Shown here: one piece after another, positions 1 to 64,000 of the stretch
Layout of the letters: the number at the start of each line of letters is the position of its first letter
How positions within the stretch are numbered: the stretch's first letter is position 1
IMG/VR virus record: IMGVR_UViG_3300008262_000055
DNA from: a virus
Taxonomy: Duplodnaviria; Caudoviricetes
Strand: one strand, 5' to 3'
Length of the DNA stretch: 64,000 bases
Position numbers and translations under genes: made by a program
Notes under the pieces: generated by a model
What the model saw: only the letters and a program-made list of their open reading frames with translations
The model's database searches: none
Told to the model about the DNA's origin: nothing

Positions 1-529
1 CGAAATCCACAGCCTCTTCAACAAGAATAGTAGCAACACGAGCGGTAAACTCAGTAAAATCCGTTCGCTCAACGTGAAATCCTTGACATCGTGAATGTAA
101 AGCAGGGATAATGCGATTAGGGTAGTTACAGGTGAGGATGAAACGAGCAGTTGAATGATACTCCTCCATGACCCCACGTAACGCTGCTTGAGCATTCGGA
201 CTAAGATAATCAGCTTCATCTAACAGTACCACCTTAAAAGGTCCAAACGGAATCATTTGGACGAAGTTTGTAATTTTGTCTCTAACATCATCGACAGAGT
301 TTGTGCGACTTGCGTTAATTTCTAGAATATCATAATCTTCGATACCAATTTCGTTGATAAGAATTTTTGCTAACGTCGTCTTACCGATGCCAGCATTACC
401 GCTTAACAGTAAATGCGGAATGCTTTTATCTTTGATCCAAGTTTCTACTTGTTTCCGTTGATGGGCATCTCTAAAAACATAACCATCTATGCTCTTAGGT
501 CGATACTTTTCTACCCATAATTCTCTCAT
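1..529 (-). CDS. Clamp loader AAA+ ATPase (RFC small subunit / T4 gp44-like), C-terminus truncated by window edge
   Basis: Hand translation from ATG at 529: MRELWVEKYRP...LLLSGNAGIGKTT (Walker A)...LEINAS...VVLLDEAD (Walker B)...ALHSRC (SRC motif). Absent from the ORF track because it runs off the edge. Confidence 0.93.
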   Translation of the reverse strand, partial: MRELWVEKYRPKSIDGYVFRDAHQRKQVETWIKDKSIPHLLLSGNAGIGKTTLAKILINEIGIEDYDILEINASRTNSVDDVRDKITNFVQMIPFGPFKVVLLDEADYLSPNAQAALRGVMEEYHSTARFILTCNYPNRIIPALHSRCQGFHVERTDFTEFTARVATILVEEAVDF

Positions 530-729
530 TTTTTGTCCTTGTTTATTTGATCTAATTCGTGCGGTTCTGCAAATCTAACATTTGGATCTATCATTTTATA
601 CAACTGAAAAGGTTTCCAGTACTTATGAAGAAGATTGTTTATAACGAGAATAACTGCAAATACAACAATAAACCCGAGTCCTGCTAAAATGCTACTTGCT
701 AAAAAAATTGCTGCTTGATCCATCGTCAT
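526..729 (-). CDS. Small membrane protein, hypothetical (67 aa)
   Basis: One long hydrophobic stretch; ATGA overlaps with both neighbours. Confidence 0.65.
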   Translation of the reverse strand: MTMDQAAIFLASSILAGLGFIVVFAVILVINNLLHKYWKPFQLYKMIDPNVRFAEPHELDQINKDKK

Positions 730-1160
730 GTTTTTAATCCTTTGTTTATTTCAGCAGCAATTACTCGTTGCCGTAATTCACTGGTTGAGAAATTGTGTTC
801 TCGTTTATTAAAATAGAACTCAATGCTACGGGCAGTACACTCAAATCTACCTGTAAAGTCTTGATGTTCATACTCTTGTCCTAATATTCTAACATCTATA
901 GGATAAGAAAGCAAGATGTTTACAAGATCTTGTTCTGTTTCATAGACGAGGATTTCGTCAATATACTTACAGGCTTTGAGTTGTTCGTAGCGTTCAAAAA
1001 CACTTTGGACAGGTTTGTTTTTAATACCAGGACGATCAATAGTAGGGTCAGTTTGTAATCCTACTATCAAGTGATCGCATTGTGTCTTAGCTTCCTTGAG
1101 CATCATAATATGCCCAGCATGGAAGAGATCAAAAGTTGAGCAAGTAAAACCAATTTTCAT
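726..1160 (-). CDS. Cytidylyltransferase, TagD/glycerol-3-phosphate cytidylyltransferase family
   Basis: TFDLFHAGH (HxGH), LIVGLQTD, ERYEQLKACKYIDEI, REHNFSTSELR (RTxGxSTT-like). Confidence 0.85.
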   Translation of the reverse strand: MKIGFTCSTFDLFHAGHIMMLKEAKTQCDHLIVGLQTDPTIDRPGIKNKPVQSVFERYEQLKACKYIDEILVYETEQDLVNILLSYPIDVRILGQEYEHQDFTGRFECTARSIEFYFNKREHNFSTSELRQRVIAAEINKGLKT

Positions 1161-1915
1161 TCAGATACCATATTAATTAGGTTCCTGGCACGATATAATC
1201 TATCGCCAGATGTTTTTTCTCCTAATATAATTATAGCATATTTCTTTTGATTTTTCTCAACTATTATTACCAAACAGCGGCCTGCTGGATCAGTATATCC
1301 AGTTTTACTCAAAGTAATATTATCAAAAATTTTTAATAAATGACTATTGGTATTACCCACTGTCATGTATGTGATTTTTTTCTTGTTTTTGATTTCTACT
1401 TTAAAGAATTTTGATGCTGAGGTATTACTGATTTCTGGATGTTCGTGTGTTTTTGAAACTAATATGACCAAATCTTTGGCGGTACTAATATTGTGTCTTC
1501 CTAGACCGCTTGGATCTTCAAAGCCAGTATTGAGCATTCCTAGCGATTTAGCACGTGAGTTCATGACATTTATAAACACTTCTCGCCCGCCGGGGTACGA
1601 ATTTGCCAATGCTTCTGCGGCTTGATTATCACTCTTTATTAGCAATGATTCTAACAAATCTGATCTTGATACTTTTTTATTTCTCCAAATGCCACCTTTA
1701 TAGTCAACAGCTTCGCTCATGGATAACTTTGACTCCACTATAACTAGAGCAGTCATTAATTTTGTAATTGACGCAATGGGGCGTACTTTATCTTCATTAC
1801 TAGAAGATATAGTTTCTTTTTTTGAAATATCTAGGACTAAATGAGAAGGCCGGTCAACAGCATAGACTTTGTTGATCATCAGTACTGATATTGCTATCAG
1901 TAATGAGCGTTTCAT
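1157..1915 (-). CDS. D-alanyl-D-alanine carboxy/endopeptidase (peptidase S11, PBP7/PbpG-like) with N-terminal signal/anchor
   Basis: ASITKLMT (SxxK), KSDNQAA (SxN), F.DPSGL, SKTGYT (KTG). Confidence 0.9.
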   Translation of the reverse strand: MKRSLLIAISVLMINKVYAVDRPSHLVLDISKKETISSSNEDKVRPIASITKLMTALVIVESKLSMSEAVDYKGGIWRNKKVSRSDLLESLLIKSDNQAAEALANSYPGGREVFINVMNSRAKSLGMLNTGFEDPSGLGRHNISTAKDLVILVSKTHEHPEISNTSASKFFKVEIKNKKKITYMTVGNTNSHLLKIFDNITLSKTGYTDPAGRCLVIIVEKNQKKYAIIILGEKTSGDRLYRARNLINMVSE

Positions 1916-2277
1916 TTAACGAATGGTTTTAGATCCGGGGGTGTCCAACCTAAAGGTTTTAGAACTTTACCATCTTCACGCTTACGCACCTTGCCAGTTT
2001 CTTTGTCGATCTTAGCTAAGTTAGTACGCATGACTTCTTTCCAACCATCCTCTCCGTCGTATCCGCCAGAATGAATGGCACCTATGGTTACTACAATAAA
2101 ATCTAACAAGGCATCTAGCGTTTCTAATCTGTCATTGTTATCAATGGCTACTTTTAGTTCTTTCCATTCTTCTTCCATTAATTTAAGATACAAATTAAAT
2201 TGATCTAAATTAAAATTATCTACTGATTGATCGCAGGCTCGCATAAAACGTTCCTGATCTCTAAATGGATTAGTCAT
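1912..2277 (-). CDS. MazG-like / PRA-PH nucleotide pyrophosphohydrolase
   Basis: EEWKEL...DALLDFIVVTIG...EVMRTNLAK...KREDGKVLKP. Confidence 0.8.
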   Translation of the reverse strand: MTNPFRDQERFMRACDQSVDNFNLDQFNLYLKLMEEEWKELKVAIDNNDRLETLDALLDFIVVTIGAIHSGGYDGEDGWKEVMRTNLAKIDKETGKVRKREDGKVLKPLGWTPPDLKPFVK

Positions 2278-2519
2278 TGTTTCTCCTTGAGGATCCTAAG
2301 TATTTTTTTCTGTTCTTGCTCTTTTAACCAACGGTGCTCTAGTTCACCAAAGTCGGGAGCATCGGCTAATGCTTCTTCTACTATGTATTTGATAAGATAA
2401 AGATCTTTTTTACATTCGAAAGCAGTGAAGCCGTCGTTATAAGCACTAGCACATTCCCTTGATAGAGAACGCAGCTGATTGGCTATATCGGCAGCATCCC
2501 AACTTTTTCTAAAACCCAT
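2274..2519 (-). CDS. Hypothetical protein (81 aa)
   Basis: ORF tightly packed in operon. Confidence 0.65.
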   Translation of the reverse strand: MGFRKSWDAADIANQLRSLSRECASAYNDGFTAFECKKDLYLIKYIVEEALADAPDFGELEHRWLKEQEQKKILRILKEKQ

Positions 2520-2878
2520 TAAGAATTTACCAGAGGTATAAAATTATCGTCTGATGTTGGTGGGTCGTTTGAAATAGCTAACATACATTTAATGTCAACT
2601 TTACGTACAGTTTTTATTCCGTCGCCGTCGTCTATCTCCATGCCCCTAGTCCAACGACCGTGTTCGACTAAAACCCATTGACCTTCTTTGACGTCTTTTT
2701 GCTCTGGGCCTATTTTGTATACCTTGCCCCAACGTGGTTTAATACCATGTACCTTACCATCGTCGGATTTTAAAATGATACCGGAACTGGTTTTCTTTTC
2801 TCCAAATTCCATATCAATAATTAAAACGTCGGCATGGATTGCCCTAATTTTTAATTTCTTTGGTTCGTAAGCAGCCAT
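2519..2878 (-). CDS. groES: Co-chaperonin GroES-like (phage gp31-type)
   Basis: KTSSGIIL mobile loop, GKVYKIGP, VKEGQWVL. Confidence 0.8.
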   Translation of the reverse strand: MAAYEPKKLKIRAIHADVLIIDMEFGEKKTSSGIILKSDDGKVHGIKPRWGKVYKIGPEQKDVKEGQWVLVEHGRWTRGMEIDDGDGIKTVRKVDIKCMLAISNDPPTSDDNFIPLVNS

Positions 2879-2879
2879 T

Positions 2880-3101
2880 TTATTCCTGAGCTTTCTTTTC
2901 CGATTTTACACTCTTAGGATTTTTTTCATAATAATCAGAAACGATATCTTCACGCTTTCTAATAATTTGTCCGCCAGGCCCCAATTCATCCCCGCGAGCA
3001 TTAACTCTAGCATTTCCTACTGCCGGAGTTAGTTCATTTAATAGGGCTAGTTTTTCCATGTCGATCTCTTTGCCCTGCATTGTTCTATAAGTCTTTCCCA
3101 T
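2880..3101 (-). CDS. Hypothetical phage protein (73 aa)
   Basis: Start re-assigned to ATG 3101 (MGKTYRTMQGKEIDM), which follows an AGGAG SD and a TTAAATA core at 3140-3146. Confidence 0.7.
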   Translation of the reverse strand: MGKTYRTMQGKEIDMEKLALLNELTPAVGNARVNARGDELGPGGQIIRKREDIVSDYYEKNPKSVKSEKKAQE

Positions 3102-3102
3102 T

Positions 3103-3576
3103 TTATTCTCCTTTAAAGAAGTCCGATATAGGTAATCTATATTTAACACTATCTATCTTATGTATACCTATAAGATACAAACAGTAGCTAGAAACGGAAC
3201 TTCCCCTACCTACTCCCCAGACTATGTTATTTTTTCTTAGTGTATCTACAAGATATTTCATAACTTTTAACACATCTAACATATTGTGTTTTTTGTATAG
3301 ATTTAGTTCTTCGACTAATCTATCATAATTTTCTTTTGGACATTGATTTACCAAAAATTCTTCTATATCCATTTCCTTATACTCTTTAGGAATAAACCAT
3401 TTTCGTCCCTGTGGTTCCTCAATCAAAGGAAAAGGATAAGGGAGTTTTTCATCACTTATCCTTTGGATATAATTTTCAATATTTGGATTGTCTGTGTCTA
3501 CAAGGCAGTGCTCCAAAATATTCGGACCGTGCTTTAAGATACCTTGTAATAGATTTTCGTCTGTATTAATCGACAT
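3103..3576 (-). CDS. Stand-alone DNA polymerase III alpha (DnaE)-like fragment (157 aa)
   Basis: RLVEEL...YLVDTLRKNNIVWGVGRGSSVSSYCLYLIGIHKIDSVKY matches the DnaE GxGRGS region; ORF ends before the PDxDxD catalytic motif. Confidence 0.8.
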   Translation of the reverse strand: MSINTDENLLQGILKHGPNILEHCLVDTDNPNIENYIQRISDEKLPYPFPLIEEPQGRKWFIPKEYKEMDIEEFLVNQCPKENYDRLVEELNLYKKHNMLDVLKVMKYLVDTLRKNNIVWGVGRGSSVSSYCLYLIGIHKIDSVKYRLPISDFFKGE

Positions 3577-3808
3577 TAATAAGTTGACCCAAGTCTTCGT
3601 TCGTTACGTTGTTGTTCATAGATAATGATTTAGCTTGTCGTTTACGCATTTCATCTCTATATATTGTAACAAATGTTGACAGTTGTGTCAATAGTTCTTG
3701 GCTTCCTAAACGGGATGCTTGATAATGTTTTTTAGTCAATTCTTGTAATTTAGATTCTACTTCTGAATCTTTAAGTTTACTAAGATCGCCTTCAAGCGGA
3801 TGGAACAT
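3566..3808 (-). CDS. Hypothetical protein (80 aa)
   Basis: ORF packed in operon. Confidence 0.65.
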   Translation of the reverse strand: MFHPLEGDLSKLKDSEVESKLQELTKKHYQASRLGSQELLTQLSTFVTIYRDEMRKRQAKSLSMNNNVTNEDLGQLINVD

Positions 3809-4398
3809 TATGAAAATTGTCCTAAATAGTTAAGGAAAATAACTCTACCCAAAGAACCTGGATCTTGACTTTTGGCTCTAGTTATTATTTCAATTAAAAT
3901 TGGATTAGATGTGCTGGACACAGCTAACGATGTTGGAAAATTGCTGCTTTTTTTGATAGGATACGCACCGTCTGTAAAAAAAGATACATTATAAGTTCCG
4001 CCATCGGATAATAATTCTACTGTAACTTTGTTTACGTTATCAGTTGAAAATCCTTCAAACTCAAAAGTTACATCATCATCTAGTCGATAAACTTGATAAT
4101 CTGCATTTCCAAAATTTATATCGATTCTATTACTTACACCGGAACCAGTTCCGTAATTATTAAGACTATGTTGATTTTGTTTTAATACCGCATTTGATAA
4201 GACTTTGTTGTTATAGCTATTGTCACGATCAAGTCTAGCAGTATAATTTAGTAATTCATCTATTTCTGTTTTGGCAGTGTTTAACGCAGTCTTGATATAT
4301 GAGAAGTTATCTCTAAAGCCTTGTGTATCATTATCCACACCAGCAACAGGATAGGCCTCGTCAATGGCTGTTGCGTTAATATTACTGTTTGTTGGCAT
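3808..4398 (-). CDS. Putative virion structural protein (196 aa)
   Basis: YPVAGVDNDTQGFRDNF N-terminus followed by coiled coil; GGAG SD; AATAAATA late core at 4420-4427. Confidence 0.6.
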   Translation of the reverse strand: MPTNSNINATAIDEAYPVAGVDNDTQGFRDNFSYIKTALNTAKTEIDELLNYTARLDRDNSYNNKVLSNAVLKQNQHSLNNYGTGSGVSNRIDINFGNADYQVYRLDDDVTFEFEGFSTDNVNKVTVELLSDGGTYNVSFFTDGAYPIKKSSNFPTSLAVSSTSNPILIEIITRAKSQDPGSLGRVIFLNYLGQFS

Positions 4399-4422
4399 CT
4401 TTTATCTCCACCTTATAGGTAT

Positions 4423-6996
4423 TTATTGTCTAAATTTCTCTGCTTCAAATGTTGGAAATGCGAGATATTTATCCTCTATTTCTCCGTCTAAAGCATCTAT
4501 GATATAGCGATCTACTTCAAAGTCTAAAACTTTGAAATCAAATTGACTGTTTTTAATGTTTAGTATAATATCATCTGCTTGCCCGGGTTTAACGTAGCAC
4601 AGCGGAATCATACTTACAAATCCTGGTTCTGCAAATTGATCTTCTTGAATACTTCTCATCCATAACGGTAAGTATGACCTATCTCTATCTCCGGTCTGCT
4701 TAAGTCGCTTACGCATATTTTTAATAGAGTTTGGAAATATCCGTTGGTGATCTTCATCGCTGGCTAAGGGAATATCGCTGCTGACATTTATTCTTGTGTT
4801 ATTAATCAAAAATGGACTGTTGATAGTATCTGATAATGCTATTAAACTAGATATACTCTTTCCGTTCTTAACTAAAGGATCGACTATTTCTACATATACT
4901 ACTTCATATATTACATTTTGAGTAGATGTATCTTTGGCTACTGCTTTTTTTACACTACCAAAATTTAGTCTTTTGAAGTAATGATTTCTACTCATTGCCT
5001 GTACAAAGGTTTCGGCGTTGTTGCTTTCGATACCAGCAAACATCAGCATTTTAATTTCGTCCTGGACGCCAAACGCAGGATCGCCGTAACGATAGATTTT
5101 TTCTGGAATAAAAATAGAAAAATCTGAAATAAAATTATTCCAAACTTCTCTCTTTGATTTTTTCTGATAGGCTTTAAAATATAAGTTACTATAGACTATG
5201 TCAGCTTGTGTTTCTATTTTTATCTGAAAAGTTTTAGCACTTTCTGTATAGTTTAAGATATCTCTGGCTTCAACAATAAATGTATAGACTCTATCAAAAG
5301 ATGTTAAGTTACTGTCATATGTTGTTGAGGTATAATCTCTAGCACTGCTGCCATCCCAATTATAAAATCTAGTTATGCCTTCTACTAACTCTGTGCCTAT
5401 TTGATTAACCTTACCGTATATTTCACCTGACGGTAACAATTTTAATCCCGGAGGTAGATGTCCTGATCTTAGTTGATAAAATACATTTCCGCCGTTTATT
5501 TTAGACTGTGCTTCTACAAATAACATACTGTCTTTATTAGGACTGATAGTACCTAGCTCTCTATCTGATATCCATACAATACCGCTTTCAATTTCGCCCA
5601 ATACTCTTAGATTGAACGTTCTAGCCGTTGAAGCAGATACGCCGTTGTCGTATGTGTTTACAGCACTTACTGTAAATTTGTAATCTGTTGTTATTCTTGG
5701 TTGATAAGGTAAACTACCTACTAGTTCTCCTGTTATTGTATCGAGATCTAACCCTGGAGGAAATACACTGTCGTTGCCAAATATTATCTCAGCATCTTGA
5801 ATTACTCTTTCACCTAGACTAGGATTAAACGTAATTCCATACCTAGCAGTATATCCATCAATTTTTTCTACTTGTAAAATTGTGTAGGTTCCAAGGGAAC
5901 TGTCTAGATAATTGTAAACATTAGCAACAGCAAACTTTTGATTTCTTCTAGGTAAGCCAGTTACGCCTTTAGGGTCTGGAACTATGTCTACTTCAATATA
6001 ATCTGTTTCGTCTCTAAATATTCTAACAGATTTTCCGCTAAATTCGGGATTGATTGTTTCTGATCTATATGAAATATAACCAGGCATTGATGGCGGATTA
6101 TATACATCTAAATAAACTGTTACATAATTATTAGCACGTCTAATTCCCAGATCTGATTCAGTTAACCATATTGGTCTTCTTACATAGGTATTATCCGCTC
6201 TAAATATACCTGTGCCTACTTGCATTATAGTATTGTCAGATCTTAGGAAATCTTCGCTGACAACATAAATTTGGAAAGTTCGACGGTCTTCAAATAATCC
6301 GTCTGTGGCAACTACTGTAAATTGATAGTAGCGTGTTAATCGTCTTGGAAATCCTGTTTCGTCAAAGTAGTCAAAGGTTCTTGAATCAAAATCAAAACTG
6401 TCAAAGCCATTAATGGGTCTAGTACCTAGATCATAAGGTTCAGAATCAAATAAATTTAAATCAAAATTACCGCTGTATATCTTGTAGTCTAAGGCAAAAA
6501 TAGGATCGGTGAACCCTGTAATACGTCCGCCTCTTGATAATGTTAATCCTGGAGGAAGTTCCCCGCCGTTGTAAGGAATGTAGTATTCTATAGTGTCCCC
6601 GGCAGGCATATCGGGATCCATAGCTATTAATTGAAAATCTACTTTATCGTTGTCAAGAACAAAAAATGTTGAATTAGGACCTACTGGTAATAGGCCTCCT
6701 GTAGTTACCCATCGAGGTTCGTCGTACCCTCCTACAGATATACTAAATGTTCTATCTTTATTTTCTACACCATCGCTGGCTCGTATAACAAACCGTGAAG
6801 TAGTAGGTTTAGAAACTTCAAACGGAGTTCCTAGAATGTTATTATTTTCTAATCTAAGACCTCTAGGCAAGGATCCTGCCTGTATAGAAAAGGTCACTGG
6901 CCCTTGAGTTGATGTGGCAAGTATTGTTATATCTTGCCTATCTCTCTCATTTATGCTCCCTAGAGACCCAGGGGGTGTTATCCAAGACAGTGACAT
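4423..6996 (-). CDS. Putative baseplate wedge protein with Ig-like repeats (857 aa)
   Basis: Repeated G.LP.GL.L...G.I.G motifs (putative Ig/He_PIG-like), context in tail module. Confidence 0.65.
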   Translation of the reverse strand: MSLSWITPPGSLGSINERDRQDITILATSTQGPVTFSIQAGSLPRGLRLENNNILGTPFEVSKPTTSRFVIRASDGVENKDRTFSISVGGYDEPRWVTTGGLLPVGPNSTFFVLDNDKVDFQLIAMDPDMPAGDTIEYYIPYNGGELPPGLTLSRGGRITGFTDPIFALDYKIYSGNFDLNLFDSEPYDLGTRPINGFDSFDFDSRTFDYFDETGFPRRLTRYYQFTVVATDGLFEDRRTFQIYVVSEDFLRSDNTIMQVGTGIFRADNTYVRRPIWLTESDLGIRRANNYVTVYLDVYNPPSMPGYISYRSETINPEFSGKSVRIFRDETDYIEVDIVPDPKGVTGLPRRNQKFAVANVYNYLDSSLGTYTILQVEKIDGYTARYGITFNPSLGERVIQDAEIIFGNDSVFPPGLDLDTITGELVGSLPYQPRITTDYKFTVSAVNTYDNGVSASTARTFNLRVLGEIESGIVWISDRELGTISPNKDSMLFVEAQSKINGGNVFYQLRSGHLPPGLKLLPSGEIYGKVNQIGTELVEGITRFYNWDGSSARDYTSTTYDSNLTSFDRVYTFIVEARDILNYTESAKTFQIKIETQADIVYSNLYFKAYQKKSKREVWNNFISDFSIFIPEKIYRYGDPAFGVQDEIKMLMFAGIESNNAETFVQAMSRNHYFKRLNFGSVKKAVAKDTSTQNVIYEVVYVEIVDPLVKNGKSISSLIALSDTINSPFLINNTRINVSSDIPLASDEDHQRIFPNSIKNMRKRLKQTGDRDRSYLPLWMRSIQEDQFAEPGFVSMIPLCYVKPGQADDIILNIKNSQFDFKVLDFEVDRYIIDALDGEIEDKYLAFPTFEAEKFRQ

Positions 6997-7006
6997 TCAT
7001 GATTCC

Positions 7007-8377
7007 TTAGAATGTGGCTAAAATAACAGGAGTTCTAATCCATATGTCAGCAACACCATCCCACGGTGCTATGCAGAAATAAATGTAATTGGCGTTTGCG
7101 TATATCATACCTGGCATATCACCGTTAAGACCTTTTGATGTAGCAGGAACAACATCTCTAAATGTAGCAAGCGGTGTACTAGTAGATGGATTAAAGAACC
7201 TTACAGTCTGCCCGCTTACGTTCCCTGAAGGAGTAAAAGTGCCAGTGGTTGTTACAGTACTACCTACGACGCTCTGAACTTCTAATTCTGAAGTACCACT
7301 TAGATAGAATTTAGCCCCATTTTTAATACCAGAACCAGATGTAACTGTAAAGTTAGTAGTTGAAACACCGTCGGGGATAGTAGCACTGAGCGTAGTAGTT
7401 ACTTCTACGTTACTGTTGATTCCGCCCCAAGCAGATAAGTTATCACCATCTAGTGTTAGATGTCTATCAGCAATGTTCAATCCGTTTTGGAAATAACCTG
7501 TGGTAAATCTATATTCTCTATTACCTACTCTTGAAGTGTCGTTAACCGCAGGAATAACTTCATCAACAGTTCCATTAGCATTAATACGTGATTCAACTCC
7601 ATCAACAAGCCTTGTAGAGTCATTGCCATAAACAGAGCCAAATACATCACCTAAAAGATTTGCTGGTAGTGTAATATCTCCGCTTAATCTAGTGTCAAAC
7701 AGAACATCACCTCCAGGAGTTTGTACAGCACCAATAAATGATCCAGTAACAACACCAGCTACGTTTCCGTTGACATCACCAAGAACATTACCTATAACGT
7801 TTCCAGTATGAGTTCCTGCGGTATTACCAGTGACATTAGCAAACACGGGACCAACTATTCTTCCTGATGTAGCATCAACTAATAACGTTGAATTATCTGC
7901 AAATATAGATCCAGTAACGTCTCCAGTATGATATCCCTCAGTGTTTCCATTGACAGTAGTAGCATCTACAATGTTAGCATAAACTGTATTCCATTTTTTA
8001 AGTGGAGCACCTAAGTCGTATGAATTATTTGTATCTGGAACAATATTAGAAATTATTTCTGCTTTAAATTCTACTTCGTCTGCGTCATTATTACCAAGTG
8101 TAATAGTTCCGTCTGATGTTATATTACCTGTAGCATGTATGTTACCAGTTACATCGATATCACCAGTTATGTCAATATTGCCTGTACCGGTAATGTCATT
8201 TCCGTTTAGAACAATATCATCAATAATTGTTCCGCCACTAGCTAATAGTTTTCCGCCGGCTAAGGCTCCGTCTCCTATATAGATCGCTTTTTGATCCGTG
8301 TCATAAACCAACTCTCCATTGAGTGGAGTGTAAGTTAATCTTTCAGCTGTGGTTCCTCTTTTTAATCTTAGAGCCAT
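7007..8377 (-). CDS. Tail fibre-like protein with Mtd-type N-terminal domain (456 aa)
   Basis: MALRLKRGT...TP..GELVYDTD...IYIGDG N-terminus; G-x-V-x-G fibre repeats; duplicated GS(I/V)(F/Y)..DST.LVD. Confidence 0.7.
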   Translation of the reverse strand: MALRLKRGTTAERLTYTPLNGELVYDTDQKAIYIGDGALAGGKLLASGGTIIDDIVLNGNDITGTGNIDITGDIDVTGNIHATGNITSDGTITLGNNDADEVEFKAEIISNIVPDTNNSYDLGAPLKKWNTVYANIVDATTVNGNTEGYHTGDVTGSIFADNSTLLVDATSGRIVGPVFANVTGNTAGTHTGNVIGNVLGDVNGNVAGVVTGSFIGAVQTPGGDVLFDTRLSGDITLPANLLGDVFGSVYGNDSTRLVDGVESRINANGTVDEVIPAVNDTSRVGNREYRFTTGYFQNGLNIADRHLTLDGDNLSAWGGINSNVEVTTTLSATIPDGVSTTNFTVTSGSGIKNGAKFYLSGTSELEVQSVVGSTVTTTGTFTPSGNVSGQTVRFFNPSTSTPLATFRDVVPATSKGLNGDMPGMIYANANYIYFCIAPWDGVADIWIRTPVILATF

Positions 8378-8390
8378 TTATAATTCTCCG

Positions 8391-9110
8391 TTAAAACGTT
8401 CCGAGATCTATTTCTAGATCGGTTGGGACTATTATAGTTCCCATGTCAAAGTCACTGTTGGAAACAAGAAATTGTAGAGCATTGTTGAATACATTTGTAT
8501 AAGTTCCAAAATCAAAAGAATACAACGCACTCACTGATTCAAAACCATTGTAGCCCCAAAGATCTCCATTAAAATTGTTAGCAGTAATGTTCCCGTTAAT
8601 TGTTATATTACCAGTACCGATAATATTATTTGTGTTTAAATCTAGATTCTGTAATAAAAGATTTCCTACAGGATCAGTATTAATTGTTATTGTTTTACCG
8701 TTAACTTCTAGATTAGTGTTAACCCCGCCTACAAAAGTTAGGGTTGTATCAGAAGTATCAGCACCAATTATTATACTAGCTTCTGGTACCGAAACTTTAG
8801 TAAAAACATTTTGTAACGGAGTAGAAATAGTAATATCGTTGGAATTTTCTGTAACTGTTATGTTAGCAGAACCTTTTATAGACCTAAATTCTAACCTATC
8901 TGACTCCGTTTCCGGAGCAATAGTTGCGTCGCCGTTAGCGTTTGATTTTCTTTTGTATACAGCAGCACCGTCGCCTAAACTGCGTCCTGCTAGAACTAAC
9001 TCGCTGTTTAACGATAAAAGGCTATTATTAACCTTTTGAAAAGCCGTGCGTAGATCGTCACCGAGCCCGTCGTTAACTAAATTTCCTATGTTTACTGTTT
9101 CTATAGCCAT
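8391..9110 (-). CDS. Baseplate/tail protein, T4 gp9/gp10-like N-terminus
   Basis: INIGNLVNDGLGDDLRTAFQKVN motif; GATAAATA late core at 9130-9137. Confidence 0.7.
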   Translation of the reverse strand: MAIETVNIGNLVNDGLGDDLRTAFQKVNNSLLSLNSELVLAGRSLGDGAAVYKRKSNANGDATIAPETESDRLEFRSIKGSANITVTENSNDITISTPLQNVFTKVSVPEASIIIGADTSDTTLTFVGGVNTNLEVNGKTITINTDPVGNLLLQNLDLNTNNIIGTGNITINGNITANNFNGDLWGYNGFESVSALYSFDFGTYTNVFNNALQFLVSNSDFDMGTIIVPTDLEIDLGTF

Positions 9111-9132
9111 AATTATTGTTTCTATCTAATAT

Positions 9133-10791
9133 TTATCCGCGTCTTCTAATACGTAGGCGTGGATATATGTTACCTGCAGCTGGGCGTTGATCGTAACTAA
9201 CATCTGGAAAAGCTGAGCCTTGCTGTGCTCTTTCTATTGGAAAATATAGATATCTGTTTTTACTATCTCTAAGATTGGTAAAATCTCCGTAGTTTCCGTT
9301 AGTAGTTCCTATTTGCCCTGTTTTACATTTTTCAATTAGGTAATCGTATAATTCTTCAGGAGTAAAATTAGGATATCTACTCATAATACAAGCAATTACT
9401 CCTGCTACTTGCGGCCCAGACATACTAGTTCCTGATATTGAACCTAGTTTAAAAGTAGAGTTTCTTGGATCATCAGCTAAGGTAACTCCAAATTCACTGG
9501 CCGCTGTGGAATTGTAAACTGCTGATATTATATTTTGTCCAGGAGCCCATATATCTATTCTGTCACCGTAATTACTAAAATTTGTTTTATATTCTTGCGT
9601 AGAAGTACTTAATGCTCCTACACAAATAACTCCTGCGGCTGCTCCTGGGCTAGATCCATTAGAATGGTATAATACCCCGCCATTGTCTGTAATGCTATTA
9701 TTATAATCTGGATGAGTAGGGTCGTCAGTAACGTACCAATAACTATTTCCAGCCGAAGCTACGACAATGATTCCATCATCAATAGCATCAGCAATGTCTG
9801 CCTCCATAGCAGGATATCTTGCCGGAGTTCTATAAAGAAAAGTTCCTGCAGGTACAGGAACACCGTTGTTTTCTAACACAACTCTTTTGGCCGCGGTAGT
9901 TTGTCCAACTACATTAGTTGTACTGCCGCGATATGTAACTTCGTTTATACTTGAAAGTGATATACTGCCGTAGCTATAACCCCAACTGTTATTTGTGACA
10001 GTAGGATTTCTACGTCCAGTAACTGGATTAATTGGTTTACTGTTATGCCATGCTCTAAGAAAATCAAATAGGTACAACACCCAACCTTGAGGTTGACTCC
10101 AACTAGGATAATCAAATTCCATATAATAGATATTAGACTTTCTAGCCCAGCCTTGAGTATTACCTGCTGTTGTGCCTGCGGTATGTGTTCCGTGATTACT
10201 ACTAAAGGAAGCGTAGCTATATGTTCCTAAACCACTTAATCCTACTTCTGCTTGATGTTGAAACCAATCGTATTGAATAACTCTGGTACCGCCCGAGCCG
10301 TCTTCATTACGAGCAAACTCGGGATGAGCAGGATTTATATGGGCATCAATGATCACAACATCTACATGTTCACCTGCAGAATCTGTAGATATAGCAGTTT
10401 GTAATTCGTTGAATAATCCATTAGTACCCCAATCGTTAGTTTGAATCCCGTTTACAATTCTAGCTAACCCCCAATTTTTATCAGTAGATTGAATAGCTGT
10501 GCTTTTTTCAAATTTTCCAGTCTGCTTCCAGAAGGGAGTTGGCTCCATACCAAGATCTTTGGGTAATCTAGAAACTCCCGCTACACGAGGATCATTTTTT
10601 AATAAATCTGCTTCTTGGTTGGTAAGATAGTAATGAGTATTTCTGCTAATGTGTCTTCTACTGGCTACCGTTACAGATCGATCTGGAATATATAGATCGC
10701 CGCCAGGAGTTTCCATATCGTTATAGAATTGAGGCAAGTCCTCTTTATTTTTAAGAGTTACTATATATTCGTAACGATCTATTTCAGACAT
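9133..10791 (-). CDS. Subtilisin-like serine protease (S8) with N-terminal prodomain
   Basis: VVIIDAH (Asp), NHGTHTAGT (His), VASAGNS (oxyanion Asn), SGTSMSGPQVAG (Ser). Confidence 0.9.
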   Translation of the reverse strand: MSEIDRYEYIVTLKNKEDLPQFYNDMETPGGDLYIPDRSVTVASRRHISRNTHYYLTNQEADLLKNDPRVAGVSRLPKDLGMEPTPFWKQTGKFEKSTAIQSTDKNWGLARIVNGIQTNDWGTNGLFNELQTAISTDSAGEHVDVVIIDAHINPAHPEFARNEDGSGGTRVIQYDWFQHQAEVGLSGLGTYSYASFSSNHGTHTAGTTAGNTQGWARKSNIYYMEFDYPSWSQPQGWVLYLFDFLRAWHNSKPINPVTGRRNPTVTNNSWGYSYGSISLSSINEVTYRGSTTNVVGQTTAAKRVVLENNGVPVPAGTFLYRTPARYPAMEADIADAIDDGIIVVASAGNSYWYVTDDPTHPDYNNSITDNGGVLYHSNGSSPGAAAGVICVGALSTSTQEYKTNFSNYGDRIDIWAPGQNIISAVYNSTAASEFGVTLADDPRNSTFKLGSISGTSMSGPQVAGVIACIMSRYPNFTPEELYDYLIEKCKTGQIGTTNGNYGDFTNLRDSKNRYLYFPIERAQQGSAFPDVSYDQRPAAGNIYPRLRIRRRG

Positions 10792-10792
10792 T

Positions 10793-11698
10793 TTAAACCT
10801 CTAATTTTATTAAAGATAACGTCACTGTTACAGTTCCAGTAACAGCGTCAGTATTAGTTACTCTCACATACACGTCGGTAGTAGGAACAGTTTCATCATT
10901 GAATCCAATAATACTTGGCGATATTAAAACTGGGTTGGTACCGTCAGTGATTGCTTCAGCTATAACTCCGGACCCCGGCAACGGATCGTCGGTGATTAGT
11001 CTTGAAGTATCGGCAAACCTAGCAGCCTGTGATGTATATACTCGAACCCATGCTGCTCTGTTTGTTAATATTTTTAACAATGCATAACTCTTAAATCCCA
11101 CTAAATCTAAATTTTCTGAGGCATTAGTTGCTAAACTTCCACTAGTGCCAACAGCAGTTGTTCTACTTTCCAACCCAGCACTAAGCAAATTGCCAACATC
11201 AGACAATTGATTAATGTCTGTAGGTATTTGATTATCGACGTATGTTTTTACAGCTAGTTTAGTAGCTAATGTAGAATTATCGTTGTCAACGGCAAATGTG
11301 GTATCTGTACTAATATTATCAACTAATACTCCAGAATCTAATTCTATAGAAGTAACTGATAGGACACTAGGAATAGCTGGAGTAATACCGCCAATAGTTG
11401 AACCTAATGGTAAATCTACAATACTGCCCGAAGAAGTAATTACCGCAGTCCCGATGTGTAATCCGGTTGAACTTACATAGATATTGTCCCATTTCTTACT
11501 GCTAGATCCTAGATCATGATCTTCGTCAAAATCTGGTATTAAACTCGATCCAAGAGATGTTAAGTCAACACCGGACCCACCAATACTAAGATATAACTCA
11601 GTAAAGTTATCGTTGATCTTGGCAAATATTGATTCAGTCTCTCCACCAAATTTTTCCCAAGTCAGCGGGGGTGTTATTGATATTGTTCTCTGTGCCAT
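10793..11698 (-). CDS. Putative virion structural protein (301 aa)
   Basis: FAKINDNFTELY gp9-like motif; DLGSSSKKWDNIY fibre motif. Confidence 0.65.
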   Translation of the reverse strand: MAQRTISITPPLTWEKFGGETESIFAKINDNFTELYLSIGGSGVDLTSLGSSLIPDFDEDHDLGSSSKKWDNIYVSSTGLHIGTAVITSSGSIVDLPLGSTIGGITPAIPSVLSVTSIELDSGVLVDNISTDTTFAVDNDNSTLATKLAVKTYVDNQIPTDINQLSDVGNLLSAGLESRTTAVGTSGSLATNASENLDLVGFKSYALLKILTNRAAWVRVYTSQAARFADTSRLITDDPLPGSGVIAEAITDGTNPVLISPSIIGFNDETVPTTDVYVRVTNTDAVTGTVTVTLSLIKLEV

Positions 11699-11700
11699 TC

Positions 11701-14700
11701 TTATAATCTCCCTACAGCAACTTCTATCAGGCCGATATAATCACTGTCATAGTTTTGTAATGCTTTTCCAATTATTGTACCAGGCTGAGCAACCTCGCCT
11801 GCCGAAATAGCAACACCTGATATTGAACTTGCAATTATTAAATCGCCTTTGTAAACTTTTCCTACTACTTTACATGGCACACGTCCCTGTAAAGCTACGC
11901 AAGATCTAGTTCCTTGTAATCCCTGGTTCATTGTGTATGCTGGGTTAGTAGTTACTACACCGGCTACTCTAGTAGTTCCTTGTTTGGTTGAAGCACGTAC
12001 TTCGGCATCGCCACCAAATTCTAAAACAGTTCCTGGTTCGTATTCTTTGTCTGAACTATACCACTCTGCTAAGTCGGCCCATGTGGCTTGGAAAGTAGCC
12101 CCAATATCTAAGGTAAATGTACCTTGTACAGTGGCAGCACTACTACCTCCACCTGCTTTTAATATCCCCCCAGAAATATTTAAAATGCCACCGCCACCTG
12201 TAGAATTATAGATTCTGTGTTCTTGAGCATAGTATTCTGTTCGTTTGTTAGCAGCACTATTGCCATCAACTAATACAATACCTAATCCACCGTTACCATT
12301 TCTTAGAACAGTTTTAAAAGCATTGTCGCCTGTACTTTCAATAGCTCTTTGTAATATAGTTGCAGTTGTACTGCCAATAGTTGCTCTAATACCCTTAGGA
12401 TTACTAATACTAGCAGTATCAGTGACTATAGTAATGTTGTCATTAGTTAAGATACCATTGGTAGTTATAAGGTTAGCTGAGAAATCACCGTTAGCATCTC
12501 TCTGTACTAGATCATTACTGCTGTTAGCAGAACCGTAGCCAATGGATGTGAAGCTGACGTCTGTAGGATCATTACTAAGGTCGGTTCGTACTATCACACC
12601 TTCTAACGGTACATCAAACTTAGATAATCCAAAACCGTCTCTTATAATAGTTCTAGCATCGATTGGTACAGGACTGCCTATTACGGAACCAGCAGTTGGT
12701 AAAGAACGTCTACCTAGTAGTTTAGTGCCGCCACCAGCATAGGTAGTTTCATCTGTAGCGTCATACACAGCAGGATCGATATAAGCAAGTTTGTCAAATG
12801 TAACACCCGTTGCTACACTGCTTGATGGTCTTAGTTGTAAGAAACCTGTGTTTGAAATTTGAAACTCTGTGGTCTTAGCACCGCTAAGAATACCGGGCTC
12901 TCTTACTTTAGCATTACCACTAAGCACACCAGTTAAGCCTGTAATAGGAATATCAAAAGTGTTTGTAGTAATGCTTACAGCCTTCCAGCGTTTGTTAATG
13001 CCTGACAGCGTTCCAGTAGTTTCGCCTAAGATCTCAATACTGTCATTTTCGCTAATACCATGTCCGTTAGCAGTAAATCTAGTAAAACCCGATGGAACTC
13101 CAGTAGTTGTATATGCTGTGATTGTAAATCCATCAGCAGCAGTATCGCGGATATAATTTAACTGAAGTTTATGTTGTAAAATTGCAGCATCGTAGTTTAT
13201 GTCGTCGTTGACTATAACGTTATCGTTGATAGTTGAAACAACAAACGGATCAGTCGGTGTTGTTGTGTTTAAAGTAAATGTTAACGCACCAGTCATTGTA
13301 GCATGACTAAACTGACTGTCAGTGCCAGTAAATGCTAATATGTCTGCTCTCTGTATAGCATAAGTTGGCGTACCTAATGCCGGTCTCCAATAGTCTGGAC
13401 CATCTTCTACGTTACCTAGCTTCATGAAGAACTTAGGCACAGCTTCTGTGTCACCTACAGCTCCTCTTCTTGGAGCAGGTAAGTTACGTAGAGTGTTACC
13501 GTCCATTTCGATAGTACCTTTAACTGCCAGTGAACCATCTAAAGCTAGATAACCTGGACCTCTTAGACCGTCTGTAACTCTAACACCAAAGTGATTTAAT
13601 CCTAATCGCTTGTCAATATAACTTCGAATAGCATATTCAGTTGGAACAGCCTGTGGGTCAGCCGCACCTTCGCCGCCCATAGTAATGTCGTTGGTAAATT
13701 CAAAAATTTCATTACCAGAGCGTAACTTGAGAGAGTCAATACCTTTCAAGTCGATCTTAGCATCAAGCGTAAGTTTACCAGTACCTTGGTCAACAGCAAA
13801 GAAGTCACCAACTTTAAAGTTACCGTTTTGGTCAGTACTTACATAGAATACACGACCTGTAGTTACTTCAACTACCTGTGCTTCAACGTCCGGCTCGTTA
13901 GCTGGCTCACCAAAGATATTACTTGGATAGTTAGTATCAGCATAAGAACCAGTACCAATGTCTAAGAAGTCATGACCAGTGGCTCGCATGGTTGAAATGT
14001 TAACAGTAACAGTACCTGTAGCACCTGCTCTAATACCTGCGTCAAACGATACATTTGTACCGTTGGTTTCTAATGGAGAATATGTTAATCCACCTAACAC
14101 TGTTAGGCTAGTAGCAACTCCTAGAGAACTAGAATTTACACCTAGAGTTAAATCTTCATCACTGTAAAGCTGAAGTTCCATCCTCACTGCTTTGGCTACA
14201 CCTCTTGAAATAATAGCTTCTGTAATATCTCCGCTGCCGCCTACATCATTTACTGTAATAATAATATCGTTGGTAGGAGTAGCACCACCTAGGCTAGTAC
14301 CTAAGATTCTTATAGTGTCTCCAATTTCATAGCCTGTGCCTGCCACACTAACTTGTATATTTTCGTAAACAATACTGTTAGTTCTTGTGATAATAAATGT
14401 AGCACCAACACCGCCACCAGTAGCAGGCACTACATTAGTACCTCCAATAGGTCCGTGATTAACATTGCTTACAACATTCTTAACATAATAATTAGAGCTA
14501 TTAATTTTAACTCTTCTGCCATCGGATAAGTTATGATCTGCTGTTAAGGCTAATTGAGCAGGTGAAGAACCTGTGACTGTAAAACTATATGTTCTAGAAC
14601 TTTCAATTAATGGTTGAGTAACATTTCTAAAGGTAATGATACCAAATATATTATTTGGGTCTAGATTATTAACTTCATAATCTGTGATTTCATACATAGA

Positions 14701-17700
14701 GTCCTGGAAACCAAAGATCATACCACCTGTGCCAGTAGTTGATCCATCATAGATCATAGCACCAGTAGTTGGGAATACCACACGTTTAGAATCTCTAAAA
14801 TTCAGAGCCTGGACGATTACACGATCATCACCTAGTTCTCCAAATCCCGCAGGAATATCAAACTCAGGAGTATCTTTTAAGATAGTGAGTTTAACATATT
14901 GATAGCCATCTCTAGTAGTAATAATTTGATCGTCAACCAAAGCATCAATATCATCGTACTGGTTAAAGCTCAATAATCTAATCGCTGTGCCTGTATTCTC
15001 ACTAAAGATAAGAGCAGTTGAAGGACGTACAGCAACAACTTCCTCTTTGTCTGATAGAACAAATTCTTCGTTGCTTCTAACAATTAAATTTTTACCAGGA
15101 GCAACATAAACCGCTAGGCCGGCATTGGCCGCAACAGTGCTTAACTGTAATTGTGCTACACCTGTAGGAAGACCTGATATAGTAACAGTTTCGACAACAT
15201 ATGATCTTTGACCAATAGTTGTTAAAGTATAAATTGTGCCATCGCCGTTGCCTGTGTTGGCTGCTGTAAATTTATCGCCTACGGCATACACTATAGCACT
15301 AGTTCCAGCCGCAGCATTCCAATCTGTAGTTCCTAACGTTGCAATTTCATATTCAGTGCCTACCTGTAAAGAGGTAGCAGGATTAATAGTATCGGTTCTA
15401 TCACCGGTATGATCTATGTCAACAATACATCCTGCTCTAGGTAGATATGAATAATTAGTTACCCAGATAGTATCGCCATTCCTTACATTTTCGATTTCTA
15501 AAGCTACATTTTCATAGGCCTGTGCTATCTGTATCATTGGGAATTTCAATACTACAGAATCTGGTATTTCGTTAGGATCAGCACCTTCAGCTTTAAGACC
15601 AAATACTCCGTGAGCTGATGAACCGTTCAGTGATCGAATCTGAGCTCCGTTGAGAGAATAGAAGGCTGTGTAGCAATAGTAAGTAAACACAGACACTTGC
15701 TCAGATAAACCGTTATTGGTACAGAAGATACCATACCCCATGTCGTTAACTTGAGTAAAGTCATTGCCCAACATAGACTTATTACCAGCTGTGCTGAGTA
15801 CTACTTTACCGGTAACGTTTTCTAAGAACTCCAATACAGCAGTCTTGATTGTTTCTTTAGCAGCAATTACTTCAGTTCTAGCTGCTAACTTATTAGCATC
15901 TTGACCTATAATAGTTGGTAATACTTCTGTAACCGGTGTGTCATAGTCGTCATCGGCAACATAGTCGATTAAGATATCTGTGAGGTTTTGTAAAGTAGTT
16001 CCCTCTGTGGCAGTAGCTGCAGGATTGCTAGTATCTTGTGTTAAGGTGTTACTAGATGATTTAGTCCATGAAACGGTATCGTTTTGTACAACATAGAATA
16101 ACACTGTTCTTAATCTTGTGAAAGCAGACGCCGTAATTACTTCTTGATCTGGTACAAAACTTTCTCCATCTCTATAATATGTTTCACCATTGTTTTTAGT
16201 CTGACTATTGCCACCGTAAAGCAAATCGTAGATCATACCATCTAATAGATAAGCTACGTCACGAGCACACTTGGCTGTGTCATATTCAAAACTAGGATTA
16301 GTATCAGTTACGTATGCGACTATTTCTGTCTTAATAAAATCTCTATTGGCCACTAACACATCAACTGCTTTGGCTTTATTAGAACCAACTGATACACTTG
16401 CCGGTAACGGGTATGTTACTGTGGGAGCAGCACCAACACCATTTCTTATTATGTTTCGAATTATTTCAAATCTATCTGAATAAGCACTTCTAGCTGCCGA
16501 ATAGATACCTTCTGGAATTAATGCCAACGCTTCAACTTCTGCTTTGGTAATGCCGTTGATAGTAGGTTGTTTCTGTTCGTCAATAACCACGCTGGAATAT
16601 GATCTTAGATATGATAGACCGGCTTTAACTGATTGATAGTTAGATCCTAATACCATATCGTAGTTAACAGCATCTAAGATTAGGCCAACGTCTCGAGCAC
16701 ACTTGGCTTGATTAAACAAACCGTTACCGTAATACGGACTGTCTAATACACACTCGTATTGAGGATATATTCCAGGCACGCCAGCTGTTTCACCACTAAT
16801 TAGTGTAGTGATATAATCTCTACCAGCGTTAATTGCTGCCTCAACACCAGAGTCAGTGATATCAATAACCACTAGTTCAGGATCAGTGACTTGATAGTAT
16901 TCTAAGGTGTGGGTTGTACCGCTGCCTGTGCCAACAATGTTTAATTCAATTGATGTACTAACACCTTTTTCTTTTGCAATTAACAGAGGTAAGTTTTCTA
17001 CAAGTTGAACATTGTCACCATCAACTACGTATACATAAAAAACAAGATCGTTTAAGTCGGTAATTGGATCACCATTCTCGTCGTCGAGGTTATCCACAAC
17101 AATAGAATTACCGCCACCGCTGCTGTATTTTATTCTAGATCCACTTTTGAATCCGTGATCTAAAATTGTAATAGTATTAGCTGTTAAATCAATGTTTGAG
17201 CTAGGATTAAAAGACTTAGTAGTTCTAACTAATCCACCTAACAATTCATTTTTAACAATCTTGTTAGCTAATAAAGCAGCATATTCAATACCGTCGATTG
17301 TTTCTGCTAACTGACTGGTTGGCCCAGAGTCGGGAATAATTCTTCCGCCTTGTTTATAATAAGCATAACCTGCTCTAACAGTATTATTGAAATCACCAAA
17401 AATATCTATAGACCATGCGTCTACAATATATCCAACATCTCTATAACAGGTATCTCTATCGTAATTTAGTGTAGGATAAATTGCATCTAGGTATGCGATT
17501 GTTTCAGCTTGTATAATTTCTTTGTTTGTTTGTAATAGATCTTTGGCCTTATAAATTGTTTCGCCAAATTCTACAATATTAGCAATAAGATCAAACGCAG
17601 CTTCTACTTCAGTCTGTGCGTCGCCGCCGTTTGGATAAGCTGGTAAAAATATTTGATCTACAGTACCAACACGTTCATAGTCTGGATCTTGTGTAATAAC

Positions 17701-20226
17701 AGCCACAGCTACTTCTTTGGCTTTAACTATTGCTGCTACAGTTTCTGCTACCTGACCAGAAACTACTGTATTACCGCCAACAAAATAAAGTCTAGCAGCT
17801 TGGGTGGAATTTAAATAGCCGCCGTATAACACGTCCTGGATTACAGCATCAACTAATAACCCCACATCTCTAAAACACTTGTCTTCGTTGAACTCTAATG
17901 TAGGAAATTCACCGTTAACAAATGCTACAGTTTCAGTCTGTATAAATCTTCTGTTTCTTTCAAGTAAAATCTTAGTATCAAAATAACCAGTCTCTATTCT
18001 ATTCGACAATGTTATTCTATATAGATTTTCACCTATAGTAAACGATGTTGGTAAACTAGGAGGACGTAATAAACCACCAATGATTACTTTTTCGTATTCT
18101 TTAAAAGTTGTAGGATCCGATGGAACATAAGCAGGATCACTAGGATCTACTTCTCGTTGTCTTAGTAAAACACCTTCTAGGTTACCAGAAAACCCGTCAA
18201 TAAATTGACCACCAGCAAATTGATGCTCGTTGATACTCTTAGAAAAACTAGTTCCTGTTTGGAAATAAGGTGACTTAGATAAAATTTGTCCATTTGGATC
18301 AAGCACCATGACAAAGCCGCCGTGTCCTTGGAAAGAAATTTCTGAAACACGGGTAGCATCATTACACAGTAATACATCCATTTCGTCATTGTTTTTTGGT
18401 TGACTTGAGTAGTCTAATGGATCTGTTAGATACTGATAACCGTATTCATATTCAGTTACACGCAATTCGTCAATGACGCGATCTCTTCTAAAGAAAACTC
18501 GAGCCCACGGTGATTGACTGATACCTGGTTTTGGTCTTATGATTGATCTACGAAGATCGTCTCCTCTTAGCGTAACGTTTTCTGCTAATCTTAATGGATA
18601 GTTTTCATAATAAATTCCAGTTTCAACATGGATAGTTACTTGGATATTTCTAGTAAGGTCGGCATAGCTAACTCTTTCTCCAAGCTGGAATACACCACTT
18701 AATACTTCAATTTCAAAAATCTCGTTACCGTCTTCGTCTAGCGAACCATCTTGTGAAACAATTCTAGCTAACGCACCTGATGTTTCGCCTCTTAAGGCTT
18801 GACCTTCACGAATGTCATCAAGATAGTCTGTGTTTAATCTTTCAGTTGATAACAACAATCTTGGAAGATAAACAGCTGCAGAAGGTACTCCGGTGTAACC
18901 AGTTCCTCCTTTAGCAACCGTAACTTCTTTGATTTCGCCACCGATCTCAGTAATAAAAGCTTCAGTTCCAGTTCCACCGCCGCCGGTGAAAATAACAGAA
19001 GCAGAAGTATAATTTTCTCCAGTGTCGGTGACATCGACCTGCGTTACAGTCCATCTAACTCTAGCACGAGCAGTACCTGAACCTGACCCGCCAACTAACA
19101 TTAGGTAATCGTTATCTACATGTGATTGGGGTAGTATGCTATAGATACCTTTTTGTTTGACATCGTCAACATCGGTGTTAATTGCTAACTGTAAAATAGA
19201 TCCAGCAAAGTCAACAGCAACAACTCTAAACTGTGTTTCTTGACCTAGATATGTTCCGCCGTTAGGGGTTAATATGTCATCCTTTTGATAACCAGTGCCT
19301 GCGATTAAAATCTGTATTGGCGATCCAATATCGTCAATACCCATTCGTGCTTCTACAGTACATCCGGTTCCCGACAGTTCCGATTCTTCAACAGAAACAA
19401 TTTCACAGAATTTAGTACCATTAGCATAGGTTAATATCTTTTGGTAAGGCCCCAATTCAAGCGGAGCATTGTTAACTAACTCTTCTGCTTTTTCGCAGGC
19501 CTTCTGAACAGTGGCAAAGGCAGTGGCTTCTGAACGTCCGATCTGATTTTGGGGGATGTCGGTTCTTTCATCGATGCCTCTAGGACTTACATAAATGTTG
19601 TATTCGCTGCTGAATGTTTTGCTATCTACATAGGCTTTTGTAGCAGCAATTAATCCGTTGTATTCTAAATCATCTTCTTCAATTGGATTTCTAGATAGCA
19701 CCAACGGACCACGCATCAATCCCCAATCTGGTCTAGCAAATCCGCTAACATCTATAGCATCAGTTCCGTCCAGACTTACCTTGTTGTCTACGTAGCCTTT
19801 GGTAGCAGCATCTTCGTCTTCAGTAGCTTCGCTAAGGTTAGTTAATCGTTTGAAGTTAGCATTTAAATTAGTTTGTAGTGTAGGGTCAGGGTCGTTAATC
19901 AACGCAGAAGCTAGAGAACTTAGACGTATTTGTCCGGGTATACTTTGATTAACAATAATAGTTTCAGAACCGACTAGTTCTTTAAAAACAATTTGTTCAC
20001 CCTCAGCATCAACTACTAGAACTCTGTTATTATCAGAAGTCCTATAACCTTTAACAGTTCGTTCTTTTTCAACATCGTCTAGGCCTATAAATGATAGTTT
20101 TCCACCTTGACCTAGGATAGCATATAATTCTGTAAAGTTTTCATTAACTTTTTGGAACGAATCGCGAATACTGTCGCCTGTACCGTCATTACCTTCGATA
20201 CCGATATTAATTTCTTTTCTTGACAT
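11701..20226 (-). CDS. Giant tail/baseplate-associated protein (2841 aa): gp9-like N-terminus, interrupted beta-helix, four CxRD helical repeats, C-terminal ADLAE chaperone-like domain
   Basis: NDGTGDSIRDSFQKVNENFTELY; AFATVQKA...GIYYENYPLRL..NVTLRGDDLRRSIIRP; (K/T)CxRDV x4; WADLAEWY...GTVLEFGG...GRVPCKV. Confidence 0.8.
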   Translation of the reverse strand: MSRKEINIGIEGNDGTGDSIRDSFQKVNENFTELYAILGQGGKLSFIGLDDVEKERTVKGYRTSDNNRVLVVDAEGEQIVFKELVGSETIIVNQSIPGQIRLSSLASALINDPDPTLQTNLNANFKRLTNLSEATEDEDAATKGYVDNKVSLDGTDAIDVSGFARPDWGLMRGPLVLSRNPIEEDDLEYNGLIAATKAYVDSKTFSSEYNIYVSPRGIDERTDIPQNQIGRSEATAFATVQKACEKAEELVNNAPLELGPYQKILTYANGTKFCEIVSVEESELSGTGCTVEARMGIDDIGSPIQILIAGTGYQKDDILTPNGGTYLGQETQFRVVAVDFAGSILQLAINTDVDDVKQKGIYSILPQSHVDNDYLMLVGGSGSGTARARVRWTVTQVDVTDTGENYTSASVIFTGGGGTGTEAFITEIGGEIKEVTVAKGGTGYTGVPSAAVYLPRLLLSTERLNTDYLDDIREGQALRGETSGALARIVSQDGSLDEDGNEIFEIEVLSGVFQLGERVSYADLTRNIQVTIHVETGIYYENYPLRLAENVTLRGDDLRRSIIRPKPGISQSPWARVFFRRDRVIDELRVTEYEYGYQYLTDPLDYSSQPKNNDEMDVLLCNDATRVSEISFQGHGGFVMVLDPNGQILSKSPYFQTGTSFSKSINEHQFAGGQFIDGFSGNLEGVLLRQREVDPSDPAYVPSDPTTFKEYEKVIIGGLLRPPSLPTSFTIGENLYRITLSNRIETGYFDTKILLERNRRFIQTETVAFVNGEFPTLEFNEDKCFRDVGLLVDAVIQDVLYGGYLNSTQAARLYFVGGNTVVSGQVAETVAAIVKAKEVAVAVITQDPDYERVGTVDQIFLPAYPNGGDAQTEVEAAFDLIANIVEFGETIYKAKDLLQTNKEIIQAETIAYLDAIYPTLNYDRDTCYRDVGYIVDAWSIDIFGDFNNTVRAGYAYYKQGGRIIPDSGPTSQLAETIDGIEYAALLANKIVKNELLGGLVRTTKSFNPSSNIDLTANTITILDHGFKSGSRIKYSSGGGNSIVVDNLDDENGDPITDLNDLVFYVYVVDGDNVQLVENLPLLIAKEKGVSTSIELNIVGTGSGTTHTLEYYQVTDPELVVIDITDSGVEAAINAGRDYITTLISGETAGVPGIYPQYECVLDSPYYGNGLFNQAKCARDVGLILDAVNYDMVLGSNYQSVKAGLSYLRSYSSVVIDEQKQPTINGITKAEVEALALIPEGIYSAARSAYSDRFEIIRNIIRNGVGAAPTVTYPLPASVSVGSNKAKAVDVLVANRDFIKTEIVAYVTDTNPSFEYDTAKCARDVAYLLDGMIYDLLYGGNSQTKNNGETYYRDGESFVPDQEVITASAFTRLRTVLFYVVQNDTVSWTKSSSNTLTQDTSNPAATATEGTTLQNLTDILIDYVADDDYDTPVTEVLPTIIGQDANKLAARTEVIAAKETIKTAVLEFLENVTGKVVLSTAGNKSMLGNDFTQVNDMGYGIFCTNNGLSEQVSVFTYYCYTAFYSLNGAQIRSLNGSSAHGVFGLKAEGADPNEIPDSVVLKFPMIQIAQAYENVALEIENVRNGDTIWVTNYSYLPRAGCIVDIDHTGDRTDTINPATSLQVGTEYEIATLGTTDWNAAAGTSAIVYAVGDKFTAANTGNGDGTIYTLTTIGQRSYVVETVTISGLPTGVAQLQLSTVAANAGLAVYVAPGKNLIVRSNEEFVLSDKEEVVAVRPSTALIFSENTGTAIRLLSFNQYDDIDALVDDQIITTRDGYQYVKLTILKDTPEFDIPAGFGELGDDRVIVQALNFRDSKRVVFPTTGAMIYDGSTTGTGGMIFGFQDSMYEITDYEVNNLDPNNIFGIITFRNVTQPLIESSRTYSFTVTGSSPAQLALTADHNLSDGRRVKINSSNYYVKNVVSNVNHGPIGGTNVVPATGGGVGATFIITRTNSIVYENIQVSVAGTGYEIGDTIRILGTSLGGATPTNDIIITVNDVGGSGDITEAIISRGVAKAVRMELQLYSDEDLTLGVNSSSLGVATSLTVLGGLTYSPLETNGTNVSFDAGIRAGATGTVTVNISTMRATGHDFLDIGTGSYADTNYPSNIFGEPANEPDVEAQVVEVTTGRVFYVSTDQNGNFKVGDFFAVDQGTGKLTLDAKIDLKGIDSLKLRSGNEIFEFTNDITMGGEGAADPQAVPTEYAIRSYIDKRLGLNHFGVRVTDGLRGPGYLALDGSLAVKGTIEMDGNTLRNLPAPRRGAVGDTEAVPKFFMKLGNVEDGPDYWRPALGTPTYAIQRADILAFTGTDSQFSHATMTGALTFTLNTTTPTDPFVVSTINDNVIVNDDINYDAAILQHKLQLNYIRDTAADGFTITAYTTTGVPSGFTRFTANGHGISENDSIEILGETTGTLSGINKRWKAVSITTNTFDIPITGLTGVLSGNAKVREPGILSGAKTTEFQISNTGFLQLRPSSSVATGVTFDKLAYIDPAVYDATDETTYAGGGTKLLGRRSLPTAGSVIGSPVPIDARTIIRDGFGLSKFDVPLEGVIVRTDLSNDPTDVSFTSIGYGSANSSNDLVQRDANGDFSANLITTNGILTNDNITIVTDTASISNPKGIRATIGSTTATILQRAIESTGDNAFKTVLRNGNGGLGIVLVDGNSAANKRTEYYAQEHRIYNSTGGGGILNISGGILKAGGGSSAATVQGTFTLDIGATFQATWADLAEWYSSDKEYEPGTVLEFGGDAEVRASTKQGTTRVAGVVTTNPAYTMNQGLQGTRSCVALQGRVPCKVVGKVYKGDLIIASSISGVAISAGEVAQPGTIIGKALQNYDSDYIGLIEVAVGRL
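16205..17900 (-). repeat. Four degenerate protein repeats with (K/T)-C-x-R-D-V-(G/A) core
   Basis: Cys codons at 17875-17877, 17446-17448, 16699-16701, 16267-16269. Confidence 0.85.
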
Positions 20227-20257
20227 TAGGGAACTCCGTTGGATACCTTATAATTGA

Positions 20258-20293
20258 TATTTAGCCCAAAATTTTATAAGCCGAATGTAAATA
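20258..20293. promoter_or_regulatory. Divergent putative late promoters (TAAATA core)
   Basis: CTAAATA on minus (20258-20264) ahead of the giant gene; GTAAATA on plus (20287-20293) ahead of ATG 20299. Confidence 0.5.
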
Positions 20294-20298
20294 AATGT

Positions 20299-20586
20299 AT
20301 GTTCTTAAAGAAAGAAACTAGAGAAATGGAATATGTTCGAACCAGTAAATTAGGTTCGGAACATACCTATGTGCGAACAAAAACTGTAGCACTATTACGT
20401 TGTGATAACTGCGACGAAAAGTTTGAAAGAGATTTAAAACATATGGACCATCGTAGACTTAGCAACAATTATTTTCATGTATGTGCTAACTGCGATGCTA
20501 AAAGATTTGCAAAAAGAAAAGCAGTGGAAAGAAGATCTATATGGGATATGCCAGCTAGCTCTACATTGCCTGTAGGCAAATACTAG
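20299..20586 (+). CDS. Zinc-finger protein (two CxxC pairs), hypothetical
   Basis: LRCDNC...HVCANC; start re-assigned to 20299. Confidence 0.65.
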   Translation: MFLKKETREMEYVRTSKLGSEHTYVRTKTVALLRCDNCDEKFERDLKHMDHRRLSNNYFHVCANCDAKRFAKRKAVERRSIWDMPASSTLPVGKY

Positions 20587-21221
20587 CGAGTCATTAATTC
20601 GTCTACGAATTTTAATAGCAGTTTATGATGTCTGCCGTGATGCCAGTGCTTGGGCATCCAGGAATGATAGTCGTACCAAACTCTGGTACTTTCAGGGTGA
20701 CACCCAATTAGTCCAATTTTCCCTTGTATAACAGCCATAGGATCGCCGTTGCTGTAGGTAGCCACAACATCCATATTATCACCAACAATAGCACAGCCGT
20801 CATAAAAATACATCCTTTCTGGTTGTCCTTGCCAATTAACTAGTTGACCTTTGGCATGGGGTCTTCGAGTATCTGTATTGGGACGTTTAATATATTGTAC
20901 AACTCTAGTTCCCGGATCAAGGATATCAAAATAGTATTGATCGGCCCAATAAGCCCCAAGGCATATACCTAAGTACTTGCCACCGTTTTTCATCCAATTG
21001 CGTATAATGTCAGCATGTTTAACCATCACGGTATCAAAACTATCGCTGTCACCCAGCCCACCCGGAAAACAAACAATATCTACATCGTCGAAGTAGGTGT
21101 CCTCTACTTCATGCTTGGTGAATATTTTAAATTTGTAGTAAGGTGATAACGATTCGATAATGCCGTTTACAGAATCAACAGCACATAATGGGTGATGTAC
21201 AAATATTGCTATAGTTTTCAT
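20583..21221 (-). CDS. Class I glutamine amidotransferase-like protein (BPL_N type)
   Basis: FPGG, YLGICLGAY (nucleophile elbow Cys), GCHPE (His-Glu). Confidence 0.75.
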   Translation of the reverse strand: MKTIAIFVHHPLCAVDSVNGIIESLSPYYKFKIFTKHEVEDTYFDDVDIVCFPGGLGDSDSFDTVMVKHADIIRNWMKNGGKYLGICLGAYWADQYYFDILDPGTRVVQYIKRPNTDTRRPHAKGQLVNWQGQPERMYFYDGCAIVGDNMDVVATYSNGDPMAVIQGKIGLIGCHPESTRVWYDYHSWMPKHWHHGRHHKLLLKFVDELMTR

Positions 21222-21233
21222 CGAACACCATAA

Positions 21234-21334
21234 TAAAGCTCACTTCAGGATGCCATTCCGGGGCACGACTCCCATAACATCCAGCCCAGCAGCCGGGCAC
21301 ACCTATAGTAACGATAACGTCCTAAGGTAGGTGT
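21234..21334 (-). ncRNA. Candidate structured non-coding RNA, three hairpins
   Basis: ACACCUA/UAGGUGU; GCCCGG/CUGGGC; GGAUGUUAU/AUGGCAUCC. G-U pairs are valid only on the minus strand. GC-rich island in AT-rich DNA. Confidence 0.6.
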
Positions 21335-21336
21335 TT

Positions 21337-21663
21337 TTAAACCCTAAACGATTCGCCACAACCACAGCGAGCTTTTTCGTTAGGATTTATGAATTCAAAA
21401 CCTTCGTTCAAACCTTTTTTCTGCCAGTCCATAGTAAGTCCATTGACATAAGGACTGCTACGACCGTCAACCCAAACTTTAATTCCGTTGCTCTCGTAGA
21501 CAAATTGATCTCTAGTAATAGGAGCAACATCTACATATTCTAAAACATAAGCAAGTCCTGAACAGCCGCTGGTCTTAACGCCAACACGGATACCAAGCCC
21601 ACCGCCTCTACGTTCCAATTGTTGTTTTACTTTTTTAGCTGCTAGATCTGATAGAGTTATCAT
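21337..21663 (-). CDS. iscA: Iron-sulfur cluster assembly A-type carrier (IscA/HesB)
   Basis: [16 protein letters not shown]...[18 protein letters not shown]. Confidence 0.95.
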
Positions 21664-22039
21664 ATTTCTCTTTATAGTCCTTTACTGCTGCCTTAATAGC
21701 ATCTTCTGCTAGAATTGAACAATGTATCTTAACCGGAGGCAATGCTAGTTCTGTGGCGATTTCGGAGTTTTTGATTGTTCCGGCTTCATCGAGTGTTTTG
21801 CCCTTGAGCCATTCTGTAGCAAGGCTCGAGCTCGCAATAGCCGATCCGCAGCCATACGTTTTAAATTTTGCATCTGTAATAATACCTGTATCATGATCTA
21901 CCTTTATCTGTAATTTCATAACATCGCCGCAAGCAGGAGCACCAACCATCCCAGTACCTACATTAGTATCGGTTTTGTCAAAACTACCCACGTTACGAGG
22001 ATTTTCATAATGGTCAATAACTTTGTCTGAATATGCCAT
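21635..22039 (-). CDS. iscU: Fe-S cluster scaffold IscU
   Basis: [58 protein letters not shown]. Confidence 0.97.
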
Positions 22040-22040
22040 G

Positions 22041-22607
22041 CTATTCTCCCATACTTGTTAATCTATCGTTTACGACACCCCAGTCTATAATACGCCAAAT
22101 ATTGTTTAAGTATTTGGCTTTGTCCTGCTGATAGTCTAATGCCCAAGCATGTTCCCAAGCATCTACCAACAATGAAATCTTCATAGATCTTTTGTATTCG
22201 TGATTATGAATAGTGTGCAAATCTCCGGATTCGTCCATATAGATCCAATTAGATCCTTGTGCTGCCATAAATTCTTTTTCAAACGCTTCTTTAAACTTTT
22301 CAAAACTGCTGTATTTTTTTTCTATAATTTCGTTACTGATCCCCGTAGGTTTATTAGCTGCTCTGGGTGGGGTAAGATTTCCAAAAAATAAATTATGTAA
22401 CATAGCACCCCCGTAATTAAAATCGGGGTCGCCTTCGCCTTTGTTATAACGATCAAAATACTTCGAAGCAAGTCCGTCATAGTGATACTTTAGAGTATCT
22501 TCGCTCATTACGGGTTCTAGCTCTTTGCGATCAAAATTAAGTTTATTTTGATATACTTCTCGCTGATCCGTGCTTTCAGTCAAATATTTCAAAAAATGTA
22601 GTGTCAT
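22041..22607 (-). CDS. Fe/Mn superoxide dismutase-like protein (divergent)
   Basis: TLKYHY, GGAMLHNLFF, GSNWIY, DAWEHAW; start 22607 chosen because the AATAAATA core overlaps the 22613 ATG. Confidence 0.8.
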   Translation of the reverse strand: MTLHFLKYLTESTDQREVYQNKLNFDRKELEPVMSEDTLKYHYDGLASKYFDRYNKGEGDPDFNYGGAMLHNLFFGNLTPPRAANKPTGISNEIIEKKYSSFEKFKEAFEKEFMAAQGSNWIYMDESGDLHTIHNHEYKRSMKISLLVDAWEHAWALDYQQDKAKYLNNIWRIIDWGVVNDRLTSMGE

Positions 22608-22928
22608 AATCATATTTATTGTAAAATCGTACTTTTCGCAGTAGTTGTAGTAGCACTAGGTGCTTTCATTTATTACAATCGTAGCTCTAAGAGTTTAGAC
22701 GTAAACAATGATGGTAAAGTAGATGCTGCTGACGCTAAAGCCGCTGTCCAAAACGTAGTAGAAGGTGTCAAAGCCTCCGCTGACGTAAACAAAGACGGTA
22801 AAGTAGATGCCGCTGATGTAGCAGTAGTTAAAGAAAAAGCCAAAGCAGTTGCTAAGAAAACAACAGCTAAGGTTAAAGAAACTGCTAAGAAAGCAGCACC
22901 TCGCGGTCGCAAGCCACAGGCAAAGTAA
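22602..22928 (+). CDS. Unlisted ORF: membrane-anchored protein with two DVNxDGKVDAAD (EF-hand/dockerin-like) loops and Lys/Ala-rich tail; no ATG/GTG/TTG start
   Basis: Hand translation IVLFAVVVVALGAFIYYNRSSKSLDVNNDGKVDAADAKAAVQNVVEGVKASADVNKDGKVDAADVAVVKEKAKAVAKK...PRGRKPQAK*; frame bounded upstream by TAG at 22599-22601. Confidence 0.6.
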   Translation, partial: CHNHIYCKIVLFAVVVVALGAFIYYNRSSKSLDVNNDGKVDAADAKAAVQNVVEGVKASADVNKDGKVDAADVAVVKEKAKAVAKKTTAKVKETAKKAAPRGRKPQAK

Positions 22929-23943
22929 TACCCTTAGCCTCTTCGTATAGTGCAAACGAAGCTAAATTCTTAGCTTTGCTTTCGCACATGATATCGAAGT
23001 TATCCCTAAAACTCAGAGCCCATTGATTCACTGCTGTATTCCAGTAGAAGTTTGAGTGTGCCCTGAGTTTTGCTTTTTTATGTCCTGAGTCTAGGAGGGT
23101 CTGAAGAGCGGGACGTGATTCTCTGGAATGTTCTCCAAGTATATCTTCCCTAGAAACAGAGTAGTGTATGACAGGCCGCACACCACGCCAGCTATCAATA
23201 ATCCTTTTAACACGATCGTCAGTAACTTCAATATATTCTCCAGTTTTAATCCAGTGGTGATGAATGTCTAAGACTAGGGCACAGTCATTGACTAAGTCAA
23301 TACTATCTTCAATACCCCAGGTCATTTCGTCGTTTTCGATAGTTAGTGTATTACGGGCTTCGGGTGTCATCCGTGCCAAAGCACTACGGATACCTGCTGG
23401 ACCTTGTCGGCCTGCGATATGAACATTAATTTTAAAGTCTTGAAACGTTTTACCGTAGCCCATCCAGCGAACCATGTCCACATGATATTCAAACTCCTCT
23501 ATAGATCGATTTACAATATCTGGATTATCGCTAGCCAACACAGTAAACTGGCCAGGATGCATAGATAGCCGAACGTTTTTCTCACGAGCAATATCTCCGA
23601 CTCGTTTAAATTCTCTTTCACAATAGGCTCGCACATCGGGATTCCGCCAATACCCGCCCCAAGTTGGCTCAGTGTAGACAGGGAGGATATCGCTACTGAG
23701 TCGTACCATTCTAAGACTTTCATCTTGTTCTCCTACCAGAGAAACAAGTTTACGCACCGCTTCTATGTTGCCTACCATTAGATCCCATAGTTTTTGTTCC
23801 GCAACATCTCTGGTCTGTCTATTTAACCAGGCCACAGTAGTACTACCTGTGTTGTATTGTTTACAGTTGTCTTTTTGTTTGATACCGTCAATTTGACTAG
23901 GACCGTCGATCCACTTGCAGGCAAAGCCTATACGTTTAATCAT
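22885..23943 (-). CDS. uvsE: UV DNA damage endonuclease
   Basis: RIGFACK, RLSSD.LP, RLSMHPGQF, INVHI, TIENDE, LDIHHH, VIHYS, RAHS, MCESKAKN. Confidence 0.92.
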   Translation of the reverse strand: MIKRIGFACKWIDGPSQIDGIKQKDNCKQYNTGSTTVAWLNRQTRDVAEQKLWDLMVGNIEAVRKLVSLVGEQDESLRMVRLSSDILPVYTEPTWGGYWRNPDVRAYCEREFKRVGDIAREKNVRLSMHPGQFTVLASDNPDIVNRSIEEFEYHVDMVRWMGYGKTFQDFKINVHIAGRQGPAGIRSALARMTPEARNTLTIENDEMTWGIEDSIDLVNDCALVLDIHHHWIKTGEYIEVTDDRVKRIIDSWRGVRPVIHYSVSREDILGEHSRESRPALQTLLDSGHKKAKLRAHSNFYWNTAVNQWALSFRDNFDIMCESKAKNLASFALYEEAKGITLPVACDREVLLS

Positions 23944-24110
23944 TAGTGTACCATTTCTTTAGCGTCAACTTCACATTCGATTACCCAATTGTTAAATTCG
24001 GTAAACTTGGTTACTTCTACTCCTAGCCCAACTGCTTCGTGTACAAAATGTTTTAATAGAGCATTGTAGAGTTCATCGGGCATAGTTTCTTTATCAAACT
24101 TGATTTTCAT
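23943..24110 (-). CDS. Hypothetical protein (55 aa, below ORF-track cut-off)
   Basis: Hand translation MKIKFDKETMPDELYNALLKHF...KEMVH*; fills the gap, TAATG overlap with uvsE. Confidence 0.65.
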   Translation of the reverse strand: MKIKFDKETMPDELYNALLKHFVHEAVGLGVEVTKFTEFNNWVIECEVDAKEMVH

Positions 24111-24393
24111 CTTTTGCTTTCGCTGAAATTACATTGGCGATACGGAAGGAACGCCATTCCTTTTTGTCCAAACACCAAACACTCATCACATCTGGGTTTT
24201 GCTTCTTTTCTTTCTTTACTACTGGAAAGTCAATGGGATTATCTGTATTGGTTATATGTACTGGCGTTGGCGGAAGCAGTGCTTCGTTAAGCGTACAAGG
24301 CATAGAACGGACTTCGCCGTTTACTTTGGTAAATTCTACAACACACTCGCCAGAGTGGAGTAGTTCGGATAGGTGTTCTCGTGTAATAGTCAT
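24094..24393 (-). CDS. WYL_2 / Sm-like SH3-fold phage protein
   Basis: VEFTKVNGEVRSMPCTL...VWCLDKKEWRSFR; start 24393 at predicted +1. Confidence 0.7.
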   Translation of the reverse strand: MTITREHLSELLHSGECVVEFTKVNGEVRSMPCTLNEALLPPTPVHITNTDNPIDFPVVKKEKKQNPDVMSVWCLDKKEWRSFRIANVISAKAKDENQV

Positions 24394-24399
24394 AGTCTT

Positions 24400-24428
24400 A
24401 TTATACACTATGCGATGATGAAAGTCAA
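24400..24428 (-). promoter_or_regulatory. sigma70 promoter, predicted leaderless transcript
   Basis: TTGACT-N17-TATAAT, followed by 6 nt and then ATG 24393. Confidence 0.8.
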
Positions 24429-24438
24429 TATATAAAGT

Positions 24439-25251
24439 ATGAGATTTGATCTTTATCCACAATATGGTGCTCTAAATAGTCCTCCAATCTTTGAAAGTTT
24501 TCGTCTCGGATTATTAAAAGCCAAACAAGAAGTAGGCATCGCTGACGGTCACGGCGATGCAGCAGTAATTTGGAGTGTGCTTTGGAATGGCCGTATGCGG
24601 CCTAATAGAAACATTTGGACTAGATATAGAGATTTAGGTAAACCAGTTATTGTATTAGAAATTGGTAATCTTATTAGAGACCGAACATGGAAGATTGGAA
24701 TCAACGGGATTAATCTTGGATCTTATTTTAATCAGCAAGGCAAAGATGATTCAAGGGCTAAAGAATTAGGATTAAAACTAGACAACTGGACTATGGAAGG
24801 GCATCAGATACTAATCTGCGGACAGCACGAACATAGTCAGCAATGGGAAGGTCAACCTTCTATGGGCATATGGGTAGAGCAGACAGTTAATAATTTAAAA
24901 AGATATACTGATCGACCTATAGTATTTAGACCACACCCTAGATGTTTGGTAAGGACTAGGAATCAAATTAGTATCAGTACTGGTGATTTTACATCGGAGA
25001 TTAAAAAATCCTGGGCAGTAGTTGGATGGAATTCTAATCCAGCCATACAATCTATCATAAAAGGTGTGCCAGCATTTGTTTCTAATAATAGTTTAGCAGC
25101 ACCGGTGGCTAATACAGATTTTAAATTTATTGAATCACCACAACGGCCAGATAGACAACAGTGGTTTAATGATCTATGTTGGACCGAATGGACGCAGCAA
25201 GAAATGGAAATGGGTGTGCCGCAAAAACTTATTGCCAGTTATCTAGGATAA
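24439..25251 (+). CDS. Glycosyltransferase-like, capsule polysaccharide biosynthesis (KpsC/KpsS-like) protein
   Basis: VIVLEIG, ILICGQ, IVFRPHP, VVGWNSNPAIQSIIKGVP. Confidence 0.6.
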   Translation: MRFDLYPQYGALNSPPIFESFRLGLLKAKQEVGIADGHGDAAVIWSVLWNGRMRPNRNIWTRYRDLGKPVIVLEIGNLIRDRTWKIGINGINLGSYFNQQGKDDSRAKELGLKLDNWTMEGHQILICGQHEHSQQWEGQPSMGIWVEQTVNNLKRYTDRPIVFRPHPRCLVRTRNQISISTGDFTSEIKKSWAVVGWNSNPAIQSIIKGVPAFVSNNSLAAPVANTDFKFIESPQRPDRQQWFNDLCWTEWTQQEMEMGVPQKLIASYLG

Positions 25252-25924
25252 CTTGATCTTGTACTTGATCAACTCTTGGATGCCCGTGAAAGGCTAGTAT
25301 ACAACAGTCTGTTGGTATTGGCGGATTTCTAACAGAAATAAATCTAGCACGTTGTCCCATCCCTTGTATTTCGTCCCTGGATCGAATTTCCCATTTGTAA
25401 CTTTGTATCCAAGGATCTGGAAAAAAGGTAATGTTTGATTTATGTAAATGCCATATCCAATCTTGGTCTCCGTGGAATTTTCTCATGATGCCGGGATTTT
25501 TTTCCATGTCTGTCCAAATATCCGAAAAGCATCCTGACTGCCAACGCATTACAGCACTGCCTAGTTTTTGATAATCGGGTCGAAATACTCTTCCTACATC
25601 TCTGAGACCTAGGAATTTTCCAGGTAGATATTCTATTAGCTGTGTAAAGTTTTTTACTATAACAGTATCTAGATCTAAAAAAAGATTAGTGTCGCCAATA
25701 GGAAAATGATCAACTTTGAACACATATGGTTTCCACCACCAACCTGAGATAGTAGAAATGGGCAAGATTCTAGTTTCTATTCTAGTATCTATTCCTTCAA
25801 TATTGTCTGTAAAACAAACGAATCTATGTGGCACATGTAGATGCCTTTGTACCATGTTGTACAGTTTGTTTACATATTCTGGACCATATTTGGTTCCGTG
25901 TTTTAGACAAACGACATTTAACAT
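25229..25924 (-). CDS. Glycosyltransferase (GT-A, GT8-like)
   Basis: VVCLKHGTKYGPEYVNKL, FVCFTD, GWWWKP, FLDLD (DxD), GDQD, AFHGHP. Confidence 0.75.
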   Translation of the reverse strand: MLNVVCLKHGTKYGPEYVNKLYNMVQRHLHVPHRFVCFTDNIEGIDTRIETRILPISTISGWWWKPYVFKVDHFPIGDTNLFLDLDTVIVKNFTQLIEYLPGKFLGLRDVGRVFRPDYQKLGSAVMRWQSGCFSDIWTDMEKNPGIMRKFHGDQDWIWHLHKSNITFFPDPWIQSYKWEIRSRDEIQGMGQRARFISVRNPPIPTDCCILAFHGHPRVDQVQDQVILDNWQ

Positions 25925-26115
25925 TACCAGTGTCTTATCACATTTGCTATAATAAACAGGCAGGTGATAATATGAATTATTACCCAGAACGTTTTAAGAA
26001 ATAATGCTATCCTTGCTTCTTTAACAGTAAGGATAGGAACATCCGGACGATCATCGTCGGTATGTCCCATTAGGTGCCCGGTTGCCCGAGCCCATATTTT
26101 TTCTAGACTGTTCAT
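25924..26115 (-). CDS. Small membrane protein, hypothetical (63 aa)
   Basis: C-terminal hydrophobic helix, operon packing. Confidence 0.6.
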   Translation of the reverse strand: MNSLEKIWARATGHLMGHTDDDRPDVPILTVKEARIALFLKTFWVIIHIITCLFIIANVIRHW

Positions 26116-26660
26116 TCTCTTATAACAGGATTATCGCCTTCGTAGGTAGCCGAGTTACCTGCGTGTTCAAATACTTCTACTGATTTGATACGCACTGATG
26201 GATTCAGTGGATAACGATGATTGCCGTTCTTTAGCAACCAATCCATCTTATCGTAGCACATTTTGGCAAACAGTTCGCAGCCAACACCTTCTACAATACG
26301 TAAGTCGCAAACACCACTGCGTCGGAACGGTTCAGTTTGTACACGTTCTGGATTGCCGTCGTGTTCTGGATTTGAACTCCAACCAGCCATTTCTTTGAAT
26401 CTATCTAGCAATGGGTCGTCTTGTGCAATTACAGTAGTGTGGTCAAACATATGATCTGCCCACGCTTTGAAATCTTTTAGACCACCGAAGTCCATGCCCC
26501 AATTCTTTTCATCTAGCGTGTCGCATTCGAACACAAGTTTGATGCCAATTGAGTAACCGTGTAGCAGTGAGCAATGACTGTGTGTTGCTCTCCACTGTCT
26601 AAAACAGCATGACAGCCCTCTGTCGTTGCCGTATGTTTTTGTTGAAAGATATTTTGCCAT
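26112..26660 (-). CDS. queD: 6-carboxytetrahydropterin synthase / PTPS (QueD-like)
   Basis: HSHCSLLHGYS, DFGGLK, FDHTT, VEVFEH; AGGAG SD. Confidence 0.85.
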   Translation of the reverse strand: MAKYLSTKTYGNDRGLSCCFRQWRATHSHCSLLHGYSIGIKLVFECDTLDEKNWGMDFGGLKDFKAWADHMFDHTTVIAQDDPLLDRFKEMAGWSSNPEHDGNPERVQTEPFRRSGVCDLRIVEGVGCELFAKMCYDKMDWLLKNGNHRYPLNPSVRIKSVEVFEHAGNSATYEGDNPVIRE

Positions 26661-26740
26661 CTCTAGTCTCCTTTTGTATGAGCAAGTTTGACGACATGCA
26701 GAATTTATAAAGCGGGATGAATGGCGTAGAAGGCCGCTAT
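26661..26740 (-). promoter_or_regulatory. Candidate structured 5' leader (riboswitch-like) of queD
   Basis: AGCGG/CCGCU stem with 18-nt loop and UUAUAAA tail; loop CUUCU is complementary to SD AGGAG. Confidence 0.45.
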
Positions 26741-26746
26741 TGACTT

Positions 26747-26775
26747 AGTTTACTATCATTGACGCAATAGGTCAA
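26747..26775 (-). promoter_or_regulatory. sigma70 promoter for queD leader
   Basis: TTGACC-N17-TAAACT; predicted +1 near 26740. Confidence 0.65.
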
Positions 26776-27346
26776 TACTTTTAAAAGAAACATTTTCCAA
26801 ATACCAACTTTCTGGAACAGTCCAATTTTTCTCATTGTAAACTATGAAATACTTATCAGGACAGTAACGAAACACTTTAGAAATCTGATGTATCCAATAT
26901 CTAGGATCTATAGCTCTGTGAGTTTTAGGATTATAATTATCAGTGCCTTTGTAAAGATTGTTTATATTTTTATCGTTACTCCAAAGATCAAACCCTATCA
27001 TAGAAACCGTGTTTGATAATTGTGCTGCTAATAATACCGCATAAGGTCCGCTGCCCCAATGAAAAGGATCGTCTGCTCTTTGATCACCTTTGTAGGGAAG
27101 ATTGGGAACTGTTTTAACACAATTTTGAGTTTTAAATTCTTTGATCCAATCGGGTCTAGTATAGACATACGCTGGACAATTAGTATGTGACAGTGCCTCA
27201 CGAACCATTCTTCGATCAACACAAATGAGATGATCTACTACATAGTCTCTGACTATGGCATTACAACCTATTTTAATATCGCTGGGGATTTTGTTAAGAT
27301 CTATTTTGGAACGACTTTCACCGTTGCCTATTGCTAGAGATAACAT
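26756..27346 (-). CDS. DUF115/MptE-like Rossmann protein (glycosyltransferase-associated)
   Basis: IGNGESR, IGCNA, LICVD, GSG..A, MIGFD. Confidence 0.55.
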   Translation of the reverse strand: MLSLAIGNGESRSKIDLNKIPSDIKIGCNAIVRDYVVDHLICVDRRMVREALSHTNCPAYVYTRPDWIKEFKTQNCVKTVPNLPYKGDQRADDPFHWGSGPYAVLLAAQLSNTVSMIGFDLWSNDKNINNLYKGTDNYNPKTHRAIDPRYWIHQISKVFRYCPDKYFIVYNEKNWTVPESWYLENVSFKSIDLLRQ

Positions 27347-28785
27347 TAACTAATGATACCAAACGGTCTCCAAGTGCCAGGACTTCCAGCACGTACACAA
27401 ACCCAACCCACAGGTGAATTAAGTTTTGGGTCAGTGTTCCAGACTATATCACCAGAAGTATAATTACCAGTTTGTGGTACGTCATCACCATAGGTGTGTA
27501 AATGATTGTTAAATCTTACAGCACCATTTACGTGTAAGTCTACAGCAGGATCTGGACTATTAACTCCTATGGATATTTTACCATGTACATGTACTTGTGT
27601 AGGAGGAGTATTCTTATTACCAAGAGTAATTTGACCGTTGTTATGTATAGTTACTCTTGACGTATTGTCGGTGACCAATGATAGATCGTGGTACCCGTGA
27701 GTACCAAATACTGCTTTACCATCAACAAAGTCGTGCTTGAGTTCTATATTATTACCAAATACTGAAAGTTTACCATTAGCTTCGCCTAGCCCTACAGTTA
27801 ATCTTTCCGCTGATGAGTTTAGAAAAACAAAGTTAGATAGATTGGAATCTCCCATTACGGTAAGATCTTTTAGTATGCCAACTTCTCTTAAACGACTTTT
27901 TGTTATACTAGGACCTAATTCTTTTTCGCTAATCACAACAGTGTTATTGATTAGAAAACTTTTACCCGGTTGAAGATCTATATTTTCTGTTGAAAATATA
28001 CTGTCGTCTCCTTTGAGAACAAACTGTTTAGTTGGACCCATGCCGGTCCAAGCTAGACCCTTGCCAAATATGGGATTGTCTGGTGCGTGTTTAAATTCTA
28101 GGCTAGATGTTCTTTCTAGGCGTAGGTCTGATTTTATTTCAGAAACTTCAATCCTTTTAGCTTTGATAGTGCCAGTGATTTCAGCACTTTCTGCTCGGAT
28201 AGTTTTTTCTACAGTCAGTGTATCTAATACCTTAGCTATAGAAATAGTGTCAACAAATATACCTTCGTCTTTGATTGTAATTTTAATAGAACCGGTACTT
28301 TGATCTCTAATACCTGTGCTGGCAAAATTACGTACAGTGCCGGGACCTAATAGATCCTGCGATATGGCTTGTTTAGGAATACGTTTTAAGAAATCTGCGT
28401 AGTTAACTTCTACGTTAGCACGTAGTACACCTGAAACTGTAAGATCTTTTAGTACAGTTATTTCATTAGCAATTAAACTTTCTTCAACAAATACTCGACC
28501 TTTTAAAGCAGGAATAGTAGCACTAGGTGCTTCTATGGTTCCGTTTTTAACTAATAAAGTGGGTTCAGCAGCTGAATCTTGAATACCTGTACTAGCAAAA
28601 CTTTTAATTTTTCCGCCAGCAATTTGGTCTCCGGATATGCTATTATACGGAATTGCTTTAACAATATCTCCAATTTTATCTGTAACATCTTTGATATCAA
28701 AGGGCGTAGCGGCCTTTGTAGATTCAATGTTTTTCAGCGTTTGCCCTAGAGATTCTAATACTTGATCGATTTGATTTTGTTTCAT
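27346..28785 (-). CDS. Putative tail fibre / virion protein (479 aa)
   Basis: Duplicated F(A)STGI.D motif, fibre-like C-terminus GDIVWN...GWVC...GTW; start 28785 lies 9 nt after TATAAATA. Confidence 0.6.
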   Translation of the reverse strand: MKQNQIDQVLESLGQTLKNIESTKAATPFDIKDVTDKIGDIVKAIPYNSISGDQIAGGKIKSFASTGIQDSAAEPTLLVKNGTIEAPSATIPALKGRVFVEESLIANEITVLKDLTVSGVLRANVEVNYADFLKRIPKQAISQDLLGPGTVRNFASTGIRDQSTGSIKITIKDEGIFVDTISIAKVLDTLTVEKTIRAESAEITGTIKAKRIEVSEIKSDLRLERTSSLEFKHAPDNPIFGKGLAWTGMGPTKQFVLKGDDSIFSTENIDLQPGKSFLINNTVVISEKELGPSITKSRLREVGILKDLTVMGDSNLSNFVFLNSSAERLTVGLGEANGKLSVFGNNIELKHDFVDGKAVFGTHGYHDLSLVTDNTSRVTIHNNGQITLGNKNTPPTQVHVHGKISIGVNSPDPAVDLHVNGAVRFNNHLHTYGDDVPQTGNYTSGDIVWNTDPKLNSPVGWVCVRAGSPGTWRPFGIIS

Positions 28786-28793
28786 GATATCAA

Positions 28794-28822
28794 TATTTAT
28801 ACTGTAGCAGTAACAATAAATA
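28794..28822. promoter_or_regulatory. Divergent T4-type late promoters
   Basis: TATAAATA on minus (28794-28801) and AATAAATA on plus (28815-28822). Confidence 0.7.
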
Positions 28823-28841
28823 CTAAGCAAAGGGATAGATA

Positions 28842-31800
28842 ATGCCGTTAACCAATACTTTTAACCCGTCTACAGCCGTCAATACCGGCACAGACACAAT
28901 TACAATAAATGCTCACGGATACTTAGATCGCCAGGGGGTGCTGTATCATTCTGGTGGCGGCACAGCTATTGGCGGTTTAGTTAATAGCTACAAATATTAC
29001 GTTATCGTTGTAACCCTAGACTCTATTAAACTGGCACTCACAGAAGAAGATGCTATTACCAGTACAGCAGTAGATCTGCTGAGTGTGGGCACAGGTACGA
29101 CGCATTCTTTTGAATCTACTAATATCTATCCTAACAGTGCAGCCTATTACGATTTCTTTAGAAAAGTAAGATTATTAGGTAACGGTACTCCGTCGGGCGG
29201 ATATAAACTTGAAGCAGATTCCGTGCGAGACAGTTTAACTATCGTTGCTGGCGACAACATAGTCTTTGAAAACGCCAGCGAGCAACAAGATACATTTACT
29301 ATTTCTGGTTCTGAATATGATTTTGATATCCCTGTTGGAACTACTGAACTTAGGTTATATGGTAGAGTTGGTCCCGTAATTACTGATGATCAAAGCATTA
29401 GATTTTCTGTAGATCGAGGCATCAACATTACACGTATCAGTGACACAGAATTAAGATTTGAAGGTCTAGGAGTTACTGAAACAGATACACTACATTCTGT
29501 AACTGAACGGGGTGCGTTAACTTCTAACACCATTTACGTTAATAATTTAGAAGTTGGTATTATACAAAGTATTCCAGGTGAAGACGGCGTAACAAATTTT
29601 ACATCTACCGGAACAACCGGAGTCGCTATTAACTTAACAGGCGACGGAACTCTAGACAGTCCGGGAGAAATAGATTTATCATCTACTACTGAAACTAGCA
29701 AAACTGTACAGATTAATTTTACCTTGCCGGTATCAGGAACACTAACATATTCTGCCAGTTATAAAGCTGAATCTGCTTTAACTACTGGCTCTGTTATTTT
29801 ACAAAGAGAAACCCCAGGAAGTCCTGGAACTTGGGTAACTATAGATTCAGCTTCTGGAACTACAGCCAGATACGCTTATACAATACAGAACATTTACGCT
29901 GAGCCAAATGCTACTGGAACAAACTTTAGAATAATAACAACCTGGACAGGATTGACTACAGGATATATAGACTTTCCTATCAATTTACAGTTTGAGATAT
30001 CCCCAATTTATATCAATGAGATGATCCGCACCGATACTGGTGCTGGTGAACTATATCTAGGTCGCATTGACGGTGAAGTCTACCTACGAGGTGACATCAA
30101 TATTAGAGATAGGATCAACACTGACGGATTGTATATCTATCAGAATGTCATTCAAGGAACTAACTCTAATGATGATATTATAATAGATCCGGCAGGTACT
30201 GGCGGTGTTGAGTTAAGAACACAGACTCTTAACACTGATCAAACCACATTTAATTTAATTGACAATATTGCTACGACAGTAAATGTATTTGGATCAGCAA
30301 CTGCTATCAATATGGGTGCTAACACTGGCACTATCACTATAGAAAATCCTACCTTAGTAGGCACAGTAGCAACACAGAATCTTTATGACACTACTGCCAC
30401 TACCGTTAACGCATTTGGGGATGCTACTGTTATCAACATGGGTGACAATTCAGGAACGATCACAGTTCGTAATCCTACATTAGTTGGCGTTGAAACCACA
30501 CAGAATGTTTATAATACAGTAGCCACAACAGTTAATGCATTCGGAGCAGCCGCTACATTAAACATTGGTGAGAACAGCGGAACCGTAACCCTGCGTAATC
30601 CTACATTGGTTGGTACTCAGACAACCCAAAATGTTTACGATACCGTGGCTACAACGGTTAATGCTTTCGGTGCTGCCACTACAATAGATGTGGGTGCCAC
30701 TACTGGTACAATTACTATTAACAATCCTACATTAGTAGGAACACAAACTACACAGAATGTCTATGACACTGTAGCAACTACTGTCAACGCATTCGGTGCT
30801 GCCACTACAATAGACATAGGTGCTGCTACTGGAACGATTACAATCAATAATCCTACACTAGTGGGGACACAGACTACACAAAATGTTTATAATTCGGTAG
30901 CAACTACTGTAAACTTTGCCGGAGCCGCTACACTTGTTGAAATTGGTGCTGCTACAGGAGACACTAATGTTAATAATAATCTTGTTGTTGATTTAGATTT
31001 ACAGGTTAAAGGTGGCGACATTACCACCAACCAAACTACATTTAACTTACTCAATACTACTGCTACAACTATAAATGCGTTTGGTGCGGCTACAACAGCC
31101 AACATAGCTACCGCCGGCACAACAATTGAAATAGGTGCTGCTACTGGAACAACAAATATTAATAATAATCTTGTTGTTGACTTAGATCTTGAAGTTAAAG
31201 GCGGCGATCTAACCACAAATCAAACCTCGTTTAATTTATTAAATGCAACAGCAACCACAGTCAATGCCTTTGGTGCTGCGACTACGATCAGCATAGGGTC
31301 GGCAACTGGCACTACCACAGTAAACAATAGTCTAACAGTAACCGGTGACTTGATAGTAAATGGCACTACAACAACATTAAACACCACAACATTAGATGTT
31401 GAAGATTTAAATATCACTATAGCCAACGGTGCTGTTACAGCCGCTGCTGCCAACGGTGCGGGATTAACAGTTGAAGGACCAACTACGCCGGCAACATTGA
31501 CTTATGCGTCTGCTGATGATAGTTGGAACGTTAACAAACTACTAAAAGGTACATCGTCTAGTTTCACAGGCGATCTACAAGTGGATGGAAATCTTACATT
31601 TGGTAGCGATGATACAGATAGCATTACAGCTAACGCCTTTTTTGTTAACGGTACACAATTAAAATCTGGCAAAGCTAATACTAATACTCTATCGTTGTCT
31701 GCGTATGATGTTGATGGTACAGCTTATACGAATTTAATAACACTCACAGCCAGCAATACTCCTACTCTTGCTTTGACTTCGATTGGCGTAGGTACTATTA

Positions 31801-32390
31801 ATAATATAAACATAGGTACTACTACACGAGCTACTGCTAACTTTACAACATTAGATGCTAATTCAACTGTCGGATTAAGTCCGGCAAATGCTACTGTGAC
31901 TATTAGTCCGACAGGAACAGGTACAGTAACTATCAATCCGGCAACAACTGGCACTATTGATAACACAAGTATTGGTGTTACTACAGCAGCATCCGGCCGC
32001 TTTACTACTTTAACAGCATCAGCGTTAACAACACTGCAACAAACCACCGAAGTTCTAAACACTAAGACCGGAGCCACTGGTACTGTAGTACATGATATCT
32101 CAACTGGTTCTATATGGTATCACTCTAGCTTGTCAGCCAATTTCACCGCTAACTTTACTAATGTTCCTACTACTAATAATAGATCTATCACAGTGGCACT
32201 GATACTAGATCAAGGTGCTACAGCTCGTATACCAAACGCAGTACAAGTTGATGGAGCGGCTCAGACTATTCAATGGTCCGGTGGAGCTCCACCCTCAGGA
32301 ACAAATAATTACACCGATATCGTAAATTTCACGCTGATCAGAGTTTCAAGTGCATGGACGGTATTGGGCAGTTTAAGCACCTATAACTAA
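28842..32390 (+). CDS. Long tail fibre-like protein with Thr-rich 42-aa repeats (1182 aa)
   Basis: N-terminal DTITINAHG..LY..GG domain; NPTLVG repeats; NG(D)L.VNGTTTT.N motif; C-terminal DIVNF.L...W.V.G domain. Confidence 0.7.
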   Translation: MPLTNTFNPSTAVNTGTDTITINAHGYLDRQGVLYHSGGGTAIGGLVNSYKYYVIVVTLDSIKLALTEEDAITSTAVDLLSVGTGTTHSFESTNIYPNSAAYYDFFRKVRLLGNGTPSGGYKLEADSVRDSLTIVAGDNIVFENASEQQDTFTISGSEYDFDIPVGTTELRLYGRVGPVITDDQSIRFSVDRGINITRISDTELRFEGLGVTETDTLHSVTERGALTSNTIYVNNLEVGIIQSIPGEDGVTNFTSTGTTGVAINLTGDGTLDSPGEIDLSSTTETSKTVQINFTLPVSGTLTYSASYKAESALTTGSVILQRETPGSPGTWVTIDSASGTTARYAYTIQNIYAEPNATGTNFRIITTWTGLTTGYIDFPINLQFEISPIYINEMIRTDTGAGELYLGRIDGEVYLRGDINIRDRINTDGLYIYQNVIQGTNSNDDIIIDPAGTGGVELRTQTLNTDQTTFNLIDNIATTVNVFGSATAINMGANTGTITIENPTLVGTVATQNLYDTTATTVNAFGDATVINMGDNSGTITVRNPTLVGVETTQNVYNTVATTVNAFGAAATLNIGENSGTVTLRNPTLVGTQTTQNVYDTVATTVNAFGAATTIDVGATTGTITINNPTLVGTQTTQNVYDTVATTVNAFGAATTIDIGAATGTITINNPTLVGTQTTQNVYNSVATTVNFAGAATLVEIGAATGDTNVNNNLVVDLDLQVKGGDITTNQTTFNLLNTTATTINAFGAATTANIATAGTTIEIGAATGTTNINNNLVVDLDLEVKGGDLTTNQTSFNLLNATATTVNAFGAATTISIGSATGTTTVNNSLTVTGDLIVNGTTTTLNTTTLDVEDLNITIANGAVTAAAANGAGLTVEGPTTPATLTYASADDSWNVNKLLKGTSSSFTGDLQVDGNLTFGSDDTDSITANAFFVNGTQLKSGKANTNTLSLSAYDVDGTAYTNLITLTASNTPTLALTSIGVGTINNINIGTTTRATANFTTLDANSTVGLSPANATVTISPTGTGTVTINPATTGTIDNTSIGVTTAASGRFTTLTASALTTLQQTTEVLNTKTGATGTVVHDISTGSIWYHSSLSANFTANFTNVPTTNNRSITVALILDQGATARIPNAVQVDGAAQTIQWSGGAPPSGTNNYTDIVNFTLIRVSSAWTVLGSLSTYN
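30345..30965 (+). repeat. Five tandem 126-nt (42-aa) coding repeats
   Basis: AATCCTAC (NPT) starts at 30345, 30471, 30597, 30723, 30849. Confidence 0.9.
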
Positions 32391-34930
32391 TGCCAAGAGT
32401 CACATCTATTACACAGCGACAGCTCACTACTATATCACTGGGTTCGCTTCAACTACTTAACACAGGCACGGGTTTCAACGGTTTGGTTGAAACCATGGTA
32501 CTACAACCAGATGGTAAGATCTTGGTAGGTGGTTTTTTCACCCAATACAATGGAGTCACACAGACTCGTTTTGCAAGATTGAACTCAAATGGCTCACTTG
32601 ATACTGGTTATTCCACAGGTACGCTTTTTAATATCGCAGTCCGGACTATAGCACTACAATCCGATGGCAAGGTCTTAGTAGGCGGAGAGTTCACTACATT
32701 TCAAGGATCTACTCAGACTCGCATTGCGAGATTGACCTCAACTGGATTTCTTGACACTTTCACTATTGGCACGGGTTTCGACGCCTATGTCAGTGACATA
32801 GCACTACAATCAGATGGAAAGATCTTAGTAGGTGGCGATTTTACCACATACAATGGAGCCACACAGACTCGTATTGCGAGATTAAACACAGATGGCACAC
32901 GTGACACTGGCTTCACAATTGGCACGGGTTTTAACGGCTTAGTCTATGATATAGCACTACAACCGGATGGCAAGATCTTAGTGGTTGGCCAATTTACCGC
33001 ATACGATGGAGTCACACAGAATTATATCACAAGATTGAATTCGAATGGCACACGCGATACTGGTTTTTCCACAGGTTCTGGATTTGTTGGTAGCAATGCC
33101 CGCATAATAATAGTCCAACCAGATGGAAAAATCTTAGTAGGTGGGTTTTTTATCCAATACAATGGAGTCACACAGAATCGCATCACAAGATTAAATAGTG
33201 ATGGCACACGTGACACTGGTTTTGTCCAAGGCACAGGTTTCAACGGCTCAGTCAGTGCTATAGCACTACAATCAGATGGAAAAATCTTAGTAGGCGGTAG
33301 CTTCACTTCATACGATGGAGTCACACAGAATTATATCACAAGATTGAATTCGAATGGCACACGCGATACTAGTTTTGTCACAGGCACAGGTTTTAACAAC
33401 ACTACACCTGCCATTGTAGTCCAAACAGATGGCAATATCTTAGTAGGCGGAGAATTCACCACATACAATGGAGCAACGGTGAATGCTATCGTAAGACTAT
33501 CTCCGTTAGGCCAACTTCTAAACGTGCTAGTGCCTACTTATTCTCAGAGTGCGAGCAGCAACAACACAAACGAAGGCAGTGCTTTGACTATAACAATTAA
33601 TACTATTAATGTTAGTGACGGTACAGTATTGCGTTGGCGTGTACTAGATAGGCCAGAAGATTTTGCTGTTAATACAGATGTGTTTACAATCACCGCCAAT
33701 AGCGGTACGTTTTCTGTTACACCTACCGCAGATGAATCAACAGAAGGTTCAGAAACATTTAGAGTACAAGTGGAAAAACTGGCAGGCACTGTTATATTGA
33801 CTACGAGTAATTTAACTATCAATGATACCAGCATCGATTCTGGAGCGGTGGCATTTCAACAAGGAGCTGACGGTGTGGCAGTATATCAATTAACTTCAAC
33901 AATTGATACCAAGTATTCTGGAACTCCGACAATCGGTGGTGAGGCGACAACTGTTGCATTTAGTCCTGTTGGAAGTAAGTTGGCCATAGGCAGCACAGCC
34001 TCACCATACATACAGGTTTATTCAACAGATCCAGGTACGCTAACTATTGGTTCCAAATATTCCGATCCTGCTGTAGCACCAGCAGACGGCACAGGAATTA
34101 ACCCATCCGTAGGAGCAATTGCATTTCACCCGAATAATAATGCTATAGCAATGGTTCGATTTGGCGGTATAGATGTTTGGGCATGGGATCCGGTTACTGG
34201 ATTTGGCACCAAGTATGCGTATCCGAGTCAATCATTATTCACAGGATCAAATAATACAGTAACCGGAGTACAATGGAGTCCTTCGGGTAATGATATAGCT
34301 ATCTCGCATCTAGGAGCACCTTTTATATCAGTTTATCCTTGGAGTGCCGCTTCGGGATTTGGTACCAAGTATGCGGCCCCTGCTCATCCTGCGTTTAAAG
34401 TTAGCTCTGCTTATAATGTTGTATGGCACCCCAGCGGCAATGCCATAGCCTTTAGTCACTTCGGTGGCACCGACGTAGATTCGGAGTTTGTACAAGTGTG
34501 GTCTTGGATCTCAGGTACGGGATTCGGTACACGGTATACACCACCCACAGGTGTACCTGGGAATCAGCACGGTGCGGTAGGGTATAGTGTGGCATGGAGT
34601 CCTGCTGGCACAGAAATAGTACTAGGAACGGGTGGGTTTGGTGATGGTAGTGTGGTCCCCCGTATACATGCTTGGCCATGGACCAACGCTTCAGGATTTG
34701 GTACCAAGTATGCCAATCCTGCAACACCTTTAGGCAATACCAACCCCGGCGGCATACATTTCACAAAAGATCTAGTAAACCCAACGTTGATTATTGGACT
34801 ACAAAATATTTCACCGTGGGTCGCAACGTATGCGTGGTCAACAAGTGGATTTGGAGTTAAGTTAGCTGATCCTGCGACACCTCTAGTTACATATCCAGGC
34901 ACTCGCAATTCTAGCATAGCCGTAAAATAA
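32390..34930 (+). CDS. Virion-associated beta-propeller protein: delta-60 repeats, Calx-beta-like linker, WD40-like C-terminal propeller (846 aa)
   Basis: Seven LQ(P/S/T)DG(K/N)(I/V)LV(G/V)GxFxxY/F...RL repeats; TADESTEGSETF; AWSPxGxxIA blades. Confidence 0.75.
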   Translation: MPRVTSITQRQLTTISLGSLQLLNTGTGFNGLVETMVLQPDGKILVGGFFTQYNGVTQTRFARLNSNGSLDTGYSTGTLFNIAVRTIALQSDGKVLVGGEFTTFQGSTQTRIARLTSTGFLDTFTIGTGFDAYVSDIALQSDGKILVGGDFTTYNGATQTRIARLNTDGTRDTGFTIGTGFNGLVYDIALQPDGKILVVGQFTAYDGVTQNYITRLNSNGTRDTGFSTGSGFVGSNARIIIVQPDGKILVGGFFIQYNGVTQNRITRLNSDGTRDTGFVQGTGFNGSVSAIALQSDGKILVGGSFTSYDGVTQNYITRLNSNGTRDTSFVTGTGFNNTTPAIVVQTDGNILVGGEFTTYNGATVNAIVRLSPLGQLLNVLVPTYSQSASSNNTNEGSALTITINTINVSDGTVLRWRVLDRPEDFAVNTDVFTITANSGTFSVTPTADESTEGSETFRVQVEKLAGTVILTTSNLTINDTSIDSGAVAFQQGADGVAVYQLTSTIDTKYSGTPTIGGEATTVAFSPVGSKLAIGSTASPYIQVYSTDPGTLTIGSKYSDPAVAPADGTGINPSVGAIAFHPNNNAIAMVRFGGIDVWAWDPVTGFGTKYAYPSQSLFTGSNNTVTGVQWSPSGNDIAISHLGAPFISVYPWSAASGFGTKYAAPAHPAFKVSSAYNVVWHPSGNAIAFSHFGGTDVDSEFVQVWSWISGTGFGTRYTPPTGVPGNQHGAVGYSVAWSPAGTEIVLGTGGFGDGSVVPRIHAWPWTNASGFGTKYANPATPLGNTNPGGIHFTKDLVNPTLIIGLQNISPWVATYAWSTSGFGVKLADPATPLVTYPGTRNSSIAVK
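32460..33510 (+). repeat. Delta-60-type ~50-aa coding repeats (x7)
   Basis: Recurring GATGG(T/C/A)AA; exact 62-nt duplicate 33000-33061 = 33309-33370. Confidence 0.9.
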
Positions 34931-34954
34931 TAAGAAACTAGCTACGAAAATTAA

Positions 34955-36130
34955 TTAAGCTACTTTTAGAAGGATTGTATCTTCGTTGATACGTCCGTTA
35001 AGTTTGATATCCACAGCTTTGATATCTTCCAAGAACTTACGCAACTGTACCTTGCCCGCAGCCTTAAACTCTTTGATCTGCTCTTCGGGTTTACGTAGTG
35101 TCTTTTGAACACTTCGATTCTCATCAAACCCTGTCAAGGTCGTACCTTTAACACCTAGCTCGTTAAACTCATTGGTAACATACTTGCCAAGTTTACGAGT
35201 TTTTGTATTAAAGATCCAAAGTTCTTTAGCACCAATGATATCTACAGGATTAATAGACACAAGTTTGAGCTTGTCGTCCTGTTTGAGATATTTCATTTTA
35301 GCTACAACTTTGGCTTTATCGGTAGGTTTCTTAGAACGTGGCTTGCGATTTACCTTAGCTTCCTGCATTAACATATCGCAGGCACCGAGGATATCATGAT
35401 AAAACGCTGTTATCTTTTTAATCTGTGCTTTACTCAAATGGCTATAACCTTCTTTGAGTTGTTCACATTTACCTTCTTGTAGCTCTACATATTCATTATA
35501 TTGTCTTTGATAAACATCTTTGATAACACGAGCGTGTGCGGCCTTGACCTGCTTGCCTCTAAGCAGATTAAGAACTTTAAATGCTTTTGGATCAAAGGCT
35601 TCTGGATCTTCGCTGAAAGATTCCACAGCATCTTCTAACTCTTCAGACATCTTGTAAGATGTTTCACGCAAACGATCCTGGATAGTAACCTGCGGAACAA
35701 CTGGCTTTTCTTCTACTGGTTCTTCTGGTTCATAATCATTTTTGCCTGCTTGGATAATTTCAGTAATCTGTTCTCCTAACCAAGAAGCAATGTTTTTACC
35801 ATTATTAAAATCAGCACGTTGGACGGGCATACCTTTAAGTAGGTTCGCGGCAATAGCACCCATAGTACCATTACAACGCCAGTCTTTGGTTTCTTTAAAG
35901 GCTTTGATTTGATCTTTGGTATACCCTGCCTGTGACATCCAATTAATCACTTTGGGTTTTAGATCTTTGCTGCCGGTTTCGATGCGATACCAATCCATAC
36001 TAGTACGGAAATGCTTATAGAACTGCTCAGTGCTCCAAGATTCGTGTCCGTCCCATTTAGGGCTTAGGTCGCGACCTTTATTAGCTCTAGCTTCAGTCAA
36101 ATGTTTAGATTTGCTTTTGGTAACAGCCAT
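34955..36130 (-). CDS. Conserved phage hypothetical protein (391 aa)
   Basis: Long ORF, AAGGAG SD, consensus promoter upstream. Confidence 0.75.
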   Translation of the reverse strand: MAVTKSKSKHLTEARANKGRDLSPKWDGHESWSTEQFYKHFRTSMDWYRIETGSKDLKPKVINWMSQAGYTKDQIKAFKETKDWRCNGTMGAIAANLLKGMPVQRADFNNGKNIASWLGEQITEIIQAGKNDYEPEEPVEEKPVVPQVTIQDRLRETSYKMSEELEDAVESFSEDPEAFDPKAFKVLNLLRGKQVKAAHARVIKDVYQRQYNEYVELQEGKCEQLKEGYSHLSKAQIKKITAFYHDILGACDMLMQEAKVNRKPRSKKPTDKAKVVAKMKYLKQDDKLKLVSINPVDIIGAKELWIFNTKTRKLGKYVTNEFNELGVKGTTLTGFDENRSVQKTLRKPEEQIKEFKAAGKVQLRKFLEDIKAVDIKLNGRINEDTILLKVA

Positions 36131-36158
36131 CGAATGCTCCTTATCAGTTAATGCAATT

Positions 36159-36187
36159 ATTATACTACCAAATTAAGTCAGTGTCAA
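36159..36187 (-). promoter_or_regulatory. Perfect sigma70 (early) promoter
   Basis: TTGACA-N17-TATAAT. Confidence 0.9.
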
Positions 36188-36364
36188 CCGCTCAATCTCT
36201 TCTATATCACCGTCTTCGGTTTCTTTATATATGACAGCAATTGGATAATCGCTCAAAAGAGTTTGGGCAATAGCCTTGGCCTCTTTAAGGCTCTTAGTAG
36301 TTTCGATCAATTCTTGATGGCCGATATCGTCTTCGGACCAGACCTCGTAGAGTTCCCAGGTCAT
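36173..36364 (-). CDS. Hypothetical acidic protein (63 aa)
   Basis: ORF in co-directional run. Confidence 0.65.
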   Translation of the reverse strand: MTWELYEVWSEDDIGHQELIETTKSLKEAKAIAQTLLSDYPIAVIYKETEDGDIEEIERLTLT

Positions 36365-36389
36365 TTTATTTTACTTTTCTCCTATTTGG

Positions 36390-36941
36390 TTAAACAAATT
36401 TCTTCCAATCTCCGTCGGGAGCTACTGCCCAACCAAGACGTTGGAGATCATTCCGGATCTCGTCGGTTATACAGCCTTCTGGCACATATCCTCTTACACC
36501 TTCAGCGTCGCCATTGCCTAACCCGTCGCCTATTCCTGAGCAGTACCAATCTATATAGTCGCCTTGTTGTCGCATATCTGCTACAATACCCCCGGCAGAT
36601 CTCCAGGAAGCTGACCAATAATCTTTGTCCGGATCTTGTCTAAGGATTGGAATGACTGCTATTTTTATAAAATCATTATTACACATTGCCGCATATAAGT
36701 TTTGGGCATAGGATTCTCTGTCGCGGACTTTTTCTAGTATCCAATCTGTGGTTACTAGATCGTATTCCATATTGTTTACACAGGCATTAGGATCATCAAA
36801 TTTATGATCGTGATGGTCGATTATTTTTTCAAAGTAATCAAGATATGCTTCGCTAGGAGTTTCACCTTTTTCGGCTAGGCGTTTTTCATACCCTGTTTTT
36901 TGAAAAGTAAAACGATCAGGGCTTTTTGATACTTTAGTCAT
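36390..36941 (-). CDS. Hypothetical protein (183 aa)
   Basis: Start re-assigned to 36941 (ATGA overlap). Confidence 0.7.
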   Translation of the reverse strand: MTKVSKSPDRFTFQKTGYEKRLAEKGETPSEAYLDYFEKIIDHHDHKFDDPNACVNNMEYDLVTTDWILEKVRDRESYAQNLYAAMCNNDFIKIAVIPILRQDPDKDYWSASWRSAGGIVADMRQQGDYIDWYCSGIGDGLGNGDAEGVRGYVPEGCITDEIRNDLQRLGWAVAPDGDWKKFV

Positions 36942-37909
36942 TGATCGGGATCTACAGCGATTCCTCGCCATTCTTTAATTTTTAGTTCATCAGTTTCGGG
37001 AACATCTTCATGCCAGTTACCAATCCATCGAGATCCAGTCCACTTAGCTTGATATGAATAGCTGTTCTTTCCAGGAGTTTTAATTTCGTAAAGACCTTCT
37101 TTTGCTGGCTTAATTTTTTTAGGAAACCATGGGGTCATCTCATACTCGATACTGTCCATGTCTTTATACATTTCCCATTTGCCATCTTTTTGTGATCCGG
37201 CAACATAAAAACCAAAGTCTGAACTCTTACCGCTGGTGCTACCGCCATTGTTATCAATGTCTTCGCCGTCATATGTAACCATGCTGACAATTTCATTACC
37301 GTCAATTTCATCGTAGCTAATACATATCTTTGAACTATCAAACGGTTGATTTAATTCAAACTCGCCTTCAAAGAAGGTTCCTTTTTCATTACTAACACCA
37401 ACAAATACAACAGTACCTGGTTGTTTACTATCGATCCAAACTTCGTCTCCGCCACCTATTTCGGGGCTTCCGTCGCTGTATCCGTCAATGTCTTCTAAAC
37501 TAGATTCGTAAACTACGTTACTGTTTTCGTCGCAAATTTGCAGAGTGCCAGCGTTACGATCGACACCGTTTACGTGTCCCATATCGTCACACTCATACCA
37601 ACTGCCAGGGGGGAATGGCCACATATCTTCTGGTATCTCATGTTCTTCAGCATAGTCACTGTTCCAAGCAAAGTCACTTACACTAAGACGTCTGTGTTTG
37701 AAGTAATCGTAAATTTCTCGACTAACTGTTCCCATAACATACTCTCCACCGTAGCCCCACATTTGTAAAGAATATGTACACGGTGTGAATTTTAAAACAT
37801 CAATAAGTTTTTGATGTTCTGCTAGTCGCTGTGCTTCTAATTCTTCTTTAGTTGGTTCAGGAGCCTCGCCAGGAGCGAATGGCCAAGAGCCTTTGGTGTT
37901 AGTTGTCAT
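36938..37909 (-). CDS. Hypothetical acidic protein (323 aa)
   Basis: Long ORF; ATGA overlap at 37906-37909. Confidence 0.7.
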   Translation of the reverse strand: MTTNTKGSWPFAPGEAPEPTKEELEAQRLAEHQKLIDVLKFTPCTYSLQMWGYGGEYVMGTVSREIYDYFKHRRLSVSDFAWNSDYAEEHEIPEDMWPFPPGSWYECDDMGHVNGVDRNAGTLQICDENSNVVYESSLEDIDGYSDGSPEIGGGDEVWIDSKQPGTVVFVGVSNEKGTFFEGEFELNQPFDSSKICISYDEIDGNEIVSMVTYDGEDIDNNGGSTSGKSSDFGFYVAGSQKDGKWEMYKDMDSIEYEMTPWFPKKIKPAKEGLYEIKTPGKNSYSYQAKWTGSRWIGNWHEDVPETDELKIKEWRGIAVDPDQ

Positions 37910-38295
37910 ACACAATCCCCTTCTTGAGCTGCCTTAACTGTTTGAGATCTTTCTTTAGAACTATTTTTATCTTTACGAAATTGATCAACATCCTTGATCG
38001 CATTTTTTAAAGTTTCAGAATAATTATATGCGGTTTGCTGGTTCATTGTCAATACCGTTTGATGTTCAAGATACCCTTTAGTCAACAAAGTCCAAATCTG
38101 TTTAAAACGATTCATAGACCACCAAGGTGATTTTACAGTAGCATATATGGTCACGGTGATACCAATGTCTTCTGCTTCTACCCAAAGATTGTGCGAGTGG
38201 TCGTCACTGCCGCAGTCGCAAACAATGTGATATGTCTTAGCATCACCCCAATCGCTCTTTTTTAAAATGCCTTCTGCTGGTGTCTGTAATTTCAT
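37906..38295 (-). CDS. Hypothetical protein (129 aa), CxC..H motif
   Basis: IVCDCGSDDHSH. Confidence 0.65.
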   Translation of the reverse strand: MKLQTPAEGILKKSDWGDAKTYHIVCDCGSDDHSHNLWVEAEDIGITVTIYATVKSPWWSMNRFKQIWTLLTKGYLEHQTVLTMNQQTAYNYSETLKNAIKDVDQFRKDKNSSKERSQTVKAAQEGDCV

Positions 38296-38507
38296 TGTAA
38301 ATTTGGTCCTTGTAATTTTTGAACCCCAAACCGATTTTCGTAGATAGAGTCAACCATTTTAAGATAATCTTGTTCAGATAACGAAGTCCTATAAATGCTT
38401 AATGCCTGAACAGCCATAACAGCGGCAATTTCTAAAGGTTTATAATCTTCAAACATTACTTCGTTAAAGGCCATATACTTATAGTACAATTCGTCTTTAG
38501 GATCCAT
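38292..38507 (-). CDS. Hypothetical protein (71 aa)
   Basis: Operon packing. Confidence 0.6.
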   Translation of the reverse strand: MDPKDELYYKYMAFNEVMFEDYKPLEIAAVMAVQALSIYRTSLSEQDYLKMVDSIYENRFGVQKLQGPNLQ

Positions 38508-38676
38508 TCTGTATCTTTTCCTTTTTTAGTTGATGTCTAAATTCTCTCTTAAGCCACCACTTGAAGTTGTTAAAATATTCTTCATGAGTGTATCTAGGTA
38601 TGTCGGATTGGAAATGTTCTTCGCAATTTTCATACCACAGTTCTCTAACCCAAGTTCTGAATCTAGAATTTTTCAT
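38497..38676 (-). CDS. Hypothetical protein (59 aa, below ORF-track cut-off)
   Basis: Hand translation MKNSRFRTWVRELWYENCEEH...KIQNGS*; fills the gap. Confidence 0.6.
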   Translation of the reverse strand: MKNSRFRTWVRELWYENCEEHFQSDIPRYTHEEYFNNFKWWLKREFRHQLKKEKIQNGS

Positions 38677-38677
38677 A

Positions 38678-39502
38678 TTATGTCCAAAGTGATTGACGGA
38701 CTTTGATTAATCGAATCATCATCTCTTCATCTTCTTTATCGTATGCTTCTTCAATTTCTCGGCTCTTGTCAAGAGCTGTACGACACATTTCTGCCAGTTC
38801 TGGAGTTTTATCTTCCATGTCTAGAAGATGATACCCCTGTTCTCTACGTAGATCGCAGTAGGCTGTCCATCCGCCAGCATCATGTGGGTCTGGACGTTTT
38901 GGATAGACTTCTTTCCACCAGGTGTAAAGTTCAATAATTTCTTTAGCAGCATTGGCTTGGTAAGTTGGTTCAGCTTCGTGCTTTTTATCATCGTCTAGGA
39001 ATTCTTCGTTAGTCAGTGTTGCCGCCCAGCGTAGATATTCTAAGCCAGCTTCTGGGCAACGCCAAGTACGCCAACGCAGCCAACCGCTTCGCCACCACGG
39101 AACATTAAACTTAGTTCTAGACTCGTCGCTCCAAATACAGTGATGCCAGGCTTGTTCTATTTCAACAAAATCAACCAACTCATTGAATAGGCAAGGCAAA
39201 AAGCGGTTCCCCACGTCGCACCACTGACCCGGTTTAATATCCCGGGGATGAGCGGTAAGACGATGAGAATGAGAAACCCAACGGTTGTTAACGTAATATC
39301 GAACATCATTGATCCTTTCTGGTATCCAGCACCAGACATTTTGGATTTTATCTAATCCTTCTTCAGCGATCCACCAACGGATCGGGTATTCGGCCTTAGC
39401 GGCCTTTTCCCACTCTGCCCATTCTTTACCTGTGCCGCACTTTAGTTTAGTAGTGCCACGTATCCAATCGGCAAATGGAGTACAGGTCCAATAATTTCTC
39501 AT
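38678..39502 (-). CDS. Trp-rich phage hypothetical protein (274 aa)
   Basis: Long ORF with AAGGA SD and promoter. Confidence 0.75.
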   Translation of the reverse strand: MRNYWTCTPFADWIRGTTKLKCGTGKEWAEWEKAAKAEYPIRWWIAEEGLDKIQNVWCWIPERINDVRYYVNNRWVSHSHRLTAHPRDIKPGQWCDVGNRFLPCLFNELVDFVEIEQAWHHCIWSDESRTKFNVPWWRSGWLRWRTWRCPEAGLEYLRWAATLTNEEFLDDDKKHEAEPTYQANAAKEIIELYTWWKEVYPKRPDPHDAGGWTAYCDLRREQGYHLLDMEDKTPELAEMCRTALDKSREIEEAYDKEDEEMMIRLIKVRQSLWT

Positions 39503-39538
39503 ATAATTCCTTTTCAGACTTAGTAGTCGAACACTTTA

Positions 39539-39567
39539 ATTATACAATATTTTAAAAAACCTGTCAA
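39539..39567 (-). promoter_or_regulatory. Perfect sigma70 (early) promoter
   Basis: TTGACA-N17-TATAAT. Confidence 0.9.
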
Positions 39568-39574
39568 GATACTG

Positions 39575-39928
39575 TTATTTTATTAGATGTTGGGCAAGGA
39601 CCATACAGCTTATCCAAGCCCAAATGGTGTTGAATCCCACAAGGGTTGGCAGTAGTTTCTTTTCACTGGCCCAAATAAGTGTTAGACTTGTTGCTAGTGT
39701 AAAGAAATATAACCACCAAATACTAATGCCAAATATCAAACCAGGAATAATGATACACGCCTTAGCCGCCCAACTAGCAAACTCTACAGTATTGTAGTCA
39801 GTCCAATACGTCTTTGTAAACCACATGCCGTAGCATTCCTTCATTTTATCAAATCCAATGTGTTGATAAACTGCCCCACATAATACTAAAAATGCCAAAC
39901 ATCCTGATAATATTTGTATTTCGTTCAT
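39575..39928 (-). CDS. Multi-pass membrane protein, hypothetical (117 aa)
   Basis: Several hydrophobic segments. Confidence 0.6.
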   Translation of the reverse strand: MNEIQILSGCLAFLVLCGAVYQHIGFDKMKECYGMWFTKTYWTDYNTVEFASWAAKACIIIPGLIFGISIWWLYFFTLATSLTLIWASEKKLLPTLVGFNTIWAWISCMVLAQHLIK

Positions 39929-40308
39929 ATTTTCCTTTGGTAGCCTGATAGATTCAACATGATGCTATACTGCTCGTAGGCTTTTTTAACAGCTGCATTT
40001 GTTTGCCTATGGTATGCTTCTTCCCGCTCTTTATCCATGAGTGTTTGAAACATGTCGATTGGTTTGTCGTGATGTGCGACATAGTTGAAAAACTTACGTT
40101 CCATTTCAACTAAGGTGCGTAGTCTACCTTCTGGAATTTCTACAGTAAACACACGTTCAGTTTCGTATTCGACTACATCGTTTCGAACAAGATCGGCACG
40201 TTCTGGATCTGTAAAGAATTTCGGAGGATAGTATCGTGCCCTGCGTTTTTGATCGTTTAGGACACGGACCTCATAGTTTTCGCAGAACTGATTCAGTTCT
40301 TTGTTCAT
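39925..40308 (-). CDS. Hypothetical protein (127 aa)
   Basis: Operon packing. Confidence 0.65.
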   Translation of the reverse strand: MNKELNQFCENYEVRVLNDQKRRARYYPPKFFTDPERADLVRNDVVEYETERVFTVEIPEGRLRTLVEMERKFFNYVAHHDKPIDMFQTLMDKEREEAYHRQTNAAVKKAYEQYSIMLNLSGYQRKI

Positions 40309-40976
40309 TTACGTTCGCCAAATAGTTGTAATAGGCTCAAGAAGATATTGATAAAATCTAAGTAAAGACTTAGAGCACCCATTACTTCTGCTCGACCGTC
40401 GTTATCATAGCTGACCATTTCACGAATTTTTTGTGTATCATAAGCAGTCAACCCTAAGAATATAATCACAGCCAACGCACTGATGACCATTTGGAAAACT
40501 GTGCTGCCTATGAAAATATTAATGATACTAGCAATGATGATCGCAATTAATCCGATAAACATAAATTGACCAATGCTATCAAGATTCTTTTTAGTAAAAT
40601 ACCCGTAACCGCTCATAACACCAAACAATACTGCCGCAGCCATAAATGCTGACACAATACTGCCCATGTTATATACTACAAAAATTGTAGCAAAACTTAA
40701 ACCCATTAATGCGGCAAACCCATGTAAGAATAATTGTAAAGCATTCTTACTGAGATTTTCCATAGCAAAACTAACTGCTAGAATAGCAACTAGTGGTGCG
40801 AAAATTACCACCCATTTCATAGCACCAGTAAAGAAGAATGCCATTAGATCAGCCGAGTTACCGACTAAGAAGCTGACGATCATACTAGTTAAAACTGCCA
40901 ATCCCATATGTCCGTAGACTCGTCCCATGGCCGAATTAATTGCCGATGCTGAACGATATACTGATGTTGCGTACAT
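40305..40976 (-). CDS. Bax inhibitor-1 / YccA family membrane protein
   Basis: RVYGHM, about 7 TM segments, LTAYDTQKI, GALSLYLDFINIFLSLL; start 40976 follows GGAG. Confidence 0.88.
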   Translation of the reverse strand: MYATSVYRSASAINSAMGRVYGHMGLAVLTSMIVSFLVGNSADLMAFFFTGAMKWVVIFAPLVAILAVSFAMENLSKNALQLFLHGFAALMGLSFATIFVVYNMGSIVSAFMAAAVLFGVMSGYGYFTKKNLDSIGQFMFIGLIAIIIASIINIFIGSTVFQMVISALAVIIFLGLTAYDTQKIREMVSYDNDGRAEVMGALSLYLDFINIFLSLLQLFGERK

Positions 40977-40987
40977 GTTTTTCTCCA

Positions 40988-41533
40988 TTAAGTCCATAAA
41001 TCAAAATTTATTATACATCGAGGACCCTGTTTAGGAATCCCACCACCGTGTAGTATTTCTCCGTCGAATAATACCACACGACCTTTTTTTGGTTCCACTG
41101 ACTGAACAATAATATTGTTCTTATCAAAGAATACTGTAGGTCCGTCGGCATCATTGACATAATAAATGACTACGGTATGCTTGCCGGGATAATCGACATG
41201 TGGTGCGTAGTGTTTTAACTCAGTGTCATACGGTACAGTGATATAAATCCTTGCTACCATTATGTCCTTGAGAGTTAAATTATTTTTGGCACAGGCCGCT
41301 TGGGCAATCATACCAAAGTTATCTAAATGTTCAGAAACTCTAGTATTAGATTTTAAAATGTGTACAAATGACAGCGGAGGGTGTGTTAGTTCTTTCTCCT
41401 CAGCAGTTGATTCGTACTTACATCTAAAGTCAACGGTTGGATGAACAAACTCCTCTCCGTTGACTCCTAATGTAATCAGCTCATAATAATCTTGAAGATA
41501 CTCAGGAATCAAATCATCCCAAACTTTGATCAT
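40988..41533 (-). CDS. 2OG-Fe(II) oxygenase
   Basis: PHVD (HxD), IYYVN..DG.T.FF, VEPKKGRVVLFDG..LHGG, PRCIINF. Confidence 0.8.
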   Translation of the reverse strand: MIKVWDDLIPEYLQDYYELITLGVNGEEFVHPTVDFRCKYESTAEEKELTHPPLSFVHILKSNTRVSEHLDNFGMIAQAACAKNNLTLKDIMVARIYITVPYDTELKHYAPHVDYPGKHTVVIYYVNDADGPTVFFDKNNIIVQSVEPKKGRVVLFDGEILHGGGIPKQGPRCIINFDLWT

Positions 41534-42000
41534 TAGGTATCCTTTAGTATTTTCCACATTTTTTCTTTTTCAATCAATTCTTTTTCTAACTCTCGATATT
41601 GATTGCCAAGTTCTCTAAGAGATTCCCACTTATCTTCGAGCTTGTGATTATGATGTAGAATATTCAATCTTTCTTCAAGTTTAGCCAGCACTTCAGATAG
41701 ACTACTATCCCCAATTTTAATATCAGTGCCCTTTTCCATTTGTATACCGTCGGTATTAATCTTAATGGTACTTGGTGAGGTAAACGTGCTGCCACTAATA
41801 GTGTAATTACCAGAAGTGTAACATGTACTGCCAGTTGTACCGCCCCATGATATTACACATGGCGATGTAATTGACGATCCGTATGAAGAATATACCGACG
41901 GATCAATATTAAAGGTATAACAGTCGGTGCCCGACGATACTGATATGTTTGAATCTGGATCAAACTCTAGATCTAGTTGATTGGGATCTTGATCGCTCAT
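41533..42000 (-). CDS. Hypothetical protein (155 aa), Ser/Thr-rich N-half and coiled-coil C-half
   Basis: ORF packing. Confidence 0.65.
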   Translation of the reverse strand: MSDQDPNQLDLEFDPDSNISVSSGTDCYTFNIDPSVYSSYGSSITSPCVISWGGTTGSTCYTSGNYTISGSTFTSPSTIKINTDGIQMEKGTDIKIGDSSLSEVLAKLEERLNILHHNHKLEDKWESLRELGNQYRELEKELIEKEKMWKILKDT

Positions 42001-42197
42001 TATGCGTTGGCTTTAGCTTCTTTACGAGCATTTTTTTCTGCTGTAATTTCATTCCTTCTAACTTTAACTACCTTAGCTAATTCTGCTAGAGCTTTTCTGG
42101 CACGGGTACCTGCCGCAGAATTACCGCCGGTGAACTTAGCATCTTCTGCTAGAAACGTTTCAAATTGTGCTTTCAATTGTTCTACTGTGTTTGACAT
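42000..42197 (-). CDS. Small basic nucleoid-type protein (Hc1/histone H1-like)
   Basis: GNSAAGTRARKALAELAK...RRNEI. Confidence 0.6.
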   Translation of the reverse strand: MSNTVEQLKAQFETFLAEDAKFTGGNSAAGTRARKALAELAKVVKVRRNEITAEKNARKEAKANA

Positions 42198-42240
42198 AAT
42201 AATTTCCTTTTGTTAGTAGTATTCTACTTATAATAGAATC

Positions 42241-42350
42241 TGGTGTGGTCGGTAGGATTCGAACCTACAAAGACGGCGGCTATGCCTATGTCCCATTCCC
42301 AAGTGCGTTTCGCAACGGACCGGAGGTCTGCCAATTCCACTTACGACCAC
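42241..42350 (-). tRNA. tRNA-like RNA, 110 nt, encoded CCA, anticodon not assignable
   Basis: Acceptor GTGGTCG/CGACCAC + A + CCA; T-arm GTAGG-TTCGAAT-CCTAC; D-loop GGAATTGGCAGAC; 55 nt between D and T arms. Confidence 0.75.
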
Positions 42351-42356
42351 ATTAAT

Positions 42357-42385
42357 ATTATATACTCAACTTTAATAAAGATCAA
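42357..42385 (-). promoter_or_regulatory. sigma70 promoter for the tRNA-like RNA
   Basis: TTGATC-N17-TATAAT, 6 nt before G1. Confidence 0.75.
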
Positions 42386-42412
42386 CTTTTAACTGAGTAA
42401 ATATTACGCTTT

Positions 42413-43396
42413 ATGAACGACTTTCAATCCATTCCATTCGAAGAAATAATACAATTTGGCCAAAGGACAATGTTGGATCGTCCTCTTTTTAATGTTAGCT
42501 GGATATTGGGACGTTTCTGTAATTACTCTTGTTCTTACTGTTGGCCCTATGCTCATTCAGATAAAGTAGACTTTAAGGATCTAGGACTTTATCAAAAAAC
42601 CATTGATGAAATCAAAAGACAAGCTAGACAAAACGGTTTCAATGAATTCCATTGGAGCTTTAGCGGAGGTGAACCAACAGCATATAAACATCTAGCTGAT
42701 TTGGTTAAACACTTAGACGAAACTGAAAGCACCTACCAAAGTATTCACATGACTACCAATTTGAGCCCAGGTAGTAAGTGGTGGAACATTTGGGCAAGAA
42801 ATACAGAAATGCTACAACGGCGTAGCATCACAGCCAGCTATCACTCGGAGTTTGCCAAAGAGCAAGAGTTTGGCGACAAGTGTTTACAGCTAACTTATGA
42901 TTTAGTACATGTTACAGTTAATCAGGTAATGGTTCCTGATAAATTTTATGAGCTGTATGACCGCTGCGAACGATTCTATAAAAGAGGAATCAATGTAACA
43001 TTAAAACCACAGAGCGATCCAACTGCTAGTTCTGTAGTATCAGGTTACACAGATGACATGATAAAATTAATGCGGGAAGGTTTTCCGCAAACAGCTAATG
43101 ATGAACCAGTTTATCAAGTAGCTTTATATGATCGTAATAGGACCGAGTATCTGTTAGATCAAGCAGAAAGGTTTAATGCTTTTAATTTTAATAAATTTGA
43201 AAATTGGAAATGTAATAGTGGTTACCAAAGTGTAGTAATTCGGGGAAATGAAGTGAAACGTGCTTACAGTTGTCATGATCCTAGTCTAGGAACACTAACT
43301 GATGGGTTTGATTTATTCCAAGAACCTAAAATATGTTCTACACCTAGTTGTGTAAGTTCGGCTGATAGTAAAATACCAAAGGTTAAAATTGTTTAA
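42413..43396 (+). CDS. Radical SAM protein (subfamily A) with C-terminal Cys cluster
   Basis: CNYSCSYC, SGGEPT, WKCNSG...SC...ICSTPSC; GTAAATA core at 42397-42403. Confidence 0.9.
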   Translation: MNDFQSIPFEEIIQFGQRTMLDRPLFNVSWILGRFCNYSCSYCWPYAHSDKVDFKDLGLYQKTIDEIKRQARQNGFNEFHWSFSGGEPTAYKHLADLVKHLDETESTYQSIHMTTNLSPGSKWWNIWARNTEMLQRRSITASYHSEFAKEQEFGDKCLQLTYDLVHVTVNQVMVPDKFYELYDRCERFYKRGINVTLKPQSDPTASSVVSGYTDDMIKLMREGFPQTANDEPVYQVALYDRNRTEYLLDQAERFNAFNFNKFENWKCNSGYQSVVIRGNEVKRAYSCHDPSLGTLTDGFDLFQEPKICSTPSCVSSADSKIPKVKIV

Positions 43397-44462
43397 ATTT
43401 TCGCAATTAAAATCTATTCATCTTGAAATAACTAATCGCTGTCAGGCCAGCTGTCCCATGTGTGCGAGAAATATTCGCGGTGGTATTGAAAATCCTAATC
43501 TTGTCTATACTGACTGGACTTTGTCTGATTACAAAGCTATAATGACGCAAGAAGTAATTAATCAAGTAGAGGACATCTACTTTTGTGGAAATTACGGTGA
43601 TCCAGTTATTAACAATGAACTTCCTGCTTTCTGTGAATACACTAAAAACTTAAATCCTAACATTAGAATAAGAATACACACCAACGGCAGCATCAGAAAC
43701 ACTCTATGGTGGCGTAAACTAGCAGATAAACTGCCAGACGATCACGCTGTGATATTTGGCATTGATGGTGTAGACGATAAAACACAAGAGATATATCGTA
43801 TAGGCACTGACTACAATAAGATCATTGACAATGCTACAGCTTTTATACAGTCTGGTGGCAATGCCGAATGGGTCTTTATACGCTTTCAACACAATCAAGA
43901 TCAAGTTGAACAGGCTAGGACATTGGCTCAGAGTCTAGGGTTTAAAAAATTTACTGTGAAAAACACTTCTAGATTTGTTATGACTCCTTATCTCGATGTC
44001 CAAGATAAAAATGGAACGGCTGTTTATCAAATTAGACCACCGTCAGACATGCCTCTGACATTTATAGACAAAAAAACATTATCAATGTATAAGGACGTAG
44101 TAGAAACATCAGTTATAGAATGTAAAGTATTAAAAGATAAAGAAATATACATTGACGCACATAAGAATTTATATCCTTGCTGTTGGTTAGCCACTGTACC
44201 GTATGCTTACGAGACAGATGATATAACAGGAAAAATTAAAAAAGAAATGAAACAACAGGATCTAGAAATACTAGATACAATTGGCACTATCAACACATTA
44301 GAAAAATCTATAAAAGACATAATCGACTCGGACGGATATCAAACTGTTTGGAACAATCGCTGGCATAATGACAAATTAATCATGTGTGCTAGAACCTGTG
44401 GTGTATCGGAACAAGCAGTATTTTCACAACCTAAAGATCAAATAATAAATGAAACCCATTAA
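43389..44462 (+). CDS. Radical SAM / twitch-SPASM protein (subfamily B)
   Basis: CQASCPMC, CGNYGDP, HTNGS, ECK...YPCC...CARTC. Confidence 0.9.
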   Translation: MFKFSQLKSIHLEITNRCQASCPMCARNIRGGIENPNLVYTDWTLSDYKAIMTQEVINQVEDIYFCGNYGDPVINNELPAFCEYTKNLNPNIRIRIHTNGSIRNTLWWRKLADKLPDDHAVIFGIDGVDDKTQEIYRIGTDYNKIIDNATAFIQSGGNAEWVFIRFQHNQDQVEQARTLAQSLGFKKFTVKNTSRFVMTPYLDVQDKNGTAVYQIRPPSDMPLTFIDKKTLSMYKDVVETSVIECKVLKDKEIYIDAHKNLYPCCWLATVPYAYETDDITGKIKKEMKQQDLEILDTIGTINTLEKSIKDIIDSDGYQTVWNNRWHNDKLIMCARTCGVSEQAVFSQPKDQIINETH

Positions 44463-45483
44463 GATAGTTTCTACTCAAGATTCGGATTATTTAGAAGTAC
44501 GTTGGAACCCTAACAATGTATGTAACTTCTCTTGTCGTTATTGTTTTCCCGGCTCCAACGAAGGTGATCACAAATCACCCAAGGATCTAGATCTTATCAT
44601 CGATAACTTCAATCATTTTTTAAAACAATATAGAGAAAAATTAGGTAAAACCAAAGTACATTTAAAGATTGCCGGCGGAGAACCTACACTCTGGAAAGAC
44701 CTTGCGGTGTTTATTGATCGCATTAAACAACAGAATGATGTTTACATTACACTGATATCCAACGGATCTCGAACCCTGCGGTGGTGGAAACAGTATGGGC
44801 ATCTCATAGACAATGTTACACTCAGTTATCATGTGGCACAGGCTAACTTAGAACATCACATAGAAGTAGCAGATACTATGTTTGAACTAGGTAAAAAAAC
44901 CACTGTAATGGTATTAATGGATCCCGATCATTGGGATAAAGCTGTAAGTGATATTGAATATATGAAAAGTTACAGCAGACACAAGTGGTTTATACAAACA
45001 GCTGAAGTCATAGAACCTGATCATATGTCATTAAACAAGATAAAAATCATCACAGGACAGGAACGTCGATATGATCAGGAACAAAAACGTTATATGAAAT
45101 GGGGCTTAAAAAGATTACCCGGCTTAGGTTGGTTTATTAAGAATTGGAAAATCTTTGTAAACAATATAAAAATATGGGAAAGTAAAGCAACATTAGAAGA
45201 TGGTAAAACTATTAATGCTAGACCACAAACTTATATCAATAATAACTGGAATAATTTTAAAGGTTGGCAATGTAATTTAGGCATTGAAGGAGTTTACATA
45301 CATTGGGATGGTACTATTATAGGATCCTGCTGGCAAAAGCTCTACGGTTTAGATTACAGTTTTAATATTCTTTCTGAAGATTTTGTTGAAAAGTTTAATC
45401 CAGAGTTTAAACCAGTGATCTGCGGAATCAATAATTGTTTCTGCCAGCCAGAAACTCATATATCAAAATTTAAACTTAGTTAA
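44449..45483 (+). CDS. Radical SAM protein (subfamily A)
   Basis: CNFSCRYC, AGGEPT, SNGS, WQCNLG...SC...ICGINNCFC. Confidence 0.9.
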   Translation: MKPIKIVSTQDSDYLEVRWNPNNVCNFSCRYCFPGSNEGDHKSPKDLDLIIDNFNHFLKQYREKLGKTKVHLKIAGGEPTLWKDLAVFIDRIKQQNDVYITLISNGSRTLRWWKQYGHLIDNVTLSYHVAQANLEHHIEVADTMFELGKKTTVMVLMDPDHWDKAVSDIEYMKSYSRHKWFIQTAEVIEPDHMSLNKIKIITGQERRYDQEQKRYMKWGLKRLPGLGWFIKNWKIFVNNIKIWESKATLEDGKTINARPQTYINNNWNNFKGWQCNLGIEGVYIHWDGTIIGSCWQKLYGLDYSFNILSEDFVEKFNPEFKPVICGINNCFCQPETHISKFKLS

Positions 45484-46371
45484 CGGTATATCCGCAGCAC
45501 AAGTACACCAGTCTCTTGTACATGAGATTGGCTCTAATGGAACAGCAAATGTTCCTGTATAGATATTTCCTAGGCTACCACCTACACGACAAGTGGCACG
45601 ATGTACTTCTCCGTCCCAGTTAATCATTAGACTTTCAATGCCCGCATGACATTTCCAATCTTTGAAATTGTTTATTTTCTTTTTGATGATATCGTTAGCG
45701 TGTAGATAAACTTTTTCTCCGCTATCTTCAGTTATTACTGTGTTAGGTTTGACCGTGGCATCTTTTGATAGTATCCATTCGAGGTCTTTACCGTCGTATC
45801 TCATGTCATCGAAAACATTGTGGTCACCTTCTGTCCAACGTATTCTACGAACAGCATACTTAATTCCTGCTTTGTCTAAAAATTCAACTGCTTCTCTAAC
45901 ATCACTCATATGATTATGATGTGCCATAACATTAACAAAAAAGTCTAGATTAGTATCTGCGAACTTTAACTCGTGGATAGTACCTAATACCCTTTTCCAA
46001 TCGTACTCAAAGTGTAAACTTATTACCATATGATTAAAAAATATTGAATTATCTATGTACCATCTAGCAGTTCTAGTGCCGTTAGTTGTTACATTGACCC
46101 AGAAAATATCTTTACGCTTCATATAATCGAATAGATCTTCTATATCTGGATGTACACAAGGCTCCCCTCCGGTTAAACTAATACGTAAAGGTTTACCTAA
46201 TTCGCAGAGTCGGTCTACAGTTTGTTCTAAAATATTGATATCAGTATGTGGACTGTAATGATCGTGAATGCTTTCCGGACAGTATGAGCAGTCGTAATTA
46301 CAACGCTTGCCAATATTCCACTCAACTTTAATTTGATCTTGATGCGGCCATGAGGAGGTCACATTATACAT
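45463..46371 (-). CDS. Radical SAM protein (subfamily A)
   Basis: CNYDCSYC, TGGEP, TTNGT, WKCHAG...TC...SCTRDWCTC; start re-assigned to 46371. Confidence 0.9.
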   Translation of the reverse strand: MYNVTSSWPHQDQIKVEWNIGKRCNYDCSYCPESIHDHYSPHTDINILEQTVDRLCELGKPLRISLTGGEPCVHPDIEDLFDYMKRKDIFWVNVTTNGTRTARWYIDNSIFFNHMVISLHFEYDWKRVLGTIHELKFADTNLDFFVNVMAHHNHMSDVREAVEFLDKAGIKYAVRRIRWTEGDHNVFDDMRYDGKDLEWILSKDATVKPNTVITEDSGEKVYLHANDIIKKKINNFKDWKCHAGIESLMINWDGEVHRATCRVGGSLGNIYTGTFAVPLEPISCTRDWCTCAADIPLTKFKF

Positions 46372-47632
46372 ATGATTTAAATTCCGGTGTAATGTCTTCA
46401 AACTTCCATGTGTCTCTTGATTTATCCAGTCTATGATTGAATTCAACACAGTCGTTCCATTTATCATGTTGATCACGTGCTTGTAGATAGTTGATGTTGT
46501 CTTTTATCTGACCTAACGTATATTCTAAAAGCTGCGGATGTTCTTTAACTAATTTAAAGTCCTTGACTCGTAGACTCAATGCTTCTAATTTTTGTATCGC
46601 TAACTGTTTTAATTCTTTAGGTAACACCTGTGCTGATAATACTTTAGGATATTCTACCCTATGGGTATGAAATACTATGCCTAGATCATTTAAGAAGTAT
46701 TCGCATATTTTATCTAAGGTCAAAATATTGCTTACTTGTACAGTAACGGCACCTACTATACGACTTATATTAGATATAGTCTGTATCTGTTTGATGTTGT
46801 GTACCAGCTCGGCCCACGAAGCATTGCCCCTTATGTATTCATAGGTGCTGCCAACGCCGTCAATGCTAACATTTACTGCTACAGATTTAAATTTGGGCCA
46901 ATACTCCCAGACAGTGCGATTGCTTTTACCTAACATACTTAGATTAGTAGCATACTTGATTTCAATTTGATGCCCGTAAGGAGCCAGCATGTCTAATATG
47001 CGATAGTGCTGGGGATCCATTAACGGCTCTCCACCAGCAAACTCTACCCGGCGAAAGTGCGGTAGATTCTTTTCTAGACTAGCCCACCATTGTTCATTAT
47101 CTTGAAACTTATCTAAGAAAGGTTTTTCTTTGAGATTATGTTCTTTTACAATATGAAACATAATATTATTTTCTTTTTCGTAGAATTCTTCTACTTGATC
47201 CCAATCGTTCCAACTGGTGCTATCCATAGGATGACACATACGACATTTAAGATTACACAAATTATTCAGCTTTAACTCCATAGTAGGAATTTCAAAAGGC
47301 ATTTCAAACTCTTTGTTAATCTTGTGATTAGCATTAGGATACAATTTAATACGTGCTTCGGGTATTTTACCGTTAATGTGTCGTTGTCTAAGACTTTCTA
47401 CACCCTGATCCTCCAGACTGAAACAGGGTTCGCATTCTGGTGGACGAACACCGCCAAGCACCTGCTTGCGTATTCGTTTCATATTATCGTTATTCCAGAT
47501 CTCTTCTAAAGTTTGTTCTTGTATCTGACCAATAGGATGACTGCGACAACATACACATACTGCCCCATCTTCTCGTGTAGCAAGTCCTGTAAAAGGATGC
47601 ATACAAAATGTTGAAGGATTACTGTTGTTCAA
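46364..47632 (-). CDS. Radical SAM protein with N-terminal twitch-like Cys domain (subfamily C)
   Basis: FCMHPF...VCC...CEPC...E..G..SLR; CNLKCRMC; AGGEPL. Confidence 0.9.
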   Translation of the reverse strand: MNNSNPSTFCMHPFTGLATREDGAVCVCCRSHPIGQIQEQTLEEIWNNDNMKRIRKQVLGGVRPPECEPCFSLEDQGVESLRQRHINGKIPEARIKLYPNANHKINKEFEMPFEIPTMELKLNNLCNLKCRMCHPMDSTSWNDWDQVEEFYEKENNIMFHIVKEHNLKEKPFLDKFQDNEQWWASLEKNLPHFRRVEFAGGEPLMDPQHYRILDMLAPYGHQIEIKYATNLSMLGKSNRTVWEYWPKFKSVAVNVSIDGVGSTYEYIRGNASWAELVHNIKQIQTISNISRIVGAVTVQVSNILTLDKICEYFLNDLGIVFHTHRVEYPKVLSAQVLPKELKQLAIQKLEALSLRVKDFKLVKEHPQLLEYTLGQIKDNINYLQARDQHDKWNDCVEFNHRLDKSRDTWKFEDITPEFKSYV

Positions 47633-48350
47633 TTGCCCATGCCCTTTCTTTACACCAAAAACATTCTCCGCAAATAGGTACTTTTTGGCCTGGTTTATAA
47701 TTTTTATAGTCTAACTTTTTAAATGTACCCTCGCAGCTACGAGTAATATCAAATAATTTTTGTAAACCTAGATCTTTATACTGTTTTATTATCCAAGACT
47801 TTTCAATGAATCTGAACGGATGGACAGCAGTACGTCCCATATGGGTCATTAGTTTTAGGTGCTGGTTGTCTTCTGTTTCCTCTATATCTCTAGTAGGCAT
47901 GCCTTGAAAATCTACATCACGTGGATTCCTGGTTACAGCATTATAATAGGCATTGACATTTTCTCTATGACAGATATATTCAGCATAGGCACGTTGTTCA
48001 ATATTATCTCCACTGACTATTTTACCATACTCGTCGACCATTGTTGGGCCTTGATCACCCCACTCTAATTCAGGTGCGATAAAATTTGTATGTTTTTTAA
48101 AACCTATATGATGGAATTCTTGGAATAAAAATCTGTAAACCATCTGAGCATCGTGTTGTTGCCACGGCTTAGTTTTCCAGCAACGTATGTGATTAATGAT
48201 ATGTACATTAAACGGATAAAGATCGTTTTTTCTAACATAATCGCAGAGAATGTATGCCAGCAAAGCACTGTCGGCACCGCCACTGACACTTATAGCTATT
48301 TTATTCCAACTAGGGTCGAATGGAATAGTTAGTCCGTCTTGATTAATCAT
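47619..48350 (-). CDS. QueC-like PP-loop ATPase
   Basis: SVSGGADS (PP-loop), TRSC...CGECFWCKER (QueC-type Zn ligands). Confidence 0.7.
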   Translation of the reverse strand: MINQDGLTIPFDPSWNKIAISVSGGADSALLAYILCDYVRKNDLYPFNVHIINHIRCWKTKPWQQHDAQMVYRFLFQEFHHIGFKKHTNFIAPELEWGDQGPTMVDEYGKIVSGDNIEQRAYAEYICHRENVNAYYNAVTRNPRDVDFQGMPTRDIEETEDNQHLKLMTHMGRTAVHPFRFIEKSWIIKQYKDLGLQKLFDITRSCEGTFKKLDYKNYKPGQKVPICGECFWCKERAWAIEQQ

Positions 48351-49191
48351 TGTTTTCCAAATATCTAATTAATGGGCTAACTCCTACCGGCTCACCTTGT
48401 CTTAGAGCTAGGTGAATACTGTTAGTAGGTGTTAGGTCGAAATCTTTACAAACTTTGTAGTATCTATCTCCGTGTGTGTTCCAGAGGTAATCATTTGGCA
48501 ATTTGCGTATGAAATGTAACCCTATCATTGCCAACGCTCTATTGTTCATATTAAAATCATTCATGATAGTAATAGAATCTTGTTTAAATTTTTTGGTCCA
48601 TCTAAGACCTATTCTATTCCATCCTAATCCTAACCCTTTAGAGAGGCTAATTGCCACAGATACCACACTAGGGTGATTAAGATTGAAACTAACAGAGCGG
48701 CAACACGTGATCCACGCTCCGTCGATATGTACTGGGATATTTTTTTCCAAACATTCATTTAAGATGTCCTCCATGTTTTTGTGGGGTTGACCAACACTAG
48801 GAAAAGGCATAGCTATAATTAGTGGGAGTCCTGGGATTAGAGATCCTACATCTTTAACAAACGCTAACCCCAATCGGTCGTGGTACCTATAGTCTCCACT
48901 TACAACTTGTAGAGGTCCGTCCATATAAAGACTATCTATAAACTGTGTACAACCTATGACTATGTCTTTTCGTTCAAATGATTCTAGCCCCTGGATAGAA
49001 TTTAATTTAGAAGACATTAACCACTGTTCGGTTTCTATTTTAAATTGATCATATACTGAGTCAGAAATGTCTTTATCTATGCGTCCATTTAGTACATCTG
49101 CGATTAGTTCTTCTATACGGTTATCGGATAACGGTGAAGGTCTATCCACTTCTAGATATTGAGCAGAATAAATTGGTGCTATGCGAATCAT
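48343..49191 (-). CDS. PLP-dependent enzyme, fold type I-like (short)
   Basis: VHIDGAW, ISLSKG (Schiff-base Lys position), RIG; start 49191 follows TTAAATA. Confidence 0.6.
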   Translation of the reverse strand: MIRIAPIYSAQYLEVDRPSPLSDNRIEELIADVLNGRIDKDISDSVYDQFKIETEQWLMSSKLNSIQGLESFERKDIVIGCTQFIDSLYMDGPLQVVSGDYRYHDRLGLAFVKDVGSLIPGLPLIIAMPFPSVGQPHKNMEDILNECLEKNIPVHIDGAWITCCRSVSFNLNHPSVVSVAISLSKGLGLGWNRIGLRWTKKFKQDSITIMNDFNMNNRALAMIGLHFIRKLPNDYLWNTHGDRYYKVCKDFDLTPTNSIHLALRQGEPVGVSPLIRYLENND

Positions 49192-49195
49192 GAAA

Positions 49196-49226
49196 TATTT
49201 AACCCTAAAATAGTAGCATATAAATA
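49196..49226. promoter_or_regulatory. Divergent late promoters inside the enzyme island
   Basis: TTAAATA on minus (49196-49202); TATAAATA on plus (49219-49226), 4 nt before ATG 49231. Confidence 0.65.
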
Positions 49227-49230
49227 TTTC

Positions 49231-50658
49231 ATGGTAGAAAAAAATAAAGTATTTTGGATCCAATCAACAGATACACAGTTAGGTCAATGGCAAAAACAAA
49301 TTAAAGAAGTCACAGGATCTGACAGTTTTTGTGTGTTGCCATGGATACATCTAGCAACTAGACCCAATGGCGACATGAGGATATGTTGTGTAGCCAACGC
49401 ATCCGGAGCCGAAAGTGGTGATTATACCGTGGGGCTCGTAAAAACAGAAAATGGTGAGCCTGCTAATTTTGGTAAAGACTTGCCCATCGATGCTTTTAAT
49501 AATGACTACATGAAATCGGTACGCAAAACAATGTTAGCAGGTGAAGTTCCTGCTAGCTGTTTAAAGTGTTATGAAGAAGAACAGCAGGGTATTGCTAGTA
49601 AACGTATATGGGAAACTGGTACTTGGTATCTAAACGAAAAACTAGATATAGAAGAACTAATTAAAGAAACGCAAGAAGACGGATCTGTGCCTTATAAACT
49701 AAGATATCTAGATCTTAGACTTGGTCATACTTGTAATTTAAAATGTATTATGTGTAGTCCTCATGACAGCAGTCAATGGGTACCTGAACATAAAAAAGTT
49801 TATCCAATATTTCAAAGCCCGTTAATTAAGAAACAAATGGACTGGAGTCCTAGCCAGTTTAATAATTACTGGCATGAGAATCCTCAATTTTGGGAACAGG
49901 TATTTGATCAAATACCTAACATTCGCCAATTGTATTTTGCCGGTGGCGAGCCTTTATTGATAAAAGAACATAGAAGATTATTAGAAGAAATTATTGATAG
50001 AGGTTATGCTGACCAAATCAGTCTACGATATAACACCAACGGACTATTGATTAATGAAGAAATAATTTCAGTCTGGCAGAAATTTAAAAAAGTTAAAGTT
50101 GGTTTTAGTCTCGACGGCATGGAGCAACGTGGACATTATATAAGATATCCTTTAGATTGGAATACCATAGAACAAAGTCTTAAATTATTAGATTCGGCTC
50201 CAGATAATATTCAAACTAATATTGCCTTTGCGGCACAGATTCTTAATATAAAACACGTTCCTGAGTTTATTAAATGGAAAGTAAAAAGTAATTTTAAAAA
50301 AATAAACTTTGATAAAAATGCCGCAGGGCAGACAATGGGTGGCGGATTAATGGGAGTTCATTTATTATGGATCCCTACGTGGCTAAGTCTTAGAGTATTG
50401 CCTGCTGCTGATAAAAAAGAAATTAGAAAATTGTTTACTGAACTTCAAACCTGGTTATGGGACAATTATACACACGATACAGAATTTTGGGAAACAAATC
50501 CTTACGGATGGAAACGGTGGGAGGGTATACTAGATTGGATGGATGCCGAGGATCATACTAATTTACTTCCAGACTTCCGTGAATATATTACTACTATGGA
50601 TCGTCAGCGAGGTACTGATTTTAAAAATACATTTCCTGAACTAGCACATTTATTATGA
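49231..50658 (+). CDS. Radical SAM protein with N-terminal twitch-like Cys domain (subfamily C)
   Basis: FCVLPW...ICC...CLKC.EEE..G..SKR; CNLKCIMC; AGGEPL; NTNG. Confidence 0.9.
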   Translation: MVEKNKVFWIQSTDTQLGQWQKQIKEVTGSDSFCVLPWIHLATRPNGDMRICCVANASGAESGDYTVGLVKTENGEPANFGKDLPIDAFNNDYMKSVRKTMLAGEVPASCLKCYEEEQQGIASKRIWETGTWYLNEKLDIEELIKETQEDGSVPYKLRYLDLRLGHTCNLKCIMCSPHDSSQWVPEHKKVYPIFQSPLIKKQMDWSPSQFNNYWHENPQFWEQVFDQIPNIRQLYFAGGEPLLIKEHRRLLEEIIDRGYADQISLRYNTNGLLINEEIISVWQKFKKVKVGFSLDGMEQRGHYIRYPLDWNTIEQSLKLLDSAPDNIQTNIAFAAQILNIKHVPEFIKWKVKSNFKKINFDKNAAGQTMGGGLMGVHLLWIPTWLSLRVLPAADKKEIRKLFTELQTWLWDNYTHDTEFWETNPYGWKRWEGILDWMDAEDHTNLLPDFREYITTMDRQRGTDFKNTFPELAHLL

Positions 50659-51323
50659 TTTTTTTAACTCCGTACTCTGTAGACCAAACGCTCATCAAAG
50701 ATGCTGTAGCTTCTATAGGATCGTTTGATCATAAACAAACATTAAATGTGCCGTCAGGAGATTTTTTCTATGACGGCTGGTCATTAAAAGAAGAATTTAT
50801 TAACACTCCATGGCAGAAAATTTTAGATAGCATAAAAGAACCCATTGGGGAAGCACGTATTATTACACTAGAATCTGGTACAAATTACTATAGTCATTCG
50901 GATATTGATGATCGGTGGCATCTTTCACTGGATGGTAATCAATCATTTCTAATCGATCTAGAAGATAAAACAATGTTTGAGACAGTCCAAGATGGTCAGT
51001 GGTATTTTATGAATGCTGGAAAACTCCATACAGCGGCTAATTTTGGTCAAGTACCTAGACGACAGCTAGTCGTTAGGAATCTCTTAAAACGAAATATACT
51101 TGTAGATCCTGTTACAATAGAAATAACCAAAGCAGAGGAAACATTTGATTACAGATATCAGTTTGATCACAGAATAAGTCCATGGTTAAATACAGCTAAT
51201 AAGCATGGTTACATTTCTAATTTTAGTTACAATTTAGACAAAGTAATTTTATCAATAGAAAAAACAAAATTAGATGAGCTGTTAGTGTTATTAGAAAATT
51301 TATTTAGGGCGAAAATAATATGA
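50655..51323 (+). CDS. Asp/Asn beta-hydroxylase-like 2OG oxygenase
   Basis: YSHSD, RWHL, WYFMNAGKLHTAAN, RRQLV. Confidence 0.7.
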   Translation: MIFLTPYSVDQTLIKDAVASIGSFDHKQTLNVPSGDFFYDGWSLKEEFINTPWQKILDSIKEPIGEARIITLESGTNYYSHSDIDDRWHLSLDGNQSFLIDLEDKTMFETVQDGQWYFMNAGKLHTAANFGQVPRRQLVVRNLLKRNILVDPVTIEITKAEETFDYRYQFDHRISPWLNTANKHGYISNFSYNLDKVILSIEKTKLDELLVLLENLFRAKII

Positions 51324-51898
51324 AATTTGTAGGAAACACCGCAGATATAATTGATTGGGATGAATTGTACACTACCATCAATGCTAGTAAAACAGACACA
51401 TGGGTTAGAAAAATAACCTGGGATATGGAGCTTCCGGAGAACATATCGGAAACATATAAGAGAGATCAGTACAGAATTTTTTATCCTCTAATAAAAGTTG
51501 GATATGATAAGATGGAACATATACGGTGGCGGGTTTTCCAGCCTGGAATAGATTATGCTCAAAGTATCGATGATCAATTAGCCGAATTTGTAGGATGTAG
51601 ACCATTTCTTAGTTGGATAAGTTGTATGGAACCAGGATGTATGGTTCCAATGCATATGGATACTTATAGATTAGATAAAATGAGAGAGTTTTATGACAAC
51701 AAAGAAAAAGTAGTTAGATGTACAGCTCATTTTCCTGATCCGTCTTTTGGTCATGTGTTTCTTTGTGAAGATACTTATTGCCATAATGAAGCAAAAGGTA
51801 ATGTTTACATGTGGGATGATCCAGCTGCGTTACATGCCGGATGTAACTTTGGTATACACAAAAAGTATCTTTATAATTTTTTAGGTTTTAGATTGTAA
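51320..51898 (+). CDS. 2OG/cupin oxygenase-like
   Basis: PGCMVPMHMD, GHVF, YMWDD...HAGCN. Confidence 0.7.
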   Translation: MKFVGNTADIIDWDELYTTINASKTDTWVRKITWDMELPENISETYKRDQYRIFYPLIKVGYDKMEHIRWRVFQPGIDYAQSIDDQLAEFVGCRPFLSWISCMEPGCMVPMHMDTYRLDKMREFYDNKEKVVRCTAHFPDPSFGHVFLCEDTYCHNEAKGNVYMWDDPAALHAGCNFGIHKKYLYNFLGFRL

Positions 51899-52524
51899 TG
51901 ATTGTATATACTCCAATAGACATTTCTATTAAAATTCCTAACAATGATATCTTAAAAGAATATTTTTTCAATAATTATATGACTAATCTAAAAGAAACAT
52001 TTGGATATACGTCATTGTTATGTGCTTTAATTAGTAGGAATTCTGTAATTGATTGGAGAGACGCTACTCAAGTATTTGCTGACCACGCTGGGGATACGTT
52101 ATATTATGCCCCTGGAACAAAGGAAATTTTTCCCGAACTTGTAGAGTTTATACACAGCTTGCCTTATAAAGAAATTATCGGAGCAGTATTAAATTTACAT
52201 ACTGAATACCTGCCGCCTCATCAAGATGAATTTATTAATTTAAATGTTAATGGTCCTGAGCGATATAATGTATTACTAACACCCCATTATGAACAAGAGT
52301 CTTTTTTTATTTGTAAAGAAAAAGACAGCGAAAAAATTTATCCTAAAATTTTAAAAGATTATCCTGTGTACGCATTCAGCAATAATAAAGTATATCATGG
52401 AGCAGATAAAGTACTAGACCAAAGAATTATTTTAATCTGTGCTGGAATTTTAGATGAAGAAAAACACAACAACTTAATAAAAGCAAGTTCGGAAAAATTT
52501 AAAGACTATGTTATACGAGTTTGA
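51898..52524 (+). CDS. 2OG/cupin oxygenase-like
   Basis: LPPHQD, YAFSN..VYHGA, RII. Confidence 0.65.
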   Translation: MIVYTPIDISIKIPNNDILKEYFFNNYMTNLKETFGYTSLLCALISRNSVIDWRDATQVFADHAGDTLYYAPGTKEIFPELVEFIHSLPYKEIIGAVLNLHTEYLPPHQDEFINLNVNGPERYNVLLTPHYEQESFFICKEKDSEKIYPKILKDYPVYAFSNNKVYHGADKVLDQRIILICAGILDEEKHNNLIKASSEKFKDYVIRV

Positions 52525-53041
52525 TTGGAATACTGTTCTTAAAAACTTGCCTTTACAAGGAGGTGAGTCAAAAACCCCATCGGCTGATTTTTATAGAAAC
52601 TTAGATGGAAGATTTGATTCGATAATAAATCAATGGAAACAGGCAGGATACGATCAATGTGATAGTGTTGAGTGGATAAACTATTATCCTGATTCACACT
52701 ATGATAGTAATGTAGCAGAAAAATTTAGTATATGGTCAAATTCTAAATGTGCTAGAAATTGGATCAGTAGGATGCGTCCTGGAAAAATGGCACCATTCCA
52801 TCAAGACATAGACGATAATTTAGAAGAATATCTTGCTATGGGAGAACTGGTCAGATTCAGTGTGTTTATTAGTCAACCTAGTCCTGGCGGATTATTTCTG
52901 CTTAAAGATCAAGTCTATCACAATGAACCTCAAGGAAAGGTTATTATGTGGGATGATTATTTAGACTGGCATGCGGGTGTTAATTGCGGACTCACAGATA
53001 AATTCATGTTCCATTATTTAGGTGTTAAAAATGAAAAATAA
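52508..53041 (+). CDS. 2OG/cupin oxygenase-like (paralogue of 51320-51898)
   Basis: PGKMAPFHQD, MWDD..DWHAGVN, K.MFHYLG. Confidence 0.7.
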   Translation: MLYEFDWNTVLKNLPLQGGESKTPSADFYRNLDGRFDSIINQWKQAGYDQCDSVEWINYYPDSHYDSNVAEKFSIWSNSKCARNWISRMRPGKMAPFHQDIDDNLEEYLAMGELVRFSVFISQPSPGGLFLLKDQVYHNEPQGKVIMWDDYLDWHAGVNCGLTDKFMFHYLGVKNEK

Positions 53042-53597
53042 TTATTGCGTAGATTTAAAATTACCAGTACCACATCCGTTAAAAGATCCTACTGTATTAA
53101 ATCAAACTGGATATGCTCCAGAAATATTCTTTGCAGATCCATCAAACGTTAATGAAGAATTTACTGCTTGGTTAGATCAACACGATCTAGTAATGACATA
53201 TCCACCTTTGGTTTTTTATACTCCACCGAGGAGAGAATGCGGATTTCATATTGATGGTGATATTATCTGTGATCGTGCTGTAATGAATTGGATAGTACAA
53301 GGTTCTGGTAGTTTAATGCACTGGTATACACTAGCACCTGATGCTAAAATTACCGATCAAGAAATTACCCAAGCAGGTACTCCTTATACTAGATATACAG
53401 AGGATCATGTTGTACATTTACACAGTCAAGAAGTTAAATGGCCTAGTCTAGTACAGACTGGGCTTCCTCATAAAGTTACTAATTATGGCGACGAATCTAG
53501 ATGGTGCCTTAGTTGCGATATTAGTCTAAAATCTAATCCTGAAGCAGGCCTGACTATGGAACAAGCCAAAGAGATTTTTAAACAATGGATCATCTAA
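53031..53597 (+). CDS. 2OG/cupin oxygenase-like
   Basis: GFHIDG, PSLVQTGLPHKV, RWCLS. Confidence 0.65.
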   Translation: MKNNYCVDLKLPVPHPLKDPTVLNQTGYAPEIFFADPSNVNEEFTAWLDQHDLVMTYPPLVFYTPPRRECGFHIDGDIICDRAVMNWIVQGSGSLMHWYTLAPDAKITDQEITQAGTPYTRYTEDHVVHLHSQEVKWPSLVQTGLPHKVTNYGDESRWCLSCDISLKSNPEAGLTMEQAKEIFKQWII

Positions 53598-54235
53598 CTC
53601 AAGCACAACAAATTTTAAGATCAGGAATTCCTTGGTTAGAATTAGACATACCATTCGATGTTGATGTATGGAAACAACAGGCATTAGAAGCTGAAAACTA
53701 CTATCAAGAATATAGAGAGTCTAATAGTAAAAATTGGAGTAGCTGTTGCCTACACGGATTAGCCGTTGATAAAACTTATACTGCCGAGCAGTATGGTCAC
53801 AGCGAATATCAGGCACCTTATCAATATACCGAGCTGGCTTATCGATGCCCTATAATTACAGATTTTTGGAAGAACAAATTTCCTGCTGAACGATATACTA
53901 GAATAAGATTTATGAAAGTCGGAGCAGGCGGTATGATCAATTGGCATAATGACGGATCTATACCGGAAGACATTGATCCGTTGATGTCGATATTACCGAT
54001 TAACCTAGCAATTATTCATCCTAAATCTTGCGATATGGAAATACAAGGACACGGTATCGTTCCTTGGAAAGAAGGAAAAATAATGATGTTAAACATTAGT
54101 AAAAATCATGCTGTATTCAATCGAAGCAGCAAAGATAGGATACACATGATAGCTAATATAATAGTAGGCAATCGAGTTGAAGAATTTTGCGATATGCTAA
54201 TAAGATGTTATAATAAACAATATGGTAGAATTTAA
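53585..54235 (+). CDS. Asp/Asn beta-hydroxylase-like 2OG oxygenase
   Basis: RIRFMKVGAGG.INWHND, G....LNIS..HAVFN.S...RIHMI. Confidence 0.75.
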   Translation: MDHLTQAQQILRSGIPWLELDIPFDVDVWKQQALEAENYYQEYRESNSKNWSSCCLHGLAVDKTYTAEQYGHSEYQAPYQYTELAYRCPIITDFWKNKFPAERYTRIRFMKVGAGGMINWHNDGSIPEDIDPLMSILPINLAIIHPKSCDMEIQGHGIVPWKEGKIMMLNISKNHAVFNRSSKDRIHMIANIIVGNRVEEFCDMLIRCYNKQYGRI

Positions 54236-55586
54236 TACGCCGGCAGGCTCTCCTGACATAGTTTTTATTTTTCTTGATAGGACTGGAAAAAGTTCTAGTG
54301 ATTGGTCACGAGAAATAATAAAAAATCTCAGTGACTATGTTTTGGTAAACATACAAAATCACGGGTTCAATGTTATACAGGGATTAGACGAAGACAGTCT
54401 CTTACAACACGCTTCAGAAAAATACAGTCATGCTGTAGTGTTAAGCACAGGTACAGAATTTATCAACGGTGACGAATTTTTTCACGAAACAGAAAAATTA
54501 GTTTATGGAGACAAAGACTTTTTTATAATGGGACATTTAGCTGACAGGGACGACGGCTATTATGAACTACACGAACAATGTTATATAATTGATCTTCAGA
54601 AATTAAAAAGATTAGGTTTTCCTAAGATGGGAGATTTTTCTTATTATGACAAACATACTCAAATAGCACCCATTCGCAGCGAAGATAATGTACACGACGA
54701 TTATACTCCGCTGTGGATTAAACCAGGTGATACTGATAAAACTTATAAACATAAATGGCACGGCTGGAATATTATTTGGGTAGCACTTAAAAACAATTTA
54801 CCTCTTTTAGTTTTTCCTAAAGAATTTAGAAATAACAAAAAATTTTATTACCCTAATTACGAAACAAGTTTTATACCAGCCAGTTCTTACTTGTACGGGA
54901 AACAAAGTATAGCTAGCCAAACATTGTTTTATCCTCATAACACTGAAGAAATGTATGAGATAAATTTTAATGGTCCAATAAGACAACTGGTCATCCAAGC
55001 TAGTGGGTTACAATGGATTGATTATCTAACAAAATACGGGTACGATGAAAACACTGTAGTCCGATTTGTAGATTATAATTTGTTTGCTGTTGAAACTATG
55101 ATGGCGATTGTGAAAAGATGGAATGGTTTAAATTATGATCAATTCATTACTGCTGTAGTTGGCGGTCGTGCTGCTCTAGTAGGTAAAGAAGCACGAGACT
55201 GGTTAGCAACTTCTGTTAAACTTGAAGATGTTAAGATAGATCCTGCTGTATGGAACGATATTAAATCGAAAGTAAAGTTTGATTTTAAACATGAAGACCT
55301 AGTTCTTAATATAGGACTACCAATAAATTCGTGGCTTGACAATGTGCCTAAAACACTAATTCATCTCAGCCATATTTTTAGCTACGATCCGGCTGCGGCA
55401 TTTGTGCCTTTAAAACATAGATTATATAACGAAAACCTATTGTTAAAAAAGATTAGAGAATACAATCCCAACGCTCATATTTTAATGGGTAGATCTTGCG
55501 AAGGATTCACAAATCAAACAATGGGTTCAATTGATCTTAAATCTTTAAAAACTCCAACTTGGCATGCCAACGGTGAATGGTTATGA
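54222..55586 (+). CDS. Hypothetical protein (454 aa), possibly two-domain
   Basis: Long ORF overlapping both neighbours; no motif confidently recognised. Confidence 0.7.
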   Translation: MVEFNTPAGSPDIVFIFLDRTGKSSSDWSREIIKNLSDYVLVNIQNHGFNVIQGLDEDSLLQHASEKYSHAVVLSTGTEFINGDEFFHETEKLVYGDKDFFIMGHLADRDDGYYELHEQCYIIDLQKLKRLGFPKMGDFSYYDKHTQIAPIRSEDNVHDDYTPLWIKPGDTDKTYKHKWHGWNIIWVALKNNLPLLVFPKEFRNNKKFYYPNYETSFIPASSYLYGKQSIASQTLFYPHNTEEMYEINFNGPIRQLVIQASGLQWIDYLTKYGYDENTVVRFVDYNLFAVETMMAIVKRWNGLNYDQFITAVVGGRAALVGKEARDWLATSVKLEDVKIDPAVWNDIKSKVKFDFKHEDLVLNIGLPINSWLDNVPKTLIHLSHIFSYDPAAAFVPLKHRLYNENLLLKKIREYNPNAHILMGRSCEGFTNQTMGSIDLKSLKTPTWHANGEWL

Positions 55587-56194
55587 CATTTAAACGAATA
55601 GCAGTCACTGGCCATACTAGTGGTATAGGAAAAGGCCTATATGATTATTTTTTATCAAAAGGCTGCTCTGTAAAAGGATTTAGTTTAGATAATGGTTTTG
55701 ATATCTCAATCAGAGAGAACATTGACAGGATCGTAGAGTTAACTAGAGATTGCGATTTATTTTTTAACAATGCGTATCATCATTATCAGCAAGTTGAAAT
55801 TGCTAGACTTTGGCAACAACAGCATTGGAGTGATCACCATTTTATTGTTAATATAAGTTCTATGGCAGCAGAACCCTTAGCTAACATTCCAGAAGAGTTT
55901 CCGTGGCTTGAAGAATACGGTAAAGAAAAATACGCTCTTAATAAGATAAGTTGGGATATAAATCACAGCGGAAGTAAGTGTAAAAGCATTATTGTTATGC
56001 CAGGTATTGTACAGACTAACTTTTATAATCCCTATGACACGGAAGAAAATAACGGTTTAGAATTGTATAATAAAGTCACAGAAACAAACAGTATTATTAC
56101 TGTTGATGATCTAGTAAAAACAGTTGAACTTATTTTACAAAGCATTAACGGTAGAAATTTTATATCAAGCATCACAGTATTAAATGGTTATTAA
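55583..56194 (+). CDS. Short-chain dehydrogenase/reductase (SDR)
   Basis: VTGHTSGIG, FFNNA, NISS, YGKEK (YxxxK), PGIVQT. Confidence 0.8.
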   Translation: MTFKRIAVTGHTSGIGKGLYDYFLSKGCSVKGFSLDNGFDISIRENIDRIVELTRDCDLFFNNAYHHYQQVEIARLWQQQHWSDHHFIVNISSMAAEPLANIPEEFPWLEEYGKEKYALNKISWDINHSGSKCKSIIVMPGIVQTNFYNPYDTEENNGLELYNKVTETNSIITVDDLVKTVELILQSINGRNFISSITVLNGY

Positions 56195-56615
56195 AACAGA
56201 CATTAACACTTGGATTGAAAAACTGACAGCCAAGCAAATCATGCTTGGAGGATTGTCAGTTTGTCCCTATGCTAAAAATGCTGAATATGAAGTTGTTGAA
56301 ACTGACGGCAGCAATATAGAACCACCGCCATGGGATTTTGAGCTATTGATTTATGTATTACCAGAAAGTTGGACTCAAGATGAGTTATTTCAGTTAGCTA
56401 ATGAATACGGAAAAATTTTTCCTTCATTGGTGTTCCTACCAGATCATAAGGATAGGTATACAGAAATTAACGGAGTACAGACTAACAACGGCAAACATAA
56501 TCTTTTATTGTGCCAGTGGAGAGATAATTTAGTTTCTGCTAGAAAGAAGTTAGCATCTACTAACTATTACGATTTTTGGAACCAAGAATATTTGGAAGAG
56601 ATTTTAAAAGCATGA
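56184..56615 (+). CDS. DUF1415-like hypothetical protein
   Basis: LSVCPYAK, FLPDH. Confidence 0.45.
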   Translation: MVIKTDINTWIEKLTAKQIMLGGLSVCPYAKNAEYEVVETDGSNIEPPPWDFELLIYVLPESWTQDELFQLANEYGKIFPSLVFLPDHKDRYTEINGVQTNNGKHNLLLCQWRDNLVSARKKLASTNYYDFWNQEYLEEILKA

Positions 56616-57652
56616 TATGGACTAATTGGGATCCTCTTAAAGAAGTTATTGTAGGGAATTGTCCTAGGGGTGCCTACAGCAATAAATTAGCTCAAATATT
56701 CAGTGAAACTAGAGAAGATCTAGATAATTTAGCTGATTACTTAACCAAGCTAGGTGTACGTGTACATCGTCCAACAGTAACTAACATGGACAAACATATA
56801 GATCTAGGTTATTTTAAAATTGATAATCCCACAGCACCTATTGTTCCACGAGACCAGTATTTGGTATACGGCGAGACTGTATATCAAACATACACTAGTA
56901 TGCCGGATCGTTACTTAGACAGTAAAAACTATAATCATATTTTTAAAGAATTATTTGAGCGTGGACACAATTGGCTTAGTATGCCTCCACCTAAATTAGA
57001 AACACTTGTAGACAAGTGGTGGGCCAATGGCGAATATGTTTATCATGAGCAGTTAAAAGATCAAGTGCTGTGGCATACTGCTACAATGTTTAAGTGTGGA
57101 GATAAACTAATCACTAACACCAAGGGTCCAGGCAATAGTTTAGGCTTAGAGTGGATGAAACGTAATCTGCCAGCAAATACCATAGTAGATGTAGGTAACA
57201 CACACCAACAAGGATTTGGACATATAGATCACGGCTGGTTTATGACCAACGACGATCTAGTATTCTGTGTAAACAAATCGTGGGTACCAGAACCGTTACT
57301 CAACAAGCAGATCATAGAACTAGAAGACCATTTTGAAAAGTTTGATGACAGTAAATTTATTGCTGATTATTCTGCTACTGACGGTAAGTTTAGCGATGCG
57401 TGGATTGACAAGTGGCTAACCCAATGGAAGGGTTATGCTCAGGAAGTATTCTTCGACAGCAATGTACTAGTTATCGATAGCCAGAATGTATTGTTTAGCA
57501 ATTACCAGCCTGGCATTTTTAAAGTTATGGAACGTTATGGCATTAACTGTCATGTAGTTCCACAACGCCACGGATTATTCTGGGAAGCGGGTATCCATTG
57601 CCTAACTTTAGATTTAGTCAGAGATGGCGAATGTAGATCTATAGTAACTTAA
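56612..57652 (+). CDS. Amidinotransferase (glycine / inosamine-phosphate amidinotransferase family)
   Basis: NWDPLKEVIVG, PRD, GHID, GIHCLTLD (catalytic Cys); 346 aa from ATG 56612. Confidence 0.85.
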   Translation: MIWTNWDPLKEVIVGNCPRGAYSNKLAQIFSETREDLDNLADYLTKLGVRVHRPTVTNMDKHIDLGYFKIDNPTAPIVPRDQYLVYGETVYQTYTSMPDRYLDSKNYNHIFKELFERGHNWLSMPPPKLETLVDKWWANGEYVYHEQLKDQVLWHTATMFKCGDKLITNTKGPGNSLGLEWMKRNLPANTIVDVGNTHQQGFGHIDHGWFMTNDDLVFCVNKSWVPEPLLNKQIIELEDHFEKFDDSKFIADYSATDGKFSDAWIDKWLTQWKGYAQEVFFDSNVLVIDSQNVLFSNYQPGIFKVMERYGINCHVVPQRHGLFWEAGIHCLTLDLVRDGECRSIVT

Positions 57653-58804
57653 CGCTATTGTTAATTTAAATTCTAATTCATCAAAATAATCCTGTGTAGC
57701 ATTTACAGGAATTACGATCAATAACCCAGACCCGCCCTCATTCCACATACCTGCACTGATACCATATTGATAAAGAAATTTTTCAAATATTTCTTCTAAC
57801 GGTTTATCATTCAATAATTGTAGATTAAACACTAACCCGTGATGATTAAAGTTTTTAATTAACTTTTGATCTTTCAATCGATGAAATACTTTTTTAGCTG
57901 TGTCTAATATTTGGGGATATCGATCAAATAATTGTTCCTCTTCGATAATATCCAAATAGGCAATAGTAGAATAAATTCCACTGAGACTAAAACTATAACT
58001 AAAACCGTGTGTAAAAACTTGACCTTTAATTTTAGAGAATATCTTTTCGTTAATAAGAGTAGCACTGAGGGGGAAATAGCCAGATGTAAATGCCTTGCCA
58101 ACGGTGAATATGTCAGGCTCTACAATTCCAGACCAGCCAAAGAAAGTACCAGTCTTCCCACCGCACATGGCGATGTCATCGACAATAAGAACTATGTTTT
58201 TATCGGTACATATCTTGCGTAGGCTGTTCCAGAAATCTTGACCCGGGTCATATAATCCATTTTGCCAACTTGCTGTTTCTATAATTACAGCACAAAGGTC
58301 ATCAGTGATATTGTCTAAATTATAGTCGCTGACAACACAACGAGGATCTTTACCAAAGAAGCCTGTCATGTAAGTTGCGTCACTGACACTTGAACTTAGA
58401 TATGTACTACCGTGATAACTTTTCTTAAATCCTAAAAACTTATCGCGACCGTTGTATAGTTGTGCTAATCTCAAAGCACCTTCGACGGCATCACTACCGC
58501 TTAAAGCAAATACACTTCTATATCCTTGGCTTAGATCATATAGTCGTTGGCTTAGTTCAAGGACGGCAGAATTAGTTGTATAAAATTCGCCCGAACAAAA
58601 AGGAAGATCTTTCATCTGTTGTTCAACACGATCAATGATATCTTTCCTTTTGAACCCCAACGGAAAACACCCGCAGTTGCCAAGACTTAGATCTAACAGT
58701 TGATTACCGCTTTCTATAAATCCGTAATCTGTATATTCTGAAATCTCTCTTACAGAAACATTTTCGTTGGTAACATACGGAAAAATTAATTTGTTTATAG
58801 ACAT
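57614..58804 (-). CDS. Class III aminotransferase (PLP)
   Basis: SGSDAVEGAL, SYHGST, LIVDDI...GKTG, TVGKAFTSG (Lys), HGFSYS. Confidence 0.85.
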   Translation of the reverse strand: MSINKLIFPYVTNENVSVREISEYTDYGFIESGNQLLDLSLGNCGCFPLGFKRKDIIDRVEQQMKDLPFCSGEFYTTNSAVLELSQRLYDLSQGYRSVFALSGSDAVEGALRLAQLYNGRDKFLGFKKSYHGSTYLSSSVSDATYMTGFFGKDPRCVVSDYNLDNITDDLCAVIIETASWQNGLYDPGQDFWNSLRKICTDKNIVLIVDDIAMCGGKTGTFFGWSGIVEPDIFTVGKAFTSGYFPLSATLINEKIFSKIKGQVFTHGFSYSFSLSGIYSTIAYLDIIEEEQLFDRYPQILDTAKKVFHRLKDQKLIKNFNHHGLVFNLQLLNDKPLEEIFEKFLYQYGISAGMWNEGGSGLLIVIPVNATQDYFDELEFKLTIALSYYRSTFAISD

Positions 58805-59388
58805 ATAGTTAAAGATACTCGTTTAGAACTTAGATTTTCTACTCCGTGTATTGTAGTGACATCTAATTCATGCCATGTTTTTTGAGGTATTATTTCAGAC
58901 TCAACAATATCTAATCTTGTATATGGAATAACAACCTGCGGAGTAATTTTTAAATCTTTATATTCATCCTTTGGTTTATAAAATGTAGTACTAGCTGCCC
59001 CACCAGTTTCTAACAAATAGTTTACTGCCTTTGATCTAGATTCGTCAATGTGGGGAGGGACCAAAGACCCGTTTGACATTACTTGAATAAATGCTATACA
59101 CTCAAACGGAATGTTAGTTTTTAACCAATCTTTAACTAGATCACTAATCTCAATAAAATCGTAATCTGCTAAATTTGGAAATATTTTTTTCCCCTCGGAA
59201 TACCGATATCCAATATTGGTGATTGGATCGTAATCAATATTCCCTATAATACTTAAAGTTTTTAGATTTGTATTAATTAACAGTTCGTCATTTTGGTGAC
59301 AGTTGGCATTTTTAGATATTGTATCGAATATATCTTGCTCTATTTCAAAAGGTAGAGGTGGAAGATTTAGATAATTAATATAGCTCAT
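58795..59388 (-). CDS. 2OG/cupin oxygenase-like
   Basis: VPPHID, AVNYLL..GG, WHELD...HGV, RVSLTI; TATAAATA on minus at 59395-59402. Confidence 0.7.
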   Translation of the reverse strand: MSYINYLNLPPLPFEIEQDIFDTISKNANCHQNDELLINTNLKTLSIIGNIDYDPITNIGYRYSEGKKIFPNLADYDFIEISDLVKDWLKTNIPFECIAFIQVMSNGSLVPPHIDESRSKAVNYLLETGGAASTTFYKPKDEYKDLKITPQVVIPYTRLDIVESEIIPQKTWHELDVTTIHGVENLSSKRVSLTICL

Positions 59389-59412
59389 GAGTGATATTTA
59401 TAAGGTGATAAA

Positions 59413-61023
59413 ATGAAGATAGTTGTTGTTGGCGGAGGCAGTTCGGGATGGATGACAGCCAGTTGGTTGAACAAGTTTGTTCCAAACAGCAAAATTACTC
59501 TTGTTGAAAGTCCAGCAGTTCCAAGGATAGGTGTCGGTGAATCGGTAACCGTACACTTAACGGAATTTATCAGAGTATTGGGAATTGACGAGCATCATTT
59601 TATGTTTCATACGGGTAGTGTTTACAAGTACGGAAATAACTTTATAAATTGGTTAGAAGGCAAAGGCGAAAACGAATTATTTACTTTTGCCTTTAACAAG
59701 AATAAAAGTCATCTTTATTCATCACCTTACAAAGGCGTTTCTTGGGACGATCATAGAGATGTGCGAGTTGAGGAAACTAGATTAACTGACTATTGGTTAG
59801 AATTGTTTAAACAGGGAAAAACTGATAGAAACTTTAGTAAGAATTTTACATCATGGACATCATTCACTGAAGATCTAAAAGCACCGTTCGTTGACGGAAT
59901 ATCTTATTTGCCAAAAAATGATCTTGCCTGGGCTTATCATATTAACACTGAAAAATTTGCAGACTACTTAAAAGAGTTTGTTGCTGGCCCCGGTGGTGTA
60001 GAACATAAGATTGCACATATAAAACAAATTATTAAATCTGGCCAGACTATAGAAAAAATTCTGTTTGATGACAACACGGAAATAACAGCAGACCTTTATG
60101 TTGATTGTTCTGGTTTTCATAGAGTATTGGTTAAAGAATTTGACAACGTTCAGTGGAAGTGGTATGAAAACAATGTAGCAGACAGTGCCTATGTTTGCCA
60201 GTTAGATTATATCGATCCAGAAAAAGAAATGGTAAATTATACCAAGTCAATAGCTATGAACAAGGGTTGGTGTTTTGATATCAGTTTATTTCATAGGCGA
60301 GGCACAGGATATATTTTTAGCAATGATTTTATTAGCGATGATGAGGTGTTAGCCGAGTATCGTAGTAAGATACTAACTAAGCCCAAGTTTGAACCTAGAA
60401 AAATCAAGTGGGATAAAAAACGTATGTTGAACCCCGGGTTTGGTAATGTATGTGCTATAGGTATGACCATAGGATTTGTTGAGCCAATGGAGGCTAACAT
60501 GTTAGGAGTAATATCTAATTCAGCATGGGAACTTACTCACGTTTTAGAGGATCATAATTTTGATACAAGAAATATAGACTGGTCACGCTACAATACTAAA
60601 ATAGGACATACCTTTGATGATGTGGCAGATTTTATTTTAGTACATTATACACTCAGTCCAAGAACTGATAATGAATACTGGGAGGAAATGCGTAGTATTG
60701 GTCGTAGATTAAAACATGAAGAACTGTTATTAGACAAATATAATGATTATAAAAATACCATAGACGGTGCTTCTCAGAGCCTATGCTTCTTTCCAGATTA
60801 CATGTGGATTGAACTAGCAGCTACTTGGAATATAGATCTAAGTAAATGGCCGTCTAAAAAAATCAGCGATGACGAACTTCGCATGGCAGAGTTACATTTT
60901 GATTATCTGAGAAATCATTTAAATCTAGCTTCTAAAAAATTCCCACAATATTATCATTATCTCAAAGACAATATTTTTAAAGGTATGACTCCGCAAGAGT
61001 GGATGGACGCAGCTAAAATCTAA
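59413..61023 (+). CDS. Flavin-dependent halogenase family (tryptophan halogenase-like)
   Basis: VVGGGSSGW, IGVGES, YKYGNNFINW (catalytic Lys position), AYHIN, DCSGF, GWCFDISL, GFVEPMEA. Confidence 0.85.
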   Translation: MKIVVVGGGSSGWMTASWLNKFVPNSKITLVESPAVPRIGVGESVTVHLTEFIRVLGIDEHHFMFHTGSVYKYGNNFINWLEGKGENELFTFAFNKNKSHLYSSPYKGVSWDDHRDVRVEETRLTDYWLELFKQGKTDRNFSKNFTSWTSFTEDLKAPFVDGISYLPKNDLAWAYHINTEKFADYLKEFVAGPGGVEHKIAHIKQIIKSGQTIEKILFDDNTEITADLYVDCSGFHRVLVKEFDNVQWKWYENNVADSAYVCQLDYIDPEKEMVNYTKSIAMNKGWCFDISLFHRRGTGYIFSNDFISDDEVLAEYRSKILTKPKFEPRKIKWDKKRMLNPGFGNVCAIGMTIGFVEPMEANMLGVISNSAWELTHVLEDHNFDTRNIDWSRYNTKIGHTFDDVADFILVHYTLSPRTDNEYWEEMRSIGRRLKHEELLLDKYNDYKNTIDGASQSLCFFPDYMWIELAATWNIDLSKWPSKKISDDELRMAELHFDYLRNHLNLASKKFPQYYHYLKDNIFKGMTPQEWMDAAKI

Positions 61024-62090
61024 TGTTTTACGATACTATAAAAATATTACAGATAGAAAACAGCAGTCTATGCAATGCTGCCTGTCCGCAATGTGTACGA
61101 GAATGGAAAAATGGCGATTACAGTTTTTTTAAACAAACATTTATTCCAACTGATTTTTTTAAAAATCGTATACCACAATACATCTATGACGGATTAGAAA
61201 GAATAAATTTTAGTGGCTCTGTTGGTGATCCTTGTATGGCACCAAATTTAATTGATGTAGTCAATGTAATACGTGAAAAGAATCCTAATATTGAAATACA
61301 AATTACAACTAACGGCGGTATGCGTACTCCTAATTGGTGGCAGAATTTAGCTAAATCTTTAGGCAAAACAAAACACTATGTTATATTTGGAATAGATGGA
61401 TTAGAAGATACAAATCATATCTATAGGGTCAAAGTTAAATGGCGTAACTTAATGGATAACATTGATGCTTTTATCCAAGCAGGCGGTGTAGCCGATTGGC
61501 AATTTATACCGTTCAAACATAATCAACATCAAATTACTGCTGCTAGAATGATATCTCAAACTATGGGATTTAGAAACTTTTTTCTTTTAGCTAGTAATAG
61601 ATTTATGACTGAAGAATTGTTTGAAAAAAAATCTTTTGGTAGCGATGGTAAACAATTGATTCCGCCAATGAAAGAATATCAATTTAACATGTTTCAAGAT
61701 GATGACAGACCAACTAGCGATATTGAATGGGCAACACAGGCTGAAAAAAATTGTATTAAATGCCAAGCACAGGAAGACCGAGAAATATTTATTGATGTAG
61801 AAACGCACCTATTTCCTTGTTGTATGACAGCCGGTGCTAGGTTAACTATGGATGCTAAAGATCAAGATGGTTTTGAAAAATTATGGTTAAGATGGGGCGG
61901 AGATAATATTAAATTAGATGTTAACAATTGGGATATGATTGTTAATGGAAGATTTTTTTCTACTATACAAAAAAGCTGGAATAAGAAATTTTCCGAAGGT
62001 AGACTAATTCCATGTTCGGCATCATGTTCAGTGGGTAACTCAAATTATGTCGGTGTTCAGACTGTACAGTTTTTTGTAAATCCTAGGTAA
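61023..62090 (+). CDS. Radical SAM / twitch-SPASM protein (subfamily B)
   Basis: CNAACPQC, SGSVGDP, TTNGG, KCQ...FPCC...CSASC. Confidence 0.9.
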   Translation: MFYDTIKILQIENSSLCNAACPQCVREWKNGDYSFFKQTFIPTDFFKNRIPQYIYDGLERINFSGSVGDPCMAPNLIDVVNVIREKNPNIEIQITTNGGMRTPNWWQNLAKSLGKTKHYVIFGIDGLEDTNHIYRVKVKWRNLMDNIDAFIQAGGVADWQFIPFKHNQHQITAARMISQTMGFRNFFLLASNRFMTEELFEKKSFGSDGKQLIPPMKEYQFNMFQDDDRPTSDIEWATQAEKNCIKCQAQEDREIFIDVETHLFPCCMTAGARLTMDAKDQDGFEKLWLRWGGDNIKLDVNNWDMIVNGRFFSTIQKSWNKKFSEGRLIPCSASCSVGNSNYVGVQTVQFFVNPR

Positions 62091-62720
62091 AGGATCATTA
62101 GGCCATTTAATATAGTTTAAAAAACTGTGCTGATTTACTAACGCCATATCAACCCTATTGTTGTTAACAACTTTATCTATAAAATCAGATCTTTCTTGAT
62201 TTAATATTGGCCTGTATAAATCTATTTCAATAGGTTGTTCGCAGTAATCACTGGCTGTATAAAATGCGAATGCTTTTAGTTTTCCGTTAGTGTCTATAAA
62301 ATGATAACATGGATACATGGTAACTTTATAGACATTTTCTGTTTTTATATCTCGACATATAGTTTCTAATTGATTTTGCCAATCGACACAAATGCTATCT
62401 AGTGTTCCTTTAGAATTAATAAATGTTTCACAACAAACATCATTCCATTCTAGATATATCTTACGCCCTTTAAAATCAATATCTCGCAATCTAACACACC
62501 AGTTATATTTTTGAAATTGTGTTAGATATCTAACTTCTCTATTAAAACAATCGGATATTAGATTTTCTTCTACTGGATACTCTCGATAGCTGTTATTATT
62601 AAAATTCATACAGAGTTCTGATCGTTCTCTGTTTACTAAAGGTTCGTAAATTGCTCCGGGTCTAGTTCTATACCCGTCTTTATCTATACCATAGTAATGA
62701 AACCAATCAGTATGACTCAA
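62040..62720 (-). CDS. Protein-kinase-like-fold protein, degenerate
   Basis: F.REVRYL, YKVTMYPCYHFID..GKLKAFAFY aligns loosely with catalytic loop / DFG positions; paralogue of 63531. Confidence 0.4.
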   Translation of the reverse strand: MSHTDWFHYYGIDKDGYRTRPGAIYEPLVNRERSELCMNFNNNSYREYPVEENLISDCFNREVRYLTQFQKYNWCVRLRDIDFKGRKIYLEWNDVCCETFINSKGTLDSICVDWQNQLETICRDIKTENVYKVTMYPCYHFIDTNGKLKAFAFYTASDYCEQPIEIDLYRPILNQERSDFIDKVVNNNRVDMALVNQHSFLNYIKWPNDPLPRIYKKLYSLNTDII

Positions 62721-63507
62721 GATGATCTATACCTAACTGCTTACGGAACGCTTCTGTGAACTTGCCATCAATACGTAAAGAATATGATTGCTCCATTATC
62801 TTTTCACCGCCATGCCAGTCAACATCATTCCACCATGCTGCTCGAGTATTAAGATATGTTTTGTTTTTATTTTCTGGATCCCACAAATACATTGCCTTCT
62901 TTGTATTAGGACGGACATGTATAAACTCATTGCGATGGGGTTTGACTACATCAATGCCATTTTTAGCATCCAAGTCTCTATGTTCAAATGGAATACCGTC
63001 AGCTTCACAGTGGAAGAATATCACACGCCCTATATGTTCAAATACTGTGCCTTGTAATTGCTCAACCCATTTGACTACATTAGGGAAATAAGCGGCTTCT
63101 TCTGTTAACTTACGTGGTGCTGTCCTATCATCCCAACTACCCTCTTCCCATAGGAAATAGTAAATGTAAGGATCATAGGCACCCATGGCCATTTTAAGAT
63201 AGCGTGTAAATTTGTTACGTTGTTTATAATTGTTAAAATCTTTAAACAAATCAATGCCACCCAGATAGATGGGATCATCTTTAGGCAACGACATAAATTC
63301 GTCCATGGCTTGATATATAGGTTTCCAATGTAGCCTGTAACTCATATTATCAAAATTAAAACCGGGCTTCATCCAAGTGCCTTCTTTGGCAAACTCTCGT
63401 GCTTCGGCAAACCCTCTTAATATTTCGGGCTGTAGTTTCTCAAACTGGTCCATATTTAAGTATGGCTCCATATCAAAATACGCTTGTTCGTTTATACCTT
63501 TGATCAT
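62707..63507 (-). CDS. 2OG/cupin oxygenase-like
   Basis: PFEHRD, WWND.DWHG, SLRIDG. Confidence 0.6.
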   Translation of the reverse strand: MIKGINEQAYFDMEPYLNMDQFEKLQPEILRGFAEAREFAKEGTWMKPGFNFDNMSYRLHWKPIYQAMDEFMSLPKDDPIYLGGIDLFKDFNNYKQRNKFTRYLKMAMGAYDPYIYYFLWEEGSWDDRTAPRKLTEEAAYFPNVVKWVEQLQGTVFEHIGRVIFFHCEADGIPFEHRDLDAKNGIDVVKPHRNEFIHVRPNTKKAMYLWDPENKNKTYLNTRAAWWNDVDWHGGEKIMEQSYSLRIDGKFTEAFRKQLGIDHLESY

Positions 63508-63530
63508 TGTTTTTTATGATAATTAAATAT

Positions 63531-64000
63531 ATGAATTACGAATACTACTATAACAATGTTCCTGGAGTTGGATTATGCAGGAACAATCTTATTTACACTA
63601 GCTTAATAAGCCAAGATAAAAAAACTTTTGTTATGTGGTTCCATAATGATAGCGAATATCACAAAGGACAAAACGAAGTTGTTGATCCTATATTAATGAA
63701 TGCCAAATGGAACAGAGAAGTTAAGTATCTTATTGAAATGGCTTGGAAATATAGAGAAATGGTTCCTAAGATCAAAGAAATAGATCATATCAATCAAAAA
63801 ATCTATTTTGAAATTGACGGTGCTGATTTTTGGAATCGTGCGGGGTGTATGACTGAAAACTATGATACAGTATTGCCCGATTGGCAAGATCAGATGTTGC
63901 GAATATTAACAGCCCATAGAAGTTTAGGACTGTACAAATTTTCTATGCATCCTAGTAGCTATTTTATAGTTGACGGGCAGTTAAAAAGTATAAACTATTT
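63531..64000 (+). CDS. Protein-kinase-like-fold protein, degenerate; truncated by window edge
   Basis: Hand translation MNYEYYYNNVPG...NLIYTSLI...W.REVKYL...DWQDQM...YKFSMHPSSYFIVDGQLKSINY; TTAAATA at 63523-63529. Confidence 0.55.
   Translation, partial: MNYEYYYNNVPGVGLCRNNLIYTSLISQDKKTFVMWFHNDSEYHKGQNEVVDPILMNAKWNREVKYLIEMAWKYREMVPKIKEIDHINQKIYFEIDGADFWNRAGCMTENYDTVLPDWQDQMLRILTAHRSLGLYKFSMHPSSYFIVDGQLKSINY

Follow-up and report, generated by a model that had tools for sequence, protein, structure and literature searches.

What could a phage use an island for that is built almost wholly from redox and group-transfer enzymes? The window analysed here, a stretch of 64,000 nucleotides (IMG/VR record IMGVR_UViG_3300008262_000055), comes from a T4-like freshwater phage, uncultured and roughly 350 kb in size, and the island lies in an accessory region adjoining the tail-fibre genes, with large fibre and structural genes about 7.5 kb away. 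The first-pass annotation described a block of more than 21 kb with 24 overlapping genes, and the ORF listing indeed gives 24 complete overlapping genes in 42413-63507, followed by a 25th that runs off the window end (Table 1). Neighbouring genes are spaced by −51 to +39 bp, and about 100% of this part of the island is coding. As expected, the island continues past the window edge: contig L003, nearly identical with 28 mismatches over 12,978 bp, carries it on for about 6.8 kb, to approximately window-equivalent position 70,830. Window and L003 together hold about 32 genes in some 28.4-29 kb, ten of them radical SAM (rSAM) genes, three of which are contributed by L003.

Table 1. Genes of the island, with positions in the window, strand and assignment
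Gene	Position	Strand	Assignment
g01	42413..43396	+	rSAM, Cys-rich (twitch-like) C-terminal region; Pfam Radical_SAM 44.4 bits; CxxxCxxC at residue 36
g02	43389..44462	+	rSAM; Pfam 37.7 bits
g03	44449..45483	+	rSAM, architecture shared with g01 and g04; Pfam 50.6 bits
g04	45463..46371	-	rSAM; Pfam 53.1 bits; start revised to ATG at 46371
g05	46364..47632	-	rSAM, N-terminal twitch (NF033640); 335 bits, cut-off 170
g06	47619..48350	-	Virus-specific QueC-like PP-loop ATPase; Pfam QueC 17.6 bits, under cut-off 22
g07	48343..49191	-	Minimal (282 aa) fold-type-I PLP enzyme; AF2 pLDDT 90.8
g08	49231..50658	+	Second N-terminal twitch rSAM; NF033640 400 bits
g09	50655..51323	+	Putative Fe/2OG oxygenase; Asp_Arg_Hydrox 21.7 bits, cut-off 22.6
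g10-g13	51320..53597	+	Four small HxD...H proteins; no Pfam or PHROG match
g14	53585..54235	+	Asp/Asn beta-hydroxylase family oxygenase; PF05118 (Asp_Arg_Hydrox) 47.9 bits, over cut-off
g15	54222..55586	+	454 aa; GT-A glycosyl-/nucleotidyl-transferase fold (10-225) and class I methyltransferase-like fold (230-440)
g16, g17	55577..56615	+	g16, short SDR-like Rossmann protein, adh_short 21.6 bits (under cut-off); g17, 143 aa
g18	56612..57652	+	StrB1/HsvA/AGAT-type amidinotransferase; profile against HsvA 1.8e-35, StrB1 1.8e-31
g19	57614..58804	-	Class III (omega) aminotransferase; Aminotran_3 151 bits
g20	58795..59388	-	HxD...H protein, putative oxygenase; H113-x-D115...H173/H181 conserved; no family match
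g21	59413..61023	+	Flavin-dependent halogenase; PF04820 (Trp_halogenase) 282 bits
g22	61023..62090	+	rSAM; Pfam 36.1 bits; CNAACPQC at residue 17
g23	62040..62720	-	g25 paralogue, hhalign 99.6% probability; weak protein-kinase-like fold
g24	62707..63507	-	HxD...H protein, putative oxygenase; H176, D178, H232 invariant
g25	63516..64000 (cut by window end)	+	Kinase-like fold; profile against TTK kinase E = 3e-4
Beyond window end (L003)			g26; Tes/MJ0619-like rSAM; HODM_asu-like; AdoMet_dc (SpeD); SGNH hydrolase; two B12-rSAM genes

All seven rSAM genes claimed for the window are confirmed by Pfam and NCBIfam and have CxxxCxxC. With this motif at residues 17-36, or else preceded by an N-terminal twitch domain, a peptide-recognition (RRE) domain would not fit. 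The enzymes resemble MoaA, viperin, QueE, anSME and Tes in a generic way and far under NCBIfam cut-offs, the top matches being W_rSAM_matur and TIGR04100 for g02, both far under cut-off, and viperin and MoaA-like for g03, also under cut-off. In g05 a SPASM-type match at the N-terminus precedes the rSAM core. The island boundary is g01, which adjoins a conserved tRNA-like gene and has orthologues in 65 loci at 55% identity or more; with its revised start g04 shares 8 nt with the end of g05, and it matches a Crocinitomicaceae MAG contig at 67.7% identity over 217 aa, while g08 is 94% identical to its orthologue in the sister phage G001. On the extension, g27 has a zinc ribbon (PF23545, Zn_ribbon_HMPTM) that we take to be the one of the archaeal pterin methylase MJ0619.

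The eight proposed oxygenases stand as to motif, HxD...H being kept in all eight and in at least 90% of the orthologues of each, but one alone passes Pfam; six of the eight have no family match in Pfam or PHROG, and by profile-profile comparison they are mostly unrelated to one another, g10 and g12 being paralogues (hhalign, 100% probability). H81-x-D83...H125 of g09, which belongs to the core of the rSAM module, is kept across 64 sequences, g24 heads a g24-g27 module and is present in about 75 loci, and g14 adjoins g15 in most of the approximately 45 loci that have g14.

Of the group-transfer enzymes named at first, the halogenase, the amidinotransferase and both PLP enzymes are upheld. The halogenase keeps the catalytic Lys and EPxE, and WxWxIP is replaced by WCFDIS. 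Despite lacking a Pfam match, g18 has profile matches to HsvA, StrB1 and AGAT at 1e-35 to 1e-25, its motifs WDPLxEVIVG, HID and GIHCLTLD align, and the catalytic GxHCxTLD is kept; HsvA is a polyamine amidinotransferase and StrB1 an inosamine-phosphate amidinotransferase. The PLP assignment of g19 is by Aminotran_3, with no specific NCBIfam equivalog, and that of g07 by fold only, where Foldseek matches (CobD and HisC at 4e-9) and an invariant D157 and K185 (SLSK) go with a putative decarboxylase or aminotransferase. Three other names hold in part. The SDR, g16, is Rossmann and SDR-like but scores below the curated cut-off (the neighbouring g17 matches phrog_10325 at 9e-21). The QueC-like g06 keeps its motifs, with SGGxDS and a Cys4 zinc motif (C206, C227-x2-C230-x2-C233) invariant, but is again under the curated cut-off; it clusters virus-only in the Atlas, and no match was found in GenBank phages or in 185,579 species genomes. 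The two kinase-like genes are paralogues, but the kinase call comes from the weak E-value of g25, which reads HPSSYF at the HRD position.

The first-pass annotation left g15 unnamed. Its AF2 model (pLDDT 84.8) aligns in VIA-align with PBCV-1 A64R (Z 9.8), Fringe (Z 9.6) and CheR (Z 8.7), the GT-A match being modest (Z 9-10) and of a fold that nucleotidyltransferases share. LH3 is among the best Foldseek E-values; further down the Foldseek matches come COLGALT1 and A64R, a capsid glycosyltransferase of PBCV-1 that ranks first in VIA-align. An Atlas cluster of 688 aa with Asp_Arg_Hydrox resembles g15 (score 0.84, a lead only) and may be a fusion.

That the genes are a coherent set and not a chance cluster is borne out by their neighbourhoods, since in the synteny matrix they recur across 119 IMG/VR loci as conserved, shuffled modules at 44-90% identity. 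About 90 loci keep the core g09-(g07)-g06-g05-g04-g03-g08-g02-g01 across that same range of identity; the other modules are kept but rearranged, and the order and overlapping reading frames of the nine genes persist down to 44%. Selection is purifying and not relaxed, with dN/dS of 0.01-0.13 for all 23 genes comparable. In locus L029 the halogenase and g17 are one 658-aa ORF adjoining the amidinotransferase, which ties these three together. We read the island as a modular supercluster of tailoring genes, specific to viruses, in which at least five sub-modules recur, shuffle and duplicate among relatives: six rSAM genes with the QueC-like ATPase, a cupin and sometimes the PLP enzyme; g24-g27, with oxygenase-like and kinase-like proteins, a protein without assigned family and the Tes/MJ0619-like rSAM; the hydroxylase and GT-A/methyltransferase pair g14-g15; halogenase, g17, amidinotransferase, omega-aminotransferase, an oxygenase-like protein and SDR; and SpeD, HODM-like, SGNH hydrolase and two B12-rSAM genes. 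As noted at first, the window encodes neither a scaffold enzyme nor a transporter and has no space for a precursor peptide, and this holds also in 113 related islands, whose 1.74 Mb yielded no scaffold synthase, no transporter and no conserved small ORF and have 0.85% of bases uncovered by genes. No island protein has a membrane-type segment, and the additional genes of relatives encode 2OG-FeII_Oxy_5 proteins, SAM methyltransferases and short SDRs.

Our preferred reading, held tentatively at a probability of about 0.4, is that the island tailors a sugar or amine unit or a glycan, probably for the virion. The soluble enzymes would jointly remodel a carbohydrate- or amine-type unit, be it an amino or guanidino sugar, a cyclitol, or a phage- or host-made glycan. 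The twitch-type rSAM proteins could carry out O2-independent oxidation, C-C bond formation or C-methylation at unactivated carbons, the PLP enzymes transamination or decarboxylation and the Fe/2OG enzymes hydroxylation, while the amidinotransferase would turn amines into guanidines, with the halogenase as part of its branch, and g15 might combine sugar transfer with methylation. We infer both the class of substrate and the destination of the product. The sugar or amine unit is suggested because the GT-A and methyltransferase folds of g15 sit beside the AspH-like g14, because g18 is closest to HsvA and StrB1 with catalytic motifs intact, and because omega-aminotransferase, SpeD, SGNH hydrolase and B12-rSAM genes are present. 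Such a palette is like that of aminoglycoside and aminocyclitol tailoring (BtrN, GenK, AprD4, NeoB, StrB1, GenP, KanJ). Bacteria lend a parallel in that, of 61 Bdellovibrionota-related genomes, 17 have NF033640 arrays, one 3.26-Mb contig carrying triplets, and in the neighbourhoods sampled (n=3, one a short MAG contig) these arrays adjoin a 1059-aa double GT2, a GT2 with DUF6057 and a NodU/CmcH-type carbamoyltransferase, a circumstantial pointer to a sugar or glycan; the carbamoyltransferase/N-twitch rSAM adjacency is also present in G001, elsewhere in the genome. Weighing against this reading are the modest GT-A match of g15, the generic rSAM likenesses, the small number of bacterial neighbourhoods, and the presence of an omega-aminotransferase and SpeD, which are not typical of sugar pathways. 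The island also yielded no nucleotide-sugar synthase, no sugar-activating enzyme and no classical GT2, and Pfam GT2 matched nothing in five sister phage records. The modules may not all serve a single product. The original proposal, heavy modification of a macromolecule such as virion protein or glycan, alternatively DNA, is supported in part, namely in the coherent, selected, tailoring-only gene set. Its glycan option gains circumstantial support from the g15 folds and the bacterial GT2 and carbamoyltransferase neighbours, but its appeal to late promoters is weak, since the window has only 3 copies of TATAAATA where 10.6 would be expected, and both copies inside the island lie 4-6 nt from start codons.

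The pairing of AspH-family g14 with g15, whose fold matches include LH3, COLGALT1 and A64R, together with the 688-aa cluster lead and the giant fibre genes beside the island, may instead be read as post-translational modification of structural proteins (fibres, collagen-like, capsid decoration), through hydroxylation, cross-linking and halogenation and then O-glycosylation in lysyl hydroxylase/ColGalT fashion. The halogenase and 2OG-oxygenase array of S-CREM1 has a collagen-like gene two genes upstream, Iyer et al. 2010 proposed that dioxygenases act on collagen-like and tail-collar proteins (PMC2938197), and an amidinotransferase and a prolyl-hydroxylase-like protein were found in the S-SCSM2R virion proteome (PMC12801897). 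We nonetheless regard such protein modification as unlikely, given that the families of the amidinotransferase, the omega-aminotransferase, SpeD, the PLP enzyme and the PP-loop ATPase are known from small-molecule chemistry, that the rSAM proteins have no room for an RRE domain, and that no conserved substrate gene accompanies the modules in the 119 loci or 113 islands.

Hypermodification of phage DNA, or of a nucleotide or pterin precursor, is quite unlikely. Here g06, with its SGGxDS and zinc motifs, would be the missing QueC-type enzyme of, for example, 7-deazaguanine elaboration, and G001 has FolE and QueD and no canonical QueC, its sole QueC-like signal being the g06 orthologue; the g27 zinc ribbon, presumably that of a pterin methylase, points the same way. 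PLP, rSAM and flavin enzymes take part in phage thymidine hypermodification (PMC8989533). However g06, besides its low score, shares a fixed operon with rSAM genes and not with folE, queD or queE, and G003 has FolE and QueD with no QueC-like signal found. Pfam TGT/DpdA matched in none of five sister records, no thymidylate-synthase-like hydroxymethylase was found in G001, and ten rSAM and eight oxygenase-like genes go far beyond any known DNA-base pathway.

A free secondary metabolite made from a host precursor, and used during infection or released at lysis, seems just as doubtful. Candidates would be a halogenated or guanidinylated polyamine, or an aminoglycoside-like or siderophore-like compound. 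HsvA-type amidinotransferases make small molecules, phevamine being an example, and SpeD with omega-aminotransferase points to polyamine chemistry. Cyanophage dioxygenase/halogenase arrays were so read by Iyer et al. 2010 (PMC2938197), and the S-SCSM2R authors named an AHBA_syn/amidinotransferase/rSAM trio "antibiotic synthesis genes" (PMC12801897); yet none of the 113 islands shows a scaffold synthase, a carrier protein, a ligase or an exporter, and the benefit for a lytic phage is not evident. That there is no common pathway at all, and the island is a hyperplastic dump of independent accessory genes between core modules, as usual in T4-like phages, would suit the widely differing module order and content, the oxygenase-like genes, mostly unrelated to one another, and the documented hypervariable regions (PMC7029224), but is very unlikely in view of the nine-gene core, the halogenase-g17 fusion, the strong purifying selection and a content almost exclusively of redox and group-transfer enzymes.

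If a sugar, amine unit or glycan is what the island tailors, the product would most probably end on the host-recognition surface of the virion, because the fibre genes are so near and because the host recognition clusters of T4-like pelagiphages and cyanophages bring fibres, glycosyltransferases and rSAM cassettes together (PMC7029224). The closest published precedents for the island are the cyanophage dioxygenase/halogenase arrays, and its halogenase is closest to the cyanophage enzyme VirX1 (6QGM, 3.5e-57).

The block of overlapping genes described in the first-pass annotation resolves, by ORF listing and family scans, into 24 complete genes at 42413-63507 and a 25th truncated at 64000, numbered here g01-g25 in window order. 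Adjacent genes overlap by 1-51 nt, except at two strand-switch gaps, of 39 and 24 bp. A search for exact protein matches found six metagenome contigs, and the block does run past the window edge as had been proposed: the near-identical contig L003, with 28 mismatched bases in 12,978, adds about 6.8 kb, which encodes g25, g26, a radical SAM (rSAM) protein with PF23545, a HODM_asu-like protein, an AdoMet decarboxylase, an SGNH hydrolase with a conserved GDSH block and two B12-binding rSAM proteins. PF23545 (Zn_ribbon_HMPTM) is a zinc ribbon, and the top NCBIfam matches of the extension rSAM are TrsS and Tes. The island in total comprises about 32 genes, 10 of them rSAM, over about 28.4 kb.

Coordinates of island genes, promoter-like motifs and related features
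Feature	Record	Position	Strand	Description
Motif TATAAATA	window	28794, 49219, 59395		each at or a few nt from a gene start
tRNA-like gene	window	42241-42350	-	110 nt; 7-bp acceptor stem, T arm, CCA
g05	window	46364-47632		NF033640 full member, 335 bits (cut-off 170)
g08	window	49231-50658		NF033640 full member, 400 bits (cut-off 170)
g14	window	53585-54235		Asp/Asn hydroxylase family, 47.9 bits
g19	window	57614-58804		class III aminotransferase, 151 bits
g21	window	59413-61023		halogenase, PF04820, 282 bits
Halogenase-g17 fusion	L029	2615-4591		one 658-aa ORF
Methyltransferase-like gene	L116	16039-16641		200 aa, Rossmann type, between g01 and g02
Carbamoyltransferase and N-twitch rSAM	G001	257749-259817		NodU/CmcH-type; outside the island
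Carbamoyltransferase and N-twitch rSAM	L156	7708-13877		NodU/CmcH-type; Bdellovibrionota

Every island protein was mapped onto 119 related loci taken from two IMG/VR scans, and this gene-neighbourhood comparison, which had been suggested as a check, reveals conserved modules. The order g09-(g07)-g06-g05-g04-g03-g08-g02-g01, the six-rSAM/QueC-like core, is retained in about 90 loci at 44-90% identity, and the further blocks g24-g25-g26-g27, g14-g15 and g16-g20 are retained but relocated, inverted or lost. In 65 related loci a methyltransferase-like gene that has no Pfam match lies between g01 and g02 (the L116 type); it is missing from the window and from G001, the nearest IMG/VR contig. In locus L029 the halogenase and the 143-aa g17 are joined in a single frame directly upstream of the amidinotransferase. 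Against G001 dN/dS is 0.01-0.13 in all 23 comparable genes, dS being saturated. The island is real, conserved and under selection.

All seven rSAM genes claimed for the window carry CxxxCxxC, as do all 10 rSAM proteins of the whole island, which have PF04055 scores of 32-70 bits where the cut-off is 29.5. In g05 and g08, which belong to NF033640 (N_Twi_rSAM), the auxiliary-cluster "twitch" domain is N-terminal; a SPASM-type match at residues 10-70 of g05 stands before the rSAM core at 124-284. No function for NF033640, the "twitch domain-containing radical SAM protein" family, was found in the literature, where the papers using that phrase treat other enzymes. The five sister IMG/VR phage records (G001-G005), all partial genomes, have 9-16 rSAM genes each, which to our knowledge is far above any cultured phage, and 3-13 NF033640 copies per record are found versus none in 14 control genomes. 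One sister, IMGVR_UViG_3300025502_001322 (G003, locus L044), has 13 NF033640 genes, seven of which form one tandem array at about 95.4-104.6 kb adjoining the amidinotransferase module. Among 61 genomes related to a Pseudobdellovibrionaceae MAG, 17 also have the family, with tandem triplets on a 3.26-Mb contig. In the three bacterial contexts read, the array neighbours are glycan-type genes, namely a 1059-aa double GT2, a GT2 with DUF6057 and a NodU/CmcH-type carbamoyltransferase, and the last is directly upstream of an N-twitch rSAM gene in both G001 and the Bdellovibrionota locus L156. A second carbamoyltransferase match in G001, near 205-206 kb, shares one 603-aa frame with an rSAM match. 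NF033640 gains a testable context, of glycosyltransferase and carbamoyltransferase neighbours in bacteria and phages. PP-loop and class V PLP genes a few genes from a Bdellovibrionota N-twitch array were considered as counterparts of g06 and g07, and this parallel was dropped because they are not homologous to either (hhalign probability below 3%).

The claimed amidinotransferase, g18, has no Pfam match, and its profile from 23 orthologues matches HsvA, StrB1, AGAT and SxtG at E values of 1.8e-35 to 1e-24; WDPLxEVIVG, HID and the catalytic GIHCLTLD align, and H204, D206, H329 and C330 are invariant. Both PLP enzymes expected in the window are there, g19 by Pfam and g07 by its predicted fold (pLDDT 90.8), which is of fold-type I, nearest to CobD and HisC, with D157 and the SLSK lysine invariant. 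The halogenase g21 is confirmed by its PF04820 match and is nearest to VirX1 (3.5e-57), with GGGSSG, an SVYK aligned with the RebH/VirX1 lysine, and FVEPME; at the WxWxIP position it has GWCFDIS as against GWVWNIP in VirX1 and GWTWKIP in RebH. For the proposed SDR a family match exists, but it is weak.

The eight oxygenases of the first-pass annotation each keep an HxD...H triad in at least 90% of their orthologues, but g14 is the only one above its Pfam cut-off, the score of g09 being marginal, and for the others searches of Pfam, PHROG and the PDB gave no match. By hhalign only the pairs g10/g12 and g23/g25 are related among the cupin-like families, nine of ten unknown proteins lack a PHROG match, and PDB profile searches of g06, g07, g15 and g24 gave nothing useful. 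The two supposed kinase-like proteins, g23 and g25, are paralogues (hhalign 99.6%), and the protein-kinase match of g25 is weak (E = 3e-4), and HPSSYF stands where HRD is expected. The 454-aa g15, which had not been named before, gives a two-domain predicted model (pLDDT 84.8). Its first domain has a GT-A nucleotide-sugar transferase fold, with A64R, the PBCV-1 capsid glycosyltransferase (Z 9.8), Fringe (Z 9.6), LH3 and COLGALT1 as matches, and its second a class I methyltransferase-like fold (CheR, Z 8.7). The AspH-like g14 directly precedes it, both in the window and in the majority of the related loci with g15 (roughly 45), and among the related loci no fusion of the two was found.

What these enzymes act upon is most readily taken to be a sugar or amine unit or a glycan, probably virion-bound, a reading to which we give a probability of about 0.4. 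The clues are the pairing of a hydroxylase with a GT-A/methyltransferase protein in g14 and g15, the resemblance of g18 to polyamine- and inosamine-acting enzymes, the presence of SpeD, an omega-aminotransferase and an SGNH hydrolase, the expansion of NF033640 in the sister records, and the glycan-type neighbours of its arrays in bacteria together with the carbamoyltransferase in G001. Taken together, these clues would weakly indicate carbohydrate-type chemistry, weakly because the GT-A Z scores are modest, Pfam GT2 has no match in the five partial sister records and the rSAM similarities are generic.

Modification of a virion protein by the island enzymes is doubtful; the upstream half of the window does encode giant fibre and structural proteins, including a 2841-aa fibre protein. 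A RiPP precursor peptide gene was found in none of 113 islands. Production of a free metabolite is unlikely. Relatives' islands add 2OG-FeII_Oxy_5 oxygenases, SAM methyltransferases and short SDRs, and in the 1.74 Mb of the 113 islands matched genes or ORFs of at least 120 aa leave 0.85% of bases uncovered, with just 52 gaps of at least 70 bp, no small ORF conserved beyond near-identical contigs and no membrane-type segment in any island protein; therefore the earlier statement that scaffold, transporter and precursor peptide are missing holds across the lineage.

Hypermodification of DNA or of a nucleobase, to which the QueC-like g06 draws attention, is improbable to much the same degree. The motifs expected of QueC, a PP-loop SGGxDS and a C-terminal Cys4 zinc site, are there, S23-G24-G25-x-D27-S28 and C206, C227, C230 and C233 being invariant in 27 sequences, but at 17.6 bits g06 falls below the PF06508 gathering threshold of 22 (sister orthologues score 14-20 bits). 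The protein falls in virus-only clusters in an Atlas search, has no tblastn match in 50,697 GenBank phage records, and its profile finds no relative in one genome each of 185,579 prokaryote species. In the sister records, which are fragments 49-80% complete, FolE is found in two of the five and QueD in three. G001 has both and no canonical QueC, its g06 orthologue being the sole QueC-like signal, which favours a role in base modification. However, no Pfam TGT transglycosylase is found in any of these five fragments although FolE or QueD is in some, no QueC-like signal was found in G003, which does have FolE and QueD, and the position of g06 is fixed within the rSAM operon. As for thymidine hypermodification, a single ThyA-family match occurs in two of the five fragmentary records, and a ThyA-type hydroxymethylase is not found in G001, itself a fragment. 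A set of unrelated accessory genes is very unlikely, and a random gene heap and relaxed selection are ruled out because gene order is conserved, the L029 fusion exists and dN/dS is low.

A bolder form of the carbohydrate-type reading, which we think distinctly improbable, is a virus-exclusive pathway, with g06 lacking a cellular counterpart, that builds an unprecedented moiety which the phage installs on its own particle. Such a pathway would combine the six-rSAM/QueC-like core with the amidinotransferase-halogenase branch, and the moiety, an amino sugar or cyclitol in type, would be heavily oxidised, remodelled at its C-C bonds, guanidinylated and perhaps halogenated. In a stranger variant it would be built on the conserved anticodon-less tRNA-like RNA encoded near g01, in which case the pathway would be tethered to RNA or would modify it. 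Were the virion or the DNA what the island decorates, phage surface or genome chemistry would have a new layer, one that could influence host range and help the phage to evade host defences.

The tRNA-like gene was counted by BLAST, since a strict T-arm regular expression recovered just 7 of 35, and lies 17-163 bp from the g01 start in 24 of 26 loci, including loci whose island is otherwise different; it is also seen in loci L048, L052, L064, L054 and others. ARAGORN and Rfam called nothing in the window, this gene included. By eye, the versions in L063 and L064 have a central 5-bp stem and a 7-nt loop, CUCAUAG, with an anticodon-like CAU, and the window copy has a GCG-AAA-CGC hairpin in its place. 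The late-promoter argument of the first-pass annotation is weak: TATAAATA is depleted, occurring three times in 64 kb versus 10.6 expected, and its island copies lie too near to start codons to decide for or against it. The placement of the motif could reflect late transcripts with no leader or a very short one, or promoters that follow another logic.

The genome to which the island belongs appears large. G001, at 269,730 bp, is an estimated 76% complete, and therefore a genome of about 350 kb is expected; the UV-endonuclease gene of the window resembles jumbo-phage versions. Megablast of the island against the 50,697 GenBank phage records gave no match and no near relative. This freshwater phage lineage is widespread, near-identical DNA being present in 20 sequencing runs of lake or freshwater samples that belong to 16 studies; neither of two run searches listed an RNA data set. 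A 2.6-kb contig of a Crocinitomicaceae MAG (L136, GC 36.6%) encodes orthologues of g05 (79% identity) and g04 (68%); it probably comes from a related phage and was binned with a Bacteroidota MAG, and the binning is a possible clue to the host. Clear Shine-Dalgarno sequences stand upstream of few island genes, as would suit a Bacteroidota host.

Aminoglycoside and aminocyclitol tailoring sets, with BtrN, GenK/GenD1, AprD4, NeoB, StrB1, GenP and KanJ, presumably share their palette with the island (twitch rSAM, B12-rSAM, omega-aminotransferase, amidinotransferase, kinase-fold, Fe/2OG oxygenase and SDR), but the homologies of the island reach superfamily level only. No aminocyclitol scaffold cyclase (2-deoxy-scyllo-inosose synthase, DOIS, or inositol-phosphate synthase) is found among 34 island proteins or the ten commonest extra gene clusters of relatives' islands, nor were the GT-B glycosyltransferase, resistance gene or exporter of aminoglycoside clusters found; the sole glycosyltransferase-type protein found is the GT-A-like g15, and the island does not pass as such a cluster. 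By tblastn against the GenBank phages g01 has no match, g08 has distant ones only (22-29% identity, five records), and g08 and g18 together span 22-34%, so the core families are missing from those records except that g08, of the three core genes tested, has its distant matches. No description of the six-rSAM/QueC-like core or of the scale of the rSAM expansion was found in the literature.

Among phages, Syn9 has, in a gp49-type cluster, ten tandem dioxygenases and two halogenases for which a secondary metabolite has been proposed (Iyer, Abhiman, de Souza & Aravind 2010, PMC2938197), a layout also present in S-CREM1 and HTVC008M. The island matches it in the tandem g09-g14, plus g20, g24 and the halogenase g21: both combine many mutually divergent tandem genes for putative oxygenases of the Fe/2OG type with a halogenase like VirX1 in the accessory region of a T4-like phage, lack a scaffold enzyme and adjoin structural genes. 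In contrast, the cyanophage arrays are without rSAM, PP-loop, amidinotransferase and aminotransferase genes, whereas the island is dominated by its 10 rSAM; most of its oxygenase-like genes, unlike theirs, match no Pfam or PHROG family, and its halogenase is only 25-31% identical to the cyanophage enzymes. The fibre-adjacent host recognition cluster of pelagimyophages and cyanomyophages, where rSAM cassettes and glycosyltransferases have been noted (Zaragoza-Solas et al. 2020, PMC7029224), is likewise a large hypervariable island adjoining tail fibres, although the mention there is descriptive only and the six-rSAM/QueC-like core was not found described in it. The cultured T4-like cyanophage S-SCSM2R carries "antibiotic synthesis genes" for AHBA_syn, an inosamine amidinotransferase and an rSAM maturase, and its virion proteome includes another amidinotransferase, the glycine amidinotransferase ORF266 (PMC12801897). 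The island similarly carries amidinotransferase, PLP enzyme and rSAM together, but the S-SCSM2R trio (ORF305-309) is three genes against about 32, and g18 matches that phage only partly (33% identity over 36% of its length), in the glycine amidinotransferase gene and not in the trio. Overall the island is a variant of the already known phage "tailoring island" kind, and it offers uncharacterised enzymes of the rSAM, Fe/2OG, halogenase and amidinotransferase classes in compact form.

Follow-up and report, generated by a model that had tools for sequence, protein, structure and literature searches.

StrB1, the scyllo-inosamine-4-phosphate amidinotransferase of streptomycin synthesis (348 aa; PDB 1bwd), acts in the streptidine pathway, which also uses an inositol dehydrogenase, a kinase and an aminotransferase of the DegT/StsC type that works on keto-sugars and scyllo-inosose. 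HsvA of Erwinia amylovora and Pseudomonas syringae (PDB 5wpi) is the polyamine amidinotransferase of the phevamine pathway, in which arginine donates its amidino group to a polyamine's primary amine (PMC6187163). Among T4-like phages, a module of radical SAM genes and a "glycine amidinotransferase" was described in 2010 in the Campylobacter phages CP220 and CPt10 by annotation without a functional test (Timms et al., PMC2853527), tandem dioxygenase/tryptophan-halogenase arrays were described in Syn9 by annotation only (Iyer et al. 2010, PMC2938197), and in 2025, likewise by annotation only, S-SCSM2R was credited with "antibiotic synthesis genes" (PMC12801897) that comprise an inosamine amidinotransferase along with an aminotransferase and a radical SAM gene. 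The gene trio described below (P2, amidinotransferase and class III aminotransferase) and its link to SAM decarboxylase (SpeD) are absent from the descriptions in PMC2938197 and PMC12801897.

The window (the whole 64,000-nt stretch of DNA that was analysed) comes from an uncultured freshwater relative of the T4-like cyanophages (T4-like cyanomyovirus type). A sequence-only reading had proposed that an SDR, a "DUF1415-like" protein (P2 here, 143 aa), an amidinotransferase and an aminotransferase act together by a streptidine-like logic, and all four ORFs were confirmed (Table 1). The amidinotransferase gene is the last of a run of 11 plus-strand genes (49159-57652) in which neighbours overlap by 4-20 nt, including an ATGA overlap at the P2/amidinotransferase junction and an overlap of the 3' end of the 454-aa gene with the start of the SDR-like gene; these 11 genes are translationally coupled and operon-like. 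The aminotransferase gene, which is co-transcribed with the 197-aa gene, is convergent with the amidinotransferase gene, and their 3' ends overlap by 39 nt. The surrounding island contains many 2OG oxygenases (including the Asp/Asn-hydroxylase type), halogenase-like genes, abundant SPASM/twitch radical SAM enzymes, a QueC-like PP-loop gene and QueE-like radical SAM matches. Syn9 and S-SCSM2R are similar in being T4-like cyanomyoviruses with such 2OG oxygenase and halogenase-like surroundings.

Table 1. Genes of the guanidinylation locus and its flanks (positions in the window).
Feature	Position	Strand	Basis
Family f11 protein, 191 aa	53022..53597	+	ORF; module companion in distant architectures
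Two-domain protein, 454 aa	54222..55586	+	Predicted folds; viral-only family
SDR-like Rossmann protein, 205 aa	55577..56194	+	adh_short below cut-off, plus visible motifs
P2, 143 aa	56184..56615	+	phrog_10325
Amidinotransferase, 346 aa from ATG	56612..57652	+	HsvA/StrB1/AGAT family homology
Class III PLP aminotransferase, 396 aa	57614..58804	-	Pfam Aminotran_3
Protein without family match, 197 aa	58795..59388	-	ORF; shares 10-nt overlap with aminotransferase gene

Judged by homology, the phage amidinotransferase belongs unambiguously to the HsvA/StrB1/AGAT/SxtG family of the pentein superfamily. Its ORF also opens at TTG 56576 (358 aa); homologues use ATG 56612 (346 aa), and we adopted the ATG because those homologues cover 96% of the query. 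A phmmer search of the PDB gave HsvA (4e-23), StrB1 (8e-23) and AGAT (2e-13), with the weakest match at 1e-12, and a profile built from the phage family matched amidinotransferases exclusively: HsvA (4e-36, 128 bits), StrB1 (3e-32, 115 bits), AGAT (1e-25) and SxtG (4e-24). HsvA is thus the best solved relative, and StrB1, the second best, scores nearly as high. The N-terminal motif that the sequence-only reading took as common to StrB1 and the glycine amidinotransferases is present as TNWDPLKEVIVG and aligns with its equivalent in HsvA, StrB1 and AGAT. With HsvA the phage enzyme has in common WDPLEEVIVG, PRD, HxD and the C-terminal HC(A/L)TLD cysteine motif, and StrB1 has the same motifs and a similar length; the phage version of the catalytic cysteine motif, IHCLTLD, aligns to FHC(A/W)T. 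The equivalents of AGAT D170, H303 and D305 (PRD, GHID) are kept in all 48 phage copies, and that of C407 in 47 of them, the sole exception being a truncated copy. The phage enzyme is ~40 residues shorter than HsvA and has a clade-specific insert at residues ~240-290. Its most conspicuous difference from the solved enzymes is in the triad: the column of AGAT Asp254, which is also Asp in HsvA (FDAAD) and StrB1, is occupied by His (LWHTATMF) in every one of the 48 phage copies, and this column agrees in the single-sequence and profile alignments against HsvA, StrB1 and AGAT. The phage active site accordingly reads Cys-His-His rather than Cys-His-Asp, and this substitution, which may affect catalysis, is a point against the module proposed below.

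The aminotransferase was called class III by the sequence-only reading, and the Pfam Aminotran_3 profile (PF00202) bears this out at 151 bits (cut-off 30.5, E 5e-44). Among solved enzymes it comes closest to transaminases for omega-amines, putrescine and polyamine:pyruvate (3e-32 and weaker). Its alignment with acetylornithine/ornithine-type enzymes of similar length (3nx3 residues 29-392; TIGR00707 argD, E 3e-39) also runs over the full length, and none of the NCBIfam equivalogs (ArgD, BioA, putrescine aminotransferase and others) reaches its cut-off (best scores <=156 bits against 372-729). SGxD, YxG, E176, the PLP-binding D209 and the Schiff-base lysine K237 are invariant in 35 family members. 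By these comparisons it is of the omega-amine/ArgD-like class III type, distinct from the DegT/StsC type that acts on sugars and cyclitols; the aminotransferase of S-SCSM2R, in contrast, is of the AHBA_syn/DegT type.

Is the amidinotransferase coupled to its neighbours, or is it an isolated arginine:glycine enzyme that happens to lie here? We compared 38 IMG/VR loci, which have at least eight different gene orders. The aminotransferase is adjacent to the amidinotransferase in 27/38 loci, P2 lies within three genes of it in 26 of the 38, and an SDR-like gene is present in 23. This linkage persists in the eight or more gene orders, which are spread over distinct amidinotransferase clades, and down to 43% identity; since the neighbours are kept through rearrangements, the amidinotransferase is coupled to them. 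A plain, uncoupled Arg:Gly enzyme, the outcome that the sequence-only reading held would speak against it, was not what we found, and the view that this is no stand-alone Arg:Gly amidinotransferase is supported. To set against this, some clades have the amidinotransferase alone or without the aminotransferase, such as the marine loci L047-L057, which carry P2 and the amidinotransferase.

A new lead on the module's substrate comes from SpeD. Three diverged loci (L042-L044) encode a fusion of P2 with an AdoMet_dc domain (45.8 bits against a cut-off of 25) as a single continuous ORF, which adjoins the amidinotransferase and aminotransferase genes. A SpeD-like gene lies between these two genes in L038, adjoins the aminotransferase gene in L022, occurs in the island of 13 loci, and lies at the island edge in a 269-kb close relative. 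Gene linkage thus points to polyamine-type chemistry more than to streptomycin-like cyclitol chemistry. On the other side, a spermidine-synthase-type aminopropyltransferase was not found in five related contigs.

We therefore propose, with a probability of roughly 0.4, that the conserved core of P2, amidinotransferase and class III aminotransferase is a phage amine-guanidinylation module. A carbonyl may come from the action of the SDR-like enzyme or of oxygenases encoded nearby, the aminotransferase would convert this aldehyde or ketone to a primary amine, and the amidinotransferase would then hand an amidino group to that amine to give a guanidine. From its sequence the amidino group would come from L-arginine, loading onto the conserved Cys330 of the 346-aa protein with release of ornithine, and P2 would be a dedicated partner. 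We infer the order of these steps, arginine as donor and the class of acceptor from the homology, catalytic residues, linkage and SpeD fusion observed above. The linkage of the amidinotransferase to the aminotransferase, P2 and often an SDR-like gene makes the carbonyl-to-amine-to-guanidine reading reasonable, and to that extent the ketone-amine-guanidino logic of the sequence-only reading is retained. As acceptor we tentatively favour a soluble small molecule of di- or polyamine type from the SAM-decarboxylase/aminopropyl branch, and we regard a cyclitol or a classical amino-sugar as less likely.

The streptidine analogy itself is not supported. The kinase-like genes that had been placed nearby were not recovered: of the ~25 ORFs in the 42.4-64 kb interval none matches a kinase family, and a PP-loop ATPase (47619-48350) is the sole ATP-using family there. 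The same ORFs have no family match to a GFO/IDH-type or inositol dehydrogenase or to an NDP-sugar dehydratase, and the streptidine-type set of DegT/StsC aminotransferase, cyclitol dehydrogenase and kinase was not found there; in addition HsvA scores slightly above StrB1, and the SpeD ties point elsewhere. Nor is the locus a copy of hsvABC: no ATP-grasp (HsvB/HsvC type) match was found among the scanned ORFs in 42.4-64 kb, and the phage links are instead to P2, the class III aminotransferase and SpeD. CP220/CPt10 resemble the window's phage as T4-like phages whose amidinotransferase homologue is surrounded by at least five radical SAM genes, but identity is only 23-27%. CP220 gp086 keeps the triad Asp (VDAAQ) and apparently lacks the His of GHID in the alignment; CP220 has no P2 homologue and, within the 15 kb displayed, no gene for a class III aminotransferase.

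P2 matches phrog_10325 (E 9e-21), and its mainly viral family gave 504 cluster representatives in a profile search. The Cys-Pro of its VCP[YF]AK motif is invariant (the Cys is Cys27), and P2 usually lies directly upstream of the amidinotransferase gene. The label "DUF1415-like" proved weak for this real ORF: the window's P2 has no Pfam match, sub-threshold DUF1415 matches occur in only 4 of 49 distant P2 relatives, there is one atlas neighbour cluster, and four related contigs gave nothing up to E <= 10 with the DUF1415 and YqcI_YcgG profiles (PF07209, PF08892). The AF2 model of P2 (pLDDT 89) has as its top fold match AglA (9ub3; Z 6.3, rmsd 3.9, 136 aligned residues; next match 4.1; Foldseek E 0.4), and no sequence-level match of P2 to AglA, DUF1415 or YqcI_YcgG was found. 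AglA is a thiolate-haem guanidine N-hydroxylase in which the haem-ligand Cys is Cys44. In many cultured cyanomyoviruses P2 occurs without an amidinotransferase and adjoins the baseplate genes gp25/gp6, so P2 is more than an amidinotransferase partner, a point against the proposed module; in S-PM2 and S-SCSM2R it is directly upstream of these baseplate genes.

The most serious competitor of the polyamine-type module, though unlikely, is guanidinylation of a sugar or cyclitol, in which the SDR would oxidise a hydroxyl of a (nucleotide-)sugar or cyclitol, amination and amidination would follow, and a glycosyltransferase would attach the product to the virion or host envelope. StrB1 is a close second among the solved relatives, and the SDR-like gene directly upstream of P2 has an intact N-S-Y-K set. 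The SDR call is based on visible motifs (TGHTSGIG, NNA, Ser94, YALNK); the N-terminal adh_short match is below its Pfam cut-off (21.6 against 26.6 bits, E 1.7e-4); in the family alignment the Gly motif, Asn and Ser are kept and the Tyr is lost in distant members. The 454-aa protein has no Pfam, NCBIfam, PHROG or PDB sequence match, and its AF2 model (pLDDT 72; Foldseek matches weak, E 3e-3) predicts a GT-A/nucleotidyltransferase fold for residues ~8-228 and a class I methyltransferase-like fold for residues ~224-454. For the former, a VIA fold search gave Z 9.7 to the PBCV-1 capsid glycosyltransferase A64R and Z 8-9 to many GT-A/nucleotidyltransferase chains; the latter matched INMT/PNMT-type methyltransferases at Z 8-8.8, and all these matches are of middling strength. 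CP220 has two nucleotide-diphospho-sugar-transferase-domain genes downstream of its amidinotransferase gene, separated from it by a single radical SAM gene, and S-SCSM2R ORF266 lies beside KdsA/KdsB and glycosyltransferase genes. These sugar-nucleotide neighbours and the GT-A fold make a sugar acceptor possible, but outside the window's own clade the GT-A-like gene occurs with the module only in L022, and the class III aminotransferase and the missing kinase, inositol dehydrogenase and NDP-sugar dehydratase (above) weigh against it.

Slightly more doubtful is the tailoring of a macromolecule, by which amines in virion proteins or peptides, for example those of lysine-like or enzymatically aminated side chains, would be guanidinylated within a protein-modifying island of hydroxylases, halogenase-like and radical SAM enzymes. 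The Asp/Asn-hydroxylase-type oxygenases and SPASM/twitch radical SAM enzymes in which the island is rich are peptide-modification families, and peptide or collagen-like targets have been proposed for the cyanophage dioxygenase arrays (Iyer et al., PMC2938197). A T4 baseplate gene adjoins P2, the amidinotransferase and an AspH-like gene in the marine loci, the module of L043 is followed by a tail-fibre-like Mtd_N protein, P2 precedes gp25/gp6 in S-PM2 and S-SCSM2R, and an amidinotransferase-like protein was reported in the S-SCSM2R virion proteome (PMC12801897). S-SCSM2R ORF266, however, aligns to no more than the C-terminal 35% of the enzyme in the window and lacks the His region in the alignment, and the SpeD fusion suggests small-molecule metabolism. 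To our knowledge all characterised amidinotransferases and class III aminotransferases have small-molecule substrates, which also counts against tailoring.

We consider it improbable that the genes rewire host arginine/ornithine metabolism by making guanidinoacetate, homoarginine or agmatine-like products from common amines while the aminotransferase clears ornithine. The length and end-to-end alignment of the aminotransferase resemble the acetylornithine/ornithine type, and in some clades the amidinotransferase occurs without it, so its acceptor may be a common metabolite. HsvA and StrB1, however, both match better than AGAT, the aminotransferase stays below every argD/OAT equivalog cut-off, and a one-step auxiliary gene would not be expected to show tight linkage to P2, the SDR-like gene, oxygenases and radical SAM genes. 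Conversion of an amine-bearing DNA base (aminomethyl-deazaguanine, aminoalkyl pyrimidine) or nucleotide precursor to a guanidine is very unlikely: the island has QueC-like and QueE-like matches, and Campylobacter phages with amidinotransferase and radical SAM clusters carry fully substituted guanine analogues, but TGT/DpdA had no match in two large related contigs (76-80% complete) at E <= 0.01, enzymes of the linked families have small-molecule substrates, and we know of no guanidinylated DNA base.

Returning to the proposed polyamine-type module, further genes accompany its core. The 197-aa protein has no family match (Pfam, PHROG, NCBIfam), and its family is present in 21 related loci, mostly adjoining the aminotransferase gene. 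The 191-aa f11 protein has no Pfam match; its gene is in the island of 20 loci and adjoins the aminotransferase gene in L042-L045.

The final part of a run of 11 + strand genes (window 49159-57652), which succeed one another with overlaps of 1-20 nt, encodes a 454-aa protein, an SDR-like protein, P2 (a 143-aa protein usually encoded directly upstream of the amidinotransferase) and the amidinotransferase itself, a homolog of HsvA, StrB1 and AGAT. A class III aminotransferase gene lies on the opposite strand, and the 3' ends of the amidinotransferase and aminotransferase genes overlap by 39 nt. Amidinotransferase homologs are 344-348 aa long and span 96% of the TTG-started ORF, so the real start is the ATG at 56612, which overlaps the P2 stop codon as ATGA. 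Promoter and terminator scans gave signal no higher than shuffled controls.

Coordinates of the module genes in the window and of related genes in other loci (L042-L044 are IMG/VR contigs)
Feature	Position	Strand	Remarks
N-terminal-twitch radical SAM	46364-47632	-	NF033640 335 bits (cut-off 170)
N-terminal-twitch radical SAM	49159-50658	+	NF033640 400 bits (cut-off 170)
454-aa protein, no named family	54222-55586	+	among last four of 11-gene run
SDR-like protein, 205 aa	55577-56194	+	among last four of 11-gene run
P2, 143 aa	56184-56615	+	among last four of 11-gene run
Amidinotransferase, 346 aa	56612-57652	+	final gene of 11-gene run
Class III aminotransferase, 396 aa	57614-58804	-	convergent with amidinotransferase
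197-aa protein, no named family	58795-59388	-	running toward amidinotransferase
SpeD-P2 fusion ORF, 265 aa	L042:8001-8798, L043:8001-8798, L044:8001-8798
P2 family, S-PM2 p080	L127, 26205-26669		fixed position upstream of gp25/gp6
P2 family, S-SCSM2R ORF100	L128, 57104-57571		fixed position upstream of gp25/gp6

The window phage is an uncultured relative of the T4-like cyanomyoviruses. Tail-fiber and virion PHROGs were found in the window, its subtilisin-like protease is 56-58% identical to the proteases of Synechococcus phages S-CREM1 and S-H38, and comparison of the module region and 25 kb of the window with 50,697 phage records gave no DNA-level match to a deposited phage. The structural region includes a 2841-aa ORF (11701-20226, - strand) that adjoins tail-fiber-like genes. 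A 230-aa protein (40305-40997, - strand) strongly matches the Bax inhibitor-1 family (Pfam Bax1-I, E 4e-54), which would make it a BI-1/YccA-type membrane protein.

The amidinotransferase matches no Pfam or NCBIfam model, and the solved structures that it does match are all amidinotransferases. The single sequence and a profile built from 22 phage homologs found HsvA with E values of 4e-23 and 4e-36, StrB1 with 8e-23 and 3e-32, AGAT with 2e-13 and 1e-25, and SxtG with 1e-12 and 4e-24, respectively (bit scores were used as a proxy for closeness to the solved StrB1 and AGAT). WDPLKEVIVG, which the sequence-only reading had recognized as an N-terminal motif common to StrB1 and glycine amidinotransferases, indeed aligns with the same motif in HsvA, StrB1, AGAT and SxtG. 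When AGAT numbering is transferred through pairwise and profile alignments, PRD supplies Asp170, GHID supplies His303 and Asp305, and IHCLT supplies Cys407; these residues are kept in 47-48 of the 48 phage copies collected. Asp254 of the FDAA motif, which completes the AGAT Cys-His-Asp triad, is replaced by His (LWHTATMF) in all 48 copies, which indicates that the phage enzymes are a distinct clade with a predicted Cys-His-His arrangement. That this arrangement is strictly conserved argues that the enzyme probably works and has not decayed. This uniform Asp-to-His change in the triad is a defined question for enzymologists.

Is the amidinotransferase coupled to its neighbors? Two IMG/VR scans yielded 39 loci, with amidinotransferases 44-88% identical, and 13 further loci, from which gene contexts were drawn; all ORFs of the first 39 were clustered and mapped, and counts were made on the 38 that have a called amidinotransferase ORF. 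A class III aminotransferase gene is adjacent to the amidinotransferase gene in 27 of the 38, within three genes in 31 and in the locus in 33, and the corresponding counts are 18, 26 and 27 for P2 and 3, 19 and 23 for the SDR-like gene. Because close relatives share gene order by descent, survival of the linkage through rearrangement is stronger evidence. At least eight orders were seen around the amidinotransferase gene: P2, amidinotransferase, reverse aminotransferase; aminotransferase, P2, amidinotransferase, then a tandem array of two to seven radical SAM genes of the N-terminal-twitch type; P2, amidinotransferase, SpeD (S-adenosylmethionine decarboxylase), aminotransferase; P2 and amidinotransferase, then a pair of radical SAM genes, SDR, oxygenase and finally aminotransferase; P2, SDR in reverse, amidinotransferase, aminotransferase in reverse; SpeD fused to P2, with reverse amidinotransferase and aminotransferase; P2, amidinotransferase and an AspH-like gene, next to a baseplate gene; and amidinotransferase alone. 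These orders are distributed over separate clades of the amidinotransferase tree, and the enzyme is therefore not uncoupled from its neighbors. The proposal that an amine is made and then converted to a guanidine is supported by this gene linkage.

The aminotransferase scores 151 bits on Pfam Aminotran_3, and its PLP residues, including Lys237 and Asp209, are kept in 35 of 35 family members. In length it matches acetylornithine aminotransferase, with which it aligns end to end; among solved structures it is closest to omega-amine, putrescine and polyamine:pyruvate transaminases, and it reaches no NCBIfam equivalog cut-off. Enzymes of the DegT/StsC family aminate keto-sugars and scyllo-inosose, whereas the window enzyme belongs to a different family (class III). 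The analogy to streptidine synthesis drawn earlier finds no support. The SDR-like protein shows the glycine motif, NNA, Ser and YALNK, and is likely a dehydrogenase here; the Tyr is missing in distant relatives, which suggests that this activity would not be general across the family.

The module is also repeatedly associated with SpeD, a classic cyanophage auxiliary gene whose purpose is still debated. A distant P2 relative of 265 aa carries an S-adenosylmethionine decarboxylase domain at its N terminus (45.8 bits against a cut-off of 25), and the same fusion, 66-69% identical to that protein, is one uninterrupted ORF in each of three IMG/VR loci, where it adjoins both the amidinotransferase and the class III aminotransferase genes. 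A 118-aa gene family in the first locus set is SpeD-like; such a gene lies between the amidinotransferase and aminotransferase genes in locus L038, beside the aminotransferase gene in L022, 2 kb upstream in L020, and at the right edge of the surrounding gene island, 8-10 kb off, in ten loci of the window's own clade, whose spacing would place the window's own copy just past base 64000. Fusion to P2, placement between the two enzyme genes and recurrent adjacency happened independently of one another, and each ties the module to the aminopropyl/polyamine branch. Counting against a polyamine link, spermidine synthase (PF01564) is absent from five related contigs. The fused-type SpeD query matched pelagiphage SpeD genes, not cyanophage ones.

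Our best reading, to which we give a probability of roughly 40%, is that these genes form a module that guanidinylates a small molecule and is linked to polyamine-type metabolism; an acceptor of the polyamine class specifically is only slightly less likely. Guanidine-forming enzymes are known from bacterial antibiotic, toxin and virulence-factor pathways, and our literature search turned up none whose role in a phage has been demonstrated. Among uncultured aquatic T4-like phages the module is common (over 400 amidinotransferase clusters at 90% identity). Should it yield a guanidino-polyamine, or a virion or DNA component that bears a guanidine, this would be new phage chemistry, and three unexplained gene families would gain a testable function.

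P2 belongs to a large, mainly viral family (phrog_10325; 504 representatives at 50% clustering) in which the Cys-Pro of the motif VCP[YF]AK is the sole universally conserved feature; no cellular relative appeared when genome contigs were scanned with the P2 alignment. Support for its earlier description as DUF1415-like consists of sub-threshold hits in 4 of 49 relatives; neither the DUF1415 nor the YqcI_YcgG profile gave a match in four related contigs. The P2 model is confident (pLDDT 89), and its single best fold match is AglA (Z 6.3 over 136 of the 143 residues, against 4.1 for the runner-up), the prototype YqcI/YcgG enzyme, which uses a Cys44-ligated heme in guanidine N-H hydroxylation (PMC12866846). 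An AglA-like P2 would be a suggestive partner for a guanidine-forming enzyme, a lead only at this modest Z and a Foldseek E of 0.4; the P2 profile found only noise among PDB sequences, so the likeness has no sequence-level counterpart. It is conceivable, although we think it unlikely, that the phage SpeD, long unexplained, has its missing downstream partners in P2 and the amidinotransferase, and that these, with the aminotransferase, make a guanidino-polyamine (e.g., an aminopropyl compound that has been amidinated) or even turn decarboxylated SAM into a guanidinopropyl donor, for use in condensing a large genome or modifying a target during takeover; P2 would then represent a novel class of small enzymes and might be a thiolate-heme protein acting on guanidines.

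An amino-sugar target is the rival to which the 454-aa protein speaks. This family is viral-only, and a PDB sequence search with it was empty. Its N-terminal domain has a predicted GT-A/nucleotidyltransferase fold (PBCV-1 capsid glycosyltransferase at Z 9.7, and dozens of GT-A or sugar-nucleotidyltransferase chains at Z 8-9), its C-terminal domain a predicted class I methyltransferase-like fold. Given the predicted GT-A-like fold, a sugar-linked reading stays tenable; outside the window's clade, L022 is the sole locus in which the gene accompanies the module. An atlas neighbor cluster suggests that the 454-aa family is fused elsewhere to Asp/Arg hydroxylase domains (score 0.84), a lead only. 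A virion-protein target is the second rival. In cultured cyanomyoviruses, P2 directly precedes the baseplate wedge genes gp25/gp6, there without the amidinotransferase, and the S-SCSM2R virion proteome contains another amidinotransferase-like protein (PMC12801897). Plain rewiring of arginine and ornithine would suit the aminotransferase's likeness to acetylornithine aminotransferase, and the retained linkage speaks for the guanidinylation module instead. As for a DNA-base target, the remaining rival, two large related contigs gave no match to TGT/DpdA (PF01702).

The island contains at least seven radical SAM genes (the two N-terminal-twitch proteins in the table are paralogs), a PP-loop ATPase, several Asp/Asn-hydroxylase-like oxygenases and a tryptophan-halogenase homolog. 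PDB sequence searches with the ORFs at 62040-62720 and 62707-63507 found nothing. The sequence-only reading had described the region essentially correctly as a whole, apart from its kinase-like genes: searches across the island found no kinase. Tandem N-terminal-twitch radical SAM paralogs directly follow the aminotransferase-P2-amidinotransferase trio in the 289-kb IMG/VR contig L036 (downstream of 10984) and also in L031 and L029, in arrays of up to seven.

Similar surroundings are on record in cyanophage Syn9 (tandem dioxygenase and halogenase arrays; PMC2938197), in Campylobacter phages CP220 and CPt10 (five radical SAM genes and a "glycine amidinotransferase"; PMC2853527) and in S-SCSM2R (genes for an aminotransferase, a radical SAM protein and an inosamine amidinotransferase, labeled "antibiotic synthesis genes"; PMC12801897). 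The kind of enzyme is known, and its gene context has been noticed in phages earlier and never explained. In CP220, gp085, upstream of the amidinotransferase gene, was considered as a P2 homolog and rejected as not homologous. In a low-identity alignment the CP220 amidinotransferase homolog, gp086 (L041:6848-7909), keeps the triad Asp (VDAAQ) and has LPLD at the GHID position of the window clade, and it may therefore lack the catalytic His.
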